Shown here: piece after piece, positions 1 through 64,000 of the stretch
Layout of the letters: the number at the start of each line of letters is the position of its first letter
Position numbering within the stretch: the first letter of the stretch is position 1
DNA from: Anaerolineae bacterium
GTDB lineage: Bacteria > Chloroflexota > Anaerolineae > B4-G1 > SLSP01
Direction: 5' to 3'
NCBI GenBank assembly: GCA_016931315.1
Contig: JAFGFB010000199.1
Span: 882 to 64,881 of the forward strand
Length of the DNA: 64,000 nucleotides
The notes under the pieces: model-generated
Database searches by the model: none
What the model saw: only the letters and a program-made list of their open reading frames with translations
What the model was told of the DNA's origin: nothing
Position numbers and translations under genes: made by a program

Positions 1-87
1 TTCTTCATGCATGAGACCGGCCCTGTGATTGGCTCGCATGTGGGTCCAGGTTTCATTGGTCTGGGGGTGTGCCCGGTAGTTGGATAA
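1..87 (+). CDS. 3' end (C-terminal ~28 aa) of a + strand gene running in from upstream, possibly a DegV/fatty-acid-binding family protein; partial
   Basis: Frame 1 reads ...FFMHETGPVIGSHVGPGFIGLGVCPVVG* and stops at 85-87. The 'GPVIG(S/T)H(V/A)GPG' C-terminal signature is typical of DegV-family proteins. It is only a fragment, so the call is weak. Confidence 0.3.
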   Translation, partial: FFMHETGPVIGSHVGPGFIGLGVCPVVG

Positions 88-184
88 CGCTCGGAGCCTT
101 GAGAGTGCGTTGTGAGACAAATCCTTGCAGCCAGACAGAGACCAGCGGCAAGGGTATTAGCTTATGTTGTTTGGGGGAGGGTTT

Positions 185-1510
185 ATGCCCGAAGCTACTT
201 TTCATTTTCCGCCAGGTTTCAAGTGGGGTGTAGCTACAGCGTCTCATCAAGTTGAGGGTAACAATACCAACAACCAGTGGTGGGCGTGGGAGCAACAGGA
301 GGGGCATATCAAGCAAGGTCATACCTCGGGGCGTGCGTGTGACTGGTGGGAGAATGCCGAGGCAGATTTTGATCGCGCTGCCGCGATGGGATTGAATGCG
401 TTGCGTCTCTCTATCGAGTGGAGTCGGGTGGAACCGGAACCGGGGCTTTTCGACAATGCCGCCCTGGAACGTTATCGCGAGATGCTGCGGGGCTTGCAGC
501 AGCGCGGCATGGAGCCGATGGTCACTTTGCATCATTTCTCCAATCCGCTCTGGTTGGAACAACAGGGCGCCTGGATCAACGAGGGCACGATTTCCTATTT
601 TGTTCGGTACGTTGAACGTGTCGTTAAGGCGCTGGGAGATCAAGTCACCCTGTGGTGTACCATTAACGAACCCAATGTCTATGCGGTGATGAGCTATCTC
701 TATGGGCTTTTTCCCCCTGGACAGCATGACTTTAGGGCAACCCGCATGGTCTTGCAGAATATGCTCAAGGCTCATGGGGCGGCATATCGCGCCATTCACC
801 GGCTGCAACCTGTCGCTAAAGTGGGATTGGCGCACAATTTACGCTTCTTCGACCCGGCAACCCCCAGCTCACTGTTGGACCGGTTGGTTGCCAATGTGTT
901 GGATCGTGGCTTTAATCGCGCCACCTTCGATGCCGTATGGAAGGGGTGGTGGTCGCTGCCTATAGGTTTTGGGCCTGCATGGTCGCTGCGGCACACGCTG
1001 GATTGGGTCGGTTTGAATTATTACACTCGCGATCTGGTTGCCTTTGATAGGGGCGCTAAAGACACGTTGTTCAGTCGTATAACGCATGCCCCCGATGCAG
1101 AGCTGCTCGATGGTGGCTATGGTGAACTTTACCCGGAGGGCTTGCCACGCGCGATCAAGCGGCTTTGGCGGATGCAGTTGCCTATCTATATTACAGAGAA
1201 CGGCACACCCGATAGCGATGATGATCAGCGTCCAACGGCATTGCTGCTGCATCTGCACCAGTTATGGAAGATTCTCCAGAACAATATTCCCGTGCAGGGA
1301 TATTATCATTGGACGTTGGTGGATAATTTTGAATGGGCTGAAGGCTGGACCCTGCCTTTTGGTTTGATCGAAATGGATCCAGCTACGGGAATTCGCACAC
1401 CGCGTCCCAGCGCCGATCTCTACACGGCGATTGTGCGTGGCAATGCGATTACTCCCGCCCTGTTGGATGCCTATGCTCCGCAGTTGCGTCCGCACCTCCT
1501 GCCGGATTGA
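185..1510 (+). CDS. Glycoside hydrolase family 1 beta-glucosidase
   Basis: N-terminus FPPGFKWGVATASHQVEGNN, acid/base motif TINEPNVY and nucleophile motif YITENG are all GH1 signatures. The ORF opens at 164, but the ATG at 185 is preceded by GGAGG and matches typical GH1 N-termini. Confidence 0.9.
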   Translation: MPEATFHFPPGFKWGVATASHQVEGNNTNNQWWAWEQQEGHIKQGHTSGRACDWWENAEADFDRAAAMGLNALRLSIEWSRVEPEPGLFDNAALERYREMLRGLQQRGMEPMVTLHHFSNPLWLEQQGAWINEGTISYFVRYVERVVKALGDQVTLWCTINEPNVYAVMSYLYGLFPPGQHDFRATRMVLQNMLKAHGAAYRAIHRLQPVAKVGLAHNLRFFDPATPSSLLDRLVANVLDRGFNRATFDAVWKGWWSLPIGFGPAWSLRHTLDWVGLNYYTRDLVAFDRGAKDTLFSRITHAPDAELLDGGYGELYPEGLPRAIKRLWRMQLPIYITENGTPDSDDDQRPTALLLHLHQLWKILQNNIPVQGYYHWTLVDNFEWAEGWTLPFGLIEMDPATGIRTPRPSADLYTAIVRGNAITPALLDAYAPQLRPHLLPD

Positions 1511-1522
1511 TCCCCACGCCTT

Positions 1523-2584
1523 ATGAAGACGACTGATCTCGAGTACGAACTCCCTGAGAGCTATATTGCTCAGCAGGCTGTGGAACCGCGCGATAGCTCC
1601 CGGCTTTTGGTGATTCACCGCGATACGGGAGCTTTGGAACACCGCATCTTCAGGGAGATTGGCGAGTACCTACGCCCTGGTGATTTACTGGTGGCGAATG
1701 AGAGCCGTGTGATTCCGGCACGTTTGTTTGGACGCAAGGTGCCGAGTGGCGGTAAAATTGAAATCTTGCTTCTGCGTGACTTGGGCGAAAACCGTTGGCG
1801 TGCATTGTTGGGGGGCGCGCGAACTCGCCCGGGAAGTCGTATCCAGTTAGTGCAAAGCGATGAGGCAATTCCGCTATATGCCGAGGTGCTCGCGACGGGT
1901 GAACGTGGTGAGCGCACGGTTGCCTTCTCCGAGCCGATTGAATCTTACCTGGATAGCCTCGGGCAGATGCCACTGCCGCCGTATATTCACCGCGCCCTGG
2001 AGGACCAGGAGCGCTACCAGACGGTCTATTCGCGCACTTTGGGGAGTGCGGCTGCTCCCACGGCAGGGTTACACTTTACACCTGAATTGCTGTTCTCCTT
2101 GCGTGATCAGGGCATTCAGCTGGCTTTTGTGACTTTGCATGTGGGTCTGGATACTTTCCGCCCGATCAGCGAAGACACTCTTGAATCGCATGCCATCCAT
2201 ACTGAGTGGGGCACACTCTCGCCGGAGGTCGCTGCGCAGATCAATCGCACGAAACTCATGGGGGGACGGGTGATTGCGGTAGGCACGACCTCGGTGCGCG
2301 TTCTGGAGACTGCGGCGCGCCAGGGCTTGTTACAGACGCCAGACGGAACGTGTCCCTGGCGTGCGTTGGCGCCTTTTGAGGGATTTACCGATCTATATAT
2401 CACCCCCGGATTTCGCTTCCGGGTTGTAGATGCAATGGTTACCAATTTTCACCTGCCACGCAGCACCTTGCTGGCGCTGGTTATGGCTTTCGCCGGCACA
2501 GACCTCATCCATAAAGCTTATGCTGAGGCTATCCGTGAGCGCTATCGCTTTTTTTCATTTGGCGATGCTACCTTGATGCTGTGA
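1523..2584 (+). CDS. queA: S-adenosylmethionine:tRNA ribosyltransferase-isomerase
   Basis: Full-length similarity to QueA: MKTTDLEYELPESYIAQQAVEPRDSSRLLV..., PLPPYI motif, C-terminal FFSFGDAMLL-like end. About 353 aa, typical QueA length. Confidence 0.9.
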   Translation: MKTTDLEYELPESYIAQQAVEPRDSSRLLVIHRDTGALEHRIFREIGEYLRPGDLLVANESRVIPARLFGRKVPSGGKIEILLLRDLGENRWRALLGGARTRPGSRIQLVQSDEAIPLYAEVLATGERGERTVAFSEPIESYLDSLGQMPLPPYIHRALEDQERYQTVYSRTLGSAAAPTAGLHFTPELLFSLRDQGIQLAFVTLHVGLDTFRPISEDTLESHAIHTEWGTLSPEVAAQINRTKLMGGRVIAVGTTSVRVLETAARQGLLQTPDGTCPWRALAPFEGFTDLYITPGFRFRVVDAMVTNFHLPRSTLLALVMAFAGTDLIHKAYAEAIRERYRFFSFGDATLML

Positions 2585-2613
2585 TTTAACCTGAGTGCTG
2601 TACTATTTTCCTA

Positions 2614-2641
2614 TTGCCATTCTAGATTTTGTGGTTATAAT
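2614..2641 (+). promoter_or_regulatory. Candidate sigma-70 promoter TTGCCA-16-TATAAT in an unusually AT-rich spacer upstream of the CAP-domain gene
   Basis: -35 TTGCCA at 2614-2619 and -10 TATAAT at 2636-2641, 16-bp spacer, in an AT-rich island within a ~60% GC genome. The ATG lies at 2684. Confidence 0.4.
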
Positions 2642-2683
2642 TAGGTTATAATCGCATTGTTCTTTTCATGTGAGTAAGGCAAT

Positions 2684-3925
2684 ATGAAGTATTTCGCCTT
2701 CCTTTGTATTATCCTCAGTCTGGGGTCGGTTGGTGCGGCGGCACATCCGCAGATTTCTTCAACTTTGCCTCTGGGTGAGGCCCTTTTCACTACACCCAGT
2801 GCTTTTGCATTGGGTGCAGCTGGAATCTGCTACACCGGATGTGGTGGCGTGCCCGGTGTGCCCTCTGCGGACGCGGATTACGAGCAACAGGTGATTGAAT
2901 TGGTCAATTCGCAGCGGTTGGCTAATGGCAACTTGCCTCCTCTGAAACGGGTGGATTCGCTTACCGATAGCGCGCGTTATCATGCAACGGATATGGGGCA
3001 GGACGATTATTTCAACCACGATTCGTATGATCGTGTGAATGGGGCGCTGGTGCGGGTGTGTGGAACCTGGGATCGCGTCCTCAGCTACTATGGCGGCGGT
3101 TGGAATGCACTGGCAGAAAATATCGCTGCTGGTTATAGCACGCCCGAGGCTGTGATGACTGGTTGGATGAATAGCGCCGGGCATCGCGCCAATATTCTCA
3201 ATCCCAATTTGCGGGAGATAGGGGTCGGCTATGCTATTGTTTCCGGCAGTAGTTATAGTCGTTATTGGGTGCAGAATTTTGGCAGCAAGAGCGCTTGTTA
3301 CCCCATCGTGATTAACCGGGAGGCTGCTGCAACCGATGATTATCATGTAAGTCTGTATCTCTATGGGGCTGACGTTTGGACTGAGATGCGTTTGTGCAAT
3401 GATGCGGATACCTGGACTGCATGGCAACCTTTTCAGTCGCATCTCGCATGGGACTTGCCTCAGACGAAGGGCATACACACTGTCACTGTGGAAATGCGTA
3501 ACAGCAGCAGTGGCACGACTTCCAGTGATACCATCTATTTGAGCCGGGATTATTTGGCTACGTTGGGCAATCTCCCTGAGGCGGGCACGTTCATCTATAG
3601 CATTTCGGAGGGGCAATTTTTACCTGAGAGCCTTGTGCTATCACCACAGAATATCACCAGTGATGCTACGCTTGCCTGGACTGTAGCACAATCTGGTGAC
3701 TGGTTTACCCTCAGTTCTGTTTCTGGCAACACTCCCGATACGTTCACGCTTAGCCCATATTTTTCAAATCCCCCGGTTGTTGGCACATACACGGGTAGCA
3801 TTACCGTTACTGTGACGCAACCATTGAATACACAGAACTCACCTCAAAGCATTAATCTTACTTTGCACGTGATTGAGTCTCCTATGCGCAGAATCTACCT
3901 GCCCCTGGTGTGTCGTTATCCTTAA
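2684..3925 (+). CDS. Secreted CAP/SCP/PR1-like domain protein with C-terminal beta-rich extension
   Basis: N-terminal signal peptide MKYFAFLCIILSLGSVGAAAHP. CAP-domain core motifs: GYSTPEAVMTGWMNSAGHRANILNPNLREIGVGYA. The C-terminal ~200 aa is Ser/Thr/Asn-rich and reads like beta-sandwich domains. Confidence 0.7.
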   Translation: MKYFAFLCIILSLGSVGAAAHPQISSTLPLGEALFTTPSAFALGAAGICYTGCGGVPGVPSADADYEQQVIELVNSQRLANGNLPPLKRVDSLTDSARYHATDMGQDDYFNHDSYDRVNGALVRVCGTWDRVLSYYGGGWNALAENIAAGYSTPEAVMTGWMNSAGHRANILNPNLREIGVGYAIVSGSSYSRYWVQNFGSKSACYPIVINREAAATDDYHVSLYLYGADVWTEMRLCNDADTWTAWQPFQSHLAWDLPQTKGIHTVTVEMRNSSSGTTSSDTIYLSRDYLATLGNLPEAGTFIYSISEGQFLPESLVLSPQNITSDATLAWTVAQSGDWFTLSSVSGNTPDTFTLSPYFSNPPVVGTYTGSITVTVTQPLNTQNSPQSINLTLHVIESPMRRIYLPLVCRYP

Positions 3926-4144
3926 ATATTGCACAGCTGGTTTTTTCTGTTCCGTCATTCGTTACGTCTTGTTTCGGTTAAGTTACGGTTTGACATCCTG
4001 GGATGTTTTTGTGCCTTGGGTTATTGCAAATCGAAAAGAGGAGAGTATACTTGAGGCATAGTGCTGCAGTAATGTCATTCTCGATCCTGTTTCTGCAATC
4101 AAAAATGCAGTTTCGAGCATTCTTGGTGAATCCACGGAGATATT

Positions 4145-5485
4145 ATGAGTGAACTGGGTAGTCCAAAATCGAAGATCCAACCTGGTGAGCGCGGACTGGT
4201 TTTTGTATTAGGCTTCATTTTGTTGGCGAGCGCCCTGGCGGGAGAAATATCTGGTATCGTTTCGGTAAGCAATTTTCTGGAAGCAAGCGGCGCCAATGGC
4301 ATTTTGATCGTTTGGATCATTGACATGGCAGTGATGTTGGTGATGACGGGCCTGCAATCGCTATTCGTGGATCGCTTCAGCCGCATTGCCATCATGCGCA
4401 CGATGACTCTCGGTTTTGTGGGCGCTTTCGTGATTCTGCGAATCTTGTTCACCTTTGGGGCGCCGCCTTCCCTCACTTATGGCTTCCTATACCTGCTCTC
4501 AACTCAACAATTGCTCATCTTTCCCATTTTCTTCTGGTTGTTGGCAAATGATATGTTTGATATGGCGCAAACCAAGCGGCTGTTTCCCCTGATTGCTGGT
4601 ACCAGTTTTTTGGGAAGTTTGCTTGGCATTGGCTTCAGCACGGTGCAACCGGCGTTGTTTGCCCGTGCGGGTGTCCCTGATATCGAAGTCTTCACCTTCA
4701 ATGTGCTGCTTTATCTTGCCATTTTTGTGGTGCTTGAGACTGGTTTCAAAAAGGTTAAATTGCGTGAAACAGTGCAGAAAGTGGAGACCGTTCGAGAGAC
4801 ACTTACCGAAGGTTGGCAATTCGTGCGTGAGGTGGAATCTTTCCGCTATCTCATGTTTGCCCTGGCGGCGTTGGCAATCTGCGATGTGTTTCTGGAATTC
4901 AGATTCCTCTCGATTCTGGAAACCACTTTTCTCACCGCCGAGGCCTATCAGCGCTTTTATAGCCTTTACCGTCTCGGTTTTGTGGTGCTGGCCTTTTTGC
5001 TCCAGACTTTCCTGGCTGGCGCGGTCATCAACAAGCTCAGCCTCAAGCAGGTCTTCTTTATTTACCCGGCAGCCGCTCTGGCGGGTTTGTTGAGTATGCT
5101 GGGGTTTTCCGGTATTGCCACCGGTGTCGGGGCGCTGCTGTTGGAGAAATTATCAGCCTACGCTATAGATGAGCCTGCCCGAAAATCTTTCCAGGCGTTG
5201 GTGCCTGAGGAGCGTCGGGGACGGGTGAGCATTTTTATGGATAGCTATCTTTATGCTGGTGGAAGCATCGTTGGGGCGCTGTTGTTGTTGGGCATCATTG
5301 GCATCGGCGCCTGGCTAGATTGGCCTGGTGCTCATTATCTCTATCTGGGATTAGGTGTGCTCGCAGCAGTGTTTGCGCTTTGGTCAATCTTCCAGATGCG
5401 CCGGGTATATGATAAGAGTCTTTTCAACTGGCGTATTAAGCGGCGTCAACGGCGCTCGAGTGTGTTGGATAACCTGGATTTCTGA
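4145..5485 (+). CDS. Polytopic membrane transporter (about 12 TM; MFS-like, ATP/ADP-translocase (TLC)-like family)
   Basis: About 12 hydrophobic helices with short loops, a central charged loop (KKVKLRETVQKVETVRETLTEGWQ) and a basic C-terminal tail. The overall pattern resembles TLC/MFS-type carriers. Family assignment is from pattern only. Confidence 0.5.
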   Translation: MSELGSPKSKIQPGERGLVFVLGFILLASALAGEISGIVSVSNFLEASGANGILIVWIIDMAVMLVMTGLQSLFVDRFSRIAIMRTMTLGFVGAFVILRILFTFGAPPSLTYGFLYLLSTQQLLIFPIFFWLLANDMFDMAQTKRLFPLIAGTSFLGSLLGIGFSTVQPALFARAGVPDIEVFTFNVLLYLAIFVVLETGFKKVKLRETVQKVETVRETLTEGWQFVREVESFRYLMFALAALAICDVFLEFRFLSILETTFLTAEAYQRFYSLYRLGFVVLAFLLQTFLAGAVINKLSLKQVFFIYPAAALAGLLSMLGFSGIATGVGALLLEKLSAYAIDEPARKSFQALVPEERRGRVSIFMDSYLYAGGSIVGALLLLGIIGIGAWLDWPGAHYLYLGLGVLAAVFALWSIFQMRRVYDKSLFNWRIKRRQRRSSVLDNLDF

Positions 5486-5620
5486 AGAATTGCACCTTGC
5501 CACGATGTCTATAGCGGGACTTTAGTTGGGTGGTTAGAACCTCCAAGCAGGAATTTCTGGCTGAGTTCTTTTTATGCGTTGATACTGCCACTGCGCTGTA
5601 CTATTAGTTGGAGGCGGAAA

Positions 5621-6727
5621 ATGGAATCAACTTTCGATTGGGATGATTGGCGTGCTCAGTTGCAGCATCGTATTACCACGCTTGAGGCACTGCAGAAATG
5701 GATTACTGTGTCACCTGGAGAAGCCCAAGCAATTGCGGCTTGCGACGGGCGATACCGTTGGAGTGTGACGCCTTATTACGCTTCTCTTATGGATCAGAAC
5801 GACCCTAATTGCCCTGTTCGTCAACTTGCTGTGCCACGCCTGGAGGAGTTTCAGCTCTATCCCGGCGCCAGTGTGGATCCTGTGGGTGACACTGTTCATC
5901 GGAAAACAAATCGGGTGATCCACAAATACCCGGACCGGGTGATTGTTCTGGTGACGGAGCTCTGCGCCGTCTATTGCCGGCACTGCACGCGCAAATACCA
6001 CACGACGGATCTTGGTGGAACATACTTTGAGCAGGGTGAAAACGCTTCCTGGGAACCGGATTTCGCCTATATTGAGCAGCATCCCGAGGTGCGCGACGTG
6101 TTGCTCACTGGGGGTGATCCTCTCGTCTATTCTGATGAGCGTTTGGAGCCGATTCTGGCGCGTTTGCGTGCCATCCCGCACGTGGAAATTATTCGCATTG
6201 GAAGTCGTATCCCGGTGGTTCTGCCGCAGCGCATTACCGAGAATCTGGCGACGATGCTGGAGCGCTATCATCCACTGTGGTTCAATACCCATTTCAACCA
6301 TCCGAAGGAGATCACACCTGCGGCAGCGGCAGCCTGTGATCGTTTGCTGCGCCACGGGATCGTCGTGCAGAATCAGAGCGTGCTCCTCAAGGGTATCAAT
6401 GATGATTTGCCGACGCTGCGCCGGTTAATGACAGAGCTGTTGAAAATCCGCGTTCGTCCCTATTATCTCTATCACTGTGATAATGCTATCGGCATTTCCC
6501 AGTTCGTAACGACTATAGAGGCGGGACGGGCGTTGATGCGAGGGCTAAAGGGCTATCTGACTGGCTTTGGTGTGCCGGAATATGTGATTACCACACCGCT
6601 GGGCAAGATTCCTTTGTGTGAGGAGCATTTGTACCAGGATGAGGCGGGTTATTGGGTGGAGAATTACCGGGGACAAAAAATGCTTCTTGATAAAGCCTTG
6701 TTGTTTACAGAGACCGATGGTTGTTGA
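5621..6727 (+). CDS. KamA-family radical SAM aminomutase (lysine 2,3-aminomutase-like)
   Basis: Radical SAM CxxxCxxC motif in the KamA context (VTELCAVYCRHCTRK), LTGGDPL motif, and the usual C-terminal region. The internal Met at 5621 (MESTFDWDD...) is a likelier start than 5579. The exact substrate (lysine vs glutamate, or EpmB-like) is not determinable by eye. Confidence 0.8.
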   Translation: MESTFDWDDWRAQLQHRITTLEALQKWITVSPGEAQAIAACDGRYRWSVTPYYASLMDQNDPNCPVRQLAVPRLEEFQLYPGASVDPVGDTVHRKTNRVIHKYPDRVIVLVTELCAVYCRHCTRKYHTTDLGGTYFEQGENASWEPDFAYIEQHPEVRDVLLTGGDPLVYSDERLEPILARLRAIPHVEIIRIGSRIPVVLPQRITENLATMLERYHPLWFNTHFNHPKEITPAAAAACDRLLRHGIVVQNQSVLLKGINDDLPTLRRLMTELLKIRVRPYYLYHCDNAIGISQFVTTIEAGRALMRGLKGYLTGFGVPEYVITTPLGKIPLCEEHLYQDEAGYWVENYRGQKMLLDKALLFTETDGC

Positions 6728-6749
6728 GCCGACATTGGAGGAGTAGAAA

Positions 6750-7769
6750 ATGGCATCCGAATTACCGCAGAAGAAACGTTTCATCAGCCTCAGGGTCAAG
6801 TTGTTGGTGGGTTTCACGCTATTATTTATGGTTGTTTTTGCCATCGCGTTTTATTGGTTCTATACCTTCGCGACCGATGTGGCTATGCGTCAGATTGAGG
6901 AGGATATGCTCACTACGTTGGAAGGGGGTTTAAAGGGTATTGATGGCGACGCCTTCGTTGCATTGGCGGAAGAGGCTGAACTGCGCGACGATGGTTTGAG
7001 TGATGATCCTCGCTATTGGGACCATATGGCCTGGATTGAGACCATCCACGATTTGGAACCTCGCGCTAATCCTTACAGTTGGGTTCGAGGCGATCCGAAT
7101 GTACAAAATGAGGTACTCTTCATTGGTGATATTCTGCGCGTGACCCAACCTGAGAATGCCACAGTTTTCCGTGAGCCTTATATTACTCAGGGCTCAATGA
7201 TTACCGGTATGTTAACGCTGTGGGAAGACCTGGAGCCTTACCAGGATGATTGGGGGCACTGGATTTCCGCCTATGCGCCTATCCTCAACTCTGCCGGAGA
7301 ATCGGTAGGGGGTTTAGGCATTGATTTTCGTGCTGATTATGTCTACCAGGTTCAGGATTCAATCGAGGATCGCATTCTGATTTCTTTTGCCATCACCTAT
7401 CTGGCGCTGTTTGTATTGGTATATCTCATTTCTCGCACCTTAACGGGGCCTATCATTTCTTTGACGGGTGTTGCTCGTGGGGTTGCTGACGGAAATTACG
7501 ATCAGGATATTAGCAAACTCTACGGTGGCAAGACTCAGGACGAGGTAGATGCGCTGGCACAAGTCTTCGAATTGATGGTGAGTAAAGTCCGTGCTCGTGA
7601 GGAGGGGCTCAAGCGCCAGGTGCAGCAGCTACGAATCGAGATTGACGAAGTGAAGCGAACCCGGCAGGTAGAGGAGATCACCGGATCGGACTATTTTACG
7701 ACACTCAAAGAGAAAGCGCGCGTGCTCCGTCAGCAAAGCGTGACCGATGGTGGAGTTGAAGAGAGCTGA
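6750..7769 (+). CDS. Membrane sensor: TM1 - periplasmic domain (~170 aa) - TM2 - HAMP-like segment - conserved C-terminal coiled-coil module ending in an EEITGSDYF motif
   Basis: Hydrophobic helices LLVGFTLLFMVVFAIAFYWFYTF and ILISFAITYLALFVLVYLISRTL. A HAMP-like stretch TGPIISLTGVARGVADGNYDQD...LAQVFELMVSKV follows. The C-terminus QVQQLRIEIDEVKRTRQVEEITGSDYFTTLKEKARVLRQQ has a paralogous copy in the gene at 14392-15114. Confidence 0.6.
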   Translation: MASELPQKKRFISLRVKLLVGFTLLFMVVFAIAFYWFYTFATDVAMRQIEEDMLTTLEGGLKGIDGDAFVALAEEAELRDDGLSDDPRYWDHMAWIETIHDLEPRANPYSWVRGDPNVQNEVLFIGDILRVTQPENATVFREPYITQGSMITGMLTLWEDLEPYQDDWGHWISAYAPILNSAGESVGGLGIDFRADYVYQVQDSIEDRILISFAITYLALFVLVYLISRTLTGPIISLTGVARGVADGNYDQDISKLYGGKTQDEVDALAQVFELMVSKVRAREEGLKRQVQQLRIEIDEVKRTRQVEEITGSDYFTTLKEKARVLRQQSVTDGGVEES

Positions 7770-7835
7770 GACGTGGCATGGGGTGTCTTGCTCGTTGCTC
7801 TTAATTAGTGACCATATTTCCAGAGGAGGCAATGT

Positions 7836-8612
7836 ATGTCCAAAATTATATCTATCCATTCTTTCCGTGGCGGTACGGGGAAATCTAACATCTCCGCGAA
7901 CGTCGCTTCACAGCTGGCGCAGCGTGGCAATCGCGTGGGCGTCATTGATACCGATATCCAATCCCCAGGTATCCACGTTCTCTTTGGCATGGACGAGGAG
8001 CAGATTGACAAGTCGCTCAACGATTACCTGTGGGGGCGCTGCAATATCGAGGATACTGCCTACAATGTCAGCGCGCGCATTGGCAAGGGTGAGGTCATTG
8101 TCATGGGGGCGGATATCTATTTGATTCCCTCTAGCATTCGCGCTGGGGAAATCGCCCGCGTCTTGCGCGAGGGTTATGACGTCAGTATGCTGAATGAGGG
8201 CTTCCGTGCCCTGGTGAAGCGTCTCAAACTCGACTATCTCGTTATTGATACCCATCCGGGCCTGAATGAGGAAACGTTGCTCTCTATCGCTATCTCCGAT
8301 ATCCTCTTTATCATCCTGCGCCCCGATCAGCAAGACTTCCAGGGAACCGCGGTGACGGTAGATGTTGCGCGTAAGCTGGAAGTGCCGCATCTCTTCCTGG
8401 TCATTAACAAAGCGCTTTCCTCCTATGATTTCGACGACCTGAAGAAAAACGCCGAACAAATTTACGACGCCCCTGTAGCTGCGATCCTGCCGCTATCTGA
8501 GGATGTGGCTCGTCTGCAATCCACAGATATCTTCTCGCTCCGTTTCCCGGACCATCCTGTCTCCGCCGCTATTCGGCAGATTGTCGGGTATGTTGAGGCA
8601 ATTGGGAAATGA
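7836..8612 (+). CDS. MinD/ParA-superfamily P-loop ATPase
   Basis: Deviant Walker A SIHSFRGGTGKSNISANVASQLAQRG, with Arg in place of the usual signature Lys. It is followed by a DTD motif and the general MinD/ParA fold pattern. Strong GAGGAGG RBS upstream. Confidence 0.8.
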   Translation: MSKIISIHSFRGGTGKSNISANVASQLAQRGNRVGVIDTDIQSPGIHVLFGMDEEQIDKSLNDYLWGRCNIEDTAYNVSARIGKGEVIVMGADIYLIPSSIRAGEIARVLREGYDVSMLNEGFRALVKRLKLDYLVIDTHPGLNEETLLSIAISDILFIILRPDQQDFQGTAVTVDVARKLEVPHLFLVINKALSSYDFDDLKKNAEQIYDAPVAAILPLSEDVARLQSTDIFSLRFPDHPVSAAIRQIVGYVEAIGK

Positions 8613-8824
8613 TCTGCCATGAGTGTGGAGCTCCTGCTATAGGTATTTGCAAGTTTTGTGGACGCGCCGTATGTAAGGATCATTACACCACGGTGACGCC
8701 TATCGTTCTGGCGATGTATCTGGGCCGGCAGAATACTCCAAAAGCTGTGGTTGTGAGCAATGTTCTTTGGTGTGGCAAGTGTCAGCCTCAGCCAGAGCCG
8801 ATAGAAATTCCTGAGTTTTTCTAG
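8609..8824 (+). CDS. Small zinc-ribbon protein (four Cys pairs), translationally coupled to the MinD-like ATPase
   Basis: MICHECGAPAIGICKFCGRAVCKDHY...WCGKCQ carries CxxC...CxxC...CxxC arrangements. Its ATG overlaps the ATPase stop (ATGA at 8609-8612). Confidence 0.5.
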   Translation: MICHECGAPAIGICKFCGRAVCKDHYTTVTPIVLAMYLGRQNTPKAVVVSNVLWCGKCQPQPEPIEIPEFF

Positions 8825-8834
8825 GAGGGCAGCC

Positions 8835-9227
8835 GTGGGACTCTTCAAACATTTGCAAGATGAGGTTCAGGAGCGCGAGAAGCGCGAGGGTATTACCCTG
8901 GCTGACTTGCTGGAACTCGACCCCCCGCTGCGTCGTGTGATGAATCGGGTGACTCGCTATGGGGAGATGACGGTGCCTCAAGCTGTCGAACTCCTGGAGG
9001 ATACACCGGAGAATATCACTCAGATGTTGAATACTCTCGCCGAGAAAGGCTATCTCCTGCGGGAGAAGGGTCCAGAAGGCTGGGTTTACCGCGTGCATTT
9101 GGCTCGTAAGCGTGGTACATCGTTGCCGCCGGGCGTGTGGTCTGCATTGGGGAGCCAGCTACAACCGGAGCCCTCGGATGCTCCTGACGAAGACTCTGAA
9201 GACATCGTGGAAACTGAAACGCCCTAA
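8835..9227 (+). CDS. Winged-helix (MarR/ArsR-like) DNA-binding protein with acidic C-terminal tail
   Basis: ITLADLLELDPPLRRVMNRVTRYGEMTVPQAVELLEDTPENITQMLNTLAEKGYLLRE...WVYRVHL matches helix-turn-helix plus wing topology. The C-terminus is PEPSDAPDEDSEDIVETETP. Confidence 0.5.
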   Translation: MGLFKHLQDEVQEREKREGITLADLLELDPPLRRVMNRVTRYGEMTVPQAVELLEDTPENITQMLNTLAEKGYLLREKGPEGWVYRVHLARKRGTSLPPGVWSALGSQLQPEPSDAPDEDSEDIVETETP

Positions 9228-9262
9228 GTGTTCATGTCTCCTTTGGATCGCTGGCATAACAG

Positions 9263-10462
9263 GTGGAAAGAGCTATGCAGATTTTTCTGGCTGCTTTGAT
9301 TGCGGGAGGCATCCCTCTCATCTTCCTTTTCGTCATCTATGCACTTGATCTCTATGCCTCCCGCACTTTTCGCCTGGTGCTTGCCTGTTTTGCCTGGGGC
9401 GCCATTGGCGGCGTTGGACTTGCCTATCTTTTCAATACCCGTGTGGCGGTTCCCTTTATTCAGCGCTATCGCCTTGACCTGCTATGGCTCTATGTGGTTT
9501 TTGCGCCTATCGCTGAGGAGCTTTTCAAATCTCTCTCCCTCTTCCCTGTATCTCGTCACCGTGATTTTACCTATTTTGTTGATGGCGCGATTTATGGTTT
9601 TGCTTCCGGTATCGGTTTTTCCATTACTGAGAACTTCCTCTATATTAGCCAGGCTCCCAGATCGGCAATCTTGCTGGCGCTTATCCGTGCTTTCTCTACC
9701 TGTTTGATGCACGGCAGCGCTGCTGCCCTGGTGGGCGTGGCGGTGGGGCGTTTCCGTTTCCGCCGCGGGGTTCATCGCGGGCTGGCCGTTGTGGGCGGGT
9801 GGGGAGCCGCTATTCTGCTGCACGCTTTCTTCAATGCGATTGGGCAGGCAAATCTTGTGGGCTCTGGTCTGGTAACGCCACTATCTGTTGCCATCGGACT
9901 TCTGGGCGTGGGCTTGATTGCCTTTTTCATCAACCGGGGTCTCCAAGAAGAGGGCAAGTGGATGCTGGAGACTCTGGATCGCCAGGTTGAGGTGAGCGGC
10001 GCCGAGGCCCGCGCTGCCCAGTCTTTTGCCACGCTGGAAGAGCTTTTGGCGCCGTTGGCAGTTACCTTTCCTGAGAAAGCGGAGCAGATCGAGGCTCTGG
10101 TGTTGCATCAGGCGAAATTCGGCATCAAACGGAAGATTTTCCAGCAGCTAGAAGCGCCGGAAGCCAGGACGCGTTTGCAGCAAGAGCTGGATGAGATGCA
10201 GGTGGAGATGGAAACGTTGCGCCGGCAGATTGGCAGCTATGCCATGATTTATGTGCGCAGCGTTTTTCCTGAGGGGCGTGTAAATGTCTGGTCGAACCTG
10301 GAACTTGTAGTGCGCCAGGACCAACCTGCCGATGTGGCGCGTTGGACTACACTGCTCACGGCAAAGGATGCTGCTGGTGCTGCGCCGTCAGCGCGCAGTA
10401 TCTTTGGGCGCCTGGGCGAAATTCAGCAAGAGAAACACCAGGGGAATGACGCCGGCCAATGA
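9263..10462 (+). CDS. PrsW-family intramembrane metalloprotease with ~170-aa cytoplasmic coiled-coil extension
   Basis: Polytopic N-terminal half carrying PrsW signature motifs (APIAEELFKS = EExxK; GFSITENFLY; MHGSAAALVG = HxxxxA). The C-terminal half is rich in coiled-coil-like heptads (QQELDEMQVEMETLRRQIG). Confidence 0.65.
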   Translation: MERAMQIFLAALIAGGIPLIFLFVIYALDLYASRTFRLVLACFAWGAIGGVGLAYLFNTRVAVPFIQRYRLDLLWLYVVFAPIAEELFKSLSLFPVSRHRDFTYFVDGAIYGFASGIGFSITENFLYISQAPRSAILLALIRAFSTCLMHGSAAALVGVAVGRFRFRRGVHRGLAVVGGWGAAILLHAFFNAIGQANLVGSGLVTPLSVAIGLLGVGLIAFFINRGLQEEGKWMLETLDRQVEVSGAEARAAQSFATLEELLAPLAVTFPEKAEQIEALVLHQAKFGIKRKIFQQLEAPEARTRLQQELDEMQVEMETLRRQIGSYAMIYVRSVFPEGRVNVWSNLELVVRQDQPADVARWTTLLTAKDAAGAAPSARSIFGRLGEIQQEKHQGNDAGQ

Positions 10463-13400
10463 ACCGGTGGCGGGTTGTGCTGCCGCCACTCTACCTGCCG
10501 TGCTGCAAGATTACCTTTCTCCTTCTTTGTGGGAGCAGCTGCAAGCAGAACCCACTCGCCGAGGGTTGTTGCTTGATGCTCTCACTGCCTTGCATTCCTT
10601 TGTTTACTTGCTTTCCACGTACCTGCCCCATCCGCTTGTTGAAGCGCTTAAGCGCGACCCAGCGCCTGGCCAGATTGGCGGCGAGTGTTTGGAGGGCAGT
10701 CTGCTCTTTGCCGATGTGAGCGGCTTTACGGCGCTTTCGGAGCGCCTGGCAGCTCAGGGATCCATCGGCGTTGAAACCCTTACCGGGCACATCAACACTT
10801 ACTTTGACGCCATGGTCCAGGTCCTGGCGCGTTCTTCCGGCGCGTTGCTCAAGTTCGCGGGAGATGCCCTGCTCGCCTATTTTCCCTTGCAGGCCAATGG
10901 ACGACACGCGCAATGGGCCAGTCGCGCGGCGCAGCGCATGATGCGCGTCATGGGCGCTTTTGCCGCTTTGGAAACCCCCGCCGGACCGGTCGCGCTTCGC
11001 ATGAAGATAGGGCTGGCTACCGGTCCCTTTGTGGCAGTAAAAGCCGGTGTGCCGGAGCGGATGGAGTACGTCGTTTTTGGTGAGACGGTCTCCCGTACCC
11101 TGGCGCTGGAGGGCACGTTGAGCGCTGGACAAATTGGTGTAGATGCAGCGACTGCGGCGCTCCTGGCGCCAGCGCAAATTCAACCTCATACCGGCGATTT
11201 CTTCCTCTTTGCCTTGGATAACGCCGAAGAACACGCCGATTTTGAAATTCAGGTTGAAGGTCAGCGGCGCGGTCGCAGCAGCGGCTTGTTGATGGCTTCA
11301 CATGAGGAACTTCACGCACAGATTACCCTCGCGCTGCGCCAGATTCAGGCCTTGAGTGCTTTCTTGTCGGCACCGCTTGTGGAATTGTTGTTGGTGCACG
11401 CCCATCAGCGACAGCTGCCGGCGGAAAATCGTCCCGCCGCAATTCTCTTCTTCAATCTGACCGGGATCGAGCCGTTGTGGGATTCCGCGAATCCACACAC
11501 ATTGCCTCGCGCCACACAGGTTTTGAATGCTTGTTTCAACGTAGTGCAGACAAGTGTCGCCCGCTACGGAGGCATAATTAGCCGTATTGACCCTTATAAG
11601 GTGGGGTCCAAAATCCTTGCCATATTTGGTGCGCCCGTAGCGCATGAGGATGATCCCCTGCGTGCGGTGCGGGCTGCCCTCGATGCGCGGGCCGGGCTCG
11701 CCGGGTTGCTTGCGCGTTGGGAGCGCGATTCTACCCTGGCCGCAGACCCGGCCTGCGGCCAGGACGCAGGGATTGCGCTGCAGGCGGGCATCGCTTACGG
11801 ACCCACATTTGCGGGGCCTGTTGGTGCGGCAATTCGCCGTGAATATACGCTCATGGGAGACGACGTCAATCTTGCTGCGCGGCTAATGGGCGCGGCGCAA
11901 CCGGGGCAGATTCTTGTAGCTCCCGCCGTAGCTGTCTCCATTCAAGCCGCCGTAAAACTGACGGCGCTAGCTCCGTTGCGGCTCAAGGGAAAGCGCGATC
12001 CGGTCCCCGTTTTTCAGGTTGAAAGTCTGGGGCATGATCCCTTGTCACGCCGGTTGGCGCTTCGAGGGCCACTTTTGGGACGGGAAGCTGAGTTGGGACT
12101 GGCACGTGCAGCCTTGCAAAAAGCGCTCTCTGGGAAGGGGAGCCTGTTGAGTGTGGTCGGCGAACCAGGGATTGGAAAGAGCCATTTCGCCGATACGTTG
12201 GCGGCTGAGGCGCGGGCCCAGGGTGCCAGTGTACACCTTAGCACATGTGCCGCTTATGCACTTGCCACTCCTTATGCCCCGTGGATTGCTCTCATCCGGA
12301 CGCTGGCTCATCTTGCACCCGAACTGGCGGGTGAGGCTGCTGCGCGGCAGCTTTTGGAATGGCTCGCGCGTGAGGGCTGCCTTGCCGAAGATATCTCCGC
12401 GCCTCTATTGCAGTTGTTCGGTTTGCCTGTGCTTTCGCTGGGAAACATACCCACCTTCGGAGAATCTGTGAATTCGCCCGTACCAGTTCGTCCCGGACTC
12501 TTTCAGCGTCTTGGCGCGCAGGTTGCGCCATCCCCTGCGGCTCCTGTCAGGGCTTCGCTCTGGCAGCTGGCTCGTGAGCGACAGCATGTGCCTGGCGGCA
12601 GCGATACATGGCGTCAACTGGAGCGCCGTATCGCCGACCGTGTGCAGACCCGGCTTTTCAATGCCATGGAGCATTTGTGGACTGCGTTAGCACAGAAGTC
12701 GCCCCGCGTGTTGATTTTTGAGGATGTTCACTGGCTTGATGCGCCTTCGCGCAATTTGCTGACGCATTTAGTCGGTGCGCTCTCTGATTATCCGGTGTTA
12801 TTTTTGATCACCTGCCGCCCGGCAGAGAGGGCGGGGAACACTTTTTCCGCACAGGTGATTTCTTTAGGGCCTCTGACGCCGAAAGCAGTTGAGGCTTTGG
12901 TGTCTCATCTACTGGGTGCAGATAGTCTTTCGGGTGAACTACTGGCGCTAATGCCCACGTTGATGGCGAAGACTGGCGGAAATCCGTTGTTTATCGAGGA
13001 ACTCTGTGCCTGGTTTCGGCGCAACGGGGTCCAGGATCTTGAAGCCGGATTGCGGCACTCGTTGACTCTCCAGGAACTGGTGCTAAGCCGTTTGGATACG
13101 CTCTCACATGTGGAGGGGATGGCGGTGCGCGCCGCATCGGTCGTGGGTAACGATTTTCAGGTGTCTGAACTGGCTGCGCTGTTGCACGAGACTGTGCCCA
13201 CTCACTTGTCGCCGGCCCTTGAGGGGTTGGAGAACGCCCGTTTCACTTTTGCTATGCCGCAGGTGAATGTTGAGCATGGCGCCGTGGCACATTCCTTTTG
13301 CCAAACCCTGGTTCGCGAGATGCTCTATGACTCGCAACCTCTTGTCCGGCGCCGTCAACTTCATGCCCGGTTGGCGGAGTATCTTCGCACCAATCATGCA

Positions 13401-14363
13401 GCCGACCTCGCGGCTGTGGCGGAAGAGCTCGCTTATCACTATCTTCAGGCCAGCGCCTGGCTTGAAGCGAGCCGTTTCGCCCTTCTGGCAGGGACCAAGG
13501 CGCAATCCCGCGCTGCCTACGAGGCGGCTCTGGAGCATTACACGGCTGCGGAGCAGGCATTGACGCATCTTTCGGGGGCGAAAAATGCGACGCCGGAGGC
13601 ACGTGATTTATGGGGGCGTGTGCGTGTGGGGCAGGGTGATGTGGCATTCCTTCAAGGTCACTTTGAAGCCGCTGGGCAAGCTTATGCTGCGGCGCACCCC
13701 GATTTGCAGGATGCTCCGCAACTACTGGCGCGCGCCGTGTTGGTGCGACCTCTCTTGAAGCCGGGTGTATCCATGCTGGAGATGACGGAGGATGCATGGA
13801 ATGTGCTTGAATCAGCGGGAACGGCGTTACCTGCCATCGCTGCTGTGCTCGCGTGGTTTCACTGGCGTGAGGGCGACCTTCAGGTGGCGTGCAGGTGGGC
13901 AGAACGCGGCAGCCCAAATGCGTTGATGGCGTTCATTGGTGGCGATTTGCAGAAGGCATGGGGCAGCTACCAGGCTGAGAAGGAACTGGCTGGTGCGGCG
14001 TTGGTCGCACTGCAGCTGGCTGAATCTCAGTCTGCACAGGGTGCCGCGAAGTTGTGGTTGGCGCGCGCCACAGAAGATTGGACGCGCGAGGACGACGCTT
14101 GGGGAATGGTGCTGGTGCAATGCAAACAGGCACACCTCCTCCGGCTACAAGGTGATCTTTCGGCTGCTGCTCGGATTGTCGAAGAGGCGCGCTCGTCGTT
14201 GCAGCTGGTATCTGCGCAGGTCTTCGATTCAGAAACGCCTACGGTTGTTCCGGATGCGGGGGATTTTGAAGTCTGCATTCTAGGGCAACGACGCTATGAG
14301 GATATCTTTCATGCTCTGTATCTCTTTAATCTATTGACACCTTTCTCGCCGGAAGTACAATGA
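10446..14363 (+). CDS. Tandem class III adenylate/guanylate cyclase domains + STAND/AAA ATPase + TPR-like helical C-terminus
   Basis: Cyclase domain 1 (LLFADVSGFTALSERL...KFAGDALLAYF). Cyclase domain 2 (AILFFNLTGIEPLW...KILAIFGAPVAHEDDPLRAVRAALD...REYTLMGDDVNLAARLM). P-loop GEPGIGKSHFA and Walker B-like VLIFEDVHWLD. Long alpha-helical C-terminus. The start at 10446 (MTPANEPV) overlaps the PrsW stop by 17 nt; the ORF formally opens at 10332. Confidence 0.8.
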   Translation: MTPANEPVAGCAAATLPAVLQDYLSPSLWEQLQAEPTRRGLLLDALTALHSFVYLLSTYLPHPLVEALKRDPAPGQIGGECLEGSLLFADVSGFTALSERLAAQGSIGVETLTGHINTYFDAMVQVLARSSGALLKFAGDALLAYFPLQANGRHAQWASRAAQRMMRVMGAFAALETPAGPVALRMKIGLATGPFVAVKAGVPERMEYVVFGETVSRTLALEGTLSAGQIGVDAATAALLAPAQIQPHTGDFFLFALDNAEEHADFEIQVEGQRRGRSSGLLMASHEELHAQITLALRQIQALSAFLSAPLVELLLVHAHQRQLPAENRPAAILFFNLTGIEPLWDSANPHTLPRATQVLNACFNVVQTSVARYGGIISRIDPYKVGSKILAIFGAPVAHEDDPLRAVRAALDARAGLAGLLARWERDSTLAADPACGQDAGIALQAGIAYGPTFAGPVGAAIRREYTLMGDDVNLAARLMGAAQPGQILVAPAVAVSIQAAVKLTALAPLRLKGKRDPVPVFQVESLGHDPLSRRLALRGPLLGREAELGLARAALQKALSGKGSLLSVVGEPGIGKSHFADTLAAEARAQGASVHLSTCAAYALATPYAPWIALIRTLAHLAPELAGEAAARQLLEWLAREGCLAEDISAPLLQLFGLPVLSLGNIPTFGESVNSPVPVRPGLFQRLGAQVAPSPAAPVRASLWQLARERQHVPGGSDTWRQLERRIADRVQTRLFNAMEHLWTALAQKSPRVLIFEDVHWLDAPSRNLLTHLVGALSDYPVLFLITCRPAERAGNTFSAQVISLGPLTPKAVEALVSHLLGADSLSGELLALMPTLMAKTGGNPLFIEELCAWFRRNGVQDLEAGLRHSLTLQELVLSRLDTLSHVEGMAVRAASVVGNDFQVSELAALLHETVPTHLSPALEGLENARFTFAMPQVNVEHGAVAHSFCQTLVREMLYDSQPLVRRRQLHARLAEYLRTNHAADLAAVAEELAYHYLQASAWLEASRFALLAGTKAQSRAAYEAALEHYTAAEQALTHLSGAKNATPEARDLWGRVRVGQGDVAFLQGHFEAAGQAYAAAHPDLQDAPQLLARAVLVRPLLKPGVSMLEMTEDAWNVLESAGTALPAIAAVLAWFHWREGDLQVACRWAERGSPNALMAFIGGDLQKAWGSYQAEKELAGAALVALQLAESQSAQGAAKLWLARATEDWTREDDAWGMVLVQCKQAHLLRLQGDLSAAARIVEEARSSLQLVSAQVFDSETPTVVPDAGDFEVCILGQRRYEDIFHALYLFNLLTPFSPEVQ

Positions 14364-14391
14364 CGTGAAGCTGTTACACATAAGGGGTGAA

Positions 14392-15114
14392 ATGATGCTT
14401 GATTCCACGGTACTCAAAAATGTTCCACTGTTTGCCCATCTTTCCGATACCGAGCTGGCGCAATTGCGGGCTGTCTTGACAGAACGGCATTTGAATACGG
14501 GTGACATCCTGTTCAAAATGGGTGAGGCAGGGGAGGAATTGTATATCGTGCGCCAGGGTCGCGTTGCGATCTATGTACCCAACCCTGAAACACCAGGGAA
14601 AGAGCAGCCGATTCGGATTTTCGAGCCTGGAGAGGCGTTAGGCGAGATGGCGTTGATTGACCGGCAACCACGCTCGCTCAGTGCTCGAGCTTTGGAGCCT
14701 GCCGTACTGCTTGCACTCACCGGTGAGGAGTTCCACCGGTTATTAGCTGCGCACCCCCAGCTGGCGCTGAGTGTGATGAGTGGATTGAGTGACCGCATTC
14801 GCTACACGACCGAATTCCTGAGCGAGGTGCGCGGGTGGGTGCAGCGTGTGGCGGCGGGCAAGTATGACCGTGCTGGTAGTGCAAATCAGGATTATGCTGA
14901 TCCTTCGATTGCTGCCCTGGCTGCCGAGTTTACCCAGATGGCAGTCCAGGTGCAGCAGCGCGAGGAAGCACTGCGCCAAGAGGTGCTGCAATTGCGTATC
15001 GAGATTGACGATTCCAAGCGCAAACGCCACGTGGAAGAAATCACCGGTTCGGATTATTTCCAATCTCTCCAGCAACGGGCACGTCGTCTCCGCGACGAAA
15101 AGGGTGAGGAGTAA
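14392..15114 (+). CDS. Cyclic-nucleotide-binding (CAP/Crp-type cNMP) domain protein with the same C-terminal HAMP-like + EEITGSDYF module as the 6750 sensor
   Basis: cNMP-binding signature VPLFAHLSDTELAQLRAVLTERHLNTGDILFKMGEAGEELYIVRQGRVAIY...FEPGEALGEMALIDRQPRSLSARA. The C-terminal 100 aa align residue-for-residue with the C-terminus of the 6750-7769 product. Start 1 nt after the upstream cyclase stop; the internal ATG at 14392 follows AAGGGGTGA. Confidence 0.75.
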   Translation: MMLDSTVLKNVPLFAHLSDTELAQLRAVLTERHLNTGDILFKMGEAGEELYIVRQGRVAIYVPNPETPGKEQPIRIFEPGEALGEMALIDRQPRSLSARALEPAVLLALTGEEFHRLLAAHPQLALSVMSGLSDRIRYTTEFLSEVRGWVQRVAAGKYDRAGSANQDYADPSIAALAAEFTQMAVQVQQREEALRQEVLQLRIEIDDSKRKRHVEEITGSDYFQSLQQRARRLRDEKGEE

Positions 15115-15178
15115 CCGCGTCCTGTCTCGTGTCTTATAGTGCAGTTTGCGCAATCGGTTTATTGGGGAGGCGGTAGCC

Positions 15179-18100
15179 ATGCAATGTTCAGCATGCGGTA
15201 ATCTCAATCCAGGCACAGCCCGTTTTTGTATGTATTGCGGGGCAGCCCTTGTCAAGGGTAAGGTCTGTGCGCGTTGCTTCACGTTATTGCCCGTAGAAGC
15301 GCGTTATTGTTTTCATTGTGGCGCCTTTCAGGGTGAATCCGAGGGTCTCAGCCCCACACCGGTGACGCCAGCGGCAAGCACCACGTCGAGAGTTTCCCCC
15401 GTGGTCTCCATCCCCCGCGAACCCATCATGTCTGAAGCTGAGCCGGTAGCCTCTTTGGACGTTGCTTTGCCGCCTGAGCGTTCATTGGAAGCGTTGCGCA
15501 ATGACTTGCGGCGTTATTTGCCGGACTCGCTCTATGAACCGCTGGAGCGCCGCCCCAAGGATCGGGACATCCTCGCGGTGCGGGATCATCTTAGCGCTCT
15601 GTTGAGCACGGTGAAGACCTACCTCCCAGGTCCTGTGGTGTTAGCGCCGCAACCGGCCGGTGAGCCAGCTGGGGGCATGTTGCAAGGCGTGTTTCTCTTT
15701 GGTGATGTTTCGGGCTTCACGCCGCTCTCCGAACGTTTGAAGCCTCTGGGACATGAGGGCGCTGAGCGGATTACCGGCATCATCAATGCCTTGTTCTCAC
15801 AATTGGTGCGGGTGCTTTTTGCTCATGGTGGGACTTTGTTGAAGTTTGGTGGTGACGCGCTGTTGGGGCTGTTCCCCGCAGGTAACAAGGCTGAGCTTGC
15901 GGCAGGGGTGTTGCGCGCAACGCAGGCTGCCTTGGAGATGCAGGCGGTCATGAAGCGCGATGAGTTTGCGGCTATTGATGCCCTTGGTGAGACTCAAGCT
16001 CTGAAAATCAAGTGCGGCATCTCTGCCGGGCCTTATTTTGCCGCCCATATCGGGACCTCTCCGCAACCCGACTCAGGCGATTTGGGTTCGATGGCGTACG
16101 TGACTACCGGACACACGGTGAATCTGGCTGAAGAGTGTGAGGGGCATGCCAATCCGGGTGAAGTGGTTTTGCCGACAGCGGTTTGTACTCTGGTCGAAGG
16201 ACAACTAGAGACTGCACCGGTGACCAAGTCTCCGGACCCGGCTTTTTTTCGGGTGTCGAAGGTGTTGGTGGCTCTTCCGGAGGTTCCGGAGCAACTGTTT
16301 GCCGCTGAGCCGCCTGAGGGGTCTCCTTTGGCGCAAATCACTTACCTCGCCGACCGCTTGAACCGGCTGACTCCCTATCTATCCGTCGAGCTTCTCAGCC
16401 GTATTGCCCTTAACCCGCGTGATGCGCGCATTGCACCCGACCACCGTCCCGTTACTGTGATGTTTGTGAATTATGTGGGCATCAGCGACCTGATCGAGGA
16501 CCTGGGGGAAAGCCATCCTCAGATCATCGTGGAACAGCTCAATGCTTACTTCATGTGGATGGCGCAGGTCGTGGAGAAATATGAGGGGGCGTTGGCGCGT
16601 ATGGATCAATACGCCGTGGGTGACCGGTTGGTGATCTTTTTCGGCGCGCCGCGCGCGCACGAGGATGACCCTGTGCGCGCGGTCTATACGGCGCTGGAGA
16701 TGCAAGCCCTTACTCGGGAGCGTTTTTCGGCTCTCCAAACCCCCTTTGGTATCTATCGCTTCCGCCAGCGTATTGGTATCAATACTGGCACGCTCTTCGC
16801 GGGAAATGTGGGCGCGTCTGACCTGCGTCAGGAATATACGCTCATGGGTGATGATATCAATATGGCGGCGCGGCTGATGTCGTATGCAGAGTGGGGTAAA
16901 ATCTACATTAGCAACAAAACTGAAGAACGGGTGCGCCCCTTCTTTGAGTTGAGCGACCGTTTCGATTTGAAGGTGAAGGGCAAGGCGATTCTCATCCCAA
17001 CCTATAAAGTGCTGGGACCGCGTGACGAGGTCGGACCTACACGGGGCCTGGAAAGTGGTGAATCCCCGCTTATCGGGCGTCAGGAGGCATTGGCACAGTT
17101 GCAGCAGGTCGGGCAGCGTTTCCTCGGCGGGCGCGGGCAGATTGTGGCATTGTTGGGAAATAGCGGCTTGGGCAAATCCCGGTTGTTACGGGAATTGCAG
17201 CGGTGGTATGCCGGGCAGCCTGAGGCGGCAGAGTTGCGCTGGATCGAAGCGCGCCCTTTTTCCTTTAGCGAGCACATTAACTACTGGCTGGCGCGCGAAA
17301 TGCTACGCACTATGCTGGGATTGGCTCCGGATGCTGATGAGAACGAAATACTCTTCCAACTCTGGGAGCAGACCGAAAGCCTGCTGGGCAAAGAAAAAGC
17401 CCGCGAAATTGCGCCTTTTTTGGCCTATCTGATGAATTTGCCGTTGGAGGGTGTTTGGGCGCAGGAGGTCAAAGACCTTAGCCCGCAGGTGCGCCAGAAG
17501 GAGATTCTCTGGGCGGCGCGGGAATTTTTTAGCGCCGCTGCCCGGCGCGGACCGCTGTTGATTGCTCTGGATGACCTGCATTGGGCGGATGAAGCATCGC
17601 TGGCGTTGGTGGAAACTTTGTTGGCGGTGACCGATCAGGCGCCGTTGCTGTTTTGCCTGGCCTCCCGCCCTACACGCGATAAGCGCAGCTGGCAATTACG
17701 CAATGTCGCCGCTGGCAATTTTCCCCATCGCTATACTGAGGTGCAACTCCAACCCCTGCTTCGTGAGCAGAGTCAGAGCTTGCTTCAGGCGTTATTGCCT
17801 GGCGCCCAATTCTCTGAGGCGACGTTGGTAGATATTTTCGATAAATCTGCCGGAAACCCATTCTATCTGGAAGAAGTGGTACGCTCCCTTATTGAAAGCG
17901 GCGCTGTGGCACCGGAGGCGGTGCCGCTATCAGGTGTTGAGGGGGCTGAGAGCAAGGCGCAGAGCTTAAGACGATGGCATGTGACCTCCCGTATTGAGCA
18001 GATTACGGTTCCCACGAGCCTCCATGCTGCGATTGTCTCGCGTATTGACCGGTTGACGGAGGATGCCCGACAGGGGTTGCAGATGGCTGCGGTCCTCGGG

Positions 18101-19489
18101 CGACAGTTCCGCGTTGACTTATTGCGTGGTGTCTCACAGGCTAATGAAGAAGTGGATTTGTGGTTGGCGCAGTTGGAGCGTGGAGGACTGCTGCGCTCAA
18201 CTGAGACGGGGGACATGCCCACTTACGCTTTCCCAGATACTCTGGTCCAGGAGGTAGCCTACGACAGCATTTTGGTACAGAATCGCAGTCAGTGGCATCG
18301 TCGAGTGGGTGAGGCGTTAGAGGCATTAAGCGAGGATGGTTCGGTACAACTACAGCAGTTGCTGGCATATCATTTCAGTCGCAGTGATGATGGCGCAAAA
18401 GCAGTCAAGTATTTGCAACTGGCAGCAAAACAGGCTCGCGAAGACTACGCCAATGAGACAGCAATCGCCTATTATCAGCAGCTTCTGGAATGGCAGCAAA
18501 AAGCCCATGATTTAGCGGGGCAGGCACAGGCGCGCTATGCGATGGGGGTTATGGCTTATGAAATCGGCGATTATGACCGAGCGACCCCATGGTTGGAGGA
18601 GGCGACCGCGCTCTACCGGCAACTGGAGGATGAAGCCAATGAGGCGTGGAGTGCTATGTATCAGGGAATGGTGGCTCTGAAGCGGGGTTTCTATGCGGAA
18701 GCGACGGTGTATCACCAGCGTGCGCTGGAGCTGGCTCGAAAGCGTGCTGACGGATTCCAGGAAGGTATTCACCTGACTAACCTGGCGCGGGTGACGCTGC
18801 GTTTGGGCGATTATCCGCAAGCCTTGGAACAATTCCATGCCTCTTTGGCTTTGAAGCAGCAGAACGCCGATGTGACTGGACAGGCCTTTGCCTGGTTCTA
18901 TTTGGGATTGACCCATCTCTTCTGTGGTCAGTATGAAGCTGCGGGTGAGGCTTTCGAGGCCTCGTTGGCATTATGGCAGCAAGTGCCCAAGAATGAACGC
19001 GGTGTCTCCTATTGTCAGTATGGGTTGGGGCTGTTGGCATTGCAGCAAGAACGTTATGCTGAGGCTGTCGGCTATTTCCGGCGCGCGCATGCCACCAGTG
19101 TCAAGTTAGTGTTGAAGGCAGAGATTATCGAGAATCTCTCCTTTCTGGGACGCGCAGAATTGGGGTTGGGGCACTGTGAGGCAGCTCTGGCAGTCTCAAA
19201 AGAGGCGATAGACTTGTTGCGTACTCAGCGTGACGTCGAGGCTGTTCAGAGCATTTATCTGAACCATTTTACCATTCTGAGCGCCTGCGGCGCCCCTGAT
19301 GCCACAATGGCATTGATGAAGGCCCATGAGATTGTGATGGAGCAGGCGCAACATCTTGAGACTGAATTTGCACGGGCGCGATTTTTAGAGCAGATTCCTG
19401 CAAACCGGGAGATTCTGTTGGAGGCGCAGCACCAGGGGGATTTACCACCGCATACTCCACTTTCCCCTGTGTCTGACGCGAGCGCTTGA
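15179..19489 (+). CDS. Double zinc-ribbon + tandem class III cyclase domains + STAND/AAA ATPase + TPR repeats
   Basis: N-terminus CSACGNLNPGTARFCMYCGA...CARCFTLLPVEARYCFHCGA (two zinc ribbons). Cyclase domains (VFLFGDVSGFTPLSERL...KFGGDALLGLF; VTVMFVNYVGISDL...RLVIFFGAPRAHEDDPVRAV...EYTLMGDDINMAARLM). P-loop GNSGLGKSRLL and LLIALDDLHWADEASL. Clear TPR-like repeats near the C-terminus. GGGGAGG RBS before the ATG at 15179. Confidence 0.85.
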   Translation: MQCSACGNLNPGTARFCMYCGAALVKGKVCARCFTLLPVEARYCFHCGAFQGESEGLSPTPVTPAASTTSRVSPVVSIPREPIMSEAEPVASLDVALPPERSLEALRNDLRRYLPDSLYEPLERRPKDRDILAVRDHLSALLSTVKTYLPGPVVLAPQPAGEPAGGMLQGVFLFGDVSGFTPLSERLKPLGHEGAERITGIINALFSQLVRVLFAHGGTLLKFGGDALLGLFPAGNKAELAAGVLRATQAALEMQAVMKRDEFAAIDALGETQALKIKCGISAGPYFAAHIGTSPQPDSGDLGSMAYVTTGHTVNLAEECEGHANPGEVVLPTAVCTLVEGQLETAPVTKSPDPAFFRVSKVLVALPEVPEQLFAAEPPEGSPLAQITYLADRLNRLTPYLSVELLSRIALNPRDARIAPDHRPVTVMFVNYVGISDLIEDLGESHPQIIVEQLNAYFMWMAQVVEKYEGALARMDQYAVGDRLVIFFGAPRAHEDDPVRAVYTALEMQALTRERFSALQTPFGIYRFRQRIGINTGTLFAGNVGASDLRQEYTLMGDDINMAARLMSYAEWGKIYISNKTEERVRPFFELSDRFDLKVKGKAILIPTYKVLGPRDEVGPTRGLESGESPLIGRQEALAQLQQVGQRFLGGRGQIVALLGNSGLGKSRLLRELQRWYAGQPEAAELRWIEARPFSFSEHINYWLAREMLRTMLGLAPDADENEILFQLWEQTESLLGKEKAREIAPFLAYLMNLPLEGVWAQEVKDLSPQVRQKEILWAAREFFSAAARRGPLLIALDDLHWADEASLALVETLLAVTDQAPLLFCLASRPTRDKRSWQLRNVAAGNFPHRYTEVQLQPLLREQSQSLLQALLPGAQFSEATLVDIFDKSAGNPFYLEEVVRSLIESGAVAPEAVPLSGVEGAESKAQSLRRWHVTSRIEQITVPTSLHAAIVSRIDRLTEDARQGLQMAAVLGRQFRVDLLRGVSQANEEVDLWLAQLERGGLLRSTETGDMPTYAFPDTLVQEVAYDSILVQNRSQWHRRVGEALEALSEDGSVQLQQLLAYHFSRSDDGAKAVKYLQLAAKQAREDYANETAIAYYQQLLEWQQKAHDLAGQAQARYAMGVMAYEIGDYDRATPWLEEATALYRQLEDEANEAWSAMYQGMVALKRGFYAEATVYHQRALELARKRADGFQEGIHLTNLARVTLRLGDYPQALEQFHASLALKQQNADVTGQAFAWFYLGLTHLFCGQYEAAGEAFEASLALWQQVPKNERGVSYCQYGLGLLALQQERYAEAVGYFRRAHATSVKLVLKAEIIENLSFLGRAELGLGHCEAALAVSKEAIDLLRTQRDVEAVQSIYLNHFTILSACGAPDATMALMKAHEIVMEQAQHLETEFARARFLEQIPANREILLEAQHQGDLPPHTPLSPVSDASA

Positions 19490-19749
19490 AGCTGTTGTCC
19501 CTGGCATGAAAGGCACGCTACTTTTTGAGGGCACCTTTTAACCTGGTGCAAAGTAAGGCGATTTACGCGCAAATGTTCTTCCTTTGAGTGTTTTTGCGGC
19601 GGGGTGCGACCATGTCGCAAAACACCATTTTCTCCCGCGTCTGTAGGGCGTCTGAAACTATCGTTTGTGACTGGAATACACCCCACTTTTTTGTGAATGC
19701 TCAGGTTCCCGTAGCGGGGCGCGAGTTTTGGGCTAGAACCTGTTCAAAA

Positions 19750-19808
19750 GCGTGTTTTGGGTTGCCGCGCTAAATGCCGTACTCGGCGCCGCGGCAACCA
19801 AAACACGC
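19750..19808 (+). promoter_or_regulatory. Long near-perfect inverted repeat (19-20 bp arms, ~20-nt spacer) in the cyclase/rpoC intergenic region
   Basis: GCGTGTTTTGGGTTGCCGCG at 19750-19769 pairs with CGCGGCAACCAAAACACGC at 19790-19808, with one bulged G. No U-tract follows, so it is not a canonical intrinsic terminator. It is either a factor-binding palindrome or a stable RNA hairpin. Confidence 0.4.
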
Positions 19809-19882
19809 TCCGAAATTGCGACTTCAGTTGCCTTTTGTCATGGCAAGCGGGGAACGTTGAATACTGACACTTTTTTCGATGG

Positions 19883-19910
19883 TTGACTTTTGAATAGATG
19901 CGGCTATAAT
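19883..19910 (+). promoter_or_regulatory. Sigma-70-type promoter TTGACT-16-TATAAT for rpoC
   Basis: -35 TTGACT at 19883-19888 and -10 TATAAT at 19905-19910, about 130 nt upstream of the rpoC ATG. The leader contains a perfect 18-bp palindrome TATGGCTCGCGAGCCATA at 19998-20015. Confidence 0.5.
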
Positions 19911-20041
19911 ATTCATTCGCCTATGACAACGGAAAGACACGTGGATGCGGAAGCGCTGAGAAGCCCGGAAGGGTTCTCGGACGCTTCTTTTGTGCTGTAT
20001 GGCTCGCGAGCCATATTCTTTGAGGGTCGTTTGAGACCATT

Positions 20042-24346
<4,305 letters not shown>

Positions 24347-24397
24347 GTGTATCTGTCTGGGGTAAGCGCGTTGCGTTGCCCCAAGCATGATCCTGCA

Positions 24398-24427
24398 AGG
24401 GGCGACAACATCTGTCGCCCCTTTTTG
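24398..24427 (+). terminator. Rho-independent terminator after rpoC
   Basis: AGGGGCGACA / loop ACATC / TGTCGCCCCT forms a 10-bp GC-rich stem. A TTTTT run follows at 24422-24426. Confidence 0.7.
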
Positions 24428-24458
24428 CAACCTTGACACAAACCATGCGTATTAGAAG

Positions 24459-25082
24459 ATGAGGGATGAGGCTGTGACCGAACAAGAATGGATCATGGCG
24501 GCCATGCACGGAGAAGAGTCTGCGATCAGCTGGTTGGTGGAAGCCTACCAGCCGATGGTGTTTGGTCTGTGTTATCGTATGTTGGGCAGCCCCACTGATG
24601 CTGAGGATGCTGCGCAGGATGCCCTGGTGAAGGCAGTGATGAGCCTGCAATCCTTCGATTTGGAGCGTCCTTTCAAACCCTGGGTGTTGCGAATCGCCTC
24701 AAACCTCTGTACCGATCGTTTGCGCCGACGACGCCCGGAAGTTTCTCTGGATGGTATGGGAGATGATGGCGCCTGGGAGTGGCAGGCTGGCTCTGATCCC
24801 AGTCCGGAGCAACAGCTGGAAGCGCGTGAGCGGCAAAAGGCGATACAGGTTCTCTTGGAGACACTATCGCCTGTGGATCGTCTGGTGGTGACCTTGTATT
24901 ACTGGCAGGACCTTTCCTATGAAGAGATCGCCGAAGCGACGCATTTGAGTGTCTCGGCGGTGAAATCGCGGCTGTTCCGCGCGCGGCGTGGCATGGCGGA
25001 ATGTTGGGCACAAAACCAGGATGATGAGGGTAGTTATTGTAATAGTGGAATGCGGGAGGCGCATTATGTGGGACATGCATAG
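24459..25082 (+). CDS. ECF-type RNA polymerase sigma-70 factor
   Basis: Region 2 (LVEAYQPMVFGLCYRMLGSPTDAEDAAQDALVKAVMSL...FKPWVLRIASNLCTDRLRR) and region 4 (LSYEEIAEATHLSVSAVKSRLFRARRGM) are both present. About 200 aa, typical ECF length. Confidence 0.85.
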   Translation: MRDEAVTEQEWIMAAMHGEESAISWLVEAYQPMVFGLCYRMLGSPTDAEDAAQDALVKAVMSLQSFDLERPFKPWVLRIASNLCTDRLRRRRPEVSLDGMGDDGAWEWQAGSDPSPEQQLEARERQKAIQVLLETLSPVDRLVVTLYYWQDLSYEEIAEATHLSVSAVKSRLFRARRGMAECWAQNQDDEGSYCNSGMREAHYVGHA

Positions 25083-25599
25083 TGAAGCATGGTGGATCAA
25101 GGTGTTGGATGGGGACCTGACCCCACCTGAGCAAGCGCTCTGGGAACAGCATCTCAGCGAATGTCCAACCTGCCGAGCGGAATGGGCCGCGCTGGCGCAG
25201 CTGGAAATGGTCTTGCGTGTGGCGCCTGTGCCTGTGCCACCAGCAGACCTGGCTGCGAAGACGACTGCGCGCGCGGTACTGATGCGCCGGCAGCGGCGGT
25301 TGTGGATGCTGCTGGGCATATCGTTTTTAACGGTGTTGCTCGGAGCGGGTGTTGTGGTCGCGCTGGGTACGGTCTACTGGGATTTTAACCGTTTGCTTGC
25401 GGCGATGGTTTTCTCAAAGGATATGCTATTGCAGGTGTTGATGCGGACGTTAGTGGGCTTGATGGTGGCAGGGCGTTCGTTCTCGCCCTTGGTGTTGGCG
25501 CTTGCTGCCGGACTGTTGTTCCTGTTCATGCCGCATGGCGTTCTGGCGACAGTTGCGGTCGTGATGGTGCGCCGGCAACGGGGTGTGGCAGAGGCATAA
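25066..25599 (+). CDS. Putative zinc-finger anti-sigma factor (single-pass/multi-TM) overlapping the sigma gene
   Basis: HLSECPTCRAEWAAL is the ZAS-type HxxxCxxC motif. Hydrophobic transmembrane segments follow. Its start overlaps the 3' end of the ECF sigma gene, the classic sigma/anti-sigma arrangement. The exact start is uncertain (25066 or 25075). Confidence 0.6.
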   Translation: MWDMHSEAWWIKVLDGDLTPPEQALWEQHLSECPTCRAEWAALAQLEMVLRVAPVPVPPADLAAKTTARAVLMRRQRRLWMLLGISFLTVLLGAGVVVALGTVYWDFNRLLAAMVFSKDMLLQVLMRTLVGLMVAGRSFSPLVLALAAGLLFLFMPHGVLATVAVVMVRRQRGVAEA

Positions 25600-25644
25600 G
25601 CCTGATTTCCCTGATTCACGCTGAGTCTTCTGCTTGAAGGAGCG

Positions 25645-26616
25645 GTGATGGAAGGTATCGATCTGCAAACGCTTTCCCGAGTGGTGATTATCACCGGCGC
25701 CAGCACTGGCATCGGTGAGGCAACCGCGCGGCGCTTTGCGCGCGAGGGTTGGTGTGTGGTGCTCGCTGCGCGGTCTGAGGCGAAGCTAACGCGGTTGCAG
25801 GTTGCCATCGAGGCTCAAGGCGGGCGGGCTTTGGCTGTGCGGGCAGATGTCACACAGCAAGAGGATGTGGCCCGGATCGTTGAGCGGGCGCTGGCTGCCT
25901 TTGGGCGCATTGATGTGTTGATCAACAACGCCGGTGTAGGTATTTCTGGCACGCTAGACTCACTGGGTCTGGATGTGTTTGAGTATGCACTCAAGTTGAA
26001 TGTCCTTGCACCCATCGCCATGTTGCAAGCGGTGTTTCCAACGATGAAGCGCCAGGGTAGCGGGGTCATTGTCAATGTGTCCTCGATGATTGAGGCTGTT
26101 GCGGTGCCCTACATGGCAGGTTATGGCGCGAGTAAGGCGGCGCTTGGATACCTTTCGGATGCGGCGGCAATCGAGCTGGATGAATACAACATTGCCGTGA
26201 TCCGGGTGTTGCCGGGGATGACAGAAACGAACTTTAACGCGAATTTGCTCAAGACCGGTGAGGCGACCTCGCTAGAGACGTTGTTTGAGCGCGCGGGTTT
26301 GCTCAAGTCGGTATCGCCAGAGCGGGTTGCCGATGCTATTTGGGAAGCCGTACTTTCACGCCGCCGCCTCACTTACGTGACGGTGGAGGATGGCTTGTTG
26401 GTGCAAACTGCCAGTGTCAATCCGGGTGTCACGAACCGTTTTTTGCGTTTTGCTGTTCGCCGCTATGCGCCGCGTAAGGGAACGGCGAGTGGCGTTTCGG
26501 TTAAGGCGGATATCGTTCGCCTTGAGCGGGTAGCCGGATTGCTGCTCGCTGCTGCGGCACTTGGAACTGGTGTGTGGTTAGCAAGGAGAGGCCGAAGCGA
26601 AAGTGCTTCTGCTTAG
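25645..26616 (+). CDS. SDR-family short-chain dehydrogenase/reductase with C-terminal membrane anchor
   Basis: TGASTGIGEATARRFAREG (TGxxxGxG cofactor motif), NNAG, and the catalytic YMAGYGASK (YxxxK). The C-terminal hydrophobic stretch is VAGLLLAAAALGTGVWLA. Confidence 0.85.
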   Translation: MMEGIDLQTLSRVVIITGASTGIGEATARRFAREGWCVVLAARSEAKLTRLQVAIEAQGGRALAVRADVTQQEDVARIVERALAAFGRIDVLINNAGVGISGTLDSLGLDVFEYALKLNVLAPIAMLQAVFPTMKRQGSGVIVNVSSMIEAVAVPYMAGYGASKAALGYLSDAAAIELDEYNIAVIRVLPGMTETNFNANLLKTGEATSLETLFERAGLLKSVSPERVADAIWEAVLSRRRLTYVTVEDGLLVQTASVNPGVTNRFLRFAVRRYAPRKGTASGVSVKADIVRLERVAGLLLAAAALGTGVWLARRGRSESASA

Positions 26617-26653
26617 ATTTGTGTCTCAAAAAGCATTAGAAGAGGAGGCAATC

Positions 26654-27847
26654 ATGTTGAAGCGATGGGTTCATGCAAGTCTGTTGGCTTTGTTGCTGCT
26701 GATGATGGCTTTGCCCGTTTGGGCGGTGCAGGGGGGAATCGGTGGTGTTCACTTTGGTCCGTACAATCTGGCAGCAGAGGATAGCGTCACCGGTGATCTG
26801 GTGGTTTTCGGTCCAGTGACGCTGGGGCGCGACTCAAGCCTTACCGGTGATCTGGCGGCTTTTGGCGCACTGGAGATGCGTGAGGGAGCGATTGTGCGCG
26901 GTGATGTGGCGATTTTTGGCGCCGCTACAGTCGCCGGTACAGTTGAGGGTCAGGTTTTCTCTGCCGGGGAATTGGAATTGCGTGCCACTGCACGCGTGGA
27001 AGGCGATGTATCCTCTGCGGGCCAGATTACGCAGGATGAGGGCGCCATTGTCGAAGGCGACATTCAAAAAGTGGACGGCATCGGCGGGTTCAACTGGAAT
27101 TTCCCCTTCAATCCTGGCGACTGGACAGACGGGGACGAGCCTTTGCCCCCTATCGTTGAGGTGCATGCTTCACAACCTTTTTGGCTACAGGTACTCTGGA
27201 AGATGGTGCGTGGTGTTCTGACGATTCTGGCACTGGGGCTATTTGCGCTCTTTTTTGCGAGTCTTTGGCCCCGGCATGTCGAACGCGTGTCGGAAACGCT
27301 TGTCAATGTGCCTCTACCTGCATTTGGCATAGGGCTGTTAGTCCTCATCGGCGCAGGACTGGTTTTCGCGATTCTGGCAATCACGATTTGTCTTAGCCCG
27401 TTTGCGTTGATTGGCGGTATTATTTTGGGCTTAGGCGTTGTCTTGGGTTGGGTGGCGCTAGGCTCGGTACTGGGTGACCGGGTATTGCGTGGATTGTTTA
27501 AGGCCGAGCAGGTTACGCCCGTTGCTGCTGCGATATTGGGTACGGTGTTGCTAACCACCCTGGCCGTACTATTGCATGTGACCTGGGATTGCCTGTACGC
27601 GATTCTCGTCTGGCCGGTGATTGCGTTGGGAACAGGTGCGGTGGCGCTCACACAGTTTGGGACGGTGCCGTACGCGGCGACGGGAAATGTGCGCCCACCT
27701 GTTGCGCCACCAGTAGCCCCGTCGCGTCGCCCAATCGTACCTGCTCCTTCGGCGGTTCCTGCTTCACCTGCACCCGCAGAGCCGGTAGTTCCTGAGGAAT
27801 CGGATTTGGAGGATTTGCCTTCGCCTTTTGGTGAAGATGCGGTCTAA
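26654..27847 (+). CDS. Membrane protein with N-terminal bactofilin-like (polymer-forming, beta-helical) repeats, 4-5 TM helices and Pro-rich C-terminal tail
   Basis: Signal/TM MLKRWVHASLLALLLLMMALPVWA. Repeats GDLVVFGPVTL...GDLAAFGALEM...GDVAIFGAATV...VEGDVSSAGQI...VEGDI resemble bactofilin/CcmA beta-helix units. A hydrophobic block follows. The C-terminus is PPVAPPVAPSRRPIVPAPSAVPASPAPAEPVVPEE. GAGGAGG RBS before 26654. Confidence 0.55.
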   Translation: MLKRWVHASLLALLLLMMALPVWAVQGGIGGVHFGPYNLAAEDSVTGDLVVFGPVTLGRDSSLTGDLAAFGALEMREGAIVRGDVAIFGAATVAGTVEGQVFSAGELELRATARVEGDVSSAGQITQDEGAIVEGDIQKVDGIGGFNWNFPFNPGDWTDGDEPLPPIVEVHASQPFWLQVLWKMVRGVLTILALGLFALFFASLWPRHVERVSETLVNVPLPAFGIGLLVLIGAGLVFAILAITICLSPFALIGGIILGLGVVLGWVALGSVLGDRVLRGLFKAEQVTPVAAAILGTVLLTTLAVLLHVTWDCLYAILVWPVIALGTGAVALTQFGTVPYAATGNVRPPVAPPVAPSRRPIVPAPSAVPASPAPAEPVVPEESDLEDLPSPFGEDAV

Positions 27848-27853
27848 AATAAA

Positions 27854-27897
27854 GCGCAGTAGCGGCGCAGTAGCGGTGCAATAGCGGCGCATTAGCG
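27854..27897. repeat. Four imperfect 11-bp tandem repeats
   Basis: GCGCAGTAGCG / GCGCAGTAGCG / GTGCAATAGCG / GCGCATTAGCG. They lie directly after the stop of the bactofilin-like gene, between convergent genes. Confidence 0.5.
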
Positions 27898-27916
27898 CGG
27901 GCGCGTAATGCATAAG

Positions 27917-27962
27917 AGGCGCCGGGTTTCCCCTTCAAACGGGAAACCCGGCGCCTCGTTTT
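27917..27962 (+). terminator. Intrinsic terminator (16-bp stem) between convergent genes
   Basis: AGGCGCCGGGTTTCCC / loop CTTCAAAC / GGGAAACCCGGCGCCT forms a perfect 16-bp stem. CGTTTT follows on the + strand. Confidence 0.6.
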
Positions 27963-27975
27963 ACAAGCGCGGTTG

Positions 27976-29634
27976 TTATTGTGCCGCTACACCCGCGGCA
28001 ACGAAAGCCGCATTGACGATGGCACGAGCCTCCTCCTGAATTCGGCGCAGATGCTCCGGTCCTCGAAAGCTCTCGGCGTAGATTTTGTAGACATCCTCAG
28101 TGCCAGAGGGGCGAGCGGCGAACCAGCCCTGATCTGTGACGACTTTCAGCCCTCCGATGGCGGCGTTATTGCCTGGCGCACGGGTAAGCTTGGCAATGAT
28201 GGGATCGCCGGCCAGGGTTTCCGCCTGCACCAGCTCTGGCGAGAGGTCCTTAAGCACGGCCCGTTGGGGCGCTGAAGCGGGGGCATCAATCCGTTCGTAG
28301 TTGGGGCTGCCGAAAAGCGTTTCGAGATCGTGGTAATGTTTCCCCGGGTCTTTACCTGTGGTAGCCGTGATCTCGGCTGAAAGCAGGTTCAGGATCAGGC
28401 CGTCCTTGTCTGTTGTCCAGACGGTGCCGTCCCGCCGCAGGAACGAGGCGCCGGCGCTCTCCTCGCCGCCAAAGCCGAAGGAGCCATCCACCAGGCCCTC
28501 CACGAACCATTTGAAGCCTACGGGAGTCTCGTTGAGCCGGCGTCCCAGGTGCGCGGCAACCCGGTCAATCATCGAGCTGGAGACGAGGGTTTTGCCCACG
28601 GCGGCATCAGCGCGCCAACCTGGGCGATGCTGGAACAGGTAATAGATGGCAACGGCAAGGTAGTGATTGGGATTCATCAACCCTGCACTGGGTGTGACAA
28701 TGCCATGCCGGTCGTAATCGGGGTCGTTGCCGAAAGCGATATCGAAGCGATCTTTGAGTCCGATGAGGCTTGCCATGGCATAGGGCGAGGAACAATCCAT
28801 GCGAATCTTGCCATCCCAGTCAACGGTCATAAAGGCGAATGTGGGGTCTACATAGGGGTTGACGATTTCCATGTTAAGGTGATAGGTTTCTGCAATGCGG
28901 GGCCAGAAAGCGATGCCTGATCCTCCCATGGGGTCCACGCCAATTTTTAACCCGGCAGCGGTGATAGCATCCATATCCACGACGTTGCGCAGGTCTTCCA
29001 CATAGGGGGTGACGTAATCATACGGATGCGTCGTTTCTGCCTTGAGCGCACGTTCGAAGGGGATACGCCGCACGGCATGCAATCCATCTGCGATGATGGC
29101 ATTGGCGCGGGCCTGAATGACCCCTGTGATTTCTGGGTCGGCGGGACCGCCGGTGGGCGGATTGTATTTGAAGCCACCATCGGTAGGGGGATTGTGCGAG
29201 GGAGTGATGACCACACCATCTGCCACAACATTTTTGTGCGTCCGGTTGAAGCTGAGGATCGCGTGTGAGATAACCGGGGTGGGGGTGTAGCCCATGCCTT
29301 CCTGCAGCATGATATCGAGCCCGTTGGCAGCAAAAACCTCGACGGCAGTCATTAATGCGGGTTCGGAGAGGGCGTGCGTATCCATGCCGATAAAGAGCGG
29401 ACCGGTAATGCCCTGCGCTTGCCGGTATTCGGCAATCGCCTGGCTGATAGCTACCACATGGTCCTCGTTGAAGCTGCGTTTGAGTGAGACGCCGCGATGG
29501 CCCGATGTGCCGAAGGAGACCCGCTCTAGTGATTCCGCGGCATTAGGATGGTAAGCGTAATAAGCCGCTACCAGACGGGGAATATTGGTCAGCATCTCTC
29601 GGGGCGCCGGTTTACCTGCTAATGGATGTGCCAT
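27976..29634 (-). CDS. pgm: Phosphoglucomutase, alpha-D-glucose phosphate-specific
   Basis: Near-colinear match to enterobacterial Pgm: FGTSGHRG active-site loop, [36 protein letters not shown], and the C-terminal [19 protein letters not shown]. Confidence 0.9.
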
Positions 29635-29691
29635 GATTTTGTTCTCCTTTCCAACTTTATGGTTTGATAGCTAAACGGAGCTTGGGCGCGA

Positions 29692-30354
29692 TTACGCCTC
29701 GCCCACCTCCGCGCGCGGACGGTAGAGTCCGGCAGGGTTAGCCACGAGCATTCCTGCCTTGTAGGTCAGAGAATCCACCGATTGTAGCTGCATTGCCATT
29801 GCCGGGGTGATGAGGGGAATGGGCTTCAGGCTATAGAGGCGCTGTTCGATGATGGCAATGCCGGTTTCATCCCACATCCAATGGTGGCGATCGAAACGTG
29901 CCAAATCGAAGGTGCGGGTATAGGCGCGCAGGGTCTTTTTGCCGTTGACATTGTAGTAGGCTTCGAAATACGAGAGGACCAGTTCGCGTACGGTGCGGTA
30001 AATCGGCTCTCGGTAACGAAGTCCGACGAAGTTGGATTTCGCTACAGCGCCAAAACAGCCATGCTCCTTGAAGATTGCCAGGACATGATCGTCGTCCGTC
30101 TCTGGTTCGGGCAGCAGATCTACGAGCAGGGGGGGGTATCCCAGACGGCGCAACGCGGCAGCGGCAAAAAGCCCACCATCGAGGCAGTGCGCCACACGGT
30201 CGCGCATCACATTTAACGGGGAACGTGTGCGTTCCTCGGCGCTATAAGGCGTCTCATCAAGGTATGCTTGAATTACCGCTGGACTATTGAGATTGCGGAA
30301 GTTCTGCAACTCCTCAGGTGAGAGCAAACTCTCGAACTGATCTAGTTGATCCAT
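29692..30354 (-). CDS. Hypothetical protein with papain/transglutaminase/NAT-like Cys-His-Asp fold features
   Basis: Candidate catalytic Cys in RVAHCLDGGLFAAAALRRLGY, followed by DDDHVLAIF (His) and downstream Asp. No confident family match by eye. Confidence 0.35.
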   Translation of the reverse strand: MDQLDQFESLLSPEELQNFRNLNSPAVIQAYLDETPYSAEERTRSPLNVMRDRVAHCLDGGLFAAAALRRLGYPPLLVDLLPEPETDDDHVLAIFKEHGCFGAVAKSNFVGLRYREPIYRTVRELVLSYFEAYYNVNGKKTLRAYTRTFDLARFDRHHWMWDETGIAIIEQRLYSLKPIPLITPAMAMQLQSVDSLTYKAGMLVANPAGLYRPRAEVGEA

Positions 30355-30499
30355 GGGTTAGCGCTGTCTCTTTCTCGCGACTTTCTGGATACCCCTAATT
30401 GTATCATGGGCTACGCGCTCATGCAATGTGCTTTCAGGCTTGGGTGCGTTTCAAAATGGGGGTGAAAATCTCAGGCGTCTCTACAGGACGCAGAAGAAA

Positions 30500-30544
30500 A
30501 TTGATTTTTGGCGGTGGGGCTTTGCCCCACCGCCAAAAATCAAT
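30500..30544 (-). terminator. 21-bp-stem hairpin acting as minus-strand intrinsic terminator after the ADP-ribosylglycohydrolase gene
   Basis: ATTGATTTTTGGCGGTGGGGC / TTT / GCCCCACCGCCAAAAATCAAT is a perfect 21-bp stem. On the minus strand TTTTCTTCT follows it (plus-strand AGAAGAAAA at 30491-30499). Confidence 0.5.
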
Positions 30545-30604
30545 CAAAGGAAAGGCGTTTACATGATAGTCGTCTTGCTTTTGCCCCAAAGTTGAAACGC
30601 ACCC

Positions 30605-31516
30605 TCAGGCTTTGGCGGCGCCCTGAACGGCAAGCTGCTCTGCCAGCTCGCCGATTTCCCCGCGCATGGTCAGCCTATCCAACCAGGATACAGGAATCCC
30701 GGATTCGCCATAGAATGCGCCTGCCAGCTGCCCGCAGATGGCGGCGGTGGTATCCGCATCATCGCCGAGGTTGGCGGCACAGAGCACGGCATTCTGGAAG
30801 GTCTCAGTGTTCATAAAACACCACAACGCCGCTTCCAGGCTCGCGACCACGTAACCAGAGCCTTTGATTTCGGCTTCGGTTTTGTTACGATATTCACCTT
30901 TGGCGATGGCGAGGATCTTGGGACTGCCGGCGAAATTATCGCCATCTCCAAAGGCTACAGTCTCTTTGGATTGCCCCGCCAGGGCGCGGACCAACATGCG
31001 CGCCAGCAAACGGCTTGCATCCACACATTCCTCGGCGCCATGTGTGGTTCTGGAACTCTCGGCGGCGAAGGTTTCGGCAGCACCAATATCCGGAAAATAG
31101 AATAGGGGAATGGGCGCCAGGCGCATAATGCAGCCATTCCCGGCTGAATGGGGATCGCGTGATCCAGAAAAAGGCTCGCCGGTCTGGCGAAAGCGATGCA
31201 GCGCGGCGCTCACCGTGCCGCCGATATCGAAGCACGTCCCGGTGCTGCTTAGATAGCCCGCTTCTGCCCAGCGGCAGTAGCGTTCCATTTGGTCGCGCGG
31301 GTCGAAGCCTTTGCATTCCACGAGGCTGGTCGCCAGGCACAATGCCATCGAGGTGTCATCCGTCCACTGCCCAGGCCGAAGACGGAAGGGACCACCGCCG
31401 ACCATATCCGTTAGCGGAGTAAAGCTCCCGCGTGGGCGGAATTCCACGGTTGTGCCGATGGCATCACCCGTAGCAAGTCCAAGCAAACATCCACGAAAGC
31501 GGTTTGATGATAGCAT
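30605..31516 (-). CDS. ADP-ribosylglycohydrolase family protein (DraG/ARH-like)
   Basis: N-terminal FRGCLLGLATGDAIGTTVEF and the C-terminal Asp-rich metal-binding region (CAANLGDDADTTAAICGQLAGAFYG) are hallmark ARH motifs. Confidence 0.85.
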   Translation of the reverse strand: MLSSNRFRGCLLGLATGDAIGTTVEFRPRGSFTPLTDMVGGGPFRLRPGQWTDDTSMALCLATSLVECKGFDPRDQMERYCRWAEAGYLSSTGTCFDIGGTVSAALHRFRQTGEPFSGSRDPHSAGNGCIMRLAPIPLFYFPDIGAAETFAAESSRTTHGAEECVDASRLLARMLVRALAGQSKETVAFGDGDNFAGSPKILAIAKGEYRNKTEAEIKGSGYVVASLEAALWCFMNTETFQNAVLCAANLGDDADTTAAICGQLAGAFYGESGIPVSWLDRLTMRGEIGELAEQLAVQGAAKA

Positions 31517-31532
31517 GTGAGGTTACTCCGTA

Positions 31533-32459
31533 TCAGACTGGTGTTACCGGGTGGGCAAACCAGAGTGTGGTGGATTCCACGTGGAATCCGACAGATTCGG
31601 CAGTGCGTTGCATCGCAATATTTTCGCCGCTAGTGCCGAGCACGGCGAAATCCATGCCTTGTTGCTTCAGCGCTTGCAAGCCAGCGAGTATTAACGCTCG
31701 CGCCAGCCCGCGGCGCTGGAAATCGGGATGTGTTCCCACCGGGTCCGTGTAACCTTCATTGCGTCCCGTGGCTGCGTTTTCCTCCTCACTGATACCGCAC
31801 ATGCAATAAGCGACGAGCTGCCCATCCGGCGCCACCGCCAGTAAATCGAGTTCCGGTTTGTATTCTGGCACACGCATCATCGCCAGGCGCTCTTCAATAG
31901 TCATGTGCTCGGTCCCCACGGCTGCGCGGTGGAGTGCAACCAGGGCTTCGACTTCTTCTCCCACAACATGCCGGATGGTAAAGCCCTCTGGCAACCGCGG
32001 GGTAGGGATGGGCTGGTCGAGAGGGCGCACCATATATACGGAATAGCCCTCTTGTTGCTCAAATCCATGCCGGGTGAGAAAGGCGATTTTCTCGGTATCA
32101 CCAGCGCGGCAGCTGGCGTCCAGAGTCAGTGTCTCACCTTGCTCTTGCATCGCACGTTGGATGCACGCGATCCCTAGTGCGATGATTTCTATCTCGATCT
32201 CAGGTGTAAACGCTTGCGGTTTGAACTCGAAGAGCAGGTTGTTGTAATGATCTACCAGGGCATATCCAACCATGTGGTCTTCAGCATCAAACCAGAGGCG
32301 CGTGTTATTCTGCACCTGTTGTAGAGCAAACATCTCATGCAGGTCAACCGGGCTGGGATAACTCGCCACGCGATCAGCTGGGCGTACCGCGAGTAACAAC
32401 TCCAATATGGCTTGCAGATCTTCATTCGAGGAATAGGAACGGCTTGTTAAGCTTTGCAT
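31533..32459 (-). CDS. GNAT-family N-acetyltransferase with two acetyltransferase domains (mycothiol-synthase-like architecture)
   Basis: Two GNAT cores in one 308-aa protein, e.g. VGYALVDHYNNLLFEF... and RRGLARALILAGLQALKQQG (Q/RxxGxG/A acetyl-CoA motif). Confidence 0.75.
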   Translation of the reverse strand: MQSLTSRSYSSNEDLQAILELLLAVRPADRVASYPSPVDLHEMFALQQVQNNTRLWFDAEDHMVGYALVDHYNNLLFEFKPQAFTPEIEIEIIALGIACIQRAMQEQGETLTLDASCRAGDTEKIAFLTRHGFEQQEGYSVYMVRPLDQPIPTPRLPEGFTIRHVVGEEVEALVALHRAAVGTEHMTIEERLAMMRVPEYKPELDLLAVAPDGQLVAYCMCGISEEENAATGRNEGYTDPVGTHPDFQRRGLARALILAGLQALKQQGMDFAVLGTSGENIAMQRTAESVGFHVESTTLWFAHPVTPV

Positions 32460-32482
32460 GAATTTCTCCTCATGTTTTGTCG

Positions 32483-32767
32483 CTAATACTCTCTGGTGTT
32501 TTGAGGGTTTGGAGCCATCTCAGATCTGGCTTCCCATTCTCTTTGCAGCAGCGCCATGATCATATTGTCCCAATATTTATTTCTAAACCAGCGGTGCTCT
32601 TGCAGTATATCCTCAATTCTAAAGTGTAGATGCTTAAGTAGATTGATGGAGCGGGCATTATCAGCAAGCATAAAGGCTTGAATGCGGTTCAGTCCCAATT
32701 TTGTGAAGCCATATTCGATCACTGCCTCCAGGGCTTCTTTCATCACCCCTTGTCCCCATAGAATCAT
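32483..32767 (-). CDS. GNAT-family acetyltransferase fragment (C-terminal half only; RimJ/RimL-like); probable gene remnant
   Basis: ILWGQGVMKEALEAVIEYGFTKLGLNRIQAFMLADNARSINLLKHLHFRIEDILQEHRWFRNKYWDNMIMALLQREW matches the C-terminal half of RimJ/L-type GNATs, including the acetyl-CoA loop. An in-frame stop lies 6 codons upstream of the Met. No N-terminal half was found in any frame upstream. Confidence 0.5.
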   Translation of the reverse strand: MILWGQGVMKEALEAVIEYGFTKLGLNRIQAFMLADNARSINLLKHLHFRIEDILQEHRWFRNKYWDNMIMALLQREWEARSEMAPNPQNTREY

Positions 32768-33090
32768 GCTTATTCCGGCGCAACCTCAGCATCAGCTGCA
32801 TGGATCAGGCTCTGGTAACTTGTGTTTTAGGCTGGCGACCACTGAGGGGGCGAGTGCCGATGGCTGCCGTGGGCTATGTGGTCTTTATCTTCAGTGGTGA
32901 TTATATGCCGCCGCAGGAGAGTGTCAATCAGCGAGTCGATTATCATGCAAATGCCTTTCTCCTGCGCTCCATAGGGGCGCTTGCGATTGTCGCCCCCATT
33001 TGGGAACGCATCCACCTCGATTGCGCGATTGGCAAAGGCGGTGCATAATGGCAACAGCGTCATAGTAAAGCATTCACCAGGAGATGATGG

Positions 33091-35493
33091 ATGAAAGATA
33101 TCAAGGCACTCATACAACAAATGTCCCTTGAAGAAAAAGCCTCCCTCTGTTCCGGATTGAATTTCTGGTATCTGAAGGGTATCGAACGGTTGGGCATCCC
33201 CTCCTTAATGGTCACGGATGGTCCTCATGGGCTGCGCAAGCAGGCAGGCGCCGCCGACCACGTGGGGCTGAATGAGAGTGTGCCAGCGACTTGTTTCCCG
33301 ACCGCTTCGGCGCTGGCGGCGACCTGGAATCGCGACCTGGTCTACCAGGTGGGGGTCGCGTTGGGTGAGGAATGCCGCCAGGAGCGGGTCGCTGTGATTT
33401 TGGGTCCTGGCGCGAATATCAAACGCTCGCCGCTGTGTGGTCGCAACTTTGAGTATTTCTCAGAAGACCCCTATCTGACCGGTGAAATTGCCAAAAGCCA
33501 TATTCAAGGCGTCCAAAGCCAGGGCATCGGTACATCTCTCAAGCACTATGCCGCCAACAACCAGGAAACGCGTCGCATGACGACGGATTCCATTGTGGAT
33601 GAGCGTACCCTGCGCGAAATTTACCTGGCGGGCTTTGAGATTGCCGTCAGAGAAGCTCAGCCGTGGACGGTGATGTGTTCCTACAACCGCATCAATGGCA
33701 CGTATGCCAGCGACAACCGGATTCTGATGCGTGACATTCTAAAGGAGGAGTGGGGACATCAGGGACTGGCGGTGACCGACTGGGGCGCTATGAACGAGCG
33801 TGTGGAGGCGTTGAAAGCGGGTGTTGAACTGGAGATGCCCGGCGCGCCAAACGGCAATGATGCCAAAATCATCGCTGCGGTGCGTGCCGGTGAACTCGAC
33901 GCAGCGGTGCTGGATCGCGCCGTCGAGCGCATTCTGACCCTGATTCAGAAGGCTGAAGCTACCCTGGCGCAGGATTTTGCATATGACCCGCAGGCGCATC
34001 ATGCTTTGGCGCGGCGCGTGGCGGGTGAAGGCGCCGTGTTGCTCAAGAACGAGGGCGGGCTTCTGCCGCTGCCGGCGGGCGCGAAGATTGCGTTGATTGG
34101 GGGTTTCGCCAAAATACCACGCTACCAGGGCGCGGGAAGTTCGTTGATGAACCCCACCCGTCTCGATAACCTCCATGAGGAACTGGCGCAACTGATTGGC
34201 GCGGCGAACCTGACCTATGCTCCCGGATACACCGAAAAGGGTGAGATTGCCGATGAGGCTCTGATTCAGGAGGCGCTTGACGTCGCCGGCAAAGCTGATG
34301 TGGTGGTGATTTGCGCTGGTCTGACCGATATATATGAGGTTGAGGGGCTTGACCGCCAGCATCTCCGGCTTCCCGACGGGCACGAGGCGCTGATTCAGCG
34401 GCTGGCGGCAGCACATCAAAAGGTGGTGGTGGTGCTGAGCAATGGTTCGCCGGTTGAGATGCCCTGGGCTGGCGATGTACTCGTCATCCTTGAGGGCTAT
34501 CTTGGTGGGCAGGCTGGCGCTGGCGCTATCGCTGATATTCTTACTGGAAAGGTCAACCCCAGTGGCAAACTGGCGGAAACCTTCCCCCTCAGGCTCGTAG
34601 ATACGCCGGCTCAGCCTTACCCGGGTGGCCCCGCCACCGTGGAATACCGTGAGAGCCTCTACGTGGGCTATCGCTGGTATGATACTGCCAAAGTCGAGGT
34701 GTTGTTTCCCTTTGGCTATGGCTTGAGCTATACCACCTTTGCCTATCGCGATTTGGTAGTGAGGCAGGATGACGCTGGCGTGACCGTTACTTTTAAGATC
34801 AAGAACACAGGCGCAGTTGCCGGGAAAGAGATTGCGCAACTCTACGTGCGCGACGTGCAGTCCACCGTCTTCCGCCCGGATAAGGAGCTGCAGAGTTTCG
34901 CCAAGGTCGAACTGCAACCCGGCGAGGAAACTGAAGTAACTTTTGCTCTCGAGCGCCGCGCCTTTGCTTATTATGATGTGAGCTCCCGAGACTGGGTGAT
35001 TGAAGCTGGCGATTTCGAGATTCTGGTGGGGGCTTCCTCGCGCGATATCCGATTGAGCGCCCTCTTGCATATCGCGACAGGCAGTGGAACGCTCTCTCCG
35101 GTGGATAAAACTAGACTGGCTCCCTATTACAACCCATCGCAGAATCGCCGCTTTGGCAAGGCGGAATTTGAGGCTCTGCTGGGACATCCTGTGCCTGCGA
35201 ATGTGATGCCGCAAAAGGGTACTTATGACCTCAACACGCCTTTGTGTGAGATGCGTGGTTCATTGATTGGACGGCAGCTTTTCAATTTGCTGAGCAAACA
35301 GATGCGCAAGATGGTCGAGGGCAAAGAAGATACTCCCACGGGTATGTTGATGCTCGCCATGGTGAATGAGATGCCATTGCGCACTATTCTGATGATGGGG
35401 GGATCCCTTAACCGGAGCAAACTGGAAGCGTTGTTGCTGATCATCAATGGGCATATCCTTAAGGGCGTAGCGGCATTGATCAGGAACAGGTGA
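33091..35493 (+). CDS. Glycoside hydrolase family 3 beta-glucosidase (BglX-like, with C-terminal domains)
   Basis: GH3 N-domain motifs (GPHGLRKQ, KHYAANNQETRRMTTDSIVDERTLREIYLAGFEIAV, nucleophile region VTDWGAM) plus an alpha/beta sandwich and fibronectin-like C-terminal domain. Confidence 0.9.
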   Translation: MKDIKALIQQMSLEEKASLCSGLNFWYLKGIERLGIPSLMVTDGPHGLRKQAGAADHVGLNESVPATCFPTASALAATWNRDLVYQVGVALGEECRQERVAVILGPGANIKRSPLCGRNFEYFSEDPYLTGEIAKSHIQGVQSQGIGTSLKHYAANNQETRRMTTDSIVDERTLREIYLAGFEIAVREAQPWTVMCSYNRINGTYASDNRILMRDILKEEWGHQGLAVTDWGAMNERVEALKAGVELEMPGAPNGNDAKIIAAVRAGELDAAVLDRAVERILTLIQKAEATLAQDFAYDPQAHHALARRVAGEGAVLLKNEGGLLPLPAGAKIALIGGFAKIPRYQGAGSSLMNPTRLDNLHEELAQLIGAANLTYAPGYTEKGEIADEALIQEALDVAGKADVVVICAGLTDIYEVEGLDRQHLRLPDGHEALIQRLAAAHQKVVVVLSNGSPVEMPWAGDVLVILEGYLGGQAGAGAIADILTGKVNPSGKLAETFPLRLVDTPAQPYPGGPATVEYRESLYVGYRWYDTAKVEVLFPFGYGLSYTTFAYRDLVVRQDDAGVTVTFKIKNTGAVAGKEIAQLYVRDVQSTVFRPDKELQSFAKVELQPGEETEVTFALERRAFAYYDVSSRDWVIEAGDFEILVGASSRDIRLSALLHIATGSGTLSPVDKTRLAPYYNPSQNRRFGKAEFEALLGHPVPANVMPQKGTYDLNTPLCEMRGSLIGRQLFNLLSKQMRKMVEGKEDTPTGMLMLAMVNEMPLRTILMMGGSLNRSKLEALLLIINGHILKGVAALIRNR

Positions 35494-35537
35494 ATTTAGA
35501 ATTTCAAACACTAATCATAAAGGACAGAGGTGTTCCT

Positions 35538-37361
35538 ATGACACAATTACCGCCTGAGGCTCCTATCCTTACGCAGGATGGCATGTCTTTTCGTGACTTG
35601 AACAAAAATGGCCGTCTGGATGTTTATGAGGACCCGCGCCGTCCGGTTGAGGAGCGCGTGGAAGATCTTCTGCAGCAGATGACGCTGGAGGAGAAAGTCG
35701 GTTTGATGTTCCACAATGTCATCCCGGTAGGGATGGACGGCGAGCTGTTTCATGGGGTGCACTGGATGTGGGAATACTCCACCACCCATAACGTGCTCGA
35801 TTTGAAAATGAATCATTACAATGTGCATGCTCTGCCTGAACCACGGTTGGCCGTCGCCTGGTACAACAAGTTGCAAAAGCTTGCGGAACGCACGCGCCTG
35901 GGCATTCCCGTCACCATTTCCTCAGACCCGCGCCACGGTTACAATCAGATAGCAGGAGCATCGGAGGTGACGGATGCCTTCTCGCGTTGGCCCGAACCTA
36001 TCGGTCTGGCGGCGACCAACGACCCAGGGCTAGTGTGGGAATTCGGCGATATTGCCCGGCAGGAGTATCGCGCGGTGGGCATTTCGGTCGCGTTGCATCC
36101 GATGGCGGATCTGGCGACCGAGCCACGCTGGGCGCGCATCGAGGGCACGTTTGGTGAGGATGCGGAGCTTTCCTCGCGGATGGTTGACGCCTATATTCGC
36201 GGCTTTCAGGGCGCGGAGATTGGTCCCGCATCCGTCATTTGTATGACCAAGCACTTCCCCGGTGGTGGTCCACAGAAGGAGGGGCACGACCCGCATTTCT
36301 CCTATGGCAAAGAGCAGGTCTATCCTGGCGAGAATTTTGACTATCATCTGATTCCCTTTGAGGCGGCTTTCCGCGCAGGCACTGGTCAGATTATGCCCTA
36401 TTACGGTCAGCCAATCGGCGTACCGGGAATTGATGAGGTGGGTTTCAGCTATAACAAGCCAGTGATTACGGGCTTACTCCGTGGCAAATATGGTTTCGAG
36501 GGCGTGGTTTGCACTGATTGGAGCCTCATTACCGCGAGAGTGCATGGCGATAAGGTGTATATGGAGGCACGCGCCTGGGGAGTGGAGCACCTCTCGGACC
36601 TTGAGCGGGCAAAGCGACTTCTGGATGCTGGGGTGGACCAATTCGGCGGTGAACAGCGTCCCGAGTTGATCATCGAACTGGTTCGGAGCGGGCAAATCAG
36701 TGAGGCGCGCATTGATGTCTCGGTGCGGCGGCTGTTACGAGATAAATTCCGCCTGGACTTGTTCGACCATCCCTATCTTGATCCTGAGGAGTCCGCAGAG
36801 ATTGTGGGTAAGCCGACCTTCCGGGAAGCGGGTGCGCGTGCGCAGCGCAAGTCGCTGGTGTTGCTCAAACGCGGGGCGCTGCCTCTGGTCGGGCGCCCCA
36901 AGGTTTACATCGAGGGTTATCGCCCCGAGTCCCTGGGGCCTTACGCCGACGTGGTCGCTTCTCCTGCGGAAGCAGATTTCGCGTTGCTGCGCCTGATCAC
37001 GCCCTATAAGACGATTGGCGAAGGTTTCTCCGCCATATTCCACTACGATGACTTAGACTTCAAAAGCCCCGAAAAAGAGCGCTTGCTGCAGCTAATGGCG
37101 CAGGTTCCGACCATCATCTCCATTCACCTTGACCGCCCGGCTGTGATTCCTGAGATAGCCGAAGCTTGCGCAGGATTGATCGGCAGCTTTGGGGCAGAAG
37201 ATGCGGCGGTGCTGGATGTGATTTTCGGGCGCTGGAACCCAACCGGTAAGTTGCCTTTCGAGTTGCCTCGCTCCATGGAGGCGGTGAAGGCTCAGAAATC
37301 GGATGTTCCTTATGATAGCGGTGACCCGTTGTTCCCTTTCGGTTTTGGGCTGAGCTATTAA
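35538..37361 (+). CDS. Glycoside hydrolase family 3 protein (second, divergent paralogue)
   Basis: GH3-type domains: KHFPGGGPQKEGHDPHF, VCTDWSLI, and C-terminal FGFGLSY. The start is chosen at MTQLPPEAP (35538) after AAGGACAGAGG; the ORF formally opens at 35490. Confidence 0.85.
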   Translation: MTQLPPEAPILTQDGMSFRDLNKNGRLDVYEDPRRPVEERVEDLLQQMTLEEKVGLMFHNVIPVGMDGELFHGVHWMWEYSTTHNVLDLKMNHYNVHALPEPRLAVAWYNKLQKLAERTRLGIPVTISSDPRHGYNQIAGASEVTDAFSRWPEPIGLAATNDPGLVWEFGDIARQEYRAVGISVALHPMADLATEPRWARIEGTFGEDAELSSRMVDAYIRGFQGAEIGPASVICMTKHFPGGGPQKEGHDPHFSYGKEQVYPGENFDYHLIPFEAAFRAGTGQIMPYYGQPIGVPGIDEVGFSYNKPVITGLLRGKYGFEGVVCTDWSLITARVHGDKVYMEARAWGVEHLSDLERAKRLLDAGVDQFGGEQRPELIIELVRSGQISEARIDVSVRRLLRDKFRLDLFDHPYLDPEESAEIVGKPTFREAGARAQRKSLVLLKRGALPLVGRPKVYIEGYRPESLGPYADVVASPAEADFALLRLITPYKTIGEGFSAIFHYDDLDFKSPEKERLLQLMAQVPTIISIHLDRPAVIPEIAEACAGLIGSFGAEDAAVLDVIFGRWNPTGKLPFELPRSMEAVKAQKSDVPYDSGDPLFPFGFGLSY

Positions 37362-37475
37362 CGGCTAACGCGCATTTGGGAGACACCGCAGGGGCGATAG
37401 CGAAGGACGTTTCCTCAATCCACCTGGGGCGCGGCACAAAAGCCGTGCCCCATTTGTGCCCTGGAGTTTCAGGTT

Positions 37476-38944
37476 TCACACGCGGGTGACTCGGAACCTG
37501 CCTGTCTTGTCTGTGTGGTGGATGGTCGTCTCAGTAGTCACGAGATTTACCTGCAGCTCGCAGGTGGCGCTTGCGTTATGCCAGGCGAGACGCAGTTCGC
37601 CTTCTGAGCCCGGTAGCACGCTGAATCTGCCCCCAAAAGCCGGGTGGGTGTTGCGGAAGCGCAATAGCGCCATCAACCTCTGGACTACGGGGCGTTGCAC
37701 GGCGCGTTCGATTTCCTCACGGCTGTAATTGTGCCGGTTGATGGCGCGGCGCTCGGCAGTAGCCGTCACTGCCGCAGAGTCGTTTTCTCCTGCTAACAGA
37801 CCCACATAGTAGATTTGTGGAATGCCCGGCGCAAAGCACTGGATGGCGCGCGCTGCCAGGTAAGCATCGTCATCGGCATCCAGCGCGGAGTAGTAAGTGA
37901 TATTTACCTGGTGAGCATCGAAACCGGGATGCGTTATATCCGCTTCCATCAGGTGGCTGAGGTTGGCGCCGCGCTTTAGCAGCCGTTCCACAGTTACCTG
38001 CGCCTCACTTGCTTCGAGAATCCCATCAAGGTCAGGCTGAACGGGAATGCCATCGTGGCAATCCAGCATCGTGAACTGTTGCTGTGGGCACATGCGGAGG
38101 TGTTGTTGCAGAATGTGGCTGGAGCGGTTGAACAGGGTGTGCAATACCAGGAATGGCAGCACAAAGTTGTAGACCCAGTATTGGTGGGCGGCTAACCGTG
38201 CTTGAATCTGTGCTTGTGCGTGAACCTCCGGCAACAGCGTGAGACCGATTCCTTCCGCATAGCTGCGGAGCCACGCGAGGAAGCCGTAAATCTCGGGTTC
38301 TACGAAGAAGCAGTTTGTGCCGGGCTTTTTGATCACGAAACCGGCTGCATCGAGTCGTACAATGCTGATGCTCTGCGCTCGTAAATGGCGCAGCAAATCC
38401 ATGAGCAGTTGGCGGGTGCGCGGGGCATTGACATCCAGATCAATCTGCTCGGAGTTGTCGCGTGGTCCGAAGGTTGTCCACAACCGTTCGGTTGCACCAG
38501 TTTCCTCGATCACGAATTCTGAAAAGGGGTCCTGTGGGCGACGCAGAAAAATGCGGGCAACATCTGCCGGGTCAGGGTTGCCGTCGCGCCAGATTTTATC
38601 TAACGTGATGAAGAGTTCCGCAGTTTCGGAGCGCCGTCCCCGACGCAGAAAGTCCTGGAAATAGGGTGAGTGTTTGGAGATGTGATTGACCATAAGATCC
38701 GCCGTGAGCTGGTAGCGTTCGCCGAGACGGCGGATATCGTCCCAATCACCGAATTGTGGTGCTACTTCTTTGTACGTGATGGGGGCAAAACCTCGATCCC
38801 CCGAAGAGGGATAGAAGGGCAGAATGTGGATGCCGCCAAAAAGCCCGCTCAGGGGACCTTCCAGGACATCCGCAAGCGCACGTAAATCGCCCCCGAGGGA
38901 ATCCGGGTAAGTGATGAGCTGCGCCTGATTGCATAGGCTCATGT
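37476..38944 (-). CDS. GH13_18 sucrose-phosphorylase-like glycoside phosphorylase
   Basis: [81 protein letters not shown] is colinear with sucrose/glucosylglycerate phosphorylases. The start at MSLCNQ directly abuts the upstream GH5 gene stop. Confidence 0.8.
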
Positions 38945-40378
38945 CTCGCTGCCCTCGCCCAGGCGTGCGCGCAGTATCTCCACGAGCGCGGTGTGGGGAA
39001 TGCAATTTTTGAGAGCGAACGCCGACAGTGTGTTGTCAATTTGGGTTTCTGTCATTTTGGCAAACAGGTGGGCAAAGGCGGGTTGCATCAGCTGCGCCAC
39101 ATAGCCCGAGAGCGTTGCCTGCGCCAGGTAAGTTTCGTTGGCTTGGGGATCAATCAGCGGATCGTTGAGTACTGCTTCCACATACCGCGCGAGGGTGCGG
39201 ACTTGCTCTCGTACCGGTGTGCTGGGCAGCCAGCCCATCCAAAAATCAGCGCCCAGTTCGCGTTTGGCTTCTAATAGCTGCGCCGTCCGCTGCATAAAGG
39301 CGGATTGGGGGTTGACGGTAACCCAACCCATCACGCCTACATCTTTGTAGGTCCACATGGTCCAATGAATTTGATGGGCATTGAAGACCTCAAGTTGATC
39401 ATCCAGGGCGTGTACCCGGTCTGGAATTTCCTCCACCGGTCCATTGTAGACGGCTCCTAACTCGCCAACCCATAACGGTACAGCGTAACGTTGGGCAAAT
39501 CGGGTCCCTTGCCGGGTCAGGAGCACCGTCTCCTGGTAGGCGCGATCCCATTGCTGCCCACCAAAAGCGCCGGGGTAAGGACCTGGTCCAAAGCCGGCGG
39601 CGGTGTAGTTGTGGCTGCTGTAGACCAGATTGGCAGCAAAGGGTGCCTCTAGCCCGTCGAAGCGGGTGGAGAAATAGTCGCCTTCCAGGAAAATGATATG
39701 CTCTGTATCAATGGCGCGGATGGCTTCCACCGTACGCCGGTAGATGCGGTTGATGCTGTCCCAATCTGTGGTGTACGTATTGCTGAAGCGGCCGCCAGGG
39801 GCGTTGTTCACTGGCTCGTTCATCAGGTTGTAACCCGCGATGGCGGCATTGCCCTTGTAGTGACGCGCGAATTCCTGCCATAAGGCGATGAAGCGCTCCT
39901 GGAAGTGTGGGTGTTGCCAGAAGAGACTGTGCCGGCTGCTGTTATCGGAATGCCAATCGGTGTTCTGCCAGCCCTGAACCGCGTGCAGGTCAATGATGGC
40001 ATAGAGTCCGTGTCGTGCGCACCATTCGATGGCGCGGTCCAGGCGAGCAAAGCCTGCCTCCAGATATTCAAAGGGCTGTGCATCATCCTCGAAGTGCCGG
40101 TAATTGACAGCCAATCTTACCACTGTTGCGCCCAATGATTTCATGAACGCAATGTCATCTTCGTCGAGGAAATAATCCAACCAGCGGTCAAAGAAGAATC
40201 GCGCCTTCTCGGGGCCTAGAATTTGCGTGAAGGTTCGGCGCAGGGAATGCTCGGCGCCAGGGTAACCGTTGATGAAGTTTTCCATGTTCATCCAACCCCC
40301 GACACATGCGCCGCGCAGTGCCACAGGAGCACCTTGGGCGTTCACTATCTGGGCTTCCTTTACCTGTAATAAGTCCAT
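38939..40378 (-). CDS. Glycoside hydrolase family 5 protein
   Basis: GH5 acid/base NEP motif (AGYNLMNEP), [16 protein letters not shown], a TIM-barrel pattern and a C-terminal helical extension. Confidence 0.75.
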
Positions 40379-40445
40379 AAGCTTCCTTTCAGAATTGAGG
40401 TGGGTTGATAGTAGCAGACTTGCTGAAGCAGCGGGTTCGCTGAAA

Positions 40446-41381
40446 CTAATCTACGGCGTCATTGATTCCGTTGCTTGCGCCGCCTGCACCGCTGCGGCGT
40501 TGCACGGGAGGACTGCGGAATGCGCCCGTGCCGGAAATACGTCCGCTAGCACCAAAGAGGCGCAATTTCTCGCGTACCCGTTCTTTTACCGCTTCGCGAG
40601 CAGGCGTGAACAGCTTGCGGAAATCCACTTCGGCGGGTTCCGCTTGCATGGCATCCCGCAAAGCACCCACAAAAGCTTGCTTCAGATAGGTCGAGACATT
40701 CACTTTGCAGACGCCGTAGGTAATAGCCTCCAGGACGCTTTCATGTTTGACGCCCGATGAGCCATGCAGCACCAGCGGGATTGCGACTTGTTCGCTGATA
40801 GAATGAACGCGGTCAATATCGAGCTCCGCTTGCCTGTCGGTCATGGCGTGGATCGAGCCTACGGCTACTGCAAGTGAATCACAGCCGGTACGCTGTACGA
40901 AATCCGCTGCCTCATCCGGTTCGGTCATCGCGTTGGCGACTTCTCTGGCTGTGACGCCGGTTTGCAGGACTTTTCCCAGTTCGGCTTCTACCGGAATGCC
41001 TGCACTGTGCGCCATTTGCACAACCTGCGTGGTGATGTTGATGTTTTCCTCATAAGGCAAACGTGAGCCATCGAACATCAGCGAGGTGAATCCGGTGCGC
41101 AATGCGTGGACGTTTTGCGCAAAGCTGATCCCATGATCCAGGTGCAGCACGACGGGGATATCCACTTCTTCAGCGATCGTGCGGACCATGGCGGCAGGCA
41201 GCGTCAACCCGGCATAGAGAATGGTTGGTCCGCTGACCTGGAGGATCACCGGTGCGCGTTCTTCTTCTGCCGCCTCGATGATGGCTTGCAGAATTTCCAT
41301 GTTATCGGCATTGAAAGCGCCGACGGCGAATCTTGCTTCGTGTGCATATTGCAGTACTTCTGTGCTGCGTACCAGTGGCAT
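40446..41381 (-). CDS. fba: Class II fructose-bisphosphate aldolase
   Basis: [50 protein letters not shown] is almost colinear with Bacillus FbaA N-termini. Zn-binding His residues are present (HLDHG, GSIHAM, LHGSSG). Confidence 0.8.
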
Positions 41382-41466
41382 GAGTACCTCCTGGAATTGA
41401 TATCGTGAGTTAGTGTGAGCGAATCAGCGTGTGCAGAAGTCAGGGGAGCAAAACCCAAGCGCAACC

Positions 41467-44400
41467 CTACATCCACACCATGAACGTTTTGATCTCGTAC
41501 GGCTTAATCGCAAAGGTGAGAGTATCTCCCTTGATGATTACGGGCGTTTCTTGTTCTTCCATCAGATTACATTCCACTGCGCGGTGTATGGGCAGCCCAA
41601 AACGCAATCGCACTGCCGGGTTGCGAAATTGCCTGGTCTCGTAGACGCGCACGATCCATGCCGTTGTGCTCAGCGAGTCTTCATACTCTGCCTTCTTGAG
41701 CGTCTCTAGAATGACATGGTCGGTATCGAGTGTGGCGAGTGCCATGGTCGGGGGCAGGTTCCCGGGTTGCGCGTGTGGAATTATGGTCGCGTGCAGGGGA
41801 GCATTGAGTGCATAGCCCTGTGGAATCACAGCGCTGGCGCGCCAGTCGCCGGCATGTGGCAACAGGCTATAGGTGAAACAGTGCTCGCCCAGATCAGCTT
41901 CCGGGTCCGGGTAAATCGGCGATTTGATGAGCGTGAGCCGCAAGATATTGTCGTGCACATCATGTCCGTATTTGCAGTCGTTGAGCAAGGCCACGCCGTA
42001 GTTGCCCTCGGAAAGGTCTACCCACTTGTGGGCAGGAACCTCGAAGCGCGCCGCATCCCAACTGGTGTTGTGGTGTGTGGGGCGCTCCAGATTCCCAAAC
42101 TGAATATCGTACGTGGCGCGGGTGGCGCGCACATTGACCGGAAAGGCGACTTTGAGCAACGTTTGCCGTTCCCGCCAGATTACCTTTGTGCGGAAATCAA
42201 TCCGGGGATGCCGCGCATAAAAGCTCAGCCTCTGGGTAATGAGGGATTTCCCATAGCGCCAGCATAACCGCAGACTGCCACGCACTGGGCCTGTTTCCTC
42301 AACGATTGCCTCCAACAGTTCCGTGACTTCGCGTTGTTTCTCTTCATAGTAGGGGTCAATCTCCCAGGCATCACCGGTGAGTGGTTTGTCCTCGAAGATT
42401 TGTAGTACGTTGCCGGGCACGCTCAACGTGCCTGGCGCGTCTGGCGCAAGCACCTCTCGGGTATTGACTTTATCGAAGAGCGAGGCGATTTGCCCTTGGG
42501 CGTTGAGCGTGAGGCGATAGAAAGCGTTTTCCAGTTTTTCCGGTGTGATATCCAGTAGTTCCACGGTTGGCGCCGGCGTGGCTCGTGCATCTGCTAGAGG
42601 ATAGATGCAATAGCCCAACGCGGGCGCGGCGGGAATATCCACCAGCAGCAGCGCTTTGCCGTCTTCTTCGACCTGTTGTAGGGGGAGCGCCTCGCCCTGT
42701 GGACTGAGAATGGCCTTGCCTTCAAAAACACTGTCTGCTTCCAGGGTCGCAACATCATCGCGTTGCTGTCCCAATGTGTTGAAGACCACCAATGCCGGAC
42801 CCGAGGTGGGTATCTGGGCGCACAAGCGTTCCTGCGCCCGTCTTATTGCCGCCTCGCCCAGCGAGAAAATCCAGGCGTAATCCTTGCGGCAGTCCTCATA
42901 GACTGCATGAATGGAGGAACCGGGGAGAATATCGTGGAATTGATTCCGTAGCAGGTGCTCCCAGCCCTGGCGTAACTCCGCCTGTGGGTACGCTGCTGCA
43001 CCGGTCACGATGTCTGCCAATGCGCTGAGCGCTTCCGCGTCGTGGTATAGCACTTCTGCTTTGCGGTTTGCCCGCTTGATGAAGCCTTGCGAGGTGTAGG
43101 TGCCGCGATGCAATTCCAGATAGAGTTCACCATCCCAGACCGGCAGACTCTTTCCACCTACCCGTTGTTTAAGTCGCTCGAAATATGATTCCACCTTGCC
43201 CATCTGAACCCGAGGCATTCCGGGTAGGTTTGCCAGCACTCGCGCGGTTTTCAACATCTCGCGGGTTGGTCCGCCTCCCCCATCGCCCCAACCGAAAGAG
43301 AGCAACAGCTCATCATTGAGCGCTTTTTGCTGGTAATGATCCCAGGTGCCCTTCACATCGAAGGGCGTTAATTGCCCGATGTAGGTGAAGCTTCTTTCGC
43401 CTGGCGCGGGTGTGGTACCAAAATGCGCCAGTACTTCGGTGCCGTCAATACCGCGCCAGCGGAATGTATCATAAGGGAAGCGATTGAATTGGTTCCAGCT
43501 GAGTTTAATTGTCATGAAACTGGATATTCCGCTGCGATGCATCAGTTGTGGCAGCACCGCAGAATAGCCGAAGACATCGGGCATCCACAGCACCGTTGTC
43601 CGCTGTCCCAGATGGCGTTCGATAGTCTCTTTTCCGAGTAGCAATTGTCGCACCAGCGATTCACCGCCAGGCAGGTTAGTATCGGCTTCGACCCACATAG
43701 CGCCGGTCACCTCAAAGCGTCCCTCATCCACACGCGCCTTGATCGCGGCGTAGAGTTCGGGATAGCGTTCTTCGAGCAATTTGAAGAGCTGTGGCGTGGA
43801 GTGCATGTAGCAATACTCGGGATATTGCCGCATGAGGTTGAGAACAGTGGCAAACGTGCGAGAAGCTTTCTCAATGGTGGCATCCATCTGCCAGAGCCAT
43901 GCGAGATCAATGTGCGAATGCCCTACCACGGTGATGGTGGGTTTGAGGGCGTCGCTCTGCCCCAGCGCCGCGAGCGCTTTTTGCAGCACTTGACTGGCTT
44001 CGCTGATCGAACTGTAGAAGGCATTTGAGCGTGGGTAGGCAAAATCAATGACGTGGAAGGCCCCGTCGAGTGCTTCCAGCAACCGCAGGCGGCGCAGATC
44101 GTTGGGGTCCAACTCTTTTGCGGATTTGAGTACCGTGTCCGCAACCGCATAAAATTGCTCGGTTGCCTCATCAATGCGCACCAGCTCGGCGAGTTTGAAG
44201 TGGCGTTGCGGCGGCGGAGCGAAGACGCCGCTCCACGCTTTGAGCGCGAGCGCCAGTTGCCCTCTCGCCACTGCTGCTGGCGGCAGTACGGCTTCCTCGT
44301 GCCAGATATCAATGCCCTGTAATGGGGCGCCATTCACATAGAGCAGTGTCTCGGCGGTAGATTTTCCCCCATCGCGGGGACCGACTAAAAAGTGCAGCGC

Positions 44401-44667
44401 CACCTTTGCCTGCCGCCATGTTTCAGGCACGGTGACGACGGCTCGAAACCAGGCGGTGATGTCATAGCCACCCCAGGTCTGCCCAACGGCAAAATCCGTC
44501 CAGGCACTATCATCGAAGTCGGGGTGATGCGCGGTTTCGATGCCCTCAGGTGGGGGGGTGGTGGGATATTGTATCATGCGGAATCGCGGAACAGGCTGAG
44601 CCTCACGGTAAATTGCCGCACGGATTTCGGGAAGCTGGCGTTCGATTTTTTCGATGGTGAAGACCAT
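41467..44667 (-). CDS. Glycoside hydrolase family 38 alpha-mannosidase (large form)
   Basis: GH38 N-domain VVGHSHIDLAWLWQ, central and C-terminal beta-domains. 1066 aa. Confidence 0.9.
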   Translation of the reverse strand: MVFTIEKIERQLPEIRAAIYREAQPVPRFRMIQYPTTPPPEGIETAHHPDFDDSAWTDFAVGQTWGGYDITAWFRAVVTVPETWRQAKVALHFLVGPRDGGKSTAETLLYVNGAPLQGIDIWHEEAVLPPAAVARGQLALALKAWSGVFAPPPQRHFKLAELVRIDEATEQFYAVADTVLKSAKELDPNDLRRLRLLEALDGAFHVIDFAYPRSNAFYSSISEASQVLQKALAALGQSDALKPTITVVGHSHIDLAWLWQMDATIEKASRTFATVLNLMRQYPEYCYMHSTPQLFKLLEERYPELYAAIKARVDEGRFEVTGAMWVEADTNLPGGESLVRQLLLGKETIERHLGQRTTVLWMPDVFGYSAVLPQLMHRSGISSFMTIKLSWNQFNRFPYDTFRWRGIDGTEVLAHFGTTPAPGERSFTYIGQLTPFDVKGTWDHYQQKALNDELLLSFGWGDGGGGPTREMLKTARVLANLPGMPRVQMGKVESYFERLKQRVGGKSLPVWDGELYLELHRGTYTSQGFIKRANRKAEVLYHDAEALSALADIVTGAAAYPQAELRQGWEHLLRNQFHDILPGSSIHAVYEDCRKDYAWIFSLGEAAIRRAQERLCAQIPTSGPALVVFNTLGQQRDDVATLEADSVFEGKAILSPQGEALPLQQVEEDGKALLLVDIPAAPALGYCIYPLADARATPAPTVELLDITPEKLENAFYRLTLNAQGQIASLFDKVNTREVLAPDAPGTLSVPGNVLQIFEDKPLTGDAWEIDPYYEEKQREVTELLEAIVEETGPVRGSLRLCWRYGKSLITQRLSFYARHPRIDFRTKVIWRERQTLLKVAFPVNVRATRATYDIQFGNLERPTHHNTSWDAARFEVPAHKWVDLSEGNYGVALLNDCKYGHDVHDNILRLTLIKSPIYPDPEADLGEHCFTYSLLPHAGDWRASAVIPQGYALNAPLHATIIPHAQPGNLPPTMALATLDTDHVILETLKKAEYEDSLSTTAWIVRVYETRQFRNPAVRLRFGLPIHRAVECNLMEEQETPVIIKGDTLTFAIKPYEIKTFMVWM

Positions 44668-44692
44668 GGTTGTGGCATCTCCTAAAAACAGT

Positions 44693-45685
44693 TTATCGAG
44701 TCATCTGTCGTTTCTCTGGTACAGCACTTTTCGAAGCCAGGGCTGCCACGGCGAGTCCGGCATAATCCCCTACTTGCTCACCCAGCCCGGCAGGGACAAT
44801 ATCGCAGACCGCCAGCGCATGGGGATGCGCTTCAGCCTGCAAAACCTGTAGGACAGTGGTCTCCAGCAACTCCCGTTGGTGCCCATAGATACTGCCGATG
44901 ACGATGCGTTCGGGGTTGAGGATATCCACCAGCAGCGCCAATCCTTGCCCCAACCGTTGTGCCACCGCAGCGAAAATTTCCTGCGCTAGAGTATCGCCCG
45001 CCCGCGCTGCTATGCCAACGCTCTCGGCGGTGATGGCAGGGAGTGTTTCTAAGGTGGGGCAAAAAGCGGGTGGTTGTCCTTCCTGAAGCGCCGCAAGCGC
45101 GCGTTGTTGCGCCCACCGGGCGATTCCGCCGCCGCTACAGAATCCCTCAAAGGACCCGCGCTTGCCATAGCCCAGGGGGCCTGTCTCTGCAAGCCGTACA
45201 TGCCCCACTTCGCCCGCCATATCGCTTGCACCGATATAGAGGCGTCCATCGATGATCAGCCCGGCGCCCATTCCCGTGCCAAAGGTGAGGAAAATCATGT
45301 TGTGACATCCCCGCCCGGCGCCCCATTGCCACTCTGCCAGGGCGCAAGCATTGGCATCATTTTGCAACATTGCCGGCGCGTTGAAGCGCTCGCGAAATGG
45401 CGTTACTACATTGGTGTGATCCCAGCCCGGCAGGTTCGGCGGCGAGAGGATCAGCCCCTGCGCGCTATCGAGAGGTCCGCCGCAGCTGATGCCGGTCGCG
45501 GTGAGCCTGCGGCCAGCAAGGAGCTCCTCGAGTGCGCCGCCGAGCGCGCATAGTGTGGCTGTGGGGGTGGGGGGCGTGGAAAAGCGCCGCTTTTCGAGCA
45601 AGGTTACCCCTGCCCCTTCGCTCTCTCCCAGGCAGACGGCACACTTGGTCCCCCCAATATCAATTCCGGCTAGCAGGTCGCTCAT
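44693..45685 (-). CDS. ROK-family sugar kinase (glucokinase/N-acetylglucosamine kinase-like)
   Basis: LAGIDIGGTKCAVCLG phosphate-1 motif, ROK signature and Cys-rich Zn motif region (GHVRL...CSGG). Confidence 0.85.
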   Translation of the reverse strand: MSDLLAGIDIGGTKCAVCLGESEGAGVTLLEKRRFSTPPTPTATLCALGGALEELLAGRRLTATGISCGGPLDSAQGLILSPPNLPGWDHTNVVTPFRERFNAPAMLQNDANACALAEWQWGAGRGCHNMIFLTFGTGMGAGLIIDGRLYIGASDMAGEVGHVRLAETGPLGYGKRGSFEGFCSGGGIARWAQQRALAALQEGQPPAFCPTLETLPAITAESVGIAARAGDTLAQEIFAAVAQRLGQGLALLVDILNPERIVIGSIYGHQRELLETTVLQVLQAEAHPHALAVCDIVPAGLGEQVGDYAGLAVAALASKSAVPEKRQMTR

Positions 45686-46311
45686 GCAAAGAACTCCGCT
45701 TCCAGCATCTCACAGAGTGCGTGATACAGGGCTTGATGTCCGCTTTGCACCGCTGCCACGCTCGCGCGCGGCACATAGAGGGTCACATCGCAAAGCGAAG
45801 GCATAGCGCCGCCGGTTGCGCCGGTGAAGCCCAGTGTCCATACTCCACGCGCCCGCGCCACTTGCAGCGCATGCAGCACACTGACTGAGACACCGGAAAC
45901 GCTCAACGCCCACAGCACGTCGCCTGAGCGTCCATAGCCATAAACCTGCTGAGCGAATATCATGTCTGCGGCGACATCGTTGGCGAATGCCGTCATCAGG
46001 GCGACCTGGCTAACGAGTGAGATGGCGGGCAAGGCGCCCTGTAAATGTTCTGCCAGGTAGGTTCCTTCCGCGGGGCAACCCTCGACCAACTTCTGGTGCG
46101 TCGCCTGTGGAATCGTGCGCGGCAACAGGTAACCCTTCATCAGTTCACCCACGATATGTTCGCTATCTGCAGCGCTGCCGCCATTGCCGCAGACGAGGAC
46201 TTTGCCTCCCGCACGATAACTATTGCGCAGTAGGGCAAAGGCACGCTCTAAATCTGGTACGCATGGCGCCAAATCTGGGTTTTCGCGCAGTAGGGTTTCA
46301 ATGGCAGTCAT
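45682..46311 (-). CDS. SIS-domain sugar-phosphate isomerase (GmhA-like)
   Basis: KVLVCGNGGSAADSEHIVGELMKGY and ALSVSGVS are SIS/GmhA motifs. Overlaps the ROK gene start by 4 nt. Confidence 0.8.
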   Translation of the reverse strand: MTAIETLLRENPDLAPCVPDLERAFALLRNSYRAGGKVLVCGNGGSAADSEHIVGELMKGYLLPRTIPQATHQKLVEGCPAEGTYLAEHLQGALPAISLVSQVALMTAFANDVAADMIFAQQVYGYGRSGDVLWALSVSGVSVSVLHALQVARARGVWTLGFTGATGGAMPSLCDVTLYVPRASVAAVQSGHQALYHALCEMLEAEFFA

Positions 46312-47282
46312 AGAACTTTCTCCTCACTTTCACGCCATACTTTCAGCATAAGTTCGTAACTCGCCAGCGGCATTCCGGTATAAATGCAATTGCTGGTGGA
46401 GAAGATATAGCCTCCGCCCGGTAATCCATGTTCCAGAGCGTAGTTTGCAGAGGCGACGATTTCCTCTGGCGTGCCGGTATCTAGCAGCCCGCAGTTTACA
46501 TTGCCGATCAGGCAGACGCGGTCTCCATAGCGGCGCTTGACCTCGGCAATGTCCACGCCTGCCTGCGGGTCGAGGGAGTGTAGCGCGTGTGGATTGGCTT
46601 GCACCAGTTGGTCAATGATGGGCATGATGTTCCCGTCGGTGTGTTTGATGGTGTAAAAGCCCATGTCCCTATACGCCTGAATCAGCTGCGCCAGATATGG
46701 GGCGATGAACTCGGCAAATTGACTGGGACGCAAAAAGGGACCGGTGTTGAAACAATAATCGGAGCAGAGCGCAAAGCCGTCCAGCCCCCCCGCACGTTGA
46801 TAGAACGCCGCGCGTTCCAGTGCTTTGTGTACTCGCGTCGCGGCCTCAGCCTTCAATTTTTCCGGCTCATCTACCAGGCGATAGCAGAATTCCGTCATCT
46901 CATTGCCTGGAGGAATGCTAAAGGTCGCATCGCCATGGAGCATGAGGAAGTAGCGATCCCCTGTCTTCTCCCGGATGAGGTCAATAATGCGGCGGGTTTC
47001 CTCGGGGCGTTCTGGATTGGGATGGATGAAAATCGCGCTGTGTTCGTAGCGCTCTGCTGTAGCGATGAAGAGATTCGCCATATCCTCACGGTGCAGTTGT
47101 CGTTCACGTTCCTCCATTTGCAGCCATTGCTCGTAATCGCGGTGCGATGGGTGCACCTTGCCAAAGGCTTCCATGGTGAGGAAGAACACGAGTTCGAAAT
47201 GCGGCACGCGCCCGCTCAGAGGACGGCGTTCGAGTGCCGCGATGAAACGTTCACGCGGGGTCATGGCTTGCCTCCTTTGCAC
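46308..47282 (-). CDS. Uroporphyrinogen decarboxylase (URO-D) family protein
   Basis: URO-D fold pattern (MTPRERFIAALERRP... HGDATFSIP...). Its role within the sugar locus is unknown. Confidence 0.65.
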   Translation of the reverse strand: MQRRQAMTPRERFIAALERRPLSGRVPHFELVFFLTMEAFGKVHPSHRDYEQWLQMEERERQLHREDMANLFIATAERYEHSAIFIHPNPERPEETRRIIDLIREKTGDRYFLMLHGDATFSIPPGNEMTEFCYRLVDEPEKLKAEAATRVHKALERAAFYQRAGGLDGFALCSDYCFNTGPFLRPSQFAEFIAPYLAQLIQAYRDMGFYTIKHTDGNIMPIIDQLVQANPHALHSLDPQAGVDIAEVKRRYGDRVCLIGNVNCGLLDTGTPEEIVASANYALEHGLPGGGYIFSTSNCIYTGMPLASYELMLKVWRESEEKVL

Positions 47283-48657
47283 TATTGCTTTTCGTAGCTG
47301 GGAAAGTGCGGGCTGTGCTCTCTTGTTTGCTACCGGCCCCGCGCAAATGCGCGACTGCTTCCGCTAGAAAAGTTGGGGTGCCGAAACTGCCTGATTTGAG
47401 CACTAGCAGCAGCGCCCGTTTCCCCACGCTCAGGCAAGAGGGTAAACCGGGTTGAATCTCTTCCAGAATGCGTAGCCGGGTCACGCCTAGCCGTGCGCAG
47501 ATGGCTGCGGAAGTATCTCCCCCAGCAATCGCTAGCCGGTCCACCTGTGTTTTGCTGACGAGCGTTGTTGTCAGTTCTGCCAGCGCGCTGGAGATAAGGC
47601 GCGAGACCTCCACGGCGCCCATCCCGTGACGTGCGCCGGCTTGTCTGGCGATGGCGACACTATCGGCGTCGTTAGCCGCATAGAGCAACGCGTCTTCGCC
47701 CTGGCTGAGGTGCGCCGCCAGGGCAGCATGTGCTGTAGCCAGCGTCTCCGTGCGCGCCGCCGTATCGAAGAGCCGGAGCGGCTCCAGTTTCCAGCTGTAA
47801 ATGTCCTGATCCCGCAGGTGTTGGATTTGGGCTGTGGTTTGGGGCATCAGGCTTCCGGAGACGATCAGCACGCCTGCGCCGGAATGGGCTGGCAAGGCTG
47901 CTACAGGCTGCGGGGATACGTTCCCCCACGCGCGCGGCAGTTCTTCTCCCAGAGCCGAACTGCCGCAAAAGACGTACGCGTCATGGGTGGCGGCGGCGAT
48001 GGTGGTCAGAGAACTCTGATCTATGACATCAAAAAGCAGGTAGTTGTAACGTTCACGTTGTATGGCGATGTGCTGCCGCAAGATGGTTGCGCCTTGGGCG
48101 ATGATGGCATGATCTACCAGTGCGACTTTTCGACGAGTCTGGCTTTGCAGCACCGTCACCAGGTTGGATTCCAGCAGTGGGTGCACAGGATCGTTACGGA
48201 ACTCCGATTTCGCCAGAGGCACGCCGCGTACATAGTGGATGCCGTTGAGCGTTTGCCGTCCGTTTTTGGGAAAGCCCGCGACTACGATGGCGAAATTCTC
48301 TTCCAGGGCATCGAGCATGGCATCAAACTCCACCCCGACGTTACCCCGGAATACCGAACATGTCTTCTTGAAGAAATGCTGTGCTCCCGCGGCTTTCAGA
48401 TCACGGGTAGCAGCATAGACTTTGGCGTAAGCTACCTCTGGCATATCGAAGCGCGAATCGGTGTCCAGAATACAGACATTTGGCTCTCTCAACACTGTCG
48501 CATCTGAAAGCGCGCCTGGAGTTTGGTAGGAGAACACATCGGTCAGGTAGCCTGCTTTCGCGGTCATGCTGCCGATGTCGTTAGCGCCGGTAATATCATC
48601 GGCGACAACTCCCAGTATGGGGGGAGGAGTGGTAGAAGCGATATTCTTCGTCTGCAT
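47251..48657 (-). CDS. Four-carbon acid sugar kinase family protein (OtnK-like, DUF1537/DUF2257)
   Basis: N-terminal GVVADDITGANDIGS nucleotide-binding motif characteristic of this kinase family. About 468 aa, a two-domain length. Confidence 0.8.
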   Translation of the reverse strand: MQTKNIASTTPPPILGVVADDITGANDIGSMTAKAGYLTDVFSYQTPGALSDATVLREPNVCILDTDSRFDMPEVAYAKVYAATRDLKAAGAQHFFKKTCSVFRGNVGVEFDAMLDALEENFAIVVAGFPKNGRQTLNGIHYVRGVPLAKSEFRNDPVHPLLESNLVTVLQSQTRRKVALVDHAIIAQGATILRQHIAIQRERYNYLLFDVIDQSSLTTIAAATHDAYVFCGSSALGEELPRAWGNVSPQPVAALPAHSGAGVLIVSGSLMPQTTAQIQHLRDQDIYSWKLEPLRLFDTAARTETLATAHAALAAHLSQGEDALLYAANDADSVAIARQAGARHGMGAVEVSRLISSALAELTTTLVSKTQVDRLAIAGGDTSAAICARLGVTRLRILEEIQPGLPSCLSVGKRALLLVLKSGSFGTPTFLAEAVAHLRGAGSKQESTARTFPATKSNSAKEASHDPA

Positions 48658-48690
48658 GGATGCATCCTCTCGCGCGGGAACGGCTTCCGA

Positions 48691-49368
48691 TCACCGCTTT
48701 TCGGTCAACCAACGCCTTCGCGGGCGGTAACCGCTGTGCTCCAGGAAATCCGCCACTTGTTCGGGCGCGACCGGTCGCATTGGAAGAGCTGCGCTGTGCG
48801 CCAGTAAAGCCATCCGGCAGGCTAATTCCAGCGTGTGGAGACCTGCCAGCGCTTCTTGAATGTTGGTGTCGTAGACCAGGACGCCGTGATTCTCTAGCAG
48901 CAACACATTTGCCGTCAGGGCTTGCGCTCTTACTGCCTCTGCGAGCGCTGCTGAACCTGGGTGGCAATACGGTACCCGGGCGACTCGCTCCAGGTAATAC
49001 ATGCCTTCCACAAACCAGTCCGAGGGCGCCGCCATTTGCGCGGCTGAAACCAGGGTGCTGTGCAGTGGGGAGGCGTGTAGCACTGCATTGATCTCCGGAC
49101 GCAGGGCGTAGATAGTGTGATGCATGGGGGCTTCTTTCGAGGGGCGTCGTCCCTGCGGGTGGGTATAGCTGCCATCGAAGGCGCATTCCACGAAATCAGA
49201 CTCGTCCAGATTGCCCAGAAAAGCGCCTGTGGCGGTAATCAGAAAGCGCTCCGGTCCAACGCGCGTGCTGAGGTTCCCGGAATTACCCCACGTGAGCTCG
49301 TTCGCCAGCAGGTATTTTCCCGCATCCTGCAAACTGCGCTGCGCCGTAGCGTACTCGAGATGGGTCAT
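48691..49368 (-). CDS. Class II aldolase/adducin-family protein (fuculose-phosphate aldolase / OtnC-like)
   Basis: Metal-binding His pattern (...LHASPLHSTLVSAAQ...LENHGVLVYD...) typical of class II aldolase/adducin domains. The start at MTHLEY is preceded by AAAGGAGAG and overlaps the upstream GH2 stop as ATGA (49365-49368). Confidence 0.8.
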   Translation of the reverse strand: MTHLEYATAQRSLQDAGKYLLANELTWGNSGNLSTRVGPERFLITATGAFLGNLDESDFVECAFDGSYTHPQGRRPSKEAPMHHTIYALRPEINAVLHASPLHSTLVSAAQMAAPSDWFVEGMYYLERVARVPYCHPGSAALAEAVRAQALTANVLLLENHGVLVYDTNIQEALAGLHTLELACRMALLAHSAALPMRPVAPEQVADFLEHSGYRPRRRWLTEKR

Positions 49369-51971
49369 GCTCTCTCCTTTGGAAAGTGTGACGCGATATG
49401 GATAGGCGGCGTATTCCAGCTGCTGATATCGAGTGCGCGGACGGCTTCGGGAACATTGTGCCATGTGAGCGTCACGTTGCGGCATTCGCCTGGGAAGAGC
49501 GAGAAGTGATTGGCGTTGAGACCAGCGGCATCTAAACGCGCACTACCACTTGATTCTGGGGGACGTGCATCCTCTAGCCAGATGAAGAGCGCCGTTGTTG
49601 CCCCCGTGTTGGTCAGTGTGATGTTCCAGTGGGTCTCCAGCTTCTCGCAGGTACTGGCTATTGTTGTTGCGGGTACGGCGAAGAGTGGCGCAAGGGTCTC
49701 CGTTCGGCTGAAGATGTAGCGATTTGCCGAAAGCAAGGCGCCACCGCTTTCCTTAAGTATCAAATCGAGAAAGAAGATATCTTCCTCCAACCGTCCTAAA
49801 TCGCATGCAACAGCTGCCAGGTATGTAGCTGCATTCGCGGCGGCGCTTGCAGGGATTTCTTGTGCTGTATAGGTTTTGCCGCTTGCGCCGGTGATTTGCC
49901 ATGAAAGGATGCCTTTCAGAAGCTGAAGTTCGGAGTTGGAGACCCAAATCTCCGCTTCGAAGGTCGGCTCTCCTGCCCAGGCTTGCCTGGCAAAGCGAGC
50001 GGCGACGTGCACCGGTTCATAGGCTTGCACCACAGCGTAGTAGGCGGGTTTGGGGCGGGCAAAATAGTCTACCGCCGAGGTACAGGCAGCCATGGGAAAG
50101 GGTTCGTTGAATTGCCACGGTAGGGTGCCGCTGTTGTGCCATTTGCGGCGCCGGTCGGCCTCGATGGCGTAGCGTAAGCCATCCGCTTGCATGAATTGTG
50201 TGGCGCGCACGGCAGTTGCCACATCGGGAAAGGCGCCAAAGATTCTTTCCCACATGGGCGCCTTCACCCACCAGGCTGCCAAATGCATCCAAAGTGGGTT
50301 ATCCAGGCTAATAGGCGATTGGCGTTCCGGTGCGATGACGGCATCCAGTGTGCGCCGGTTAGTGATGCCCTCTACACCAAACTCTGAATGGAGCAGGGAT
50401 TGCCCGGCATTGTAGAGCGTGAAGTGTTGCGTGAGTCCCTGGTGTTCCCAGGGTCCGTGTACATCGTGCATCCCCAGCGGATTGCGGGCGATTGTTTCCA
50501 GCGAATTGCCGAATTCCGGTCCCGAGGATGAGGTTGGAAGCCAGTGCCGGTCGGGGTCGAGCCGGGCAACGGTGGCGCGCAGCGTGGCGAGTGCTGGATG
50601 CGCCTCATCCAGTGGCGTATCAGGAGCGGACATCAGCTCGTTGCCGCCACACCAGAGCGCCAGTGCGGGGTGGTTGCGTTTGCGCGGGATGATGCTGGCA
50701 GCTTCGCTTAGGAGCATGGCAACAAAAGCCTCATCTTGTGGGGGAGTATTATCTATGCCTGAGCTGGATTGAATGAATTCCTGCCAGATTAACAAGCCCA
50801 TTTGGTCGCAGAGGGTGTAGAAGTTCTCTTTTTCTATTAAGCCTCCGCCCCAGACCCGGAGCAGGTTCACGTGCGCTCTTTGCGCCAGGGTGAGGAGCTC
50901 CTCCAGTTTGGCAGGGCGCTCCACGCCGTAGAGAGCATCGAGGGGTACCCAGTTCCACCCTTTGATAAAACATTTGCGTCCGTTGACGGTGAGGGTGTAG
51001 TTGCGTGCGGATGGGTCGGGTGTGTCGTTGGAGATAAAGGTGATATGGCGGATGCCAAAGGTCACGCTGCGGCTATCCGAGATGGATTCGGGGGTGGTGT
51101 GCATGTCGGCGACAGTGATTTCTGCGGTGTAGAGCGGTTGCGCGCCGCAGCCATTGGGCCACCACAATTGTGGTTCAGCAATAGCGGTTTTCAGTGCAAG
51201 CTGCGTTTTGCCTTGCCGCAGATGGTGTTGACTGCATTGCGCGGCGACTTCCACCCCCTGCGGGTCCAGCAGCGTGAGGGTGATGGCGACTACGGTATCC
51301 TGTGTCGAATCCAGTGTAAGCTCCGTCGTGATGTTGGCGTTGTCGTAATCGGCATTCAACTGTGGGCGGACCCACACATCTTCAAGGCGAATGGCGCCTG
51401 TGAAGTCCAGATGAACGCTATCCCAGATTCCCAGGTGCACAATGCGTGGGCAGAAATCCCACCAGTAATTCATGCGGGTTTTGTGGGTATGCACCAGGCT
51501 GCTACGCCCGATTTGCGGTTGCTCCAGTGGCGCGAGCTCGAGCACCACGGCGAGCAGGTTCTCTTCGCCATAGTGCAATTTGTCGCCAACCTCGAAGGTG
51601 GCGGGTATGAACATGCTGCGGTGCGTCCCCAACTCCTCACCATTGAGGAAGATACGCGCCTCAAAATCCAATCCTTCGAAACATAAACGTGTTCGTCGCT
51701 CACGGAGTGTTACATCAATCACAAAAGTCCTTTTGTAGACCCAGCTGCGTTGCGCGACCCATTCTATGCCCAGGCTGTTGCGCTCAAAGGTCGGGTTGGG
51801 GATTTCGCCCGCCTGCCACAGATCATGTTGCACGCTGCCGGGCACAGTTGCCGGTATCCACCCGCGGGTATCCCTACTGCCGGGTTTGTGCGCTGCGCGC
51901 ATGCGCCAGTCAAGCCCTAAATATGGCTTGCAGCGCCAGTCGTTACCGTTGAGGGCCAGCGTATGGGTCAT
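49365..51971 (-). CDS. Glycoside hydrolase family 2 (beta-mannosidase-like)
   Basis: GH2 sugar-binding N-domain (LNGNDWRCKPYLGLDW...), an Ig-like domain and a TIM barrel with WCGGNE/NEP-type acid-base region. 868 aa. Confidence 0.85.
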   Translation of the reverse strand: MTHTLALNGNDWRCKPYLGLDWRMRAAHKPGSRDTRGWIPATVPGSVQHDLWQAGEIPNPTFERNSLGIEWVAQRSWVYKRTFVIDVTLRERRTRLCFEGLDFEARIFLNGEELGTHRSMFIPATFEVGDKLHYGEENLLAVVLELAPLEQPQIGRSSLVHTHKTRMNYWWDFCPRIVHLGIWDSVHLDFTGAIRLEDVWVRPQLNADYDNANITTELTLDSTQDTVVAITLTLLDPQGVEVAAQCSQHHLRQGKTQLALKTAIAEPQLWWPNGCGAQPLYTAEITVADMHTTPESISDSRSVTFGIRHITFISNDTPDPSARNYTLTVNGRKCFIKGWNWVPLDALYGVERPAKLEELLTLAQRAHVNLLRVWGGGLIEKENFYTLCDQMGLLIWQEFIQSSSGIDNTPPQDEAFVAMLLSEAASIIPRKRNHPALALWCGGNELMSAPDTPLDEAHPALATLRATVARLDPDRHWLPTSSSGPEFGNSLETIARNPLGMHDVHGPWEHQGLTQHFTLYNAGQSLLHSEFGVEGITNRRTLDAVIAPERQSPISLDNPLWMHLAAWWVKAPMWERIFGAFPDVATAVRATQFMQADGLRYAIEADRRRKWHNSGTLPWQFNEPFPMAACTSAVDYFARPKPAYYAVVQAYEPVHVAARFARQAWAGEPTFEAEIWVSNSELQLLKGILSWQITGASGKTYTAQEIPASAAANAATYLAAVACDLGRLEEDIFFLDLILKESGGALLSANRYIFSRTETLAPLFAVPATTIASTCEKLETHWNITLTNTGATTALFIWLEDARPPESSGSARLDAAGLNANHFSLFPGECRNVTLTWHNVPEAVRALDISSWNTPPIHIASHFPKERA

Positions 51972-51996
51972 GGTGGACGTTTTTTCCCCTGGTTGG

Positions 51997-54441
51997 TCAT
52001 TCCCTCTCCCGCTGTTCCAGCAGGTTTACCTCTATGGCTGGCAAGGCTGGATTACGGGGGATGCGGAAAGTTTTGATTTCATAGGGGGCGAAATCAGCAA
52101 CGATGACCCGACCCCACCTGGGCAGGTGCAACCGTGTATGCGTCGCTGCGCCGGTGCTCTCGTACCCCCGTAGGATCAAGTCACCGGTGATGGGATCGTC
52201 ATCTTCAGCACGCTTGATCACAGAGATGATGATGTTTGCGGCATCACTGTGCGCGAAGGAGGCTGTAAGCGGCAACGTCCCCTGTGGGCGCCCTGTGGCA
52301 ATCAATGCAAAGGGCCCGCGGTTGATCTCTGCCGCTTGCTGCACGACGTCGCTTTCCTCCCAACTGCCCTGGTGGGGAAACAGGCTGTAGTTGAAGTGTT
52401 GCTCCCCCTGGTCAATGAATGCATAATCCCGGTCGGGGTCTGGTTCTACCGGCATGTGATGGGCGTAGATAGGACTGCGTAGCACGGTCAATCCGATATC
52501 ACGCACCGTCACATCCACGCTGTATTTGCCATCGTTGAGCACGCTCAAGCCATAGCGGGCATCATTGGCGCGTGATGTGCCGGAAACATCTACCCAGCTC
52601 TGCATGGGTTCTTCATCGCCATCGGCACAGCGTTCAAGTGCACCATACGGGATTTCCGATGTGATTTTCATGAATTTCACGTTCACGGGGAAGCGCAATT
52701 TGAGCATTTTGAAGTGTTCATGCCAATCCACCTTGACCTGTACATCTACCCGGTCGAGTTCGCGGTAGAGCGTGAAATTCTGTATCAGTCGAGACTTGCC
52801 CCAGGCACTCTCGACGCGCAGCACAGCCTTGACGGGACCGCTTTCCACAATCTGCATCCGTTGTAACTCGAACTCTCCACAGACTTGATCGAAGCGAAAG
52901 CAGTTGTGTCCCCACGTATCGCTGGGATCGTTGATCACGACGGGACGCGCAGCGGGACCCGCCAGCACCTCCAGATCAGCTACTTTGTCGTAAAGACTCA
53001 CAAGGAAACCCGTTGTCGGGTCAAACGTGAGGCGCAGGCGATCGTTCTCCAGGGTTGTATCGCTGAACCGAACTGCTGTGACGTCAGGTTGGTCACCCTC
53101 GGCTACCAAGCGATAGACCCGGTACCCCAGCGGCGGCAGCTCCGCTATAAAGCTCATCCGGTCGCGTCCCCCCGCCGTTGCCCAGGAGCGCACACGTTGC
53201 ATGGCTACTGGCGTACCGCTTTCATCGGTGAGGGCGTTGTCGGCTTTGAGAGCGCCAATTTCCAGCTCGACATTGGCTTTCACTGCCCAGGCGTGTGGGT
53301 TGAAGACGACGATGGGCTTGACGCCTGCCTCATGGGGAATCGTCATGGACCATGCCAGGGATTGCACGGCATCATTGAAGGCGCGGTCAGCGATGGCGAG
53401 GGCTTCGCCGTAGAGCGCGCGGGTATCCTCATAGGCGGCTTCGAGACTGGTGCCCGCCATGATGTCGTGGAATTGGTTGAAGAGCACGGCGCGCCAGGCG
53501 CGTTCGAAATCGGCGGGATAGGGTTGCCCGGTAGTCCAGGCGGCGATTGCCGCCCATGTTTCGGCGCGCAACAGCGCCTGTTCTGCCTGACGATTCCAGC
53601 GTTTCACGCCGGAATGCGCTGCATAACAACCGCTGGCGTGATTCTGAAGTTCATCGCGCACAATGGGCAGGGACCAACCCTTTTCCACAACTGCATCGAA
53701 GAATGCTTCCAGCGTGCTGAACTTGAGCTGCGGCATATCGGCGAACTCATTCAGCCGGTGAATGCTGGCGATATTTTCTTGAGTGGGCCCGCCGCCGTGA
53801 TTCCCGACGCCGTAGAAGCAAGCGAATTCGTCAATGGGTGCTTTCATCTCAGCCGCGCAGCGCCGGGCGTGAATTTCCACATCCTTGCCCCAACTGAGGT
53901 ATTCGAAGGGGATGCGGAAAGCCAACACCCGTGACCCATCCGGCGCCTCCCACCAAAAGAGTCGCCCTGGCATGCCTTTTTCCTGTGGGCTGGGCCTGAG
54001 AAAGACGTAAAAATCCAACCCCGCTTTCTTGAGCAGCTGCGGGAGCATGGCGTGATGTCCAAAGCTATCCGCATTATAGCCTACACGGGCGGCAGTCCCG
54101 AATTTCTCCAGAAAGTAACGTTGTCCGTAGAGGGCTTGCCGCGCAAAGGATTCCCCACCGGGAAGGTTGCAATCGGGTTCCAACCACCATCCGCCAGCGA
54201 GCTCCCAACGTCCTTCGGCAACCCGCTGTCGAATTTCCTCGAACATGCCGGGATCCACGCGCTCAACCCAGCTGTAGAAGACCGCTGAGCTTGCGGTAAA
54301 GCAAAACTCTGAATCCTCGTTCATCCGGTCCAGCGCCGAGCGGAAAGTTGCCAGCACTTCTTGAAAGCCCTCGTGCCATTGCCAGAGCCATACTGGGTCT
54401 ATGTGCGCGTTGCCAATCATGTGTAGGGTTTGATGTTTCAT
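51997..54441 (-). CDS. Glycoside hydrolase family 38 alpha-mannosidase (second paralogue)
   Basis: MIGNAHIDPVWLWQW GH38 N-terminus with central and C-terminal domains. The start at MKHQTLHM (54441) is preceded by AGGAG; the ORF formally opens at 54522. Confidence 0.85.
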   Translation of the reverse strand: MKHQTLHMIGNAHIDPVWLWQWHEGFQEVLATFRSALDRMNEDSEFCFTASSAVFYSWVERVDPGMFEEIRQRVAEGRWELAGGWWLEPDCNLPGGESFARQALYGQRYFLEKFGTAARVGYNADSFGHHAMLPQLLKKAGLDFYVFLRPSPQEKGMPGRLFWWEAPDGSRVLAFRIPFEYLSWGKDVEIHARRCAAEMKAPIDEFACFYGVGNHGGGPTQENIASIHRLNEFADMPQLKFSTLEAFFDAVVEKGWSLPIVRDELQNHASGCYAAHSGVKRWNRQAEQALLRAETWAAIAAWTTGQPYPADFERAWRAVLFNQFHDIMAGTSLEAAYEDTRALYGEALAIADRAFNDAVQSLAWSMTIPHEAGVKPIVVFNPHAWAVKANVELEIGALKADNALTDESGTPVAMQRVRSWATAGGRDRMSFIAELPPLGYRVYRLVAEGDQPDVTAVRFSDTTLENDRLRLTFDPTTGFLVSLYDKVADLEVLAGPAARPVVINDPSDTWGHNCFRFDQVCGEFELQRMQIVESGPVKAVLRVESAWGKSRLIQNFTLYRELDRVDVQVKVDWHEHFKMLKLRFPVNVKFMKITSEIPYGALERCADGDEEPMQSWVDVSGTSRANDARYGLSVLNDGKYSVDVTVRDIGLTVLRSPIYAHHMPVEPDPDRDYAFIDQGEQHFNYSLFPHQGSWEESDVVQQAAEINRGPFALIATGRPQGTLPLTASFAHSDAANIIISVIKRAEDDDPITGDLILRGYESTGAATHTRLHLPRWGRVIVADFAPYEIKTFRIPRNPALPAIEVNLLEQRERE

Positions 54442-54505
54442 GCGTTCACTCCTGGTGTCGTTGAGGGTCACAGTTTGTAAATTGATTTGCCTGCTTCCCG
54501 TTCTC

Positions 54506-56356
54506 TCATGTGTGCTTACCACTTATCTGGTCTTCGCTTTGTTGCCGATGGCTATCGCCATTGACTGTGACCAACGCTTCAGCCTGCTGCCCAAAGCGCC
54601 GTGCACCCACGGTGATCTCTACCGCGATGCGTGCGCGGCGCGCGATCGTTGCCGCGATAACGGTAAAGCCTGTTTCGCCATTGCTGCGCGCCGCGAGCGT
54701 GAAAGGCAAGGGCGCCTTCGTGATCTGCCATCCCGCCGGGACAACCGGTTCGACGGTCACCGTTGCCGCCTCTGTCAGCGGATTCCGCACCTCCACAGTG
54801 AAATGGCTTTCTGCCCCGACGACGATTTCCGCCTGATAGGGCTTGATCCGTGCGAGGAAACCGGAATCGCCGAAGTCGTTTTCCTCCAGCGGTAGCAGTT
54901 CGTGATGCAACTGCTCCAGCAAGGCGCCGCGTTTTTCCAGGCGGTCGAAGTAATCCGGTTCCACCCACTGTGGCGCCCAATGCCCGGATAGGATTAGCTG
55001 CGGTGTGAGTCGCTTGTAGAGCGCCGCAGCCTCGCGGTAATCGCCCGGGGCGAAGCGATTCTGGTAAACGTAGTTCCATTCCAGTCCCGCATCTCCCTGT
55101 AGCTCATCGCCGGTTGCCAGCACTCGCACGCCATCCACCTCGAAAGCTACCGCGACAGCGTAACGGGTGTGCCCTGGCAGTGCATGGAGTGTGAGCGTGT
55201 ATCCCTCCCAGGCGACGGGGGTCTCCAGGGGCAGGCGGCGATCCACGGGGATAGGATCATACCACAGACAGGGTAAATCGAAGTCGCCCGGATGCTCCAG
55301 GATATCGGCGAAGTTCTCAGCTGCCCATACTGCGGTTCCTTCCACGGCACGTAGAAGGTTGCAGCCTGCGACGTGATCGTCATGATAGTGGGTGGGCAGC
55401 ACGACCTCTACCTGGGTGATGCCGAACTGCGTCTTGAGCGCCGGCAGGGTATAAAGCCAGGGTCGCCGGGATGCGCGATCGGCGCCTGCCGGAATGCCGG
55501 TGATGAAATCATAGCCGAAATCAATGAGGAGTGCTTTGCCGCTTTGTGACAACAGCACGTAGGTATTCGCCATGCTGGCGCGGTGCCGCAGTAGATGTGG
55601 GGTGATGGCTTCATAAGGGCGCTCTCGAAGCTGGAAGAGGCGTGGATTTTGGTTGCGTGCCTGCAACAAGCGCCATAGCCGTTCCACAAGCAGGGCAATC
55701 GCGGAATCAGGATCTGGAATGGGCGCGCCGTGTGAGGGGCAGAGCAGGGTGGGGCGATGCGTTTGCAGGTCGAGCAGGGAGGCGATGGTTGCCGCTGCTC
55801 CCTCGGCGCCGTTGTAGGTCCATTGCGTTGCCGCCAGGGACCAGACCTTGCCCGGTGCGGCGATGAGGTCGCCCGTGAATGCCACGTATTCAGCGCCATA
55901 GGTTGTGAGTAGTGTAATTGAGCCGGTAGTGTGCCCTGGCGTCGGGAGTACCGTGATTTCGTTCCCGGCAAAGCGGACATTCGCGTAATCCTCTAGCGTT
56001 CCTGTGAGTGGCACAGCTTCCAACAGTACGAAGCGGTCCTCACGGGTGTTATAGTTATTGAAGATGGGGCGACTCTGCCAATGCGCGTCTACGCTGTGGA
56101 AAAGGTCTTGTTCTGCGTGCGGCGCCCAGATACGCGCGCCCGCCGCTATTGCCCGCGGTAAGCCCTGCGCTTGATCCCGGTGATGGTGGGTGAGTAGCAC
56201 ATCGGTTACATGTGTGATACCAAGTGTGGGCAGCGCTTCCAGCACCTCTCCGGAGCCGAAATCTATCAGCGTCGCCTCCACGCCATCGCGCAGGATGTAG
56301 ACAACGCAGGTATCCTGGAAGCTGTATAACGTATTCGCGATTAGTTCTTGGTGCAT
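54506..56356 (-). CDS. Tandem MBL-fold metallo-hydrolase
   Basis: Two HxHxDH metal-binding motifs (LLTHHHRDQAQG and LPTHYHDDHVAG), each within a beta-lactamase-like domain. The internal start at MHQELIANT (56356) overlaps the upstream FGGY gene stop by 16 nt. Confidence 0.7.
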   Translation of the reverse strand: MHQELIANTLYSFQDTCVVYILRDGVEATLIDFGSGEVLEALPTLGITHVTDVLLTHHHRDQAQGLPRAIAAGARIWAPHAEQDLFHSVDAHWQSRPIFNNYNTREDRFVLLEAVPLTGTLEDYANVRFAGNEITVLPTPGHTTGSITLLTTYGAEYVAFTGDLIAAPGKVWSLAATQWTYNGAEGAAATIASLLDLQTHRPTLLCPSHGAPIPDPDSAIALLVERLWRLLQARNQNPRLFQLRERPYEAITPHLLRHRASMANTYVLLSQSGKALLIDFGYDFITGIPAGADRASRRPWLYTLPALKTQFGITQVEVVLPTHYHDDHVAGCNLLRAVEGTAVWAAENFADILEHPGDFDLPCLWYDPIPVDRRLPLETPVAWEGYTLTLHALPGHTRYAVAVAFEVDGVRVLATGDELQGDAGLEWNYVYQNRFAPGDYREAAALYKRLTPQLILSGHWAPQWVEPDYFDRLEKRGALLEQLHHELLPLEENDFGDSGFLARIKPYQAEIVVGAESHFTVEVRNPLTEAATVTVEPVVPAGWQITKAPLPFTLAARSNGETGFTVIAATIARRARIAVEITVGARRFGQQAEALVTVNGDSHRQQSEDQISGKHT

Positions 56357-57747
56357 TGCACGTAACCCTTTTCGTACAATTCCCGGTAGCGTTGATGGCG
56401 CTCTAAATCTGGATGAATCTGTGTTCTGGCAGCGCTGGGCGGTCCAGCATCCAAGATACCAGACCGGAGCCCTGCCAGCATCGCGGCGCCCCACAGGGTC
56501 GCTTCGGCATGGGGCAACACTGTAATGGGGCAACCGCAGACATTGGCTTTGATTTGCAGCCATGTGGCATTTCGCGTTCCACCGCCAGCGGCAATCAACG
56601 TGGGTATCTCGATACCCCAGACTTCTTGCGCTCTGCGCCGAATGGTCTCTATCTCATACGCGGTCCCCTCAAATACCGCTTTCGCGAGGTGGGCGCGGGT
56701 ATGGCAGCTGCGCAATCCCACAAAGGCAGCGCGGGCGTTGCTATTAGCGTGTGGCGCACCGGCGCCGGAAAGATAGGGGTAGTACAGAATCCCGGTTGGT
56801 TCCGGTCCGGCTTCTTCAAGCAACGTCGCGAGTTGTGCATACGAGAGGCGTTCCTCCCCCAAAATGCCCCGCAGCCATTCCACTGACCCCCCTGAGGCAG
56901 GTAGCGAACTCATCCAGAACATACGCTCCGGAGCCACGTGCGGGCCGAAAAGAAAACCGGAGGCGAAATCACACGCATCCAAAGGTCGGGATTTCAAAGC
57001 TCCAACCAACGTCTCGGCGGTGCCCATCGAATCGAAAACGGCGCCGGGTTCCACCACATCTGCTGCAAACGCGGCGCAGACGTGATCGTGCCCGGAAATG
57101 GCAACCGGCGTCCCCGGCGCTAGCCCCGCGATGGGGGAATGTGTGACGCCAATCGGTACTCCGCTCGGCAAGGTGGGTGGGAATAGCTTTGCATCCAGCC
57201 CCAGCTGCGCTAACCATGGCTCATCCCATGCATCGGCAGTCATATCATAGGCAAAGGTGCGCACGGCAAGTGTGGGATCGGTGGCGAGAAGTCCCGTGAG
57301 CTGCAAGGCTATGAAATCTGCCGTCGAAAGCCAGACCGCTCCGGAGAAATCGGCGCCTTGCTCGCGCAACCAAAGCAGCTTTGCAAGCCCCGATTTGGCA
57401 TTGGCGCGCAACCCGCTGCGGCAGAAGCGGGCGAGCGCGTCATTTCTCTGGGCAAGGTCCGCAGCCTGCGCCTCCGCGCAGCGATCGTGCCAGGCGAGCA
57501 GCGGCGACCGCGCCGCACCTGTGCCGTGATCTATCAGCAGTCCCGTCTCTGCCATGCTTGAGATGCCTACTACCGCCGGGGTGAACCCCTGTGTCGTTTT
57601 GGCAATGGCTTCTGCCACCACGCTCCACAGCGCTTCAGGATTGTAGATCGTGGGGCGCGTGGTGCTTTGTAGTAAAGTCCCATCCGCTTCAAAAAGACCC
57701 ACCTTGCAGTGGGTCGTGCCGATGTCAATTCCGAGCAACGTTGCCAA
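56341..57747 (-). CDS. FGGY-family carbohydrate kinase
   Basis: LLGIDIGTTHCKVGLF N-terminal motif and FGGY C-terminal domain (GGGTRNATWLQIKANVCG). Confidence 0.85.
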   Translation of the reverse strand: MATLLGIDIGTTHCKVGLFEADGTLLQSTTRPTIYNPEALWSVVAEAIAKTTQGFTPAVVGISSMAETGLLIDHGTGAARSPLLAWHDRCAEAQAADLAQRNDALARFCRSGLRANAKSGLAKLLWLREQGADFSGAVWLSTADFIALQLTGLLATDPTLAVRTFAYDMTADAWDEPWLAQLGLDAKLFPPTLPSGVPIGVTHSPIAGLAPGTPVAISGHDHVCAAFAADVVEPGAVFDSMGTAETLVGALKSRPLDACDFASGFLFGPHVAPERMFWMSSLPASGGSVEWLRGILGEERLSYAQLATLLEEAGPEPTGILYYPYLSGAGAPHANSNARAAFVGLRSCHTRAHLAKAVFEGTAYEIETIRRRAQEVWGIEIPTLIAAGGGTRNATWLQIKANVCGCPITVLPHAEATLWGAAMLAGLRSGILDAGPPSAARTQIHPDLERHQRYRELYEKGYVQCTKN

Positions 57748-57775
57748 AGGATAGCCTCTTGCAGATTCTTCGGTT

Positions 57776-58453
57776 TTATGAACCCTGCTGGGGCATTTTT
57801 TGCGTTAGCAGGGTCCGAACGGCCTCCATACCCAGGCGTGGGCTGGAAAGGAAGCGCTCGCGTTGGGCTACGGGGAAAGTTGCGGTAATGCGCGCCATAG
57901 AAGCCTGGGCAAGCACGATGATCTCAACCTCCCCAAGCAACCGCGTCAAGGCTTCTGCCAGGAGCGTGTCATGTCCGGCGCTGTCGCCTGCACTGAGGCG
58001 TTCAAAGGCTTCGGCGATGAGTAGCGGGCTGAGCGTAACCTGGCGTCCGGCAGCGATAGCTTTCTCCTGTAGCAATCGTACTGTGGGCCCGAGCGTCATG
58101 GGGACGGTTGCTGCAACACCAATGGTGTCGCTACGGCAAACGGCGAGTTCTGCCATCGGCGCATCAATCCTCAAGATGGGCACAGCAATATGGGGCTGTG
58201 CCAGGGTGCAGAGCTCTCCTACTGAAGAACAGGCATTGAGGATGATATCCGCGCCTGCCTCTTCGGCAAAATGTGCGTAGGCGATCCAGCGCGGTGCAAT
58301 GGCATGAATATCGCTGCCGTTTTTGCGCAGTTGTGGCAGAATGGAGTCATCCACGAAGTTGATGACCGTGGTTTGGGGCAAAAGTTCTTTTGCCAAAGCC
58401 TTGAGCGGCTCGACGGTGACGGTGGTGGTGTGAATGATGGCCAATTTCTTCAT
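57776..58453 (-). CDS. Asp/Glu/hydantoin racemase-family protein
   Basis: KKLAIIHTTTVTVEPL and two-Cys-containing half-domains, typical of the Asp/Glu racemase / arylmalonate decarboxylase superfamily. Confidence 0.75.
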   Translation of the reverse strand: MKKLAIIHTTTVTVEPLKALAKELLPQTTVINFVDDSILPQLRKNGSDIHAIAPRWIAYAHFAEEAGADIILNACSSVGELCTLAQPHIAVPILRIDAPMAELAVCRSDTIGVAATVPMTLGPTVRLLQEKAIAAGRQVTLSPLLIAEAFERLSAGDSAGHDTLLAEALTRLLGEVEIIVLAQASMARITATFPVAQRERFLSSPRLGMEAVRTLLTQKMPQQGS

Positions 58454-60168
58454 GGTAGCCTCCCGAGTGAGCGGCGATAGCGATCCCAGGTATTGCGCAA
58501 TAATGTATAATCGCTATCTTCTAATGGTTCTCGGGTATTGTCAATGGTGGTCGTGAAGTACAGCGAAGGCACTCCCAACTCCGGTTGCAGGTCGACGTAA
58601 GCCCGCCACATCTCACGGTTCGTAATGGGCCAGTTGTCGGCATCAATGAGCGCTTGGGGGCAGGCAATCCGTGCAATTCGCGCGCGGTGCGCCATCGCAG
58701 CGAGGACATCGCGCCCCGTGTTGATATCATTGAGGCGAATCATATCCATCACATCTGCCAGGTAGGGATGCGGTGTGTGAGTCATAATCAGTGCATCAGG
58801 TTTTATCCGTTTGGCTTCGTTATGGAGTAACGCCAGATATGCGCGCATCAATTCCAGCCCCCACAGTCCGCCGTGAACATGGATTCCGGGACCACACGGA
58901 ATGCGCGCGGTGAAGTCAATTTTGAAGCCGTCAGCGTCATAGCCTTCGGGTGAGAGCATGCGTTGGATGGAGTCACGTAGGGCGGCGGTGCAACCGGGAT
59001 GGGTGGGGTCCAGGGCGATGGGCAACCCGGCAGCATTGGTGATGCAGTGTTCTGCAGGCAAGCCCTCAGGATCCCAGGCTTTGAGCCAGAGCAACACACG
59101 TCGCCCTGCTGTATGCTGCGCTTTCACGAAACCGCGCAGATTGGGCCATTTTAGAGGATCGGCGATGTTCTCGCCGTAGGTCACCTGCCATTTGTCATCA
59201 ATCACTACCGTGCCAGGCTGAAGTTTATGGGATTCCAGGTCGTGCAGGAAGGTCTCATAGTGTTCTTGTCGGGCATAATCAGGCGCGCGCCTCCCCTCAG
59301 GGGCTGCGAGGGCGCATTGCGCTCCCCAACCGCAGAAAAGCGGCTCACGGTGCCAGGCGGGGTGGGTTCCCGAAGGGTTGGGTGCTGCACCGGTCGCTCG
59401 CAGCGCTGCGACATGGGCTTCTATAGCCGTATAGGGATCAGCCGCGAAATCAAAGCCGATGGCGGGAAGGCGGTAACTTCCATCCACGCGCGTATGCCCT
59501 TCATAGGCGAGACTCAGATAGAAGCTGTCCGATGCGCCGTGATAGGTCAATTCGGTGAAGCGGTTGGCGCCGGGCATTGCCTCAACGCCCAGTGCCACCC
59601 AAGTCCCCGGAAGTTCAAAAGCCAGGCAGAAGGGAGGTGGGGTGAAGAACCAATCGGCTTTGCCGGGGATAGGCACTCCGGTGAGGTTGATGCTGACGCT
59701 CTCTGACGGGCTGAAGAGCATCTGCTCCCGCGTGTTGGGTTCAGGGTTGAAGCCCCGCTTGAATGCGTAACCCGAGCGAAAGAAGCCCGAGCCCCAGCGC
59801 AGGTGCCCGGAATAGTACCCTCCGAAATAACAGACTTCGGTGAGCGCGCCCTCACCCTCGACTTCGATTTCATAGCTGAGGCGCTTTTCGGTGCAGCGCA
59901 GACGATAGGTTTTACTCCGCCATATGCTGCTGTTTGCATGTAACACCAGCGTGAGCACCTCAGTGTCTTCGGTGATTTCCCAGTTGCCGAGGGCTGCAGT
60001 GTCATCTTGCCCTCGCGTGCTGTGGACACTGGCGGGGATCAAGAGCTCGGCGAGTTTCTTGCCCTCTGCACTAGAGAGAAAGAGATAGGGTCGGTCGGGT
60101 TGTGTCGCCAGCGTGTAGTTCGCTGCGTTGAGTTGAAATCCCTGTCCTTCAGTGCTTTTGATTTGCAT
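58450..60168 (-). CDS. Putative glycoside hydrolase (N-terminal beta-sandwich + TIM barrel; clan GH-D alpha-galactosidase-like)
   Basis: VVIDDKWQ and ADGFKIDF motifs resemble the GH27/GH36 barrel. The start at MQIKSTEG (60168) is preceded by AAGGGG and lies 1 nt from the permease stop; the ORF formally opens at 60354. Family assignment is tentative. Confidence 0.5.
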   Translation of the reverse strand: MQIKSTEGQGFQLNAANYTLATQPDRPYLFLSSAEGKKLAELLIPASVHSTRGQDDTAALGNWEITEDTEVLTLVLHANSSIWRSKTYRLRCTEKRLSYEIEVEGEGALTEVCYFGGYYSGHLRWGSGFFRSGYAFKRGFNPEPNTREQMLFSPSESVSINLTGVPIPGKADWFFTPPPFCLAFELPGTWVALGVEAMPGANRFTELTYHGASDSFYLSLAYEGHTRVDGSYRLPAIGFDFAADPYTAIEAHVAALRATGAAPNPSGTHPAWHREPLFCGWGAQCALAAPEGRRAPDYARQEHYETFLHDLESHKLQPGTVVIDDKWQVTYGENIADPLKWPNLRGFVKAQHTAGRRVLLWLKAWDPEGLPAEHCITNAAGLPIALDPTHPGCTAALRDSIQRMLSPEGYDADGFKIDFTARIPCGPGIHVHGGLWGLELMRAYLALLHNEAKRIKPDALIMTHTPHPYLADVMDMIRLNDINTGRDVLAAMAHRARIARIACPQALIDADNWPITNREMWRAYVDLQPELGVPSLYFTTTIDNTREPLEDSDYTLLRNTWDRYRRSLGRLP

Positions 60169-60169
60169 A

Positions 60170-61072
60170 TTACCCCTTGATGCTACCACCAATCTGTACC
60201 CCTTCGATGAAGTAGTTTTGGAAGAGGACAAAAATGATGAGCACCGGGATAATGACAACCAGGCTCGCCGCCATAAGCCAGTTCCAGGCAGGGGCGCCTC
60301 CAGCGGCATGTTCGAACTGTCGCAGACCGATTTGCAGGGTATACAGCCGCTCACTTTGTAGATAAATTAGCGGTCCCATGAAGTCCTGCCATGCGCCCTG
60401 GAACGTGAAGATGGCGACTGCGGCAACTGCGGGCTTTGCCAGGGGCATAATGATGCTCCACCAAATGCGCAGTTCGGATGCACCATCAATCTTTGCGGCT
60501 TCTGAAAGTTCCATGGGGATCGAGCGGATAAATTGGCGCAGCAGGAAGATGTAGAAGGAGCTGCCGGTAAAGGCTGGTATTGTGAGGGGCAGAAAGGTGT
60601 TGATCCAGTTCCTTGAGCCTTGAAAGCCGAATGCCGGAATCTTGGCAAAAATGATAAAACGCGGAATCATCGTCACCACATCGGGTAGCATCATCGTGGC
60701 CAGCACCAAGCTGAAGAGCCAATCGCGCCCTCGCCAGCGGAGGCGCGCAAAAGCATAAGCAACGAGGGTGGAAGAGAGCACTGTGCCTATGACGCTGACG
60801 AGCGTGATGATGACTGTGTTCATGGTCCATTGTTCCCACATCCCGTAGCTAAAGGCGTAGGTGAAGTTCTCCCATGCCAGGCGTGTGGGGATCCAGCTCT
60901 TGTTCATCAAATCGGTGGGGTCTTTGAGGGAGGTTGAGAGCATCCAGATAAAGGGCACCAACCATAGGATAGCGATGCCTACCAGTACTAACCAGGCAAG
61001 TACACGCCCCGCGCGTCTCACGGTTGCCTGGATTTTGGACCGACGTTCTGTTGGGAGTGTTATTGCGGTCAT
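60170..61072 (-). CDS. Carbohydrate ABC transporter permease (MalG-like)
   Basis: Six TM helices and the EAA loop (ELSEAAKIDGASELRIWWSIIMPLAKP). Confidence 0.9.
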   Translation of the reverse strand: MTAITLPTERRSKIQATVRRAGRVLAWLVLVGIAILWLVPFIWMLSTSLKDPTDLMNKSWIPTRLAWENFTYAFSYGMWEQWTMNTVIITLVSVIGTVLSSTLVAYAFARLRWRGRDWLFSLVLATMMLPDVVTMIPRFIIFAKIPAFGFQGSRNWINTFLPLTIPAFTGSSFYIFLLRQFIRSIPMELSEAAKIDGASELRIWWSIIMPLAKPAVAAVAIFTFQGAWQDFMGPLIYLQSERLYTLQIGLRQFEHAAGGAPAWNWLMAASLVVIIPVLIIFVLFQNYFIEGVQIGGSIKG

Positions 61073-61081
61073 GTGTTTCTC

Positions 61082-62056
61082 CTACTGGCGATCCCCAGAC
61101 TCATAATAGACCCAGCGCTTCGCCAGCCACAGCTGGAAGAGTGTGATTGCCAGGATAATGATGAACAGAATCCATGCCAGCGCCGCGGCGTAGCCCATTT
61201 GGAAACCTGCCGGTCCAGATTTGCCGAAGGCGCGGTTGTAGAGATAGAGGACATAGAACAACATGGATTGCCCCGGCCCCCCATCCACGGTGGTGCCGGA
61301 GAGAATATAGGCTGTGGTGAAAATCTGAAAAGTGCCGATGATGCTGGTCACAACCTGGAAGAAGATGGTGGGAGAAAGCAGCGGCAGTGTGATGTGGCGC
61401 GTCTTTGCCCAACCGCGTGCGCCATCAATGGTGGCAGCCTCGTAGAGCTCCTTAGGAATCCCTTTAAGCCCGGCCAGATAGATCAGAATGTTGCTGCCAA
61501 TCCACCACATTCCCATGACCACCATGCCGGGCTTCGTCCATAGGGGGTCTACAAACCAGCCCGGCCCCTTGATGCCAAAGAGTGCTAGTGCCTGGTTGAA
61601 AAGCCCATTGGGTCGCAGAATCCACTGCCAGAGGAAGACCGCTGCTACACCTGAAAGCACGTTGGGCAAATAGATCACTGTGCGGAAGAAGCGCCCGCCC
61701 GGAAGATCGAGCGACAGCATTAACGCGATGCCGATCGAGACGACAGTGACAATAGGGATTTTGACTACTACCATCCAGAAGGTATTCGAGAGCGAGGTGT
61801 AGAACCGTTCATCCTGGAAAATCTCCTGAAAGTTCTGCAAACCGGCCCAAACTGGTGTAGTGGTGATGTTGTAGCGCGTGAAGCTGGTATAAAGCGAAAA
61901 GAGCATTGGCCCAACCGTGAAAAGCAGAAAGCCAAGAATCCATGGCAGCGCAAAGAGCCAGCCTGTGAAGGCTTCTTTGCGGGCCGGTGTGGCAGGCAGG
62001 CGTACACGCCGGTTACTGTTGATCCTTGGCGCAGCTTCGAGTTGTAGGTGTGTCAT
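61082..62056 (-). CDS. Carbohydrate ABC transporter permease (MalF-like)
   Basis: Polytopic with the EAA motif region (LYEAATIDGARGWAKTRHITLPLL). Confidence 0.9.
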   Translation of the reverse strand: MTHLQLEAAPRINSNRRVRLPATPARKEAFTGWLFALPWILGFLLFTVGPMLFSLYTSFTRYNITTTPVWAGLQNFQEIFQDERFYTSLSNTFWMVVVKIPIVTVVSIGIALMLSLDLPGGRFFRTVIYLPNVLSGVAAVFLWQWILRPNGLFNQALALFGIKGPGWFVDPLWTKPGMVVMGMWWIGSNILIYLAGLKGIPKELYEAATIDGARGWAKTRHITLPLLSPTIFFQVVTSIIGTFQIFTTAYILSGTTVDGGPGQSMLFYVLYLYNRAFGKSGPAGFQMGYAAALAWILFIIILAITLFQLWLAKRWVYYESGDRQ

Positions 62057-62173
62057 GCGACCCCCTTATTGTCCGAAGGTGTCCTTTTGAAAAGGTCTTT
62101 CTTAAAAACAGGGGAGAGGGCGGTTGCCATCTCCCCTGTCATATCGGCTACGGAGCAGAGTGCTGGTTGTGAG

Positions 62174-63634
62174 CTATTTATTCTTGGCGATTGTCTCGTC
62201 AATGGCAGCCTGAGCTTCTTGCAAAGCTGTGGCGGGATCAAGCTCGCCGAGCCAGACCTTCTCATAACGCGGGCCAAGCTGCTCGGTCCAGTTAGAATAA
62301 CCAGGCACATAGACTGTTCCCTGGCTCCACTCCATATTCTCCATAATCGCTTTCCAGTACGGGTCAGCCATCAACACCGGGTCGTAAGCGGCATTCTTGT
62401 TGGTGGGGAGGGCATAGGTGTCGCGCGTCCAGGAGATTTGTGCCTCGGGGCCCGACATGCACTTGATGAATTCCCAAGCAGCCTCGGGGTTACGGGCGCC
62501 CTTTGGAATAGAAAGCGCAAAACCACCGCTCCAATCGGCCTTGACCTCTTTGTAGGGGATGAAGCTGATTCCCCATTCCATGCGCGGGCGACTGCCATCT
62601 GCAAGGACCGCGTACGGGCGATAGAAGCTGAGTTGGGAGTGATAACCGGCAACATCAATGAGCATAGCCGTGCCGTTTGCCATGAAGATATCGTTGGGGG
62701 CAGCGCCGAATTGCGCCTTGAAGTTTTGCACGTTCTGATAGCCGCCGTAGCGATCCACCCAGGTTTTAATCCAGGTGAGCGTTTCCACGAATTTTGGATC
62801 ATTTACCACGGGCGCGCCATCCTGCACGAGCGTATGACCAGTGGTGTAGGTCCAGAAGTCGGGGCCAATGTTCCACAGCGGGAAGAAACCGATGCGCTGG
62901 TAGGTGCCGTCTTCATTCTTCACATCGAGTTTGTCGGCGTATTCCAATAGTTCATCCCAGGTCTCTGGAGGACGGTTGGGGTCCAACCCGGCTTCCTGGA
63001 AGAGTTGCTTGTTCCAGAACAACACGCGCAGATCGGTCTCAAAGGGGATACCATAGACCTCGCCCTCATAGGTGGCCTCTTCCCAGGTGAAGGGCCAGAA
63101 TTGGCTGGAATCCATACCGTCACGCTCGATGAAGGGTTGCAGGCTCGTCGCGACTTCATCGCGGGCGCGCTGCGGGAGCATCGGGCGATCTTCAACGATG
63201 ACATCCGGCATTCCCGAACCGGCGGCGACAGCGGCGATGTTAGCCGTCCAGATATCACCCCAGGGCTTGAAGACCTCGGTCATCTTGATGTTGGGTAGTT
63301 TTTGCTGGCAAATTGCCACGGCGCGCTGAATGGCGGCGCGACGCACAGGTGAACCCCAGAAATGCCAGAATTCCACCTCGCCACTGACCTCGGTGTTCAG
63401 TGGGGCGGCGACGCCCATCTGGCTGGGATCCATCGGTACTTCGACCTCAACCGTCACTTCTTTGACCACCTCGACTTCGCGGGTTACCTCAACTTCCTTA
63501 GTGACTTCGACGGTCTGGATAATTACCTCCGGGGTAGGCGTAGCACATGAAGCCAACACTGAAGCAATGATGATCAGAATCGCAATCGTACTCCACAAAC
63601 GAGTCGCTTTGAGGGTATTCATTTTCTCCTCCAT
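62174..63634 (-). CDS. Extracellular solute-binding protein (family 1) for the sugar ABC transporter, with N-terminal anchor and EV-repeat linker
   Basis: N-terminal hydrophobic anchor followed by the low-complexity linker EVTKEVEVTREVEVVKEVTVEVEV, then an SBP_bac_1 fold (EFWHFWGSP...). Confidence 0.9.
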   Translation of the reverse strand: MEEKMNTLKATRLWSTIAILIIIASVLASCATPTPEVIIQTVEVTKEVEVTREVEVVKEVTVEVEVPMDPSQMGVAAPLNTEVSGEVEFWHFWGSPVRRAAIQRAVAICQQKLPNIKMTEVFKPWGDIWTANIAAVAAGSGMPDVIVEDRPMLPQRARDEVATSLQPFIERDGMDSSQFWPFTWEEATYEGEVYGIPFETDLRVLFWNKQLFQEAGLDPNRPPETWDELLEYADKLDVKNEDGTYQRIGFFPLWNIGPDFWTYTTGHTLVQDGAPVVNDPKFVETLTWIKTWVDRYGGYQNVQNFKAQFGAAPNDIFMANGTAMLIDVAGYHSQLSFYRPYAVLADGSRPRMEWGISFIPYKEVKADWSGGFALSIPKGARNPEAAWEFIKCMSGPEAQISWTRDTYALPTNKNAAYDPVLMADPYWKAIMENMEWSQGTVYVPGYSNWTEQLGPRYEKVWLGELDPATALQEAQAAIDETIAKNK

Positions 63635-63825
63635 GATTTGAAATGGGATACACTAACGACACTTGGGGTTATACCTGGCATTCGTTTCCGTTGAGTTGAT
63701 CCTCCTCATTCTACTAAAGCGCCGTCTGAGCAACTCACGTTTGAGATTTGGCGTGACGATGCGCCTTTGGATAATGAATCTTCTGTACTCGAGTAAACTT
63801 GCACAATTGCACTCACAAACACCCT

Positions 63826-63854
63826 TATTATAGCATTGTAAACGAGCGATGTCA
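63826..63854 (-). promoter_or_regulatory. Perfect-consensus sigma-70 promoter (TTGACA-17-TATAAT) on the minus strand driving the ABC sugar-transporter operon
   Basis: Minus-strand read TTGACATCGCTCGTTTACAATGCTATAAT: -35 at plus 63849-63854 and -10 at plus 63826-63831. About 185-nt leader to the SBP start. Confidence 0.55.
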
Positions 63855-63903
63855 AGCATCAAAATGCTTAAAAACTCATAAACGCCATATTCGAGTATAT
63901 AAG

Positions 63904-63932
63904 TTGACAAACGCGCAAAAACGCGCTATAAT
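63904..63932 (+). promoter_or_regulatory. Perfect-consensus sigma-70 promoter (TTGACA-17-TATAAT) on the plus strand, divergent from the ABC-operon promoter, transcribing out of the window
   Basis: TTGACA at 63904-63909 and TATAAT at 63927-63932, exact 17-bp spacer, flanked by AT-rich UP-like sequence. Confidence 0.5.
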
Positions 63933-64000
63933 AGGGGTAATTGAGACGCATTTTTCCGAAGGCGTGATTGATTACCGGTGTGCCCGACCAGTGAGAGGGT

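Follow-up and report, generated by a model that had tools for sequence, protein, structure and literature searches.

We propose, with a probability of roughly 60%, that positions 4145 to 19489 of the window (the whole 64,000-nt stretch of Anaerolineae DNA analyzed here) form one operon-like unit whose products transduce signals by way of a central MinD-type ATPase switch, on which an extracellular signal and cAMP converge via a shared module. The signal of the sensors appears to pass through this tail module to the MinD-like ATPase and not to a kinase. The invariant core consists of a module-bearing sensor and the MinD-like ATPase, the latter being the conserved hub of the system. Neither the module nor the system was found described in Pfam, NCBIfam, PADLOC, or the searchable literature, and the nine-gene system appears to be an undescribed signalling system. 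An earlier note had read these genes as a cAMP-signalling supra-operon; its views on synteny, the shared module, the cyclases, and an ATPase-mediated output were borne out, whereas the central place of cAMP, the membership of KamA, and the release of the winged-helix protein by PrsW were not.

Layout of the block and its accessory genes

The features of the block are listed in Table 1. The nine co-directional open reading frames (ORFs) from KamA to the second cyclase and their domain assignments were confirmed, and the successive gaps (22, 66, -4, 10, 35, -17, 1, and 64 nt) reproduced the earlier values exactly. Co-directionality by itself is unremarkable, because the + strand run spans positions 164 to 27847. 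Public gene calls for an identical contig place the starts of KamA, PrsW, and the cNMP-binding protein at 5621, 9275, and 14395, respectively, which is no material change. The block had been taken to start at 5579; most likely it starts at 4145, and an upstream gene for a membrane protein had been overlooked. The largest gap inside the nine-gene block is 66 nt, and 219 nt precede position 4145.

Table 1. Features of the block and its immediate 3' flank (positions of the window)
Position	Strand	Feature	Evidence or remark
4145..5485	+	446-aa polytopic membrane protein, distantly TLC/NTT (ADP,ATP carrier)-like	Accessory
5579..6727	+	KamA-family radical SAM aminomutase, arginine 2,3-aminomutase-like	Pfam/NCBIfam; accessory
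6750..7769	+	Membrane sensor: TM, ~165-aa extracytoplasmic domain, TM, HAMP, module	Core module at aa 283-332 (nt 7596-7745)
7836..8612	+	MinD-like (ParA/MinD, SIMIBI) ATPase, Walker A RGGTGKS	Pfam, NCBIfam
8609..8824	+	Zn71, 71-aa Cys-rich protein, predicted two-zinc binder	
8835..9227	+	wHTH, 130-aa winged-helix protein, MarR/BlaI/ArsR-like	Alignment, PDB profile search
9263..10462	+	PrsW-family intramembrane protease with ~180-aa conserved cytoplasmic C-terminal domain	PF13367, 109.8 bits
10446..14363	+	Soluble-adenylyl-cyclase (sAC)-type enzyme: C1-C2 tandem cyclase, STAND (AAA_16) NTPase, helical repeats	
14334..14361	+	Sigma-70-like site TTGACA-16-TACAAT	11/12 match; just 5' of cNMP gene
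14365..15114	+	cNMP-binding protein with C-terminal module (nt 14848-15093)	cNMP_binding, 78.9 bits
15179..19489	+	Second sAC-type enzyme: double zinc ribbon, C1-C2 cyclase, STAND NTPase, TPR	
19749..19840	+	Strong hairpin (19749-19809), then small hairpin and U-run (19818-19840)	After last gene

The spacing and signals are consistent with a block that is probably co-transcribed. Terminator-like sites within it were at chance level (21 observed versus 20.6 expected). The strong hairpin behind the last gene (dG -46.6 kcal/mol, z -4.3), at which a terminator-like site was also called, is the only strong hairpin between genes and, from 4000 to 20100, the only long inverted repeat located between genes, and its arm occurs once in the window; together with the small hairpin that follows, it likely marks the 3' end of the transcription unit. 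The near-consensus site 5' of the cNMP gene is a possible internal promoter candidate, so that the last two genes could be transcribed separately. Promoter-like sites overall were not above chance (15 found versus 9.5 ± 3.2 expected), and this site is therefore a caveat and not a finding. Pfam detected no HisKA, HATPase_c, REC, CheW, or MCP-signal domain in any of the nine proteins, in keeping with the claim that canonical two-component and chemotaxis parts are absent.

KamA had been counted as a member of the system, but its presence in merely 6 of 33 related loci makes it an accessory gene. Its product scored 610.4 bits with the arginine 2,3-aminomutase model TIGR04468 (cut-off, 600), the name also used by NCBI, and the gene resembles a small metabolic cassette because it is accompanied elsewhere by a Ddl-like ATP-grasp ligase. 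The gene for the TLC-like membrane protein was found on the same strand in 8 of the 33 Chloroflexota loci, including L029 and L030, which have no KamA, and its product is 53% identical to that of a gene inside the cluster of locus L005. This protein matched no Pfam family; a profile search returned the NTT ADP,ATP carrier 9J3N (E 2e-4), and IMG annotates it as an ATP/ADP translocase. It is a matter of speculation that both proteins could make or transport a beta-amino-acid-derived compound.

The shared module and the MinD-like ATPase

The membrane sensor, in which HAMP was found by both Pfam and the PDB profile search, contains no enzymatic output domain. Its C-terminal module had been proposed to recur in the cNMP-binding protein, and the two copies, the only ones in the window, indeed share 52% identity over 87 aa (E 6e-21). 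The module is helical, comprises ~50-85 aa with the consensus ...REExLxxQVxxLRIEIDExKRxRxVxEITxSDYFxxL..., and is not spanned by any Pfam family. The module profile matched 1,938 protein clusters (50% identity), including 796 with E<=1e-10, nearly always at the extreme C terminus, the N-terminal partners being HAMP, Cache, GAF, CHASE2/3, 4HB_MCP, cNMP, and REC. Genes with this module lie directly 5' of genes of this MinD-like clade, or are fused N-terminally to them, in Chloroflexota and Cyanobacteria, and orthologues of the HAMP sensor occupy precisely this place in relatives.

The MinD-like ATPase is conserved at 62-98% identity across Chloroflexota and Cyanobacteria and was found at >575 loci in species genomes. 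Its fold matches that of Archaeoglobus fulgidus MinD-1 (TM 0.88), and its invariant residues include G12-S17, D38, D40, and D138, with the Walker A, A', and B residues all invariant. Since the signature lysine of Walker A is an arginine here, canonical cross-dimer catalysis may differ. Natural fusions invariably show the order sensor, module, and MinD; the sensor part is cNMP in 8 clusters, dCache-HAMP in at least 7, and REC in at least 12. A natural fusion of PrsW to MinD was also found (P0459), and at locus L086, which contains no cyclase, the genes behind such a fusion are Zn71 and wHTH. In AF2 monomer models, the module tail reached a pLDDT of 84-91 when fused to MinD versus 75-80 alone, which is weakly suggestive of a contact between module and ATPase. 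That module sensors adjoin the ATPase or are fused to it makes an ATPase-mediated output the best-supported reading. As for cAMP, the cyclases look competent and the cAMP receptor carries the module, but the core occurs without cyclases (L086) or with Cache, GAF, CHASE2, or REC inputs, and cAMP is therefore just one input branch and not the organizing principle.

These fusions also bear on a classical positioning function, which we consider an improbable alternative that nevertheless deserves attention. Here, an ordinary ParA/MinD ATPase would carry the module sensors, or a complex of sensor, PrsW, and cyclase, as cargo in the manner of PpfA-TlpT or ParC-ParP; Zn71 and wHTH would be nucleoid adaptors, and no signal would flow through the ATPase. 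The cargo of A/D ATPases is normally told by gene neighbourhood, and such cargos are known to include receptor arrays (PMC10241942). The ATPase fold is plainly that of MinD/Soj, and wHTH has weak profile matches to AspA, which serves as DNA adaptor in an archaeal ParA system. However, some of the partners are small soluble proteins of the cNMP and REC kinds, which would hardly need positioning, and covalent fusions of sensor, module, and ATPase would serve well as sensor-output pairs but badly as cargo and motor. Furthermore, the REC-module-MinD fusion that is located behind a hybrid histidine kinase is response-regulator-like, and the several paralogous sets present in one genome or locus (L005; L010 and L020 of one MAG; L082) are typical of signalling families.

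Gene neighbourhoods, cyclases, and predicted output proteins

To assess conservation, we counted the same-strand genes beside the MinD-like gene at 33 species-level Chloroflexota loci. A module ORF was present in 29 loci, Zn71 and wHTH in 27 each, a cyclase-STAND gene in 25, the cNMP gene in 23, and PrsW in 18. A module ORF ended <=400 nt from the MinD start in only 16 of 30 loci, which counts against the favoured reading. The order of the window (sensor, MinD, Zn71, wHTH, PrsW, cyclase-STAND, cNMP, and second cyclase) was found again completely, with the second cyclase in unchanged position, at six loci (L002, L006, L007, L009, L017, and L024) and up to the cNMP gene at three (L011, L019, and L021), although cyclase identity is just ~40%; six loci showed a permuted order (L005, L012, L023, L025, L089, and L090). 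The cluster is thus syntenic in many genomes of the Anaerolineae, and its homologues are not scattered. The cyanobacterial loci lack Zn71, wHTH, and PrsW; the output layer is therefore lineage-specific, and its role is a guess.

A juxtaposition of independent units, namely the membrane protein with KamA, MinD with Zn71, wHTH, and PrsW, and the cyclases with their receptor, forming no single functional system, strikes us as quite unlikely. Such an arrangement would be compatible with the occurrence of KamA and the membrane protein in only 6-8 of the 33 loci and their company of an additional Ddl-like ligase elsewhere, with the existence of cores that lack cyclases, with the promoter-like site 5' of the cNMP gene, and with a GC content of 0.50-0.51 at 4-8 kb versus 0.59 at 10-14 kb. 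Nevertheless, in 25 of 33 loci a cyclase-STAND gene stays beside the ATPase even though divergence is deep, and the cAMP receptor has the module of the HAMP sensor and is fused to the ATPase in relatives, which links the cAMP and MinD units.

Pfam identified two Guanylate_cyc stretches and AAA_16 in each of the giant proteins, in agreement with the four cyclase domains noted previously, and additionally DZR and TPR_12 in the second. Among PDB structures, human ADCY10 matched best, and its C1 and C2 aligned in colinear order. C1 retains the two metal-binding Asp residues and C2 the Thr, Asn, and Arg residues, which suggests that the cyclases are catalytically competent and specific for adenylate. 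An Asp-to-Thr change is the defining feature of class IIIb (PMC2613629).

The start of Zn71 overlaps the stop codon of the MinD-like gene (ATGA), and the protein has the invariant residues C3, C6, C14, C17, C22, H25, C55, and C58 as well as the conserved tail PQPEPIEMPEFY. Conserved in wHTH are the peptide MGxF at the N terminus and the tail RKRG...W..L at the C terminus; Pfam gave only a weak match to Penicillinase_R (19.9 bits, under the cut-off of 22.6), the profile search retrieved MarR, BlaI, and ArsR structures (E 0.004-0.015), and NCBI names the protein MarR family. The EExxK, LMHG, and LHxxFN motifs of PrsW and its C-terminal domain are conserved in 20 homologues. The suggestion that PrsW might release wHTH is unlikely, because the latter is short and soluble-looking, with no transmembrane segment apparent by eye. 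The earlier note also considered that PrsW might release an unlinked anti-sigma factor; a pair of ECF sigma and ZAS anti-sigma genes is located 5 kb downstream of the block, and at locus L030 an ECF sigma gene adjoins PrsW.

We judge it very unlikely that the block regulates the production or export of a secreted RiPP, bacteriocin, or other product through an action of PrsW or wHTH on the pathway. The cNMP protein and the cyclases do resemble, below cut-off, the NCBIfam models 'bacteriocin-type transport-associated' and 'TOMM system kinase/cyclase'; cyanobacterial relatives adjoin C39-peptidase ABC exporters, HlyD, a radical SAM enzyme, and a Nif11-fused sensor; and PqqD and ABC genes are present in L005 and NRPS genes near L002. 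These associated genes differ among lineages, however, and no precursor peptide, exporter, or maturation gene was found in or adjoining the block in the window. An anti-phage or conflict system of the Pycsar/Avs type, in which infection would trigger a STAND-gated cyclase and a cNMP effector would kill or arrest the cell, is extremely improbable: STAND-TPR sensors are frequent in defence systems, and a class III cyclase gene near that of a cNMP-binding protein recalls Pycsar, but the matches of the PADLOC PycC and Pycsar-effector models to the cyclases and the cNMP protein are limited to generic cyclase and cNMP domains, the cyclases are sAC-type, Pfam and PADLOC found neither a TIR nor a transmembrane nor any other toxic effector, the flanks contain no mobile-element genes or tRNA, and an ATPase 74-98% identical in a locus syntenic across species-level genomes fits vertical inheritance and not a mobile defence island.

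Proposed mechanism and comparison with known systems

For the ATPase-switch system that we favour, we infer a contact between module and ATPase, a direction of regulation, and outputs through Zn71, wHTH, and PrsW. The inputs would be the membrane HAMP sensor, with its extracytoplasmic domain, and the soluble cAMP receptor, both ending in the module. cAMP would be made in cis by the two sAC-type enzymes, each a putative class IIIb C1-C2 pseudo-heterodimer presumably ligand-gated through its STAND NTPase and TPR parts. The module may act as a transmitter that engages the neighbouring MinD-like ATPase and shifts its ATP-dependent dimer/ATPase cycle, by analogy with the control of other ParA/MinD ATPases by short partner peptides. 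The state of the ATPase would then be read out by its travelling companions in Chloroflexota, namely Zn71, wHTH (through DNA binding or transcription), and PrsW, which would sense it via its conserved cytoplasmic tail and respond with regulated proteolysis of some membrane substrate.

The closest comparison is with the ParA/MinD systems (MinD-MinE, ParA-ParB, PpfA-TlpT, and ParC-ParP), which share the fold, the nucleotide-binding motifs, and an adjacent partner gene. A/D ATPases are controlled by partner proteins via short charged peptides, and the short conserved helical or charged partner segment, as the likely contact, is a further likeness (PMC10241942). Unlike in these systems, the segment is C-terminal on sensors (Cache/HAMP, GAF, CHASE2, cNMP, and REC) and in many cases part of one polypeptide with the ATPase. 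The partner peptides known from A/D ATPases are basic and lie at the N terminus, but the module is C-terminal and of mixed charge, which counts against its contact with the ATPase. The ATPase also differs in its Arg for the signature Lys and in having no obvious membrane-targeting helix, and neither the block nor the surrounding window annotation contains MinC, MinE, or ParB genes. FleN-FleQ of Pseudomonas likewise combines a MinD-like ATPase that regulates and does not position, FleN being among the fold matches, with a link to a second messenger. FleQ, however, is an AAA+ enhancer-binding protein that itself binds c-di-GMP, whereas here the messenger would be bound by a separate cNMP receptor equipped with its own module, and wHTH is the candidate for DNA binding.

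ADCY10 and bacterial class IIIb enzymes have the same tandem C1-C2 arrangement, with Asp in C1, Thr/Asn/Arg in C2, a P-loop NTPase, and TPR; in contrast to these, two paralogues are found here inside a putative MinD/PrsW operon, one with an N-terminal double zinc ribbon. The PrsW-RsiW-SigW system of Bacillus subtilis is similar in the PrsW domain, the conserved catalytic motifs, and the nearby ECF sigma genes, but the PrsW of the window scores below the NCBIfam equivalog cut-off (45 versus 225 bits), carries the extra cytoplasmic domain, and is linked, and once fused, to a MinD-like ATPase. Finally, the Streptomyces conservons CvnA-D comprise a membrane sensor, a Roadblock protein, a DUF742 wHTH-like protein, and a small GTPase. 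Their switch is Ras-like and not a SIMIBI MinD-like ATPase, their sensor has a kinase-like domain, and their adaptors are others, but they share with the present system a HAMP membrane sensor, a P-loop NTPase switch, small adaptor or wHTH-like proteins, and multiple paralogous copies.

Conservation of the gene set around a MinD-like ATPase

The nine plus-strand ORFs of the signalling block were recovered as the earlier note had drawn them, with gaps of 22, 66, -4, 10, 35, -17, 1, and 64 nt, and the public gene calls on the identical contig differ only in three starts (KamA, 5621; PrsW, 9275; cyclic nucleotide [cNMP]-binding protein, 14395). The source is an Anaerolineae metagenome-assembled genome whose proteins carry generic names alone in public records. 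Pfam and NCBIfam bore out the domain label of every gene; the match of the winged-helix (wHTH) protein was weak in Pfam and was supported by a family profile. As claimed, two-component and chemotaxis parts are absent, in that Pfam detected no HisKA/HATPase_c, REC, or CheW/CheA/MCP signalling domain in the nine proteins. The plus-strand run spans positions 164 to 27847, so co-directionality alone means little. Terminator-like sites within the block occur at the level of shuffled sequence, in agreement with the proposed lack of internal terminators, and the sole strong intergenic hairpin across 4000-20100 lies 3' of the last gene (dG -46.6 kcal/mol, z -4.3). Downstream of this hairpin come a small hairpin with a U-run and, ahead of rpoC, a near-consensus promoter-like site; a promoter-like match (11/12) precedes the cNMP gene. 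The block probably starts one gene earlier than had been assumed, at 4145, with the gene for a 446-aa membrane protein that the nine-gene count had missed.

The rpoC gene stands alone, wedged between the signalling block and an extracytoplasmic function (ECF) sigma gene, and is preceded by a 552-nt spacer containing a very stable hairpin and a TTGACT-16-TATAAT site; rpoB was not found among the annotated ORFs of the window. The GC content is 0.50-0.51 at 4001-8000 (membrane protein, KamA, sensor, and ATPase), versus 0.59 at 10001-14000 (first cyclase). Rfam and tRNA scans of the window returned nothing. A dense glycoside hydrolase locus takes up a large share of what remains of the window (see the table).

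To assess conservation, one genome per GTDB species was scanned with the two most conserved peptides of the MinD-like protein. More than 575 loci were found in these species-representative genomes, with MinD-like proteins that are 62-98% identical from Anaerolineae to Nostoc; the best 80 loci were kept and compared with all window proteins, and the results were counted (see the table; L-numbers denote the loci compared). The earlier note had staked its proposal on homologues being syntenic rather than scattered in related genomes, and the cluster is syntenic. The order from the sensor to the second cyclase is exactly that of the window in six loci (L002, L006, L007, L009, L017, and L024) and is the same up to the cNMP gene in L011, L019, and L021, despite an identity of just ~40% for the first cyclase. 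In L005, L012, L023, L025, L089, and L090, the order is permuted and a cyclase gene stands ahead of PrsW. The flanking GH1, QueA, and CAP genes are common only to the two closest relatives and were thus rejected as members of the system, which also indicates that the cluster is conserved well beyond the shared ancestry of the whole region.

Coordinates of the features discussed, and number of Chloroflexota loci with a same-strand homologue near the ATPase gene
Feature	Sequence	Coordinates	Strand	Chloroflexota loci
GH1	Window	164-1510	+	
446-aa membrane protein	Window	4145-5485	+	8/33
KamA	Window	5579-6727	+	6/33
HAMP sensor	Window	6750-7769	+	
MinD-like ATPase	Window	7836-8612	+	
Zn71 (71-aa two-zinc protein)	Window	8609-8824	+	27/33
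wHTH protein	Window	8835-9227	+	27/33
PrsW	Window	9263-10462	+	18/33
First cyclase-STAND protein	Window	10446-14363	+	25/33 (cyclase-STAND protein)
cNMP-binding protein	Window	14365-15114	+	23/33
Second cyclase-STAND protein	Window	15179-19489	+	
Spacer ahead of rpoC	Window	19490-20041		
Strong hairpin	Window	19749-19809		
rpoC	Window	20042-24346	+	
ECF sigma and zf-HC2 (ZAS) anti-sigma pair	Window	24459-25599	+	
414-aa bactofilin-domain protein, after a short-chain dehydrogenase	Window	26603-27847	+	
Dense glycoside hydrolase locus (two GH3, GH5, alpha-amylase family, two GH38, GH2)	Window	33091-54522		
Ddl-like ATP-grasp ligase	L009	1293-2402		
Ddl-like ATP-grasp ligase	L010	6838-7578		
Ddl-like ATP-grasp ligase	L014	6072-7064		
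~1000-aa TLC-like/HEAT protein	L028	1120-4170		
ECF sigma gene and abutting PrsW homologue	L030	6719-8531		
Nostocales locus with CHASE2 sensors	L059	6614-7405		
Cyanobacterial locus with peptide exporters	L066	5135-16628		
Cyanobacterial locus with peptide exporters	L075	8197-13104		
Cyanobacterial locus with hybrid histidine kinase	L087	3645-13404		

The placing of KamA in the core does not stand, given its presence at only 6 of the 33 loci. The protein just passes the arginine 2,3-aminomutase model (TIGR04468, 610.4 bits versus a cut-off of 600) and has the radical SAM cluster CxxxCxxC (CAVYCRHC); the small margin over the cut-off leaves its substrate specificity uncertain. The 446-aa membrane protein is 53% identical to a gene product encoded inside the cluster in L005, and in L029 and L030 it lies beside the ATPase with KamA absent. 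Its family profile weakly matches the NTT/TLC ADP,ATP carrier, and in longer relatives a TLC-like membrane domain is fused to HEAT repeats. Such fusions of ~1000 aa, whose TLC-like domain is distantly related to the window protein, adjoin cNMP proteins and a MinD-like gene in L028 and also in L016, L026, and L027. In L009, L010, and L014, a Ddl-like ATP-grasp ligase, recognised from sequence motifs by eye, lies between the TLC-like gene and KamA, and L014 has there an additional 208-aa ORF that is methyltransferase-like by eye; the window lacks this ligase. Its occurrence with KamA and the membrane gene in three relatives has the look of a small beta-amino-acid cassette and hints that KamA and the TLC-like gene may serve beta-amino-acid biosynthesis or transport. 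The possibility that the block is a series of independent neighbouring units is likely for KamA and the membrane protein, with their extra ligase, but can be rejected for the cAMP branch, as that branch has a C-terminal module in common with the sensor.

A shared C-terminal module and its probable link to the ATPase

The shared module claimed in the earlier note was confirmed: over their last 85 residues, the HAMP sensor and the cNMP protein have 52% identity (E = 6e-21), and the window contains no further copy. HAMP is the sole domain of the membrane sensor recognised by Pfam and NCBIfam; the profile of the sensor family matched HAMP structures alone, with none for the extracytoplasmic domain, and sCache or dCache domains were matched in some homologues. 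A module profile built from the two window copies was searched against 1.84 billion representative proteins and retrieved 1938 clusters, 796 of them at E ≤ 1e-10, with the match almost always at the very C-terminus. No family covering the module was found in Pfam at E ≤ 5 with the isolated module as query. The S-helix, a ~40-residue coiled coil with an 'ERT' signature that is located between two signalling domains (PMC1592074), was rejected as an identity for the module, the consensus of which is without the ERT signature and the position of which is terminal, not inter-domain.

Apart from the module, its carrier proteins contain ordinary bacterial input domains and nothing else that could serve as an output. 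Among 61 module proteins encoded beside the ATPase, the inputs were HAMP (33), cNMP (18), dCache (15), sCache (13), GAF (12), CHASE2 (8), 4HB_MCP (6), and CHASE3 (6), and among 101 unselected module representatives they were HAMP (78), dCache (12), REC (5), and cNMP (5). A module-bearing gene was present at 29 of the 33 Chloroflexota loci and 20 of the 44 cyanobacterial loci, typically directly upstream of the ATPase gene. The terminal EITxSDYFxxL motif is often repeated in the cyanobacterial copies. In Nostocales (L059 and neighbours), the module occurs on CHASE2 sensors adjoining DUF928 genes, upstream of the MinD-like gene.

The known role of ParA/MinD ATPases is that of positioning motors, and many members of the family are 'orphans' to which no partner has been assigned. 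The MinD-like protein belongs to this family according to its Pfam matches (AAA_31, ParA, and CbiA) and is 76-98% identical among the best 120 database clusters. Residues G12-S17, D38, D40, and D138 (Walker A, A' switch I Asp, and Walker B) are invariant in the alignment. The Lys of the deviant Walker A signature (xKGGxGK[ST]) is absent; the sequence is F-R-G-G-T-G-K-S, with the Arg invariant in 12 aligned members. The protein ends in ...IRQIVGYVEAIGK. With the model of a fusion protein as query, Foldseek returned archaeal MinD-1 of A. fulgidus as the best match (TM 0.88), followed by MinD, FlhG, Soj, and FleN. A canonical Min system (MinCDE) was rejected because the scores are below the MinD equivalog cut-offs (TIGR01968, 44 bits versus 213; TIGR01969, 92 versus 202) and the gene neighbours are the sensor and the zinc protein, not MinC/MinE.

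Natural fusions proved numerous when an apparent fusion in L023 was used as the seed of a search, and their order is always input, module, ATPase. They comprise cNMP-module-MinD (eight clusters), dCache-HAMP-module-MinD (at least seven clusters, one from the cyanobacterium Snowella), and REC-module-MinD proteins (at least 12 clusters). The cNMP-fusion locus is otherwise typical, with Zn71, wHTH, cyclase-STAND, and PrsW genes. One REC-module-MinD fusion is located directly behind a hybrid histidine kinase, which is the position of a response regulator. A further fusion, PrsW::MinD, keeps the PrsW cytoplasmic tail, and its gene lies ahead of homologues of Zn71 (56% identity) and wHTH. No cyclase was found near this last fusion, and the earlier view of cAMP as the organising principle is not supported. 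The fusions are the strongest evidence for a module that would link sensors to the MinD-like ATPase, for PrsW as a probable part of the same machine, and for cAMP as a probably optional input. In AlphaFold2 monomer models, the module tail forms two short helices in a cNMP-module-MinD fusion (pLDDT 84-91) and one long helix in a free cNMP-module protein (pLDDT 75-80), a rise of only ~10 points on fusion, as judged by the pLDDT of the two models, and at best a weak hint of docking. In the cyanobacterial loci L087 and L088, a hybrid histidine kinase, a REC-module-MinD protein, a SulP-STAS-cNMP transporter, and a multi-REC/PAS protein are encoded in that order, and the MinD-like ATPase there appears to serve as a response-regulator output domain.

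The main alternative to signal transmission through the module is that the MinD-like ATPase positions cargo, as for chemoreceptor arrays. Cargo positioning accords with the reputation of the ParA/MinD family but agrees poorly with partners that are small soluble cNMP or REC proteins, with the covalent fusion of sensor, module, and ATPase, and with the presence of more than one paralogous set in a genome or locus (L005; L010 and L020; L082). Paralogous copies were observed in L005 and L012, with two MinD-like/wHTH pairs each, in L082, with three MinD-like genes in tandem, and in L010 and L020, which come from the same MAG; they are a family expansion typical of signalling systems.

Control of secreted peptides is suggested by the neighbours of the cyanobacterial ATPase genes, namely, C39 ABC exporters, HlyD, a Nif11-fused sensor, and a radical SAM enzyme, and sub-threshold NCBIfam resemblances point the same way, but nothing of this kind is present within the window. 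At the loci concerned (L066, L075, L067, and L068), the MinD-like genes are flanked by a recurrent set of genes, for double-cNMP proteins, DUF7005, the radical SAM enzyme, an 870-aa protein without a Pfam family, C39-peptidase ABC exporters, and HlyD; the Nif11 domain is at the N-terminus of one sensor.

The cAMP branch and the candidate outputs

In each giant protein, a pair of class III cyclase stretches is combined with an AAA_16 STAND NTPase (79 and 77 bits; Walker A GEPGIGKS and GNSGLGKS, read from the sequence), and the second has in addition a double zinc ribbon and TPRs (TPR_12, 95 bits). Both cyclases are closer to human soluble adenylyl cyclase (ADCY10) than to any other solved cyclase, with colinear halves. 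In the ADCY10 alignment, C1 keeps both metal-binding Asp residues (FADVSGFT and KFAGDALL), and C2 has lost both of these and keeps the class IIIb Thr (in place of Asp), Asn, and Arg (REYTLMGDDVNLAARL); the substrate Lys of C2 was read by eye. The sequences are thus of the soluble adenylyl cyclase type (class IIIb C1-C2), and the C1 Asp pair together with the C2 residues indicates that each enzyme should have one active site, with cAMP as the predicted product. Class IIIb is defined by the Asp-to-Thr change, and a response to inorganic carbon has been seen in all prokaryotic members tested, among them one from Chloroflexus (PMC2613629). Pfam reported no family for the cyclase C-terminus at E ≤ 5. 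The cNMP domain keeps the GE...RS phosphate-binding cassette, as read from the sequence. A Pycsar- or Avs-like defence role is unlikely, and a Pycsar anti-phage system was rejected: PADLOC gave matches to PycC and cNMP parts, but only to generic cyclase and cNMP domains, and the cNMP protein ends in the sensor module, not in the TIR or transmembrane killing domain of a Pycsar effector.

Zn71 has eight invariant Cys/His residues, enough for two predicted zinc sites, and a conserved PQPEPIEMPEFY tail; its only matches in Pfam at E ≤ 5 are weak and B-box/AN1/C5HCH-like. The profile of the wHTH family matches MarR, BlaI, and ArsR structures, and its near-invariant N-terminal MGxF peptide and basic C-terminal tail could be contact peptides. 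A repressor-protease pair of the BlaI/BlaR1 type was rejected, Penicillinase_R scoring 19.9 bits against a cut-off of 22.6 and the protease being PrsW, not M56.

PrsW is a clear member of its family (PF13367, 109.8 bits versus a cut-off of 23.5), with the motifs AP..EE..K (EExxK), LMHG, and LH..FN at least 90% conserved in 20 homologues. The homologues keep a conserved cytoplasmic extension of ~180 aa that is absent from Bacillus subtilis PrsW, and for this tail Pfam reported no family at E ≤ 5. The protein falls short of the equivalog of B. subtilis PrsW, the site-1 protease of RsiW, with 45 bits versus a cut-off of 225 (NF033739). The suggestion that PrsW releases the wHTH protein could not be upheld, no transmembrane segment being apparent by eye in the latter. 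An ECF sigma and zf-HC2 (ZAS) anti-sigma pair is located 5 kb downstream, beyond rpoC, with the anti-sigma gene at 24988-25599; zf-HC2 anti-sigma factors are the class of substrate cleaved by PrsW in B. subtilis. In L030, an ECF sigma gene (36% identical) directly abuts the PrsW homologue.

A proposed signalling route and its relation to known systems

The observed base consists of the conserved gene set and order, the shared module, the module-ATPase and PrsW-ATPase fusions, the intact catalytic motifs, and the sAC-type cyclases. We propose that the module relays to the MinD-like ATPase what state the input domain is in, the inputs being an extracellular ligand via HAMP and cAMP via the cNMP domain. 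The module would bind the ATPase and alter its ATP-dependent dimer cycle, in line with the control of A/D ATPases in general by short segments of their partners (PMC10241942). The state of the ATPase would be read by Zn71, the wHTH protein, and the PrsW tail, resulting in altered transcription or DNA binding and altered intramembrane proteolysis, and the STAND and TPR parts of the cyclases may add further inputs. Of the interpretation in the earlier note, the conservation, the module, the step from cAMP to its receptor, and an ATPase-mediated output are retained; the centrality of cAMP, KamA as a core gene, and the release of wHTH by PrsW are not.

There is a substantial chance, which we put at roughly one in three, that this block belongs to an unrecognised general signalling route of prokaryotes, leading from modular sensors through a ~50-aa helical transmitter to a MinD-type ATPase. 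In such a route, Cache-HAMP, GAF, CHASE2, cNMP-binding, and phospho-receiver sensors would end in an 'LRIEID...KR...EITxSDYFxxL' transmitter, the only job of which would be the switching of a dedicated MinD-type ATPase. In Chloroflexota, gating by the ATPase would extend to Zn71 as a two-zinc adaptor, to the winged-helix protein as a DNA-binding factor, and to PrsW. Among filamentous Chloroflexota and Cyanobacteria, the route may be present in hundreds of species; in the present block it would be wired to sAC-type cAMP synthesis.

If this is true, a large and strongly conserved MinD-like clade is the output switch of ordinary bacterial sensors and not a positioning motor, and its transmitter is a module listed in no domain database. 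Proteins annotated as 'HAMP domain-containing' or 'cyclic nucleotide-binding' that lack an output domain, which make up at least 1900 clusters, would gain a function, and a downstream receptor would be defined for bacterial enzymes related to mammalian soluble adenylyl cyclase. Furthermore, cAMP would be linked to regulated intramembrane proteolysis by PrsW in the filamentous, hard-to-culture Anaerolineae, and culturable cyanobacteria with the sensor-ATPase pair offer a direct test of the proposal.

The combination was not found in Pfam, NCBIfam, PADLOC, or the searchable literature, which excludes subscription-only papers, and the earlier assertion that the logic of the system is undescribed agrees with this outcome. 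Each part is a member of a known family; the combination meant is that of modular sensors, the dedicated module at their end, a dedicated MinD-like ATPase, and, here, sAC-type cyclases and PrsW. The known kind to which the system is assigned is that of A/D ATPases with partner proteins. As a signalling route, it would be added beside one-component, two-component, and Ser/Thr-kinase systems, and would run parallel to two-component systems and conservons.

Follow-up and report, generated by a model that had tools for sequence, protein, structure and literature searches.

A C-terminal helical hairpin shared by unrelated bacterial sensors, with gene linkage to an Arg-variant MinD-like ATPase

We studied a 64-kb stretch of DNA from an Anaerolineae bacterium, called here the window, in which two otherwise unrelated signalling proteins end in similar sequence. 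We refer to this common C-terminal module as the tail. The genes and features concerned, with the evidence for each, were as follows:

5579-6727, plus strand: arginine 2,3-aminomutase-like radical SAM enzyme, directly upstream of protein 1 (NCBIfam TIGR04468, 610 bits against a cutoff of 600)
6750-7769, plus strand: sensor protein 1, 339 aa, with TM, ~170-aa extracytoplasmic region, TM, HAMP and tail (ORF and translation, Pfam)
7425-7592, plus strand: HAMP domain of protein 1, residues 226-281
7596-7736, plus strand: tail core of protein 1, REEGLKRQVQQLRIEIDEVKRTRQVEEITGSDYFTTLKEKARVLRQQ (profile family, per-column conservation, AlphaFold model)
7836-8612, plus strand: MinD/ParA-like P-loop ATPase with an Arg-variant Walker A (HSFRGGTGKSN), 258 aa, proposed partner of the tail (Pfam AAA_31/ParA/CbiA)
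8609-8824, plus strand: Cys-rich zinc-ribbon-like protein, 71 aa, a recurrent member of the cluster (weak Pfam Zn-finger matches)
8835-9227, plus strand: winged-helix (wHTH; MarR/IclR-like) protein, 130 aa, with conserved N-terminal GLFxRLQxE and C-terminal RKRGRxxPxxIWxxL motifs
9263-10462, plus strand: PrsW-family intramembrane protease (Pfam PrsW-protease, E 1.6e-31)
10332-14363, plus strand: adenylate/guanylate cyclase and STAND (AAA_16) protein 1, with its true start probably downstream of 10332 (Pfam Guanylate_cyc, AAA_16)
14392-15114, plus strand: sensor protein 2, 240 aa, with cNMP-binding domain, HAMP-like linker and tail (ORF, Pfam, AlphaFold model)
14815-14958, plus strand: HAMP-like linker of protein 2, residues ~142-189 (BLASTP alignment to the HAMP of protein 1, AlphaFold model)
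14959-15099, plus strand: tail core of protein 2, REEALRQEVLQLRIEIDDSKRKRHVEEITGSDYFQSLQQRARRLRDE (BLASTP, AlphaFold model)
15146-19489, plus strand: double-zinc-ribbon, cyclase, STAND (AAA_16) and TPR protein 2 (Pfam)

Protein 1 presented two hydrophobic segments on either side of the ~170-aa region, which had no Pfam match, and a HAMP domain above the Pfam gathering threshold (PF00672, E 7e-7, 29.8 bits against 25). Its orthologues were found with the same synteny in related loci (L002-L004, L006, L008 and others). Protein 2, for which a GTG at 14365 is an alternative start, carried a cNMP_binding domain at residues 32-121 (PF00027, E 2.6e-22, 79 bits against a cutoff of 27.5). The linker that follows had no Pfam HAMP match, yet BLASTP aligned it with the HAMP of protein 1, and it showed a weak NCBIfam match to the SiaA HAMP region (E 0.006).

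The first-pass annotation had described the two C-termini as colinear and about 60% identical. BLASTP agreed: a single local match, limited to the C-termini, joined the two proteins (45 of 87 residues identical, 52%, E 5e-21), and the 47-codon cores at 7596-7736 and 14959-15099 were 64% identical in protein and 63% in DNA. The span of 7440-7769 originally proposed for the module takes in most of the HAMP as well as the tail. The 23-codon 'LRIEID...EEITGSDYF' motif was 74% identical in DNA, close to the 75% first estimated. The same codon was used at only 13 of the 30 identical core residues, so the two tails are ancient paralogues kept alike by selection on the protein, and did not arise by recent duplication or gene conversion. 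A search with back-translated 'EEITGSDYF', allowing up to two mismatches, found exactly two sites in the window (7671-7696 and 15034-15059) and none in 100 shuffles of it.

The terminal motif had been called unplaceable in any described output domain, and our searches bore this out: with the tail as single sequence or profile, no significant match was obtained in Pfam-A, NCBIfam, PADLOC or PDB, where both kinds of search returned coiled-coil noise alone, and full-text literature searches with motif strings, RGGTGKS and domain combinations gave nothing relevant. All the sub-threshold Pfam matches of the tail were to coiled-coil families. Among these, HalX (PF08663) matched 9 of 51 tails at E<=1 (E 0.05-0.3, best 14.6 bits against a gathering score of 23.2), in a consistent register that laid tail positions 37-64 on positions 24-51 of the 68 in HalX; judged from sequence, homology of tail and HalX is unproven. 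Membership of HisKA/DHp was rejected: the tail has no conserved His and no HATPase_c, and none of 51 isolated tails matched HisKA at E<=1. In 288 unique tails His was outside the three commonest residues at the helix-1 positions, except for a 5-6% minority at two variable columns, and the HisKA matches seen in full-length relatives lay N-terminal to a REC domain. MCPsignal (PF00015) matched neither window protein, nor was it among the families of 150 relatives. A reading as a defence system was discarded, the PADLOC matches being limited to the generic cNMP domain and P-loop. A likeness noted by eye between REGITLADLLEL at the N-terminus of the wHTH and VEEITGSDYFTTL in the tail was also set aside (hhalign probability 0.6%).

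A word-indexed search with a single 73-aa tail as query recovered one relative only, and an exhaustive profile search was needed; it gathered 2,077 protein clusters. The tail module is a member of a large family without a name, present in many bacterial phyla. Its position is almost always C-terminal (median of 5 residues beyond the module), and its alignment is gapless. Different inputs had been suggested to be coupled through one module, and at least eight kinds of input domain were indeed found fused to the tail, including HAMP, Cache, REC, GAF, cNMP, CHASE2-like and WD40. All REC- and cNMP-type members have a conserved HAMP-like linker of 45-50 aa ahead of the tail, whose REC-type consensus reached 16.3 bits (E 0.013) against Pfam HAMP. 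The residues R17, E18, D33, K36, E43, T45, D48 and R61, all polar, are near-invariant, and a conserved corner reads 'EIT-[E/G]-[S/T]-D-[Y/F]-F'. Homologues lacking the terminal motif would have spoken against the first description; per-column conservation instead showed the motif to be the most conserved part of this family of more than 2,000 clusters. The tail is neither a chance likeness nor a generic coiled coil. Several matches on long contigs were stand-alone tails of 66-115 aa; their contexts held many short unannotated genes and one split cNMP+tail pair, and they are probably fragments created by frameshifts in error-prone assemblies.

AlphaFold models of both proteins showed a HAMP or HAMP-like linker followed by one long helix, which turns within two residues, at 'G/E-S/T', into another helix, in line with the original description of HAMP-like segment, coiled coil and motif. 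In the HAMP-tail model of protein 1 a connector joined a first helix (2-16) to a second, with the tail as helix-turn(GS)-helix (pLDDT 88-95). In protein 2 the linker was modelled as two helices, one at 122-154 and one starting at 171, joined by a connector, and the tail (pLDDT 91-97) as a helix to residue 218, a break at G219-S220 and a helix at 221-239. Foldseek with the protein 1 model gave the Af1503 HAMP as top fold matches, and the highest TM-scores, 0.66-0.69, were for HAMP-Tsr fusions. The predicted tail is an antiparallel two-helix hairpin running on from HAMP AS2, and as modelled it resembles a kinase DHp hairpin without histidine or catalytic domain. The idea of a short docking or output peptide was therefore retained as to an output module and dropped as to a short peptide, since the models give a folded helical hairpin of ~50-60 aa.

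The ATPase encoded next to protein 1 matched Pfam AAA_31 (4e-19), ParA (6e-18) and CbiA (4.5e-16), and is, as far as sequence can tell, a P-loop fold of the CbiA/ParA/AAA_31 type. Its NCBIfam scores were all below cutoff (minD_arch 91.9 against 201.75 bits, minD_bact 44.3 against 212.9, AAA_KGGVGR 79.5 against 90), so that identity with MinD proper (TIGR01968 or TIGR01969) was rejected; the nearest PDB sequences were archaeal MinD 1hyq (1.3e-16) and 1g3q. Of 52 homologues, 46 carried RGGTGKS, in which an Arg replaces the signature Lys of the deviant Walker A (KGGxGK[ST]), and R11 was invariant in the family alignment. Homologues across phyla are 52-69% identical, and clustering at 90% identity leaves at least 7,999 clusters in the subfamily, with a length of 251 aa in nearly all.

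Gene neighbourhoods were compared in both directions. The forward, tail-centred set consisted of the 80 best tblastn matches of a 7-sequence alignment subset, biased to 'LRIEIDE' variants and rich in Chloroflexota. Of 96 tail genes, 32 directly adjoin an RGGTGKS-type MinD-like ATPase gene; in the reverse test a tail gene lay within 2.5 kb at 19 of 26 ATPase-centred loci with good flanks. Several sensors per ATPase occur within one locus, and no fusion of the tail to the ATPase or to the wHTH was seen among the best 150 proteins. The second most recurrent neighbour was the wHTH module, at 36 of 79 tail-centred and 39 of 80 ATPase-centred loci; it was present at 9 of the 26 well-flanked ATPase loci, and 11 loci had tail and ATPase without a detectable wHTH. 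In other phyla the wHTH is embedded in a permease-like membrane protein of ~970 aa, and in Acidobacteriota and Binatia the gene for this protein stands between the tail gene, which directly adjoins it, and the ATPase gene. A homologue of the 71-aa zinc-ribbon-like protein was found at 21 of 79 tail-centred and 13 of 80 ATPase-centred loci. The radical SAM gene is recurrent in Anaerolineae, beside the cluster in 12 loci, and lies directly upstream of the ATPase at one locus, L132. The gene of cyclase-STAND protein 1 (10332-14363) adjoins cNMP-type tail genes in related loci, and 8 of 11 cNMP-type tail genes adjoin a cyclase-STAND gene; this adjacency is mainly a cNMP-type trait, more simply explained by production and sensing of cAMP. 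The MinD-like ATPase, the PrsW protease and the STAND cyclases had all been named as candidate partners. The first recurs far more consistently than any other neighbour, whichever gene the comparison starts from; PrsW proved to be restricted by lineage, and the cyclases to go mainly with the cNMP type.

These observations suggest a new signal-output module in which the conformation of a stalk, set by the input, would control docking to the RGGTGKS MinD-like ATPase, a proposal whose chances we judge to be evenly balanced. Helix 1 of the tail would run on from the second HAMP or HAMP-like helix with the register kept, turn at the corner and return as helix 2; two such hairpins in a dimeric sensor would form a four-helix stalk like that of DHp, lacking both the phospho-accepting histidine and a kinase domain. 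Such a stalk is taken as the output because tail proteins have no other output domain. Its conformation would be set by a periplasmic signal through TM and HAMP in protein 1, by cAMP or cGMP in protein 2 and by phosphorylation in REC-type relatives, and would govern docking to the ATP-dependent dimer of the ATPase at 7836-8612. Several sensors would converge on this one nucleotide switch, acting with the co-conserved winged-helix module (8835-9227), and the two cyclase-STAND proteins of the window may make the nucleotide sensed by protein 2. The family, its architecture, the range of its inputs and the linkage of tail and ATPase genes in both directions are what the data show; we infer the binding of tail to ATPase, the dimeric four-helix geometry, which component controls which, and the effect further down the pathway. 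A wider scheme, which we offer tentatively and with more doubt than confidence, would be an unrecognised multi-phylum pathway from diverse sensors (TM-HAMP, Cache, REC, cNMP-binding, GAF, CHASE2-like) through a kinase-less DHp-like hairpin to direct control of a dedicated Arg-variant MinD-type ATPase, and on to the wHTH, free-standing or in an amino-acid-permease-like membrane protein.

The gene linkage of tail and ATPase would also fit a tag for positioning, in which a ParA/MinD-type ATPase would cluster, position or partition the sensors by their tail as a handle, much as ParC/ParP or PpfA/TlpT do for chemoreceptor arrays, with the wHTH as adaptor and no signal carried by the tail. ParA/MinD ATPase genes as a rule adjoin the genes of their cargo or partners, and chemoreceptor clusters are positioned by two ATPases of this kind (PMC10241942). 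The several sensors per ATPase in one locus would also suit a set of cargoes, and the conserved terminal motifs of the wHTH, including the basic RKRGR stretch, could stimulate the ATPase. We nevertheless consider this reading unlikely: it leaves the sensors without any output, the tail being the sole domain after HAMP; a gapless, register-fixed join of HAMP AS2 and tail is a requirement of signal transmission that a passive tag does not have; and soluble proteins such as the 240-aa cNMP and the REC types would be unusual cargo.

Alternatively, the tail may dock elsewhere, on the wHTH module (free or in the permease-like membrane protein) or, in the cNMP type, on the cyclase-STAND NTPases, the ATPase being a further component of the pathway. 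The frequency of wHTH neighbours, the gene order in Acidobacteriota and Binatia and the cyclase genes beside most cNMP-type tails would agree with this. We hold it to be distinctly improbable, since near the ATPase the tail is twice as frequent as the wHTH and often occurs without it, the cyclase adjacency is nearly confined to cNMP input and follows from second-messenger logic, and hhalign found no relation between the tail and wHTH families.

It is highly improbable that the tail has no dedicated partner and either self-associates, as a dimer or oligomer end-cap or in a mixed sensor bundle, or binds nucleic acid as a HalX-like helix-loop-helix. The sequence is coiled-coil-like, as are all its sub-threshold matches, the register-consistent HalX ones included, and an HTH/HLH-like nature has been speculated for HalX (PMC5847659). 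Generic coiled coils, however, tolerate indels and surface variation, whereas the tail is gapless with near-invariant polar residues; HalX scores never reached the gathering level; the basic region typical of DNA-binding HLH or bZIP proteins is missing and many members are membrane-anchored; and the two-way gene linkage would be left unexplained. We regard as extremely improbable a role of the tail in recognition or cleavage by the PrsW-type protease, whose gene lies in the same cluster in the window and its close relatives: PrsW was found at just 10-11 of the 79 tail-centred loci and 7-8 of the 80 ATPase-centred ones, most of them from those close relatives, which is too infrequent for a general partner, and the tail is cytoplasmic and also found on soluble proteins.

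Among known systems, the DHp (HisKA) domain of HAMP-containing kinases (EnvZ, VicK/CovS-like) is likewise a HAMP-continuous antiparallel two-helix hairpin, but the 288 unique tails have no conserved histidine, no HATPase_c follows and the protein ends with the module. Without conserved His, HATPase_c or HisKA match, phosphotransfer is impossible for the tail. HalX of haloarchaeal response regulators is a short, all-helical, possibly coiled-coil domain on receiver domains, of function not known (PMC5847659), and can be internal, as in the REC-HalX-GAF arrangement of QarA (PMC12642392). It is like the tail in being short, helical and attached to receiver domains, and its weak matches fall on the second half of the tail; however, it is confined to Halobacteria, whereas the tail is bacterial, C-terminal and usually placed after HAMP, and the matches extend over just ~27 residues and do not reach the LRIEID helix. 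With the hairpin tip of MCPs, which docks CheA/CheW, the tail would share a logic of diverse inputs, HAMP and an antiparallel coiled coil whose conserved hairpin docks a common ATP-using protein, and by analogy many receptors converge there on one partner, as proposed for the tails. The MCP signalling domain is ~300 aa long against ~50 aa for the tail, which lacks a methylation region, and no CheA/CheW genes are nearby.

The pairs MinD-MinE, ParA-ParB, FleN-FleQ, ParC-ParP and PpfA-TlpT resemble the present locus in having a small deviant-Walker-A ATPase beside the gene of its specific partner. Two of these ATPases, ParC and PpfA, have signalling receptors as their targets, and FleN (PDB 5j1j, a sequence match to the window ATPase) modulates a transcription factor. 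The window ATPase differs from ParA and MinD by its Arg for the signature Lys (RGGTGKS). Partners of ParA/MinD ATPases stimulate them by a positively charged, disordered N-terminal peptide (PMC10241942), in contrast to the tail, which is C-terminal and confidently modelled as helical. Actinobacterial conservons (CvnA-D) are operons for a membrane sensor, a P-loop NTPase switch and small accessory proteins, with no classical response regulator (PMC13343842, PMC13621833), and so also couple a sensor to a P-loop NTPase switch with accessory proteins. Their components are a Ras-like GTPase, a Roadblock GAP and a kinase-like sensor, unlike the MinD-type ATPase and kinase-less sensors found here with no Roadblock gene, and the two systems would be analogous only, with no shared components.

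The two unrelated sensors, their common module and the ATPase linkage suggest that bacterial sensors may reach a cellular response by a route not yet described; if true, its wiring principle would be distinct from two-component phosphotransfer, chemotaxis arrays and conservon G-protein systems. At the least, the tail family merits a Pfam/InterPro model, with better signal-transduction censuses in Chloroflexota, Cyanobacteria, Acidobacteriota, Planctomycetota and other phyla. If the tail controls the ATPase, signal input to a ParA/MinD-type switch would be testable with small soluble proteins (the 240-aa cNMP-tail protein and the 258-aa ATPase), and cAMP signalling by STAND cyclases would be linked to a MinD-type switch. 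Thousands of bacterial sensors annotated merely as 'HAMP domain-containing', 'cache domain-containing' or 'response regulator' would gain an output, and the module would provide a function and partners for an unnamed subfamily of MinD/ParA ATPases that ranks among the most conserved and abundant.

We examined two proteins of the window with a common C-terminus, together with the genes that lie beside them.

6750-7769 (+), TM-HAMP sensor (protein 1), 339 aa: two hydrophobic segments flanking a ~170-aa region, then HAMP, then ~58 residues
7836-8612 (+), MinD-like ATPase with the Arg-variant Walker A motif RGGTGKS
8609-8824, zinc-ribbon protein
8835-9227, winged-helix protein
9263-10462, PrsW
10332-14363, cyclase-STAND protein 1
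14392-15114 (+), cNMP-binding protein (protein 2), 240 aa: residues 32-121 form a cyclic-nucleotide-binding domain (E 2.6e-22), with ~120 residues after it
15146-19489, second cyclase-STAND protein

An ORF check recovered both proteins as the first-pass annotation had described them. The Pfam HAMP of protein 1 covers residues 226-281 (E 7e-7), and the ~170-aa region between its hydrophobic segments had no Pfam match. Similarity between the two proteins was limited to their C-termini (45/87 identical residues, E 5e-21), i.e., to a helical tail bearing an LRIEID...EEITGSDYF motif. Over a 47-residue core (7596-7736 versus 14959-15099) the proteins were 64% and the DNA 63% identical; the DNA likeness reported earlier across the core motif was also found, at 74% over 23 codons. 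The two tails are old paralogues kept by protein-level selection, since the same codon was used in just 13 of the 30 identical residues of the core. A degenerate DNA pattern for EEITGSDYF matched the window twice, both times in the tails, and had no match in shuffles.

The tail is under extreme constraint, polar positions included. The consensus of 288 unique tails was G.LA.VF..MA..V.ARE..LK.QV.ELRIEIDE.KK.RQV.EIT[E/G][S/T]DYF..L..KA..LR, so that the terminal motif, whose absence from homologues would have left a generic HAMP or coiled coil, is kept across the family. The best conserved columns were R17 (100%), L53 (99%), L21, D33 and V41 (98% each), E18 (97%), L28, F50 and R61 (96% each), I30 and I44 (95% each) and I32 (93%), and insertions within columns 9-62 occurred in only 2 of 302 sequences. 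Columns 1-14 correspond to HAMP helix AS2, and hydrophobic residues at 3-4 spacing (L3, F7, M10, V14, L21, V25, L28, I32) carry on from this helix into the tail without interruption. The HAMP-tail connection is thus in fixed register, which would be needed if the signal travels as a rotation or piston movement of the helix. All REC-type and cNMP-type members carried a conserved HAMP-like linker of 45-50 aa between input domain and tail, and a GAF protein (locus L066) had the tail joined directly to GAF; for this reason the minimal core is the C-terminal ~50 aa, as a rule with a HAMP before it. AlphaFold models of the two proteins were concordant in the module. In protein 1 (residues 231-339; pLDDT 83.7 overall, 88-95 in the tail) a helix and a connector are followed by a single long helix through '...RQVEEIT', a two-residue G-S break and a last helix from 'DYF'. 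In protein 2 (module pLDDT 85-97) the predicted order is helix 122-154, connector, helix 171-218, break 219-220 and helix 221-239; its cNMP domain was modelled poorly because the alignment lacked depth there.

The region after HAMP was recognized by no library in Pfam, NCBIfam or PADLOC and matched no PDB sequence with single-sequence or profile queries, which bears out the earlier view that the motif lies outside described output domains. Full-text literature searches with motif strings and plausible descriptions of the tail found nothing. Recurrent weak Pfam matches were to coiled-coil families only, among them HalX (9/51 tails; tail 37-64 versus HalX 24-51), a haloarchaeal, functionally uncharacterised domain present as an internal linker in QarA (PMC5847659, PMC7824242, PMC12642392). 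Membership in HisKA and MCPsignal was rejected, as was HalX on present evidence (best score 14.6 versus a threshold of 23.2 bits); HalX kinship, even if real, would not explain the function of the tail. An exhaustive HMMER run from a profile of three sequences matched 2,077 clusters (50% identity) with a cutoff of E<=1e-3, of which 1,010 also passed E<=1e-10. The best 151 proteins were 74 to 770 aa long, with the tail at the extreme C-terminus (median of 5 residues beyond). Companion domains in 150 of the best proteins were HAMP (97), dCache_1 (19), receiver (9), Cache_3-Cache_2 (8), GAF (5+4), sCache (4), cNMP-binding (3), HisKA (3), WD40 (2) and Tll0287-like (2), and source names reflect these other domains only, e.g., 'HAMP domain-containing protein' or 'cache domain-containing protein'. 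The tail is the sole domain after HAMP in proteins with many different inputs, and we class it as a new output-module family of modular signal-transduction proteins. Tail-only ORFs of 66-115 aa were also seen on long contigs (L081:6001-6201, L082:6001-6348, L083:6001-6291); because the gene calls around them are fragmented, these may have arisen from frameshifts in long-read assemblies and not be true stand-alone tails.

Among genomes taken one per GTDB species, 450 tail sites were confirmed. The 78 loci listed came mostly from Chloroflexota, and also from Cyanobacteria, Acidobacteriota, Planctomycetota, Actinomycetota, Deinococcota, Armatimonadota, Rokubacteria, Binatia and Proteobacteria; with the P0001 locus they made 79 loci and 96 tail genes.

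Neighbours of the 96 tail genes
Window-type ATPase (E<1e-60) on the same strand, at most 350 bp away: 32 (27 downstream, 5 upstream)
ATPase within 6 kb: 20
Cyclase-STAND gene abutting: 14
Neither ATPase nor cyclase-STAND: 30

Adjacency to the ATPase is independent of the input domain (19/37 TM-HAMP, 8/19 soluble REC and 2/11 cNMP proteins); a cyclase-STAND gene abutted 8/11 cNMP-type tail genes instead. Unbiased clustering of all neighbours in the 79 loci placed first the ATPase (44 loci), which the first-pass annotation had named as a candidate partner, followed by a 130-aa winged-helix protein (36), cyclase-STAND (22), a 71-aa zinc-ribbon protein (19), arginine aminomutase (12) and PrsW (10). 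Some loci had several tail genes per one or two ATPases (four in L009, three in L019).

The ATPase family has an invariant P-loop, 'HS[F/Y]RGGTGKSN', with Arg replacing the MinD/ParA signature Lys in 46/52 sequences, and 52-69% identity across phyla. At 90% identity it forms at least 7,999 clusters, almost all with a length of 251 aa; it scores under the NCBIfam cutoffs of MinD and of the KGGVGR-variant family, has archaeal MinD as the closest PDB sequences, and is named in sources only as 'MinD/ParA family protein'. With this family as query on metagenome contigs, a tail gene was found within 700 bp of the ATPase in 21/31 loci with flanks of at least 1.5 kb on both sides, and within 6 kb in 3 more. 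Among 26 loci with flanks of at least 2.5 kb, 19 had a tail gene within 2.5 kb, 9 the winged-helix module and 8 both, and three of the remaining loci had a tail gene 2.8-4 kb off. Independent gene calls and precomputed Pfam matches agreed with the linkage. Since such ATPase genes number only a handful in a genome of thousands of genes, the adjacency is by rough estimate enriched by orders of magnitude. The tail gene and this one ATPase family are thus linked whichever of the two is taken as the starting point. In 7/80 loci the RGGTGKS ATPase had beside it a second MinD-like paralogue of greater divergence, with the P-loop 'SFRRGTGK[ST]' (e.g., L134:6837-7625, L113:2786-3550); in L061, L069 and L078 this paralogue lies directly 3' of the tail gene, replacing the RGGTGKS type.

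ParA/MinD ATPases form ATP-sandwich dimers and have specific partners encoded adjacent to them (PMC10241942). We infer, at an even chance, that the tail docks to the RGGTGKS ATPase, several sensors converging on one switch. The tail would form a dimeric four-helix stalk, its conformation depending on the input, and the stalk would dock to the two-fold-symmetric ATPase dimer, either controlling it or being recruited by it. Two points weaken this reading: in known partners of ParA/MinD ATPases the corresponding element is a basic, disordered stretch at the N-terminus (PMC10241942), and the 30 tail genes without an ATPase nearby include all three cyanobacterial loci. A pure positioning or cargo role of the tail is unlikely, though the best placed of the alternatives. 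Docking to the winged-helix or STAND proteins, which ranked below the ATPase as neighbours and of which STAND abuts most cNMP-type tail genes, seems less probable again. A partner-less coiled coil or HalX-like nucleic-acid binder would fit the weak coiled-coil matches, all HalX ones sub-threshold, and is improbable beside the conserved polar positions. That the tail is a target of PrsW, found in few loci, is very improbable.

The winged helix of the 130-aa protein is MarR/IclR-like, and motifs specific to its family stand at the N-terminus (GLFxRLQxE) and the C-terminus (RKRGRxxPxxIWxxL). This module is also found, in Acidobacteriota, Binatia, Solirubrobacteraceae and some Anaerolineales, as an insertion in a ~970-aa polytopic, amino-acid-permease-like membrane protein (similar to Trp_Tyr_perm/Aa_trans plus MarR_2).

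Membrane proteins with the winged helix
L016:690-3608 (-)
L018:6686-9616 (-)
L039:10222-13116 (-)
L064:6495-9446 (+)
L165:7764-10667 (+)

Their genes stand between those of the RGGTGKS ATPase and a REC-HAMP-tail protein; this speaks for a role of the winged helix, at least in part, in protein interaction within the system. A radical-SAM enzyme at 5579-6727 (+) matched arginine 2,3-aminomutase (TIGR04468, 610 versus a cutoff of 600 bits); such genes lie directly upstream of the tail gene in the window and 11 other loci, and at L132:4864-5952 one immediately precedes the ATPase, no tail gene intervening. Taken with the permease-like partner, this neighbour hints at a link to amino-acid metabolism.

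PrsW is a site-1 protease for an anti-sigma factor. ECF-sigma-like genes, accompanied by a possible anti-sigma gene, occurred within 3.5 kb of the ATPase in 9/80 metagenome loci, sometimes with PrsW (e.g., L113:3641-4736, L160:495-1064), and the window has an ECF-type sigma-70 gene at 24459-25082 (+), ~15 kb from the cluster. Downstream of it and of an SDR gene is a 414-aa bactofilin-domain protein (26603-27847 (+), E 9e-12). Directly after the second cyclase-STAND gene lies rpoC (RNA polymerase beta' subunit, 1,434 aa; 20042-24346 (+)), with no rpoB immediately upstream. As listed, cyclase-STAND protein 1 begins 131 nt before the PrsW gene ends (10332-10462); its true start is probably an internal Met near 10446 ('MTPANEP...'), leaving a short overlap typical of an operon. 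Metagenome locus L080 (4445-12246) is a dense neighbourhood of cyclic-nucleotide signalling, in which the ATPase and a cyclase-STAND-TPR gene occur with STAS, SpoIIE phosphatase, a Crp-like regulator, a PycTM-domain protein and a cNMP-binding plus tail gene that is split.

The closest working likeness to the module is the DHp stalk or MCP hairpin tip, a HAMP-coupled conserved helical hairpin for docking, and the whole arrangement resembles conservon systems (PMC13343842), in which sensors are likewise coupled to a switch of the P-loop NTPase type. In the window, the same ATPase would receive a periplasmic cue through protein 1 and, through protein 2, a cyclic nucleotide made by the two flanking cyclase-STAND proteins, and across the family several sensors would feed one ATPase switch acting with the winged-helix module. 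Tail, ATPase and winged helix may, with a fair probability short of even, make up a distinct type of pathway.

Follow-up and report, generated by a model that had tools for sequence, protein, structure and literature searches.

Two tandem-domain cyclases resembling soluble adenylyl cyclase flank a cyclic nucleotide receptor gene in an Anaerolineae genome

The window, the whole stretch of 64,000 nucleotides that was analyzed from an Anaerolineae bacterium (contig JAFGFB010000199.1), holds the genes for two giant proteins, P1 and P2, and the gene for a cNMP-binding receptor lies between them (Table 1). A sequence-only reading of this DNA had described the two proteins as paralogues flanking the receptor and this was borne out, as P1 and P2 share 28% identity across 1128 aligned positions. 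P1 is 100% identical to the database protein P0001 and has the same Met start, and orthologues of P2, with 49-92% identity, were found at 13 loci. The intergenic gap between P1 and the receptor is 2-31 nt here. The PrsW gene is a conserved upstream neighbor, and of the 44 loci in which the P1-type gene is linked to the receptor gene, 12 have it directly 5'. Further upstream, the ParA/MinD-like ATPase and a small ORF (8835-9227) form a pair that recurs beside sensors bearing the same C-terminal module as the receptor. Downstream of P2 a terminator-like site (19818-19831) falls within the hairpin region, which is the probable end of the transcription unit upstream of rpoC.

Table 1. Features of the cyclase-receptor locus and their positions in the window
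Feature	Position	Strand	Evidence or remark
Membrane HAMP sensor, same C-terminal module as cNMP receptor	6750..7769	+	
ParA/MinD-like ATPase	7836..8612	+	
PrsW-family intramembrane protease	9263..10462	+	PF13367 E=2e-31; overlaps P1 start by 17 nt
P1, sAC-type cyclase, 1305 aa, C1-C2-STAND NTPase-helical tail	10446..14363	+	ORF list; Pfam
P1 C1 cyclase domain	10698..11180	+	PF00211 56.4 bits
P1 C2 cyclase domain	11433..11999	+	PF00211 48.3 bits
P1 AAA_16/STAND P-loop NTPase	12072..12803	+	PF13191 E=8e-22; Walker A residues 572-579; Walker-B-like 755-765
P1 C-terminal helical region	12804..14360	+	no Pfam TPR match
cNMP-binding receptor, 239 aa	14395..15114	+	PF00027 E=3e-22; alternative GTG start at 14365
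Receptor C-terminal module, HAMP-AS2-like segment and 'LRIEID...EITxSDYF' helix	14848..15111	+	
P2, sAC-type cyclase with zinc ribbons, 1436 aa	15179..19489	+	ORF list; Pfam; orthologues
P2 N-terminal double zinc ribbon, four CxxC pairs	15185..15322	+	DZR PF12773, residues 3-48, E=3e-8
P2 C1 cyclase domain	15695..16198	+	PF00211 33.7 bits
P2 C2 cyclase domain	16439..16987	+	PF00211 73.9 bits
P2 AAA_16/STAND NTPase	17066..17653	+	PF13191 E=3e-21; Walker A at residue 660
P2 canonical TPR array	18455..19378	+	TPR_12 E=1e-28; also TPR_10, TPR_2, TPR_1, TPR_MalT
Strong hairpin, then small hairpin and U-tract	19749..19840	+	dG -46.6 kcal/mol, z=-5.5

The family is abundant in Chloroflexota, where it occurs in at least 587 species genomes. 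The receptor gene was found directly 3' of the P1-type gene in 44 of 57 loci, no fewer than 44 species-level genomes of Chloroflexota have kept the cyclase-receptor pair, some of them together with the same neighbor, and in one protein, P0046, cyclase and receptor are fused in frame. In this window the locus adjoins rpoC and its composition is that of the surrounding sequence. The P1/P2 family consists of ordinary, very common signaling genes of Anaerolineae/Chloroflexota, and in public records its members bear no more specific name than 'AAA family ATPase' or 'adenylate/guanylate cyclase domain-containing protein'.

When P1 and P2 were searched with Pfam, all four cyclase domains exceeded the PF00211 cutoff of 21.9 bits, as expected from the earlier description of two class III cyclase domains in tandem. 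The accompanying claim that the first domain is the more divergent one is true of P2, where C1 scored far lower than C2, and is not true of P1, where C1 scored higher. The predicted STAND/AAA module was recovered in both proteins by AAA_16 and by a Walker A motif, GEPGIGKS in P1 and GNSGLGKS in P2, followed by the Walker-B-like motifs VLIFEDVHWLD and LLIALDDLHWAD. Of the long TPR/helical array that had been proposed for both proteins, a canonical TPR array is present in P2, whereas the last 506 aa of P1 gave no Pfam TPR match even at E<=1. Several P1 orthologues carry TPR_12 or TPR_MalT matches, mostly faint, and the C-terminal region of P1 is presumed to be a degenerate TPR-like sensor. The two C4 zinc ribbons ascribed to P2 were found at its N-terminus and all 8 of their Cys residues are invariant in the 13 orthologues. 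No GerE/LuxR HTH was found in P1 or P2 by Pfam, with the C-terminal 500 aa searched to E<=1, in agreement with the reported lack of this domain.

The catalytic residues were mapped with the human sAC residue table of PMC12867704 and their conservation was scored over 121 family sequences that span 28-87% identity. In C1, human D47, K95, D99, and K144 correspond to D90, K136, D140, and K187 in P1 and to D176, K222, D226, and K278 in P2, and these are conserved in 121, 119, 121, and 121, respectively, of the 121 sequences. C1 of P1 therefore keeps the metal Asp residues D90 and D140 and the Lys residues K136 and K187 but it is without the Thr/Asn/Arg set. That set is found in C2, where human T405, N412, and R416 correspond to T468, N475, and R479 in P1 and to T554, N561, and R565 in P2 (121/121 each), and the class IIIb signature, which is the Thr that replaces the substrate Asp (human T405), is thereby present in both proteins. 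The first metal position of C2 is Asn in 118 of the 121 sequences (N337 in P1 and N431 in P2), as it is in sAC (N298); in P1 both metal Asp residues of C2 are replaced, by N337 and S388, and in P2 D482 is kept at the second position. Because C1 holds the metal Asp pair and the Lys and C2 holds the Thr/Asn/Arg set, the alignment indicates that C1 and C2 are halves of one shared active site and that the second, degenerate site is likewise composite. The proposal that domain 1 is a divergent regulatory half-site is wrong, since it is C1 that holds both metal Asp residues and the Lys and C2 that is without the first metal Asp. Similarly, EDDP had been taken as the transition-state motif, and the residues in question are instead N475/R479 in P1 and N561/R565 in P2. 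The human K334 position is Arg in 120 of the 121 sequences (R380 in P1 and R474 in P2, where the C2 loop aligns to that of sAC without gaps), and in a sister subfamily of the same phylum this column is Lys in 10 of 12. Lys and Arg thus look interchangeable there and the change is conservative. At the human R176 position the P1 family has Leu/Met (Leu in P1) and the P2 orthologues have Glu/Asp (E318 in P2).

The relation to sAC extends beyond single residues. The family profile matched human sAC (4cm2/4clf) with E=7e-42 in one colinear stretch of C1, linker, and C2 (profile 96-496 and sAC 37-419), and P2 by itself aligned with residues 146-574 to sAC 17-424. When the AF2 model of P1 1-560 (pLDDT 88.4, pTM 0.86) was searched with Foldseek, the top 24 PDB matches were all human sAC (E about 2e-29, target TM 0.75-0.79), and the model thus favors the intramolecular pseudo-heterodimer that had been proposed. 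As in human sAC, C1, linker, and C2 are in a single chain, C1 has the metal Asp pair, K95, and K144, and in C2 an Asn occupies the lost metal site and the Thr/Asn/Arg set is present; the beta2-3 loop of C2 is as long as that of sAC, exceeding the loop of the canonical class III cyclases CyaB and Cya2 by 4 residues. The Walker A motif follows C2 by about 45-55 residues (the human P-loop is 516-523) and, as in full-length sAC, the STAND P-loop is followed by a helical/putative TPR region, a tail that was matched by described domain order. The identity to human sAC is only about 20%, and P1 and P2 differ from it in having Arg in place of Lys334 and in missing the bicarbonate-switch Arg176 while the K95 equivalent is present; P2 differs further by its N-terminal double zinc ribbon and by the Asp that its C2 keeps at the second metal position. 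No evidence of a haem domain was found. C2 is about as similar to single-domain bacterial class IIIb cyclases as it is to C2 of sAC, and the tandem may have arisen by independent duplication and not by common ancestry with the sAC tandem.

Kobayashi, Buck and Levin reportedly described, in 2004 (Dev Genes Evol 214:503), sAC-like cyclases of Chloroflexus aurantiacus with two catalytic domains and a long sAC-like C-terminus. These are from the same phylum and have the same reported architecture, the likeness being one of description only, and the architecture of P1 and P2 is thus of a known type and not new. To our knowledge that report describes neither the Arg variant nor a linked cNMP receptor or a paralogue with zinc ribbons. 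The sequence-only reading had compared P1 and P2 solely to mycobacterial Rv0386, and the closest known relatives are instead ADCY10 and the Chloroflexus sAC-like cyclases. In Rv0386, Rv1358, and Rv2488c a class III cyclase likewise precedes an AAA_16/STAND NTPase and a TPR region, but these proteins have a single cyclase domain, an obligate homodimer, and a terminal LuxR HTH, whereas in P1 and P2 the cyclase domains are two and complementary and the HTH is lacking. Membership of the Rv0386 type is ruled out by the two cyclase domains in each protein and by the lack of a GerE match. The NTPase-plus-TPR module is also shared with the STAND regulators MalT/LAL, AfsR, and the TOMM kinase/cyclase fusion TIGR03903; AfsR and MalT TPR models match P2, and TIGR03903 matches P1 and P2 with 183 and 291 bits, under its cutoff of 706. 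In these regulators the effector is a DNA-binding domain or a kinase, whereas in P1 and P2 it is a tandem cyclase.

The receptor has an N-terminal CNB domain and a C-terminal helical output module. It has homologues of 50-65% identity. Its phosphate-binding cassette, GEMALID.QPRS, has invariant Gly, Met, Ala, Asp, and Arg residues, and the CNB domain matches PKA and PKG domains alike without discriminating between them. It shares the canonical CNB fold and the cassette Glu and Arg with domains of the CRP/FNR and MloK1 type, but it is without the HTH, channel, or kinase output of those proteins and has an unannotated helical module instead. No HTH family was found by Pfam/family-model search, the CRP/FNR NCBIfam matches span only residues 13-153, and the C-terminus is predicted as long helices in an AF2 model. 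A CRP/FNR transcription factor was rejected because there is no C-terminal helix-turn-helix. The C-terminal module is matched by no Pfam or NCBIfam model, it shares 52% identity with the C-terminal end of the HAMP protein encoded at 6750-7769, and it is carried by 1400 representative clusters in which its partners include HAMP, Cache, GAF, and receiver sensors. Since the receptor has no DNA-binding domain and its helical module is common to these sensors, it probably signals by protein-protein contact.

Could the single composite site make cGMP or another cNMP, with the Arg at the base-recognition position changing the specificity? The near-universal Arg in place of Lys334, the fact that Dictyostelium has an sAC homologue that is a guanylyl cyclase, and the failure of the receptor CNB domain to discriminate PKA from PKG would fit this. 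The Thr equivalent to T405, which in sAC contacts adenine (PMC12250328), is however invariant, there is no Glu/Cys or Glu/Gly guanine pair, the sister subfamily mostly has Lys in the base column, and the Chloroflexus relatives are reported as adenylyl cyclases, all of which make a non-cAMP product quite improbable. That P1 and P2 are catalytically dead scaffolds, whose cyclase domains serve as nucleotide-binding or dimerization modules of a STAND regulator, is very improbable. Each domain alone is without part of the catalytic set, and PDB 6yii, which ranks 35 in the Foldseek search, is a class III cyclase-like ATP-binding protein without cyclase activity; but the residues missing from C1 and C2 are exactly complementary and the set is invariant across the 121 sequences, which argues for selection on catalysis. 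P1 and P2 may also sense bicarbonate/CO2 as mammalian sAC and the Chloroflexus enzyme do, with inorganic carbon in the degenerate pocket raising the activity, a possibility that we regard as doubtful. The class IIIb Thr signature and the nearly invariant K95-equivalent Lys favor it, as do published reports that all tested prokaryotic class IIIb cyclases, one from Chloroflexus included, respond to inorganic carbon and that Chloroflexus class IIIb/sAC-like cyclases are bicarbonate-responsive cAMP producers. The bicarbonate site of sAC consists, however, of Lys95 and the switch residue Arg176 (PMC12867704, PMC12250328) and animal sACs that lost K95 or R176 are bicarbonate-insensitive (PMC12867704), whereas the Arg176 position is occupied by Leu/Met or Glu/Asp here. 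Without this switch, P1 and P2 are not expected to be activated by bicarbonate in the way that human sAC is.

An antiviral role, either as a Pycsar-like cyclase with a cNMP-activated effector or as an Avs-like STAND sensor, is extremely improbable. PycC matches were obtained in PADLOC (E=1e-14 to 2e-20), the receptor matches the cNMP-binding part of Pycsar TIR effectors, and the STAND and TPR architecture is Avs-like. These PycC/Pycsar matches do not, however, extend beyond the generic folds of cyclase and CNB domains, TIR, TM, and nuclease domains are all missing from the receptor, and the gene pair, kept in so many species and in 12 loci with PrsW directly 5', lies here beside rpoC in sequence of like composition. 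PADLOC gave no match to an Avs or NLR model but only to PycC and one generic TPR model. An Avs/NLR-like STAND protein was thus rejected, as the effector is a cyclase and the locus is conserved and non-mobile, and so was Pycsar, as the receptor consists of a CNB domain and a helical tail with no TIR or TM killing domain. The preference for signaling over defense in the sequence-only reading is upheld by the lack of Avs/NLR models and of a toxic receptor domain and by conserved synteny in a stable context.

We therefore consider it likely that P1 and P2 are bacterial sAC-type (ADCY10-like, class IIIb) cyclases with a composite C1/C2 site, most likely making cAMP, gated by the STAND/TPR region, and read by the adjacent receptor. 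C1 and C2 would fold onto each other as an intramolecular pseudo-heterodimer with one catalytic site, to which C1 would give the two metal-binding Asp residues and the pyrophosphate Lys and C2 the base-contacting Arg/Thr and the transition-state Asn/Arg, while the pseudo-symmetric degenerate pocket would keep the Lys of C1 that corresponds to human K95. The reaction is most likely the conversion of ATP to cAMP. The STAND NTPase and the helical/TPR sensor probably gate or autoinhibit the core in response to a ligand or a partner protein, which would parallel the lower activity of full-length mammalian sAC. In a 2025 study of purified full-length sAC no isoform-specific regulator and no nucleotide effect was found, and STAND gating is for this reason proposed by analogy only. 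The zinc ribbons of P2 may add a separate input or an anchoring point, and the adjacent cNMP-binding protein would read the cyclic nucleotide. A wider reading, which we hold to be unlikely, is that the locus is a self-contained cAMP circuit whose output is the previously undescribed module of ~65 aa ('LRIEID...EITxSDYF'), docking either on the ParA/MinD-like ATPase and the small winged-helix-like protein that co-occur with it or on the cyclase TPR arrays, and that these sAC orthologues are STAND-gated and not bicarbonate-gated. If that were true, what the C-terminus of sAC does could be studied in a tractable model. Being abundant, the bacterial orthologues offer a possible experimental system for the role of the STAND/TPR C-terminus in mammalian sAC; paired with a receptor gene and naturally without the Arg176 switch, they could also be useful for studying how the regulation of sAC evolved.

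P1, the receptor gene and P2 are three closely spaced genes spanning 10446-19489, in which two large cyclase proteins (P1 and P2) flank a cNMP-binding protein with a CNB domain (the receptor), and the start of P1 overlaps by 17 nt with the stop of a PrsW protease gene upstream. P1 is 100% identical to a database protein of an 'Anaerolineae bacterium' MAG. Pfam searches found two PF00211 domains above the cutoff (21.9 bits) in each protein, the first (C1) and second (C2) cyclase domains scoring 56.4 and 48.3 bits, respectively, in P1 and 33.7 and 73.9 bits in P2. In both proteins the cyclase pair is followed by an AAA_16 NTPase with intact P-loop motifs, neither has a LuxR/GerE HTH match in Pfam, and in P2 there are, in addition, strong canonical TPRs and a double zinc ribbon at the N-terminus. 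The tandem cyclases, the P-loop STAND/AAA module, the absence of a LuxR HTH, the zinc ribbons of P2 and the cNMP receptor encoded between the paralogues had all been described in a sequence-only reading and were found here as well. The TPR/helical array assigned to both proteins holds for P2, but in the last 506 residues of P1 there was no Pfam TPR match even at E<=1, and TPR matches occur in only some P1 orthologues, mostly faintly. Similarly, the statement that domain 1 is more divergent than domain 2 agrees with the bit scores of P2 but not with those of P1. Alignment of P1 with P2 gave 28% identity over 1128 positions. The ORF, Pfam and alignment results thus confirm the two proteins at the positions given, and the earlier description stands for the most part, with two corrections.

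Features of the cyclase-receptor cluster, its surroundings and other loci (positions in the window unless another locus is named)
Feature	Position	Strand	Remarks
GH1 gene	164-1510
Membrane HAMP sensor	6750-7769		upstream of the cluster
Shared C-terminal module, HAMP sensor	7509-7769		about 65-85 aa
ParA/MinD-like ATPase and small protein	7836-8612 and 8835-9227
P1	10446-14363	+	1305 aa
Promoter-like site TTGACA-16-TACAAT	14334-14361		near-consensus, 11/12 matches; inside P1 end, just upstream of receptor gene
Receptor (cNMP-binding protein)	14395-15114	+	239 aa
Shared C-terminal module, receptor	14848-15111		about 65-85 aa
P2	15179-19489	+	1436 aa
Very stable hairpin, then small hairpin and U-tract	19749-19840		between P2 and rpoC; dG -46.6 kcal/mol, z=-5.5
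Promoter-like site for rpoC	19883-19910		near-consensus
rpoC (RNA polymerase beta')	20042-24346		immediately downstream of P2
Glycoside hydrolase cluster	33091-56563		dense
ATPase/small-protein recurrences in other loci	L002 3287-4627; L085 2066-3203; L089 6438-7571; L084 10548-11155

The closest solved relative of P1 and P2 is human soluble adenylyl cyclase (sAC, ADCY10). Residues 146-574 of P2 align with sAC 17-424 in one unbroken stretch, and a profile built from 119 family members matched sAC over C1-linker-C2 with E=7e-42. P1 residues 1-560 were modelled with confidence by AlphaFold2 (pLDDT 88.4, pTM 0.86), and when the model was compared to the PDB with Foldseek, human sAC accounted for each of the best 24 matches (E about 2e-29, target TM 0.75-0.79), followed by the intramolecular C1/C2 dimer of AC9; this bears out the intramolecular pseudo-heterodimer that had been proposed. 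The C2 beta2-beta3 loop of the family aligns with that of sAC without gaps, whereas in CyaB and Cya2, which are canonical bacterial class III cyclases, this loop is four residues shorter. The order of the tail is also like that of mammalian full-length sAC, with a P-loop STAND about 45-55 residues past C2 and then a helical/TPR region; in full-length mammalian sAC the P-loop is at 516-523 and the putative TPRs are at 870-1098. Kobayashi, Buck and Levin reportedly described in 2004 sAC-like cyclases of Chloroflexus aurantiacus that have a pair of catalytic domains and a long C-terminus resembling that of sAC, and one Chloroflexus cyclase is said to have been shown to be stimulated by bicarbonate. 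Later papers cite Kobayashi, Buck & Levin 2004 for bicarbonate-responsive Chloroflexus cyclases. P1 and P2 are further bacterial cyclases of this known sAC type and their architecture is not new.

When the functional residues of human sAC (PMC12867704) were mapped onto the family in a 121-sequence alignment, it was found that the two domains lack different catalytic positions. C1 of both proteins is without the Thr and Arg positions, and its Asn position is S216 in P1 and is kept as N315 in P2, where it is invariant in 13 orthologues, while the first metal Asp is gone from C2. It follows that C1 and C2 pair within each protein as a pseudo-heterodimer in which exactly one active site is complete and the other, pseudo-symmetric pocket is degenerate. 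As to which domain is catalytic, the alignment shows that neither is so alone, as the metal Asp pair comes from C1 and the transition-state Asn/Arg from C2. Domain 1 is thus not the regulatory half-site that it had been taken for, as it bears the metal Asp pair and the Lys of the shared site, and 'HEDDP', which had been read as the transition-state motif, is a structural motif of C2. The reading of the two proteins as pure pseudo-enzymes was rejected because C1 and C2 complement each other in their catalytic residues, which are invariant.

Functional residues of human sAC and their counterparts in P1 and P2
Human sAC	Role	Domain	P1	P2	Conservation
D47	metal Asp	C1	D90	D176	121/121
D99	metal Asp	C1	D140	D226	121/121
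K95	bicarbonate-site Lys	C1	K136	K222	119/121
K144	pyrophosphate Lys	C1	K187	K278	121/121
N298	lost first metal site	C2	N337	N431	Asn 118/121
C342	second metal position	C2	S388	D482	Ser/Thr in P1 family, Asp in P2 orthologues
T405	contacts adenine	C2	T468	T554	121/121
N412	transition state	C2	N475	N561	121/121
R416	transition state	C2	R479	R565	121/121

The family also departs from human sAC. The base-recognising Lys334 is replaced by Arg (P1 R380, P2 R474), which occupies this column in 120 of the 121 sequences. Since Lys stands here in 10 of 12 sequences of a third Chloroflexota subfamily, 30-34% identical to P1 and P2, we take the exchange of Lys and Arg to be conservative, and ATP is still the favoured substrate as judged from the residues. 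In place of Arg176, the bicarbonate switch of human sAC (PMC12867704, PMC12250328), the P1 family has Leu/Met and P2 orthologues have Glu/Asp. Because of this replacement, and because animal sACs without K95 or R176 are bicarbonate-insensitive (PMC12867704), activation of P1 and P2 by the human bicarbonate mechanism would not be expected; a response to inorganic carbon is general among class IIIb enzymes. In addition, unlike human sAC, P2-type proteins have an invariant eight-Cys double zinc ribbon, and in their C2 the second metal position is still an Asp.

Among the candidates scored, the family has 2674 proteins at E<=1e-10, and there are at least 587 matches in species-representative genomes, almost all of Anaerolineae or other Chloroflexota, including Herpetosiphon and Anaerolinea thermophila; the genome-scan loci listed are 80 of these and come from Anaerolineae and other Chloroflexota MAGs. 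A full-length receptor homologue lies directly downstream in 44 of the 57 P1-type loci with enough downstream sequence; among these 44, a P2-type zinc-ribbon cyclase is nearby in 15 and PrsW is directly upstream in 12, and the gene order differs from genome to genome. None of 10 lone P2-type or third-subfamily cyclases had a receptor downstream. The receptor is much better conserved than the cyclases (50-65% compared to 36-42% identity among homologues). P0046, a metagenomic protein of 1528 aa, joins a P1-type cyclase and a receptor in frame, its residues 1293-1528 being 58% identical to the receptor of the window; the fusion could be natural or a stop codon could have been lost in assembly. 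Cyclase and receptor are tightly linked genetically. In some relatives cNMP-binding histidine kinases (CNB-HisKA-HATPase_c) adjoin the pair (L002/L003 18871-20121, L004 3445-4695), which suggests additional cAMP read-outs, and L002 encodes a third cyclase besides, which is 557 aa long and has a single domain. In a Ca. Promineifilaceae locus (L001 15380-20706) a bacterial ubiquitin-like conjugation set (ThiF/E1, YukD-like Ubl, UQ_con/E2 and two JAB deubiquitinases) is downstream of the orthologous pair, and the locus also has a large dynamin-like GTPase.

A role in defence of the Avs or Pycsar kind was weighed against signalling, which the sequence-only reading had preferred. PADLOC did return cyclase-fold (PycC) and CNB matches, but these were generic only and no Avs/NLR model was matched; moreover, synteny is conserved in a stable, non-mobile chromosomal context. 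The defence reading was therefore rejected and signalling is favoured.

The CNB domain of the receptor is canonical, with an intact phosphate-binding cassette (G83, M85, A86, D89 and R93 invariant), and no HTH was found in the receptor by Pfam or NCBIfam. Because its PDB matches include both PKA and PKG, they do not discriminate between cAMP and cGMP. Over its C-terminal ~85 residues the receptor shares 52% identity with the end of the membrane HAMP sensor encoded upstream. This shared module consists of a HAMP-AS2-like segment and then a conserved 'LRIEID...EITxSDYF...LR' helix (consensus RE..LKQQV..LRIEID..KR..QV.EITESDYFQ.LQ.KA..LR), and no Pfam or NCBIfam model covers it. A homologue search with the 70-aa receptor tail gave no match, and the module was recovered by an exhaustive representative search, in about 1400 representative clusters, where it almost always forms the very C-terminal end, behind HAMP (60/90), Cache, receiver, CNB or GAF domains. 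In the AF2 receptor model the C-terminal helices are of low confidence (pLDDT about 50), and a literature search for the term 'sCKH' gave nothing relevant. In this window, as in several independent neighbourhoods, module-bearing sensors are adjoined by a ParA/MinD-like ATPase, which is 60-75% identical from locus to locus, and by a small protein of ~110-143 aa that shows weak homology among loci and is possibly winged-helix; these two and the module-bearing protein are a possible three-gene signalling unit. On an unrelated metagenomic contig (L087 3589-9105) a 450-aa CNB protein with the module is directly upstream of a cyclase-AAA_16-TPR protein, which connects the module with STAND cyclases independently. 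The module may be a protein-docking output.

The hairpins and U-tract set the cluster apart from rpoC, which has no rpoB directly upstream within the window, and the promoter-like site at the end of P1 could serve the receptor gene and P2 as an internal promoter. No non-coding features turned up when the window was scanned with Rfam and for tRNAs. Elsewhere in the window the glycoside hydrolase genes, with two GH3, two GH38 alpha-mannosidases, a GH2 and an alpha-amylase-like gene in the dense cluster besides the GH1 gene, suggest a glycan-degrading lifestyle.

A probable mode of working is that P1 and P2 would convert ATP to cAMP and that the STAND/TPR tail would gate or autoinhibit the catalytic core, by analogy with full-length sAC, whose activity is about 3-fold lower. 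The zinc ribbons of P2 would provide an additional input, and the receptor would pass cAMP occupancy to a partner protein via its C-terminal helix. The finding is of modest interest in three points, namely the variants with Arg for Lys and without Arg176, the dedicated receptor, which is conserved, and the output module that lacks annotation.
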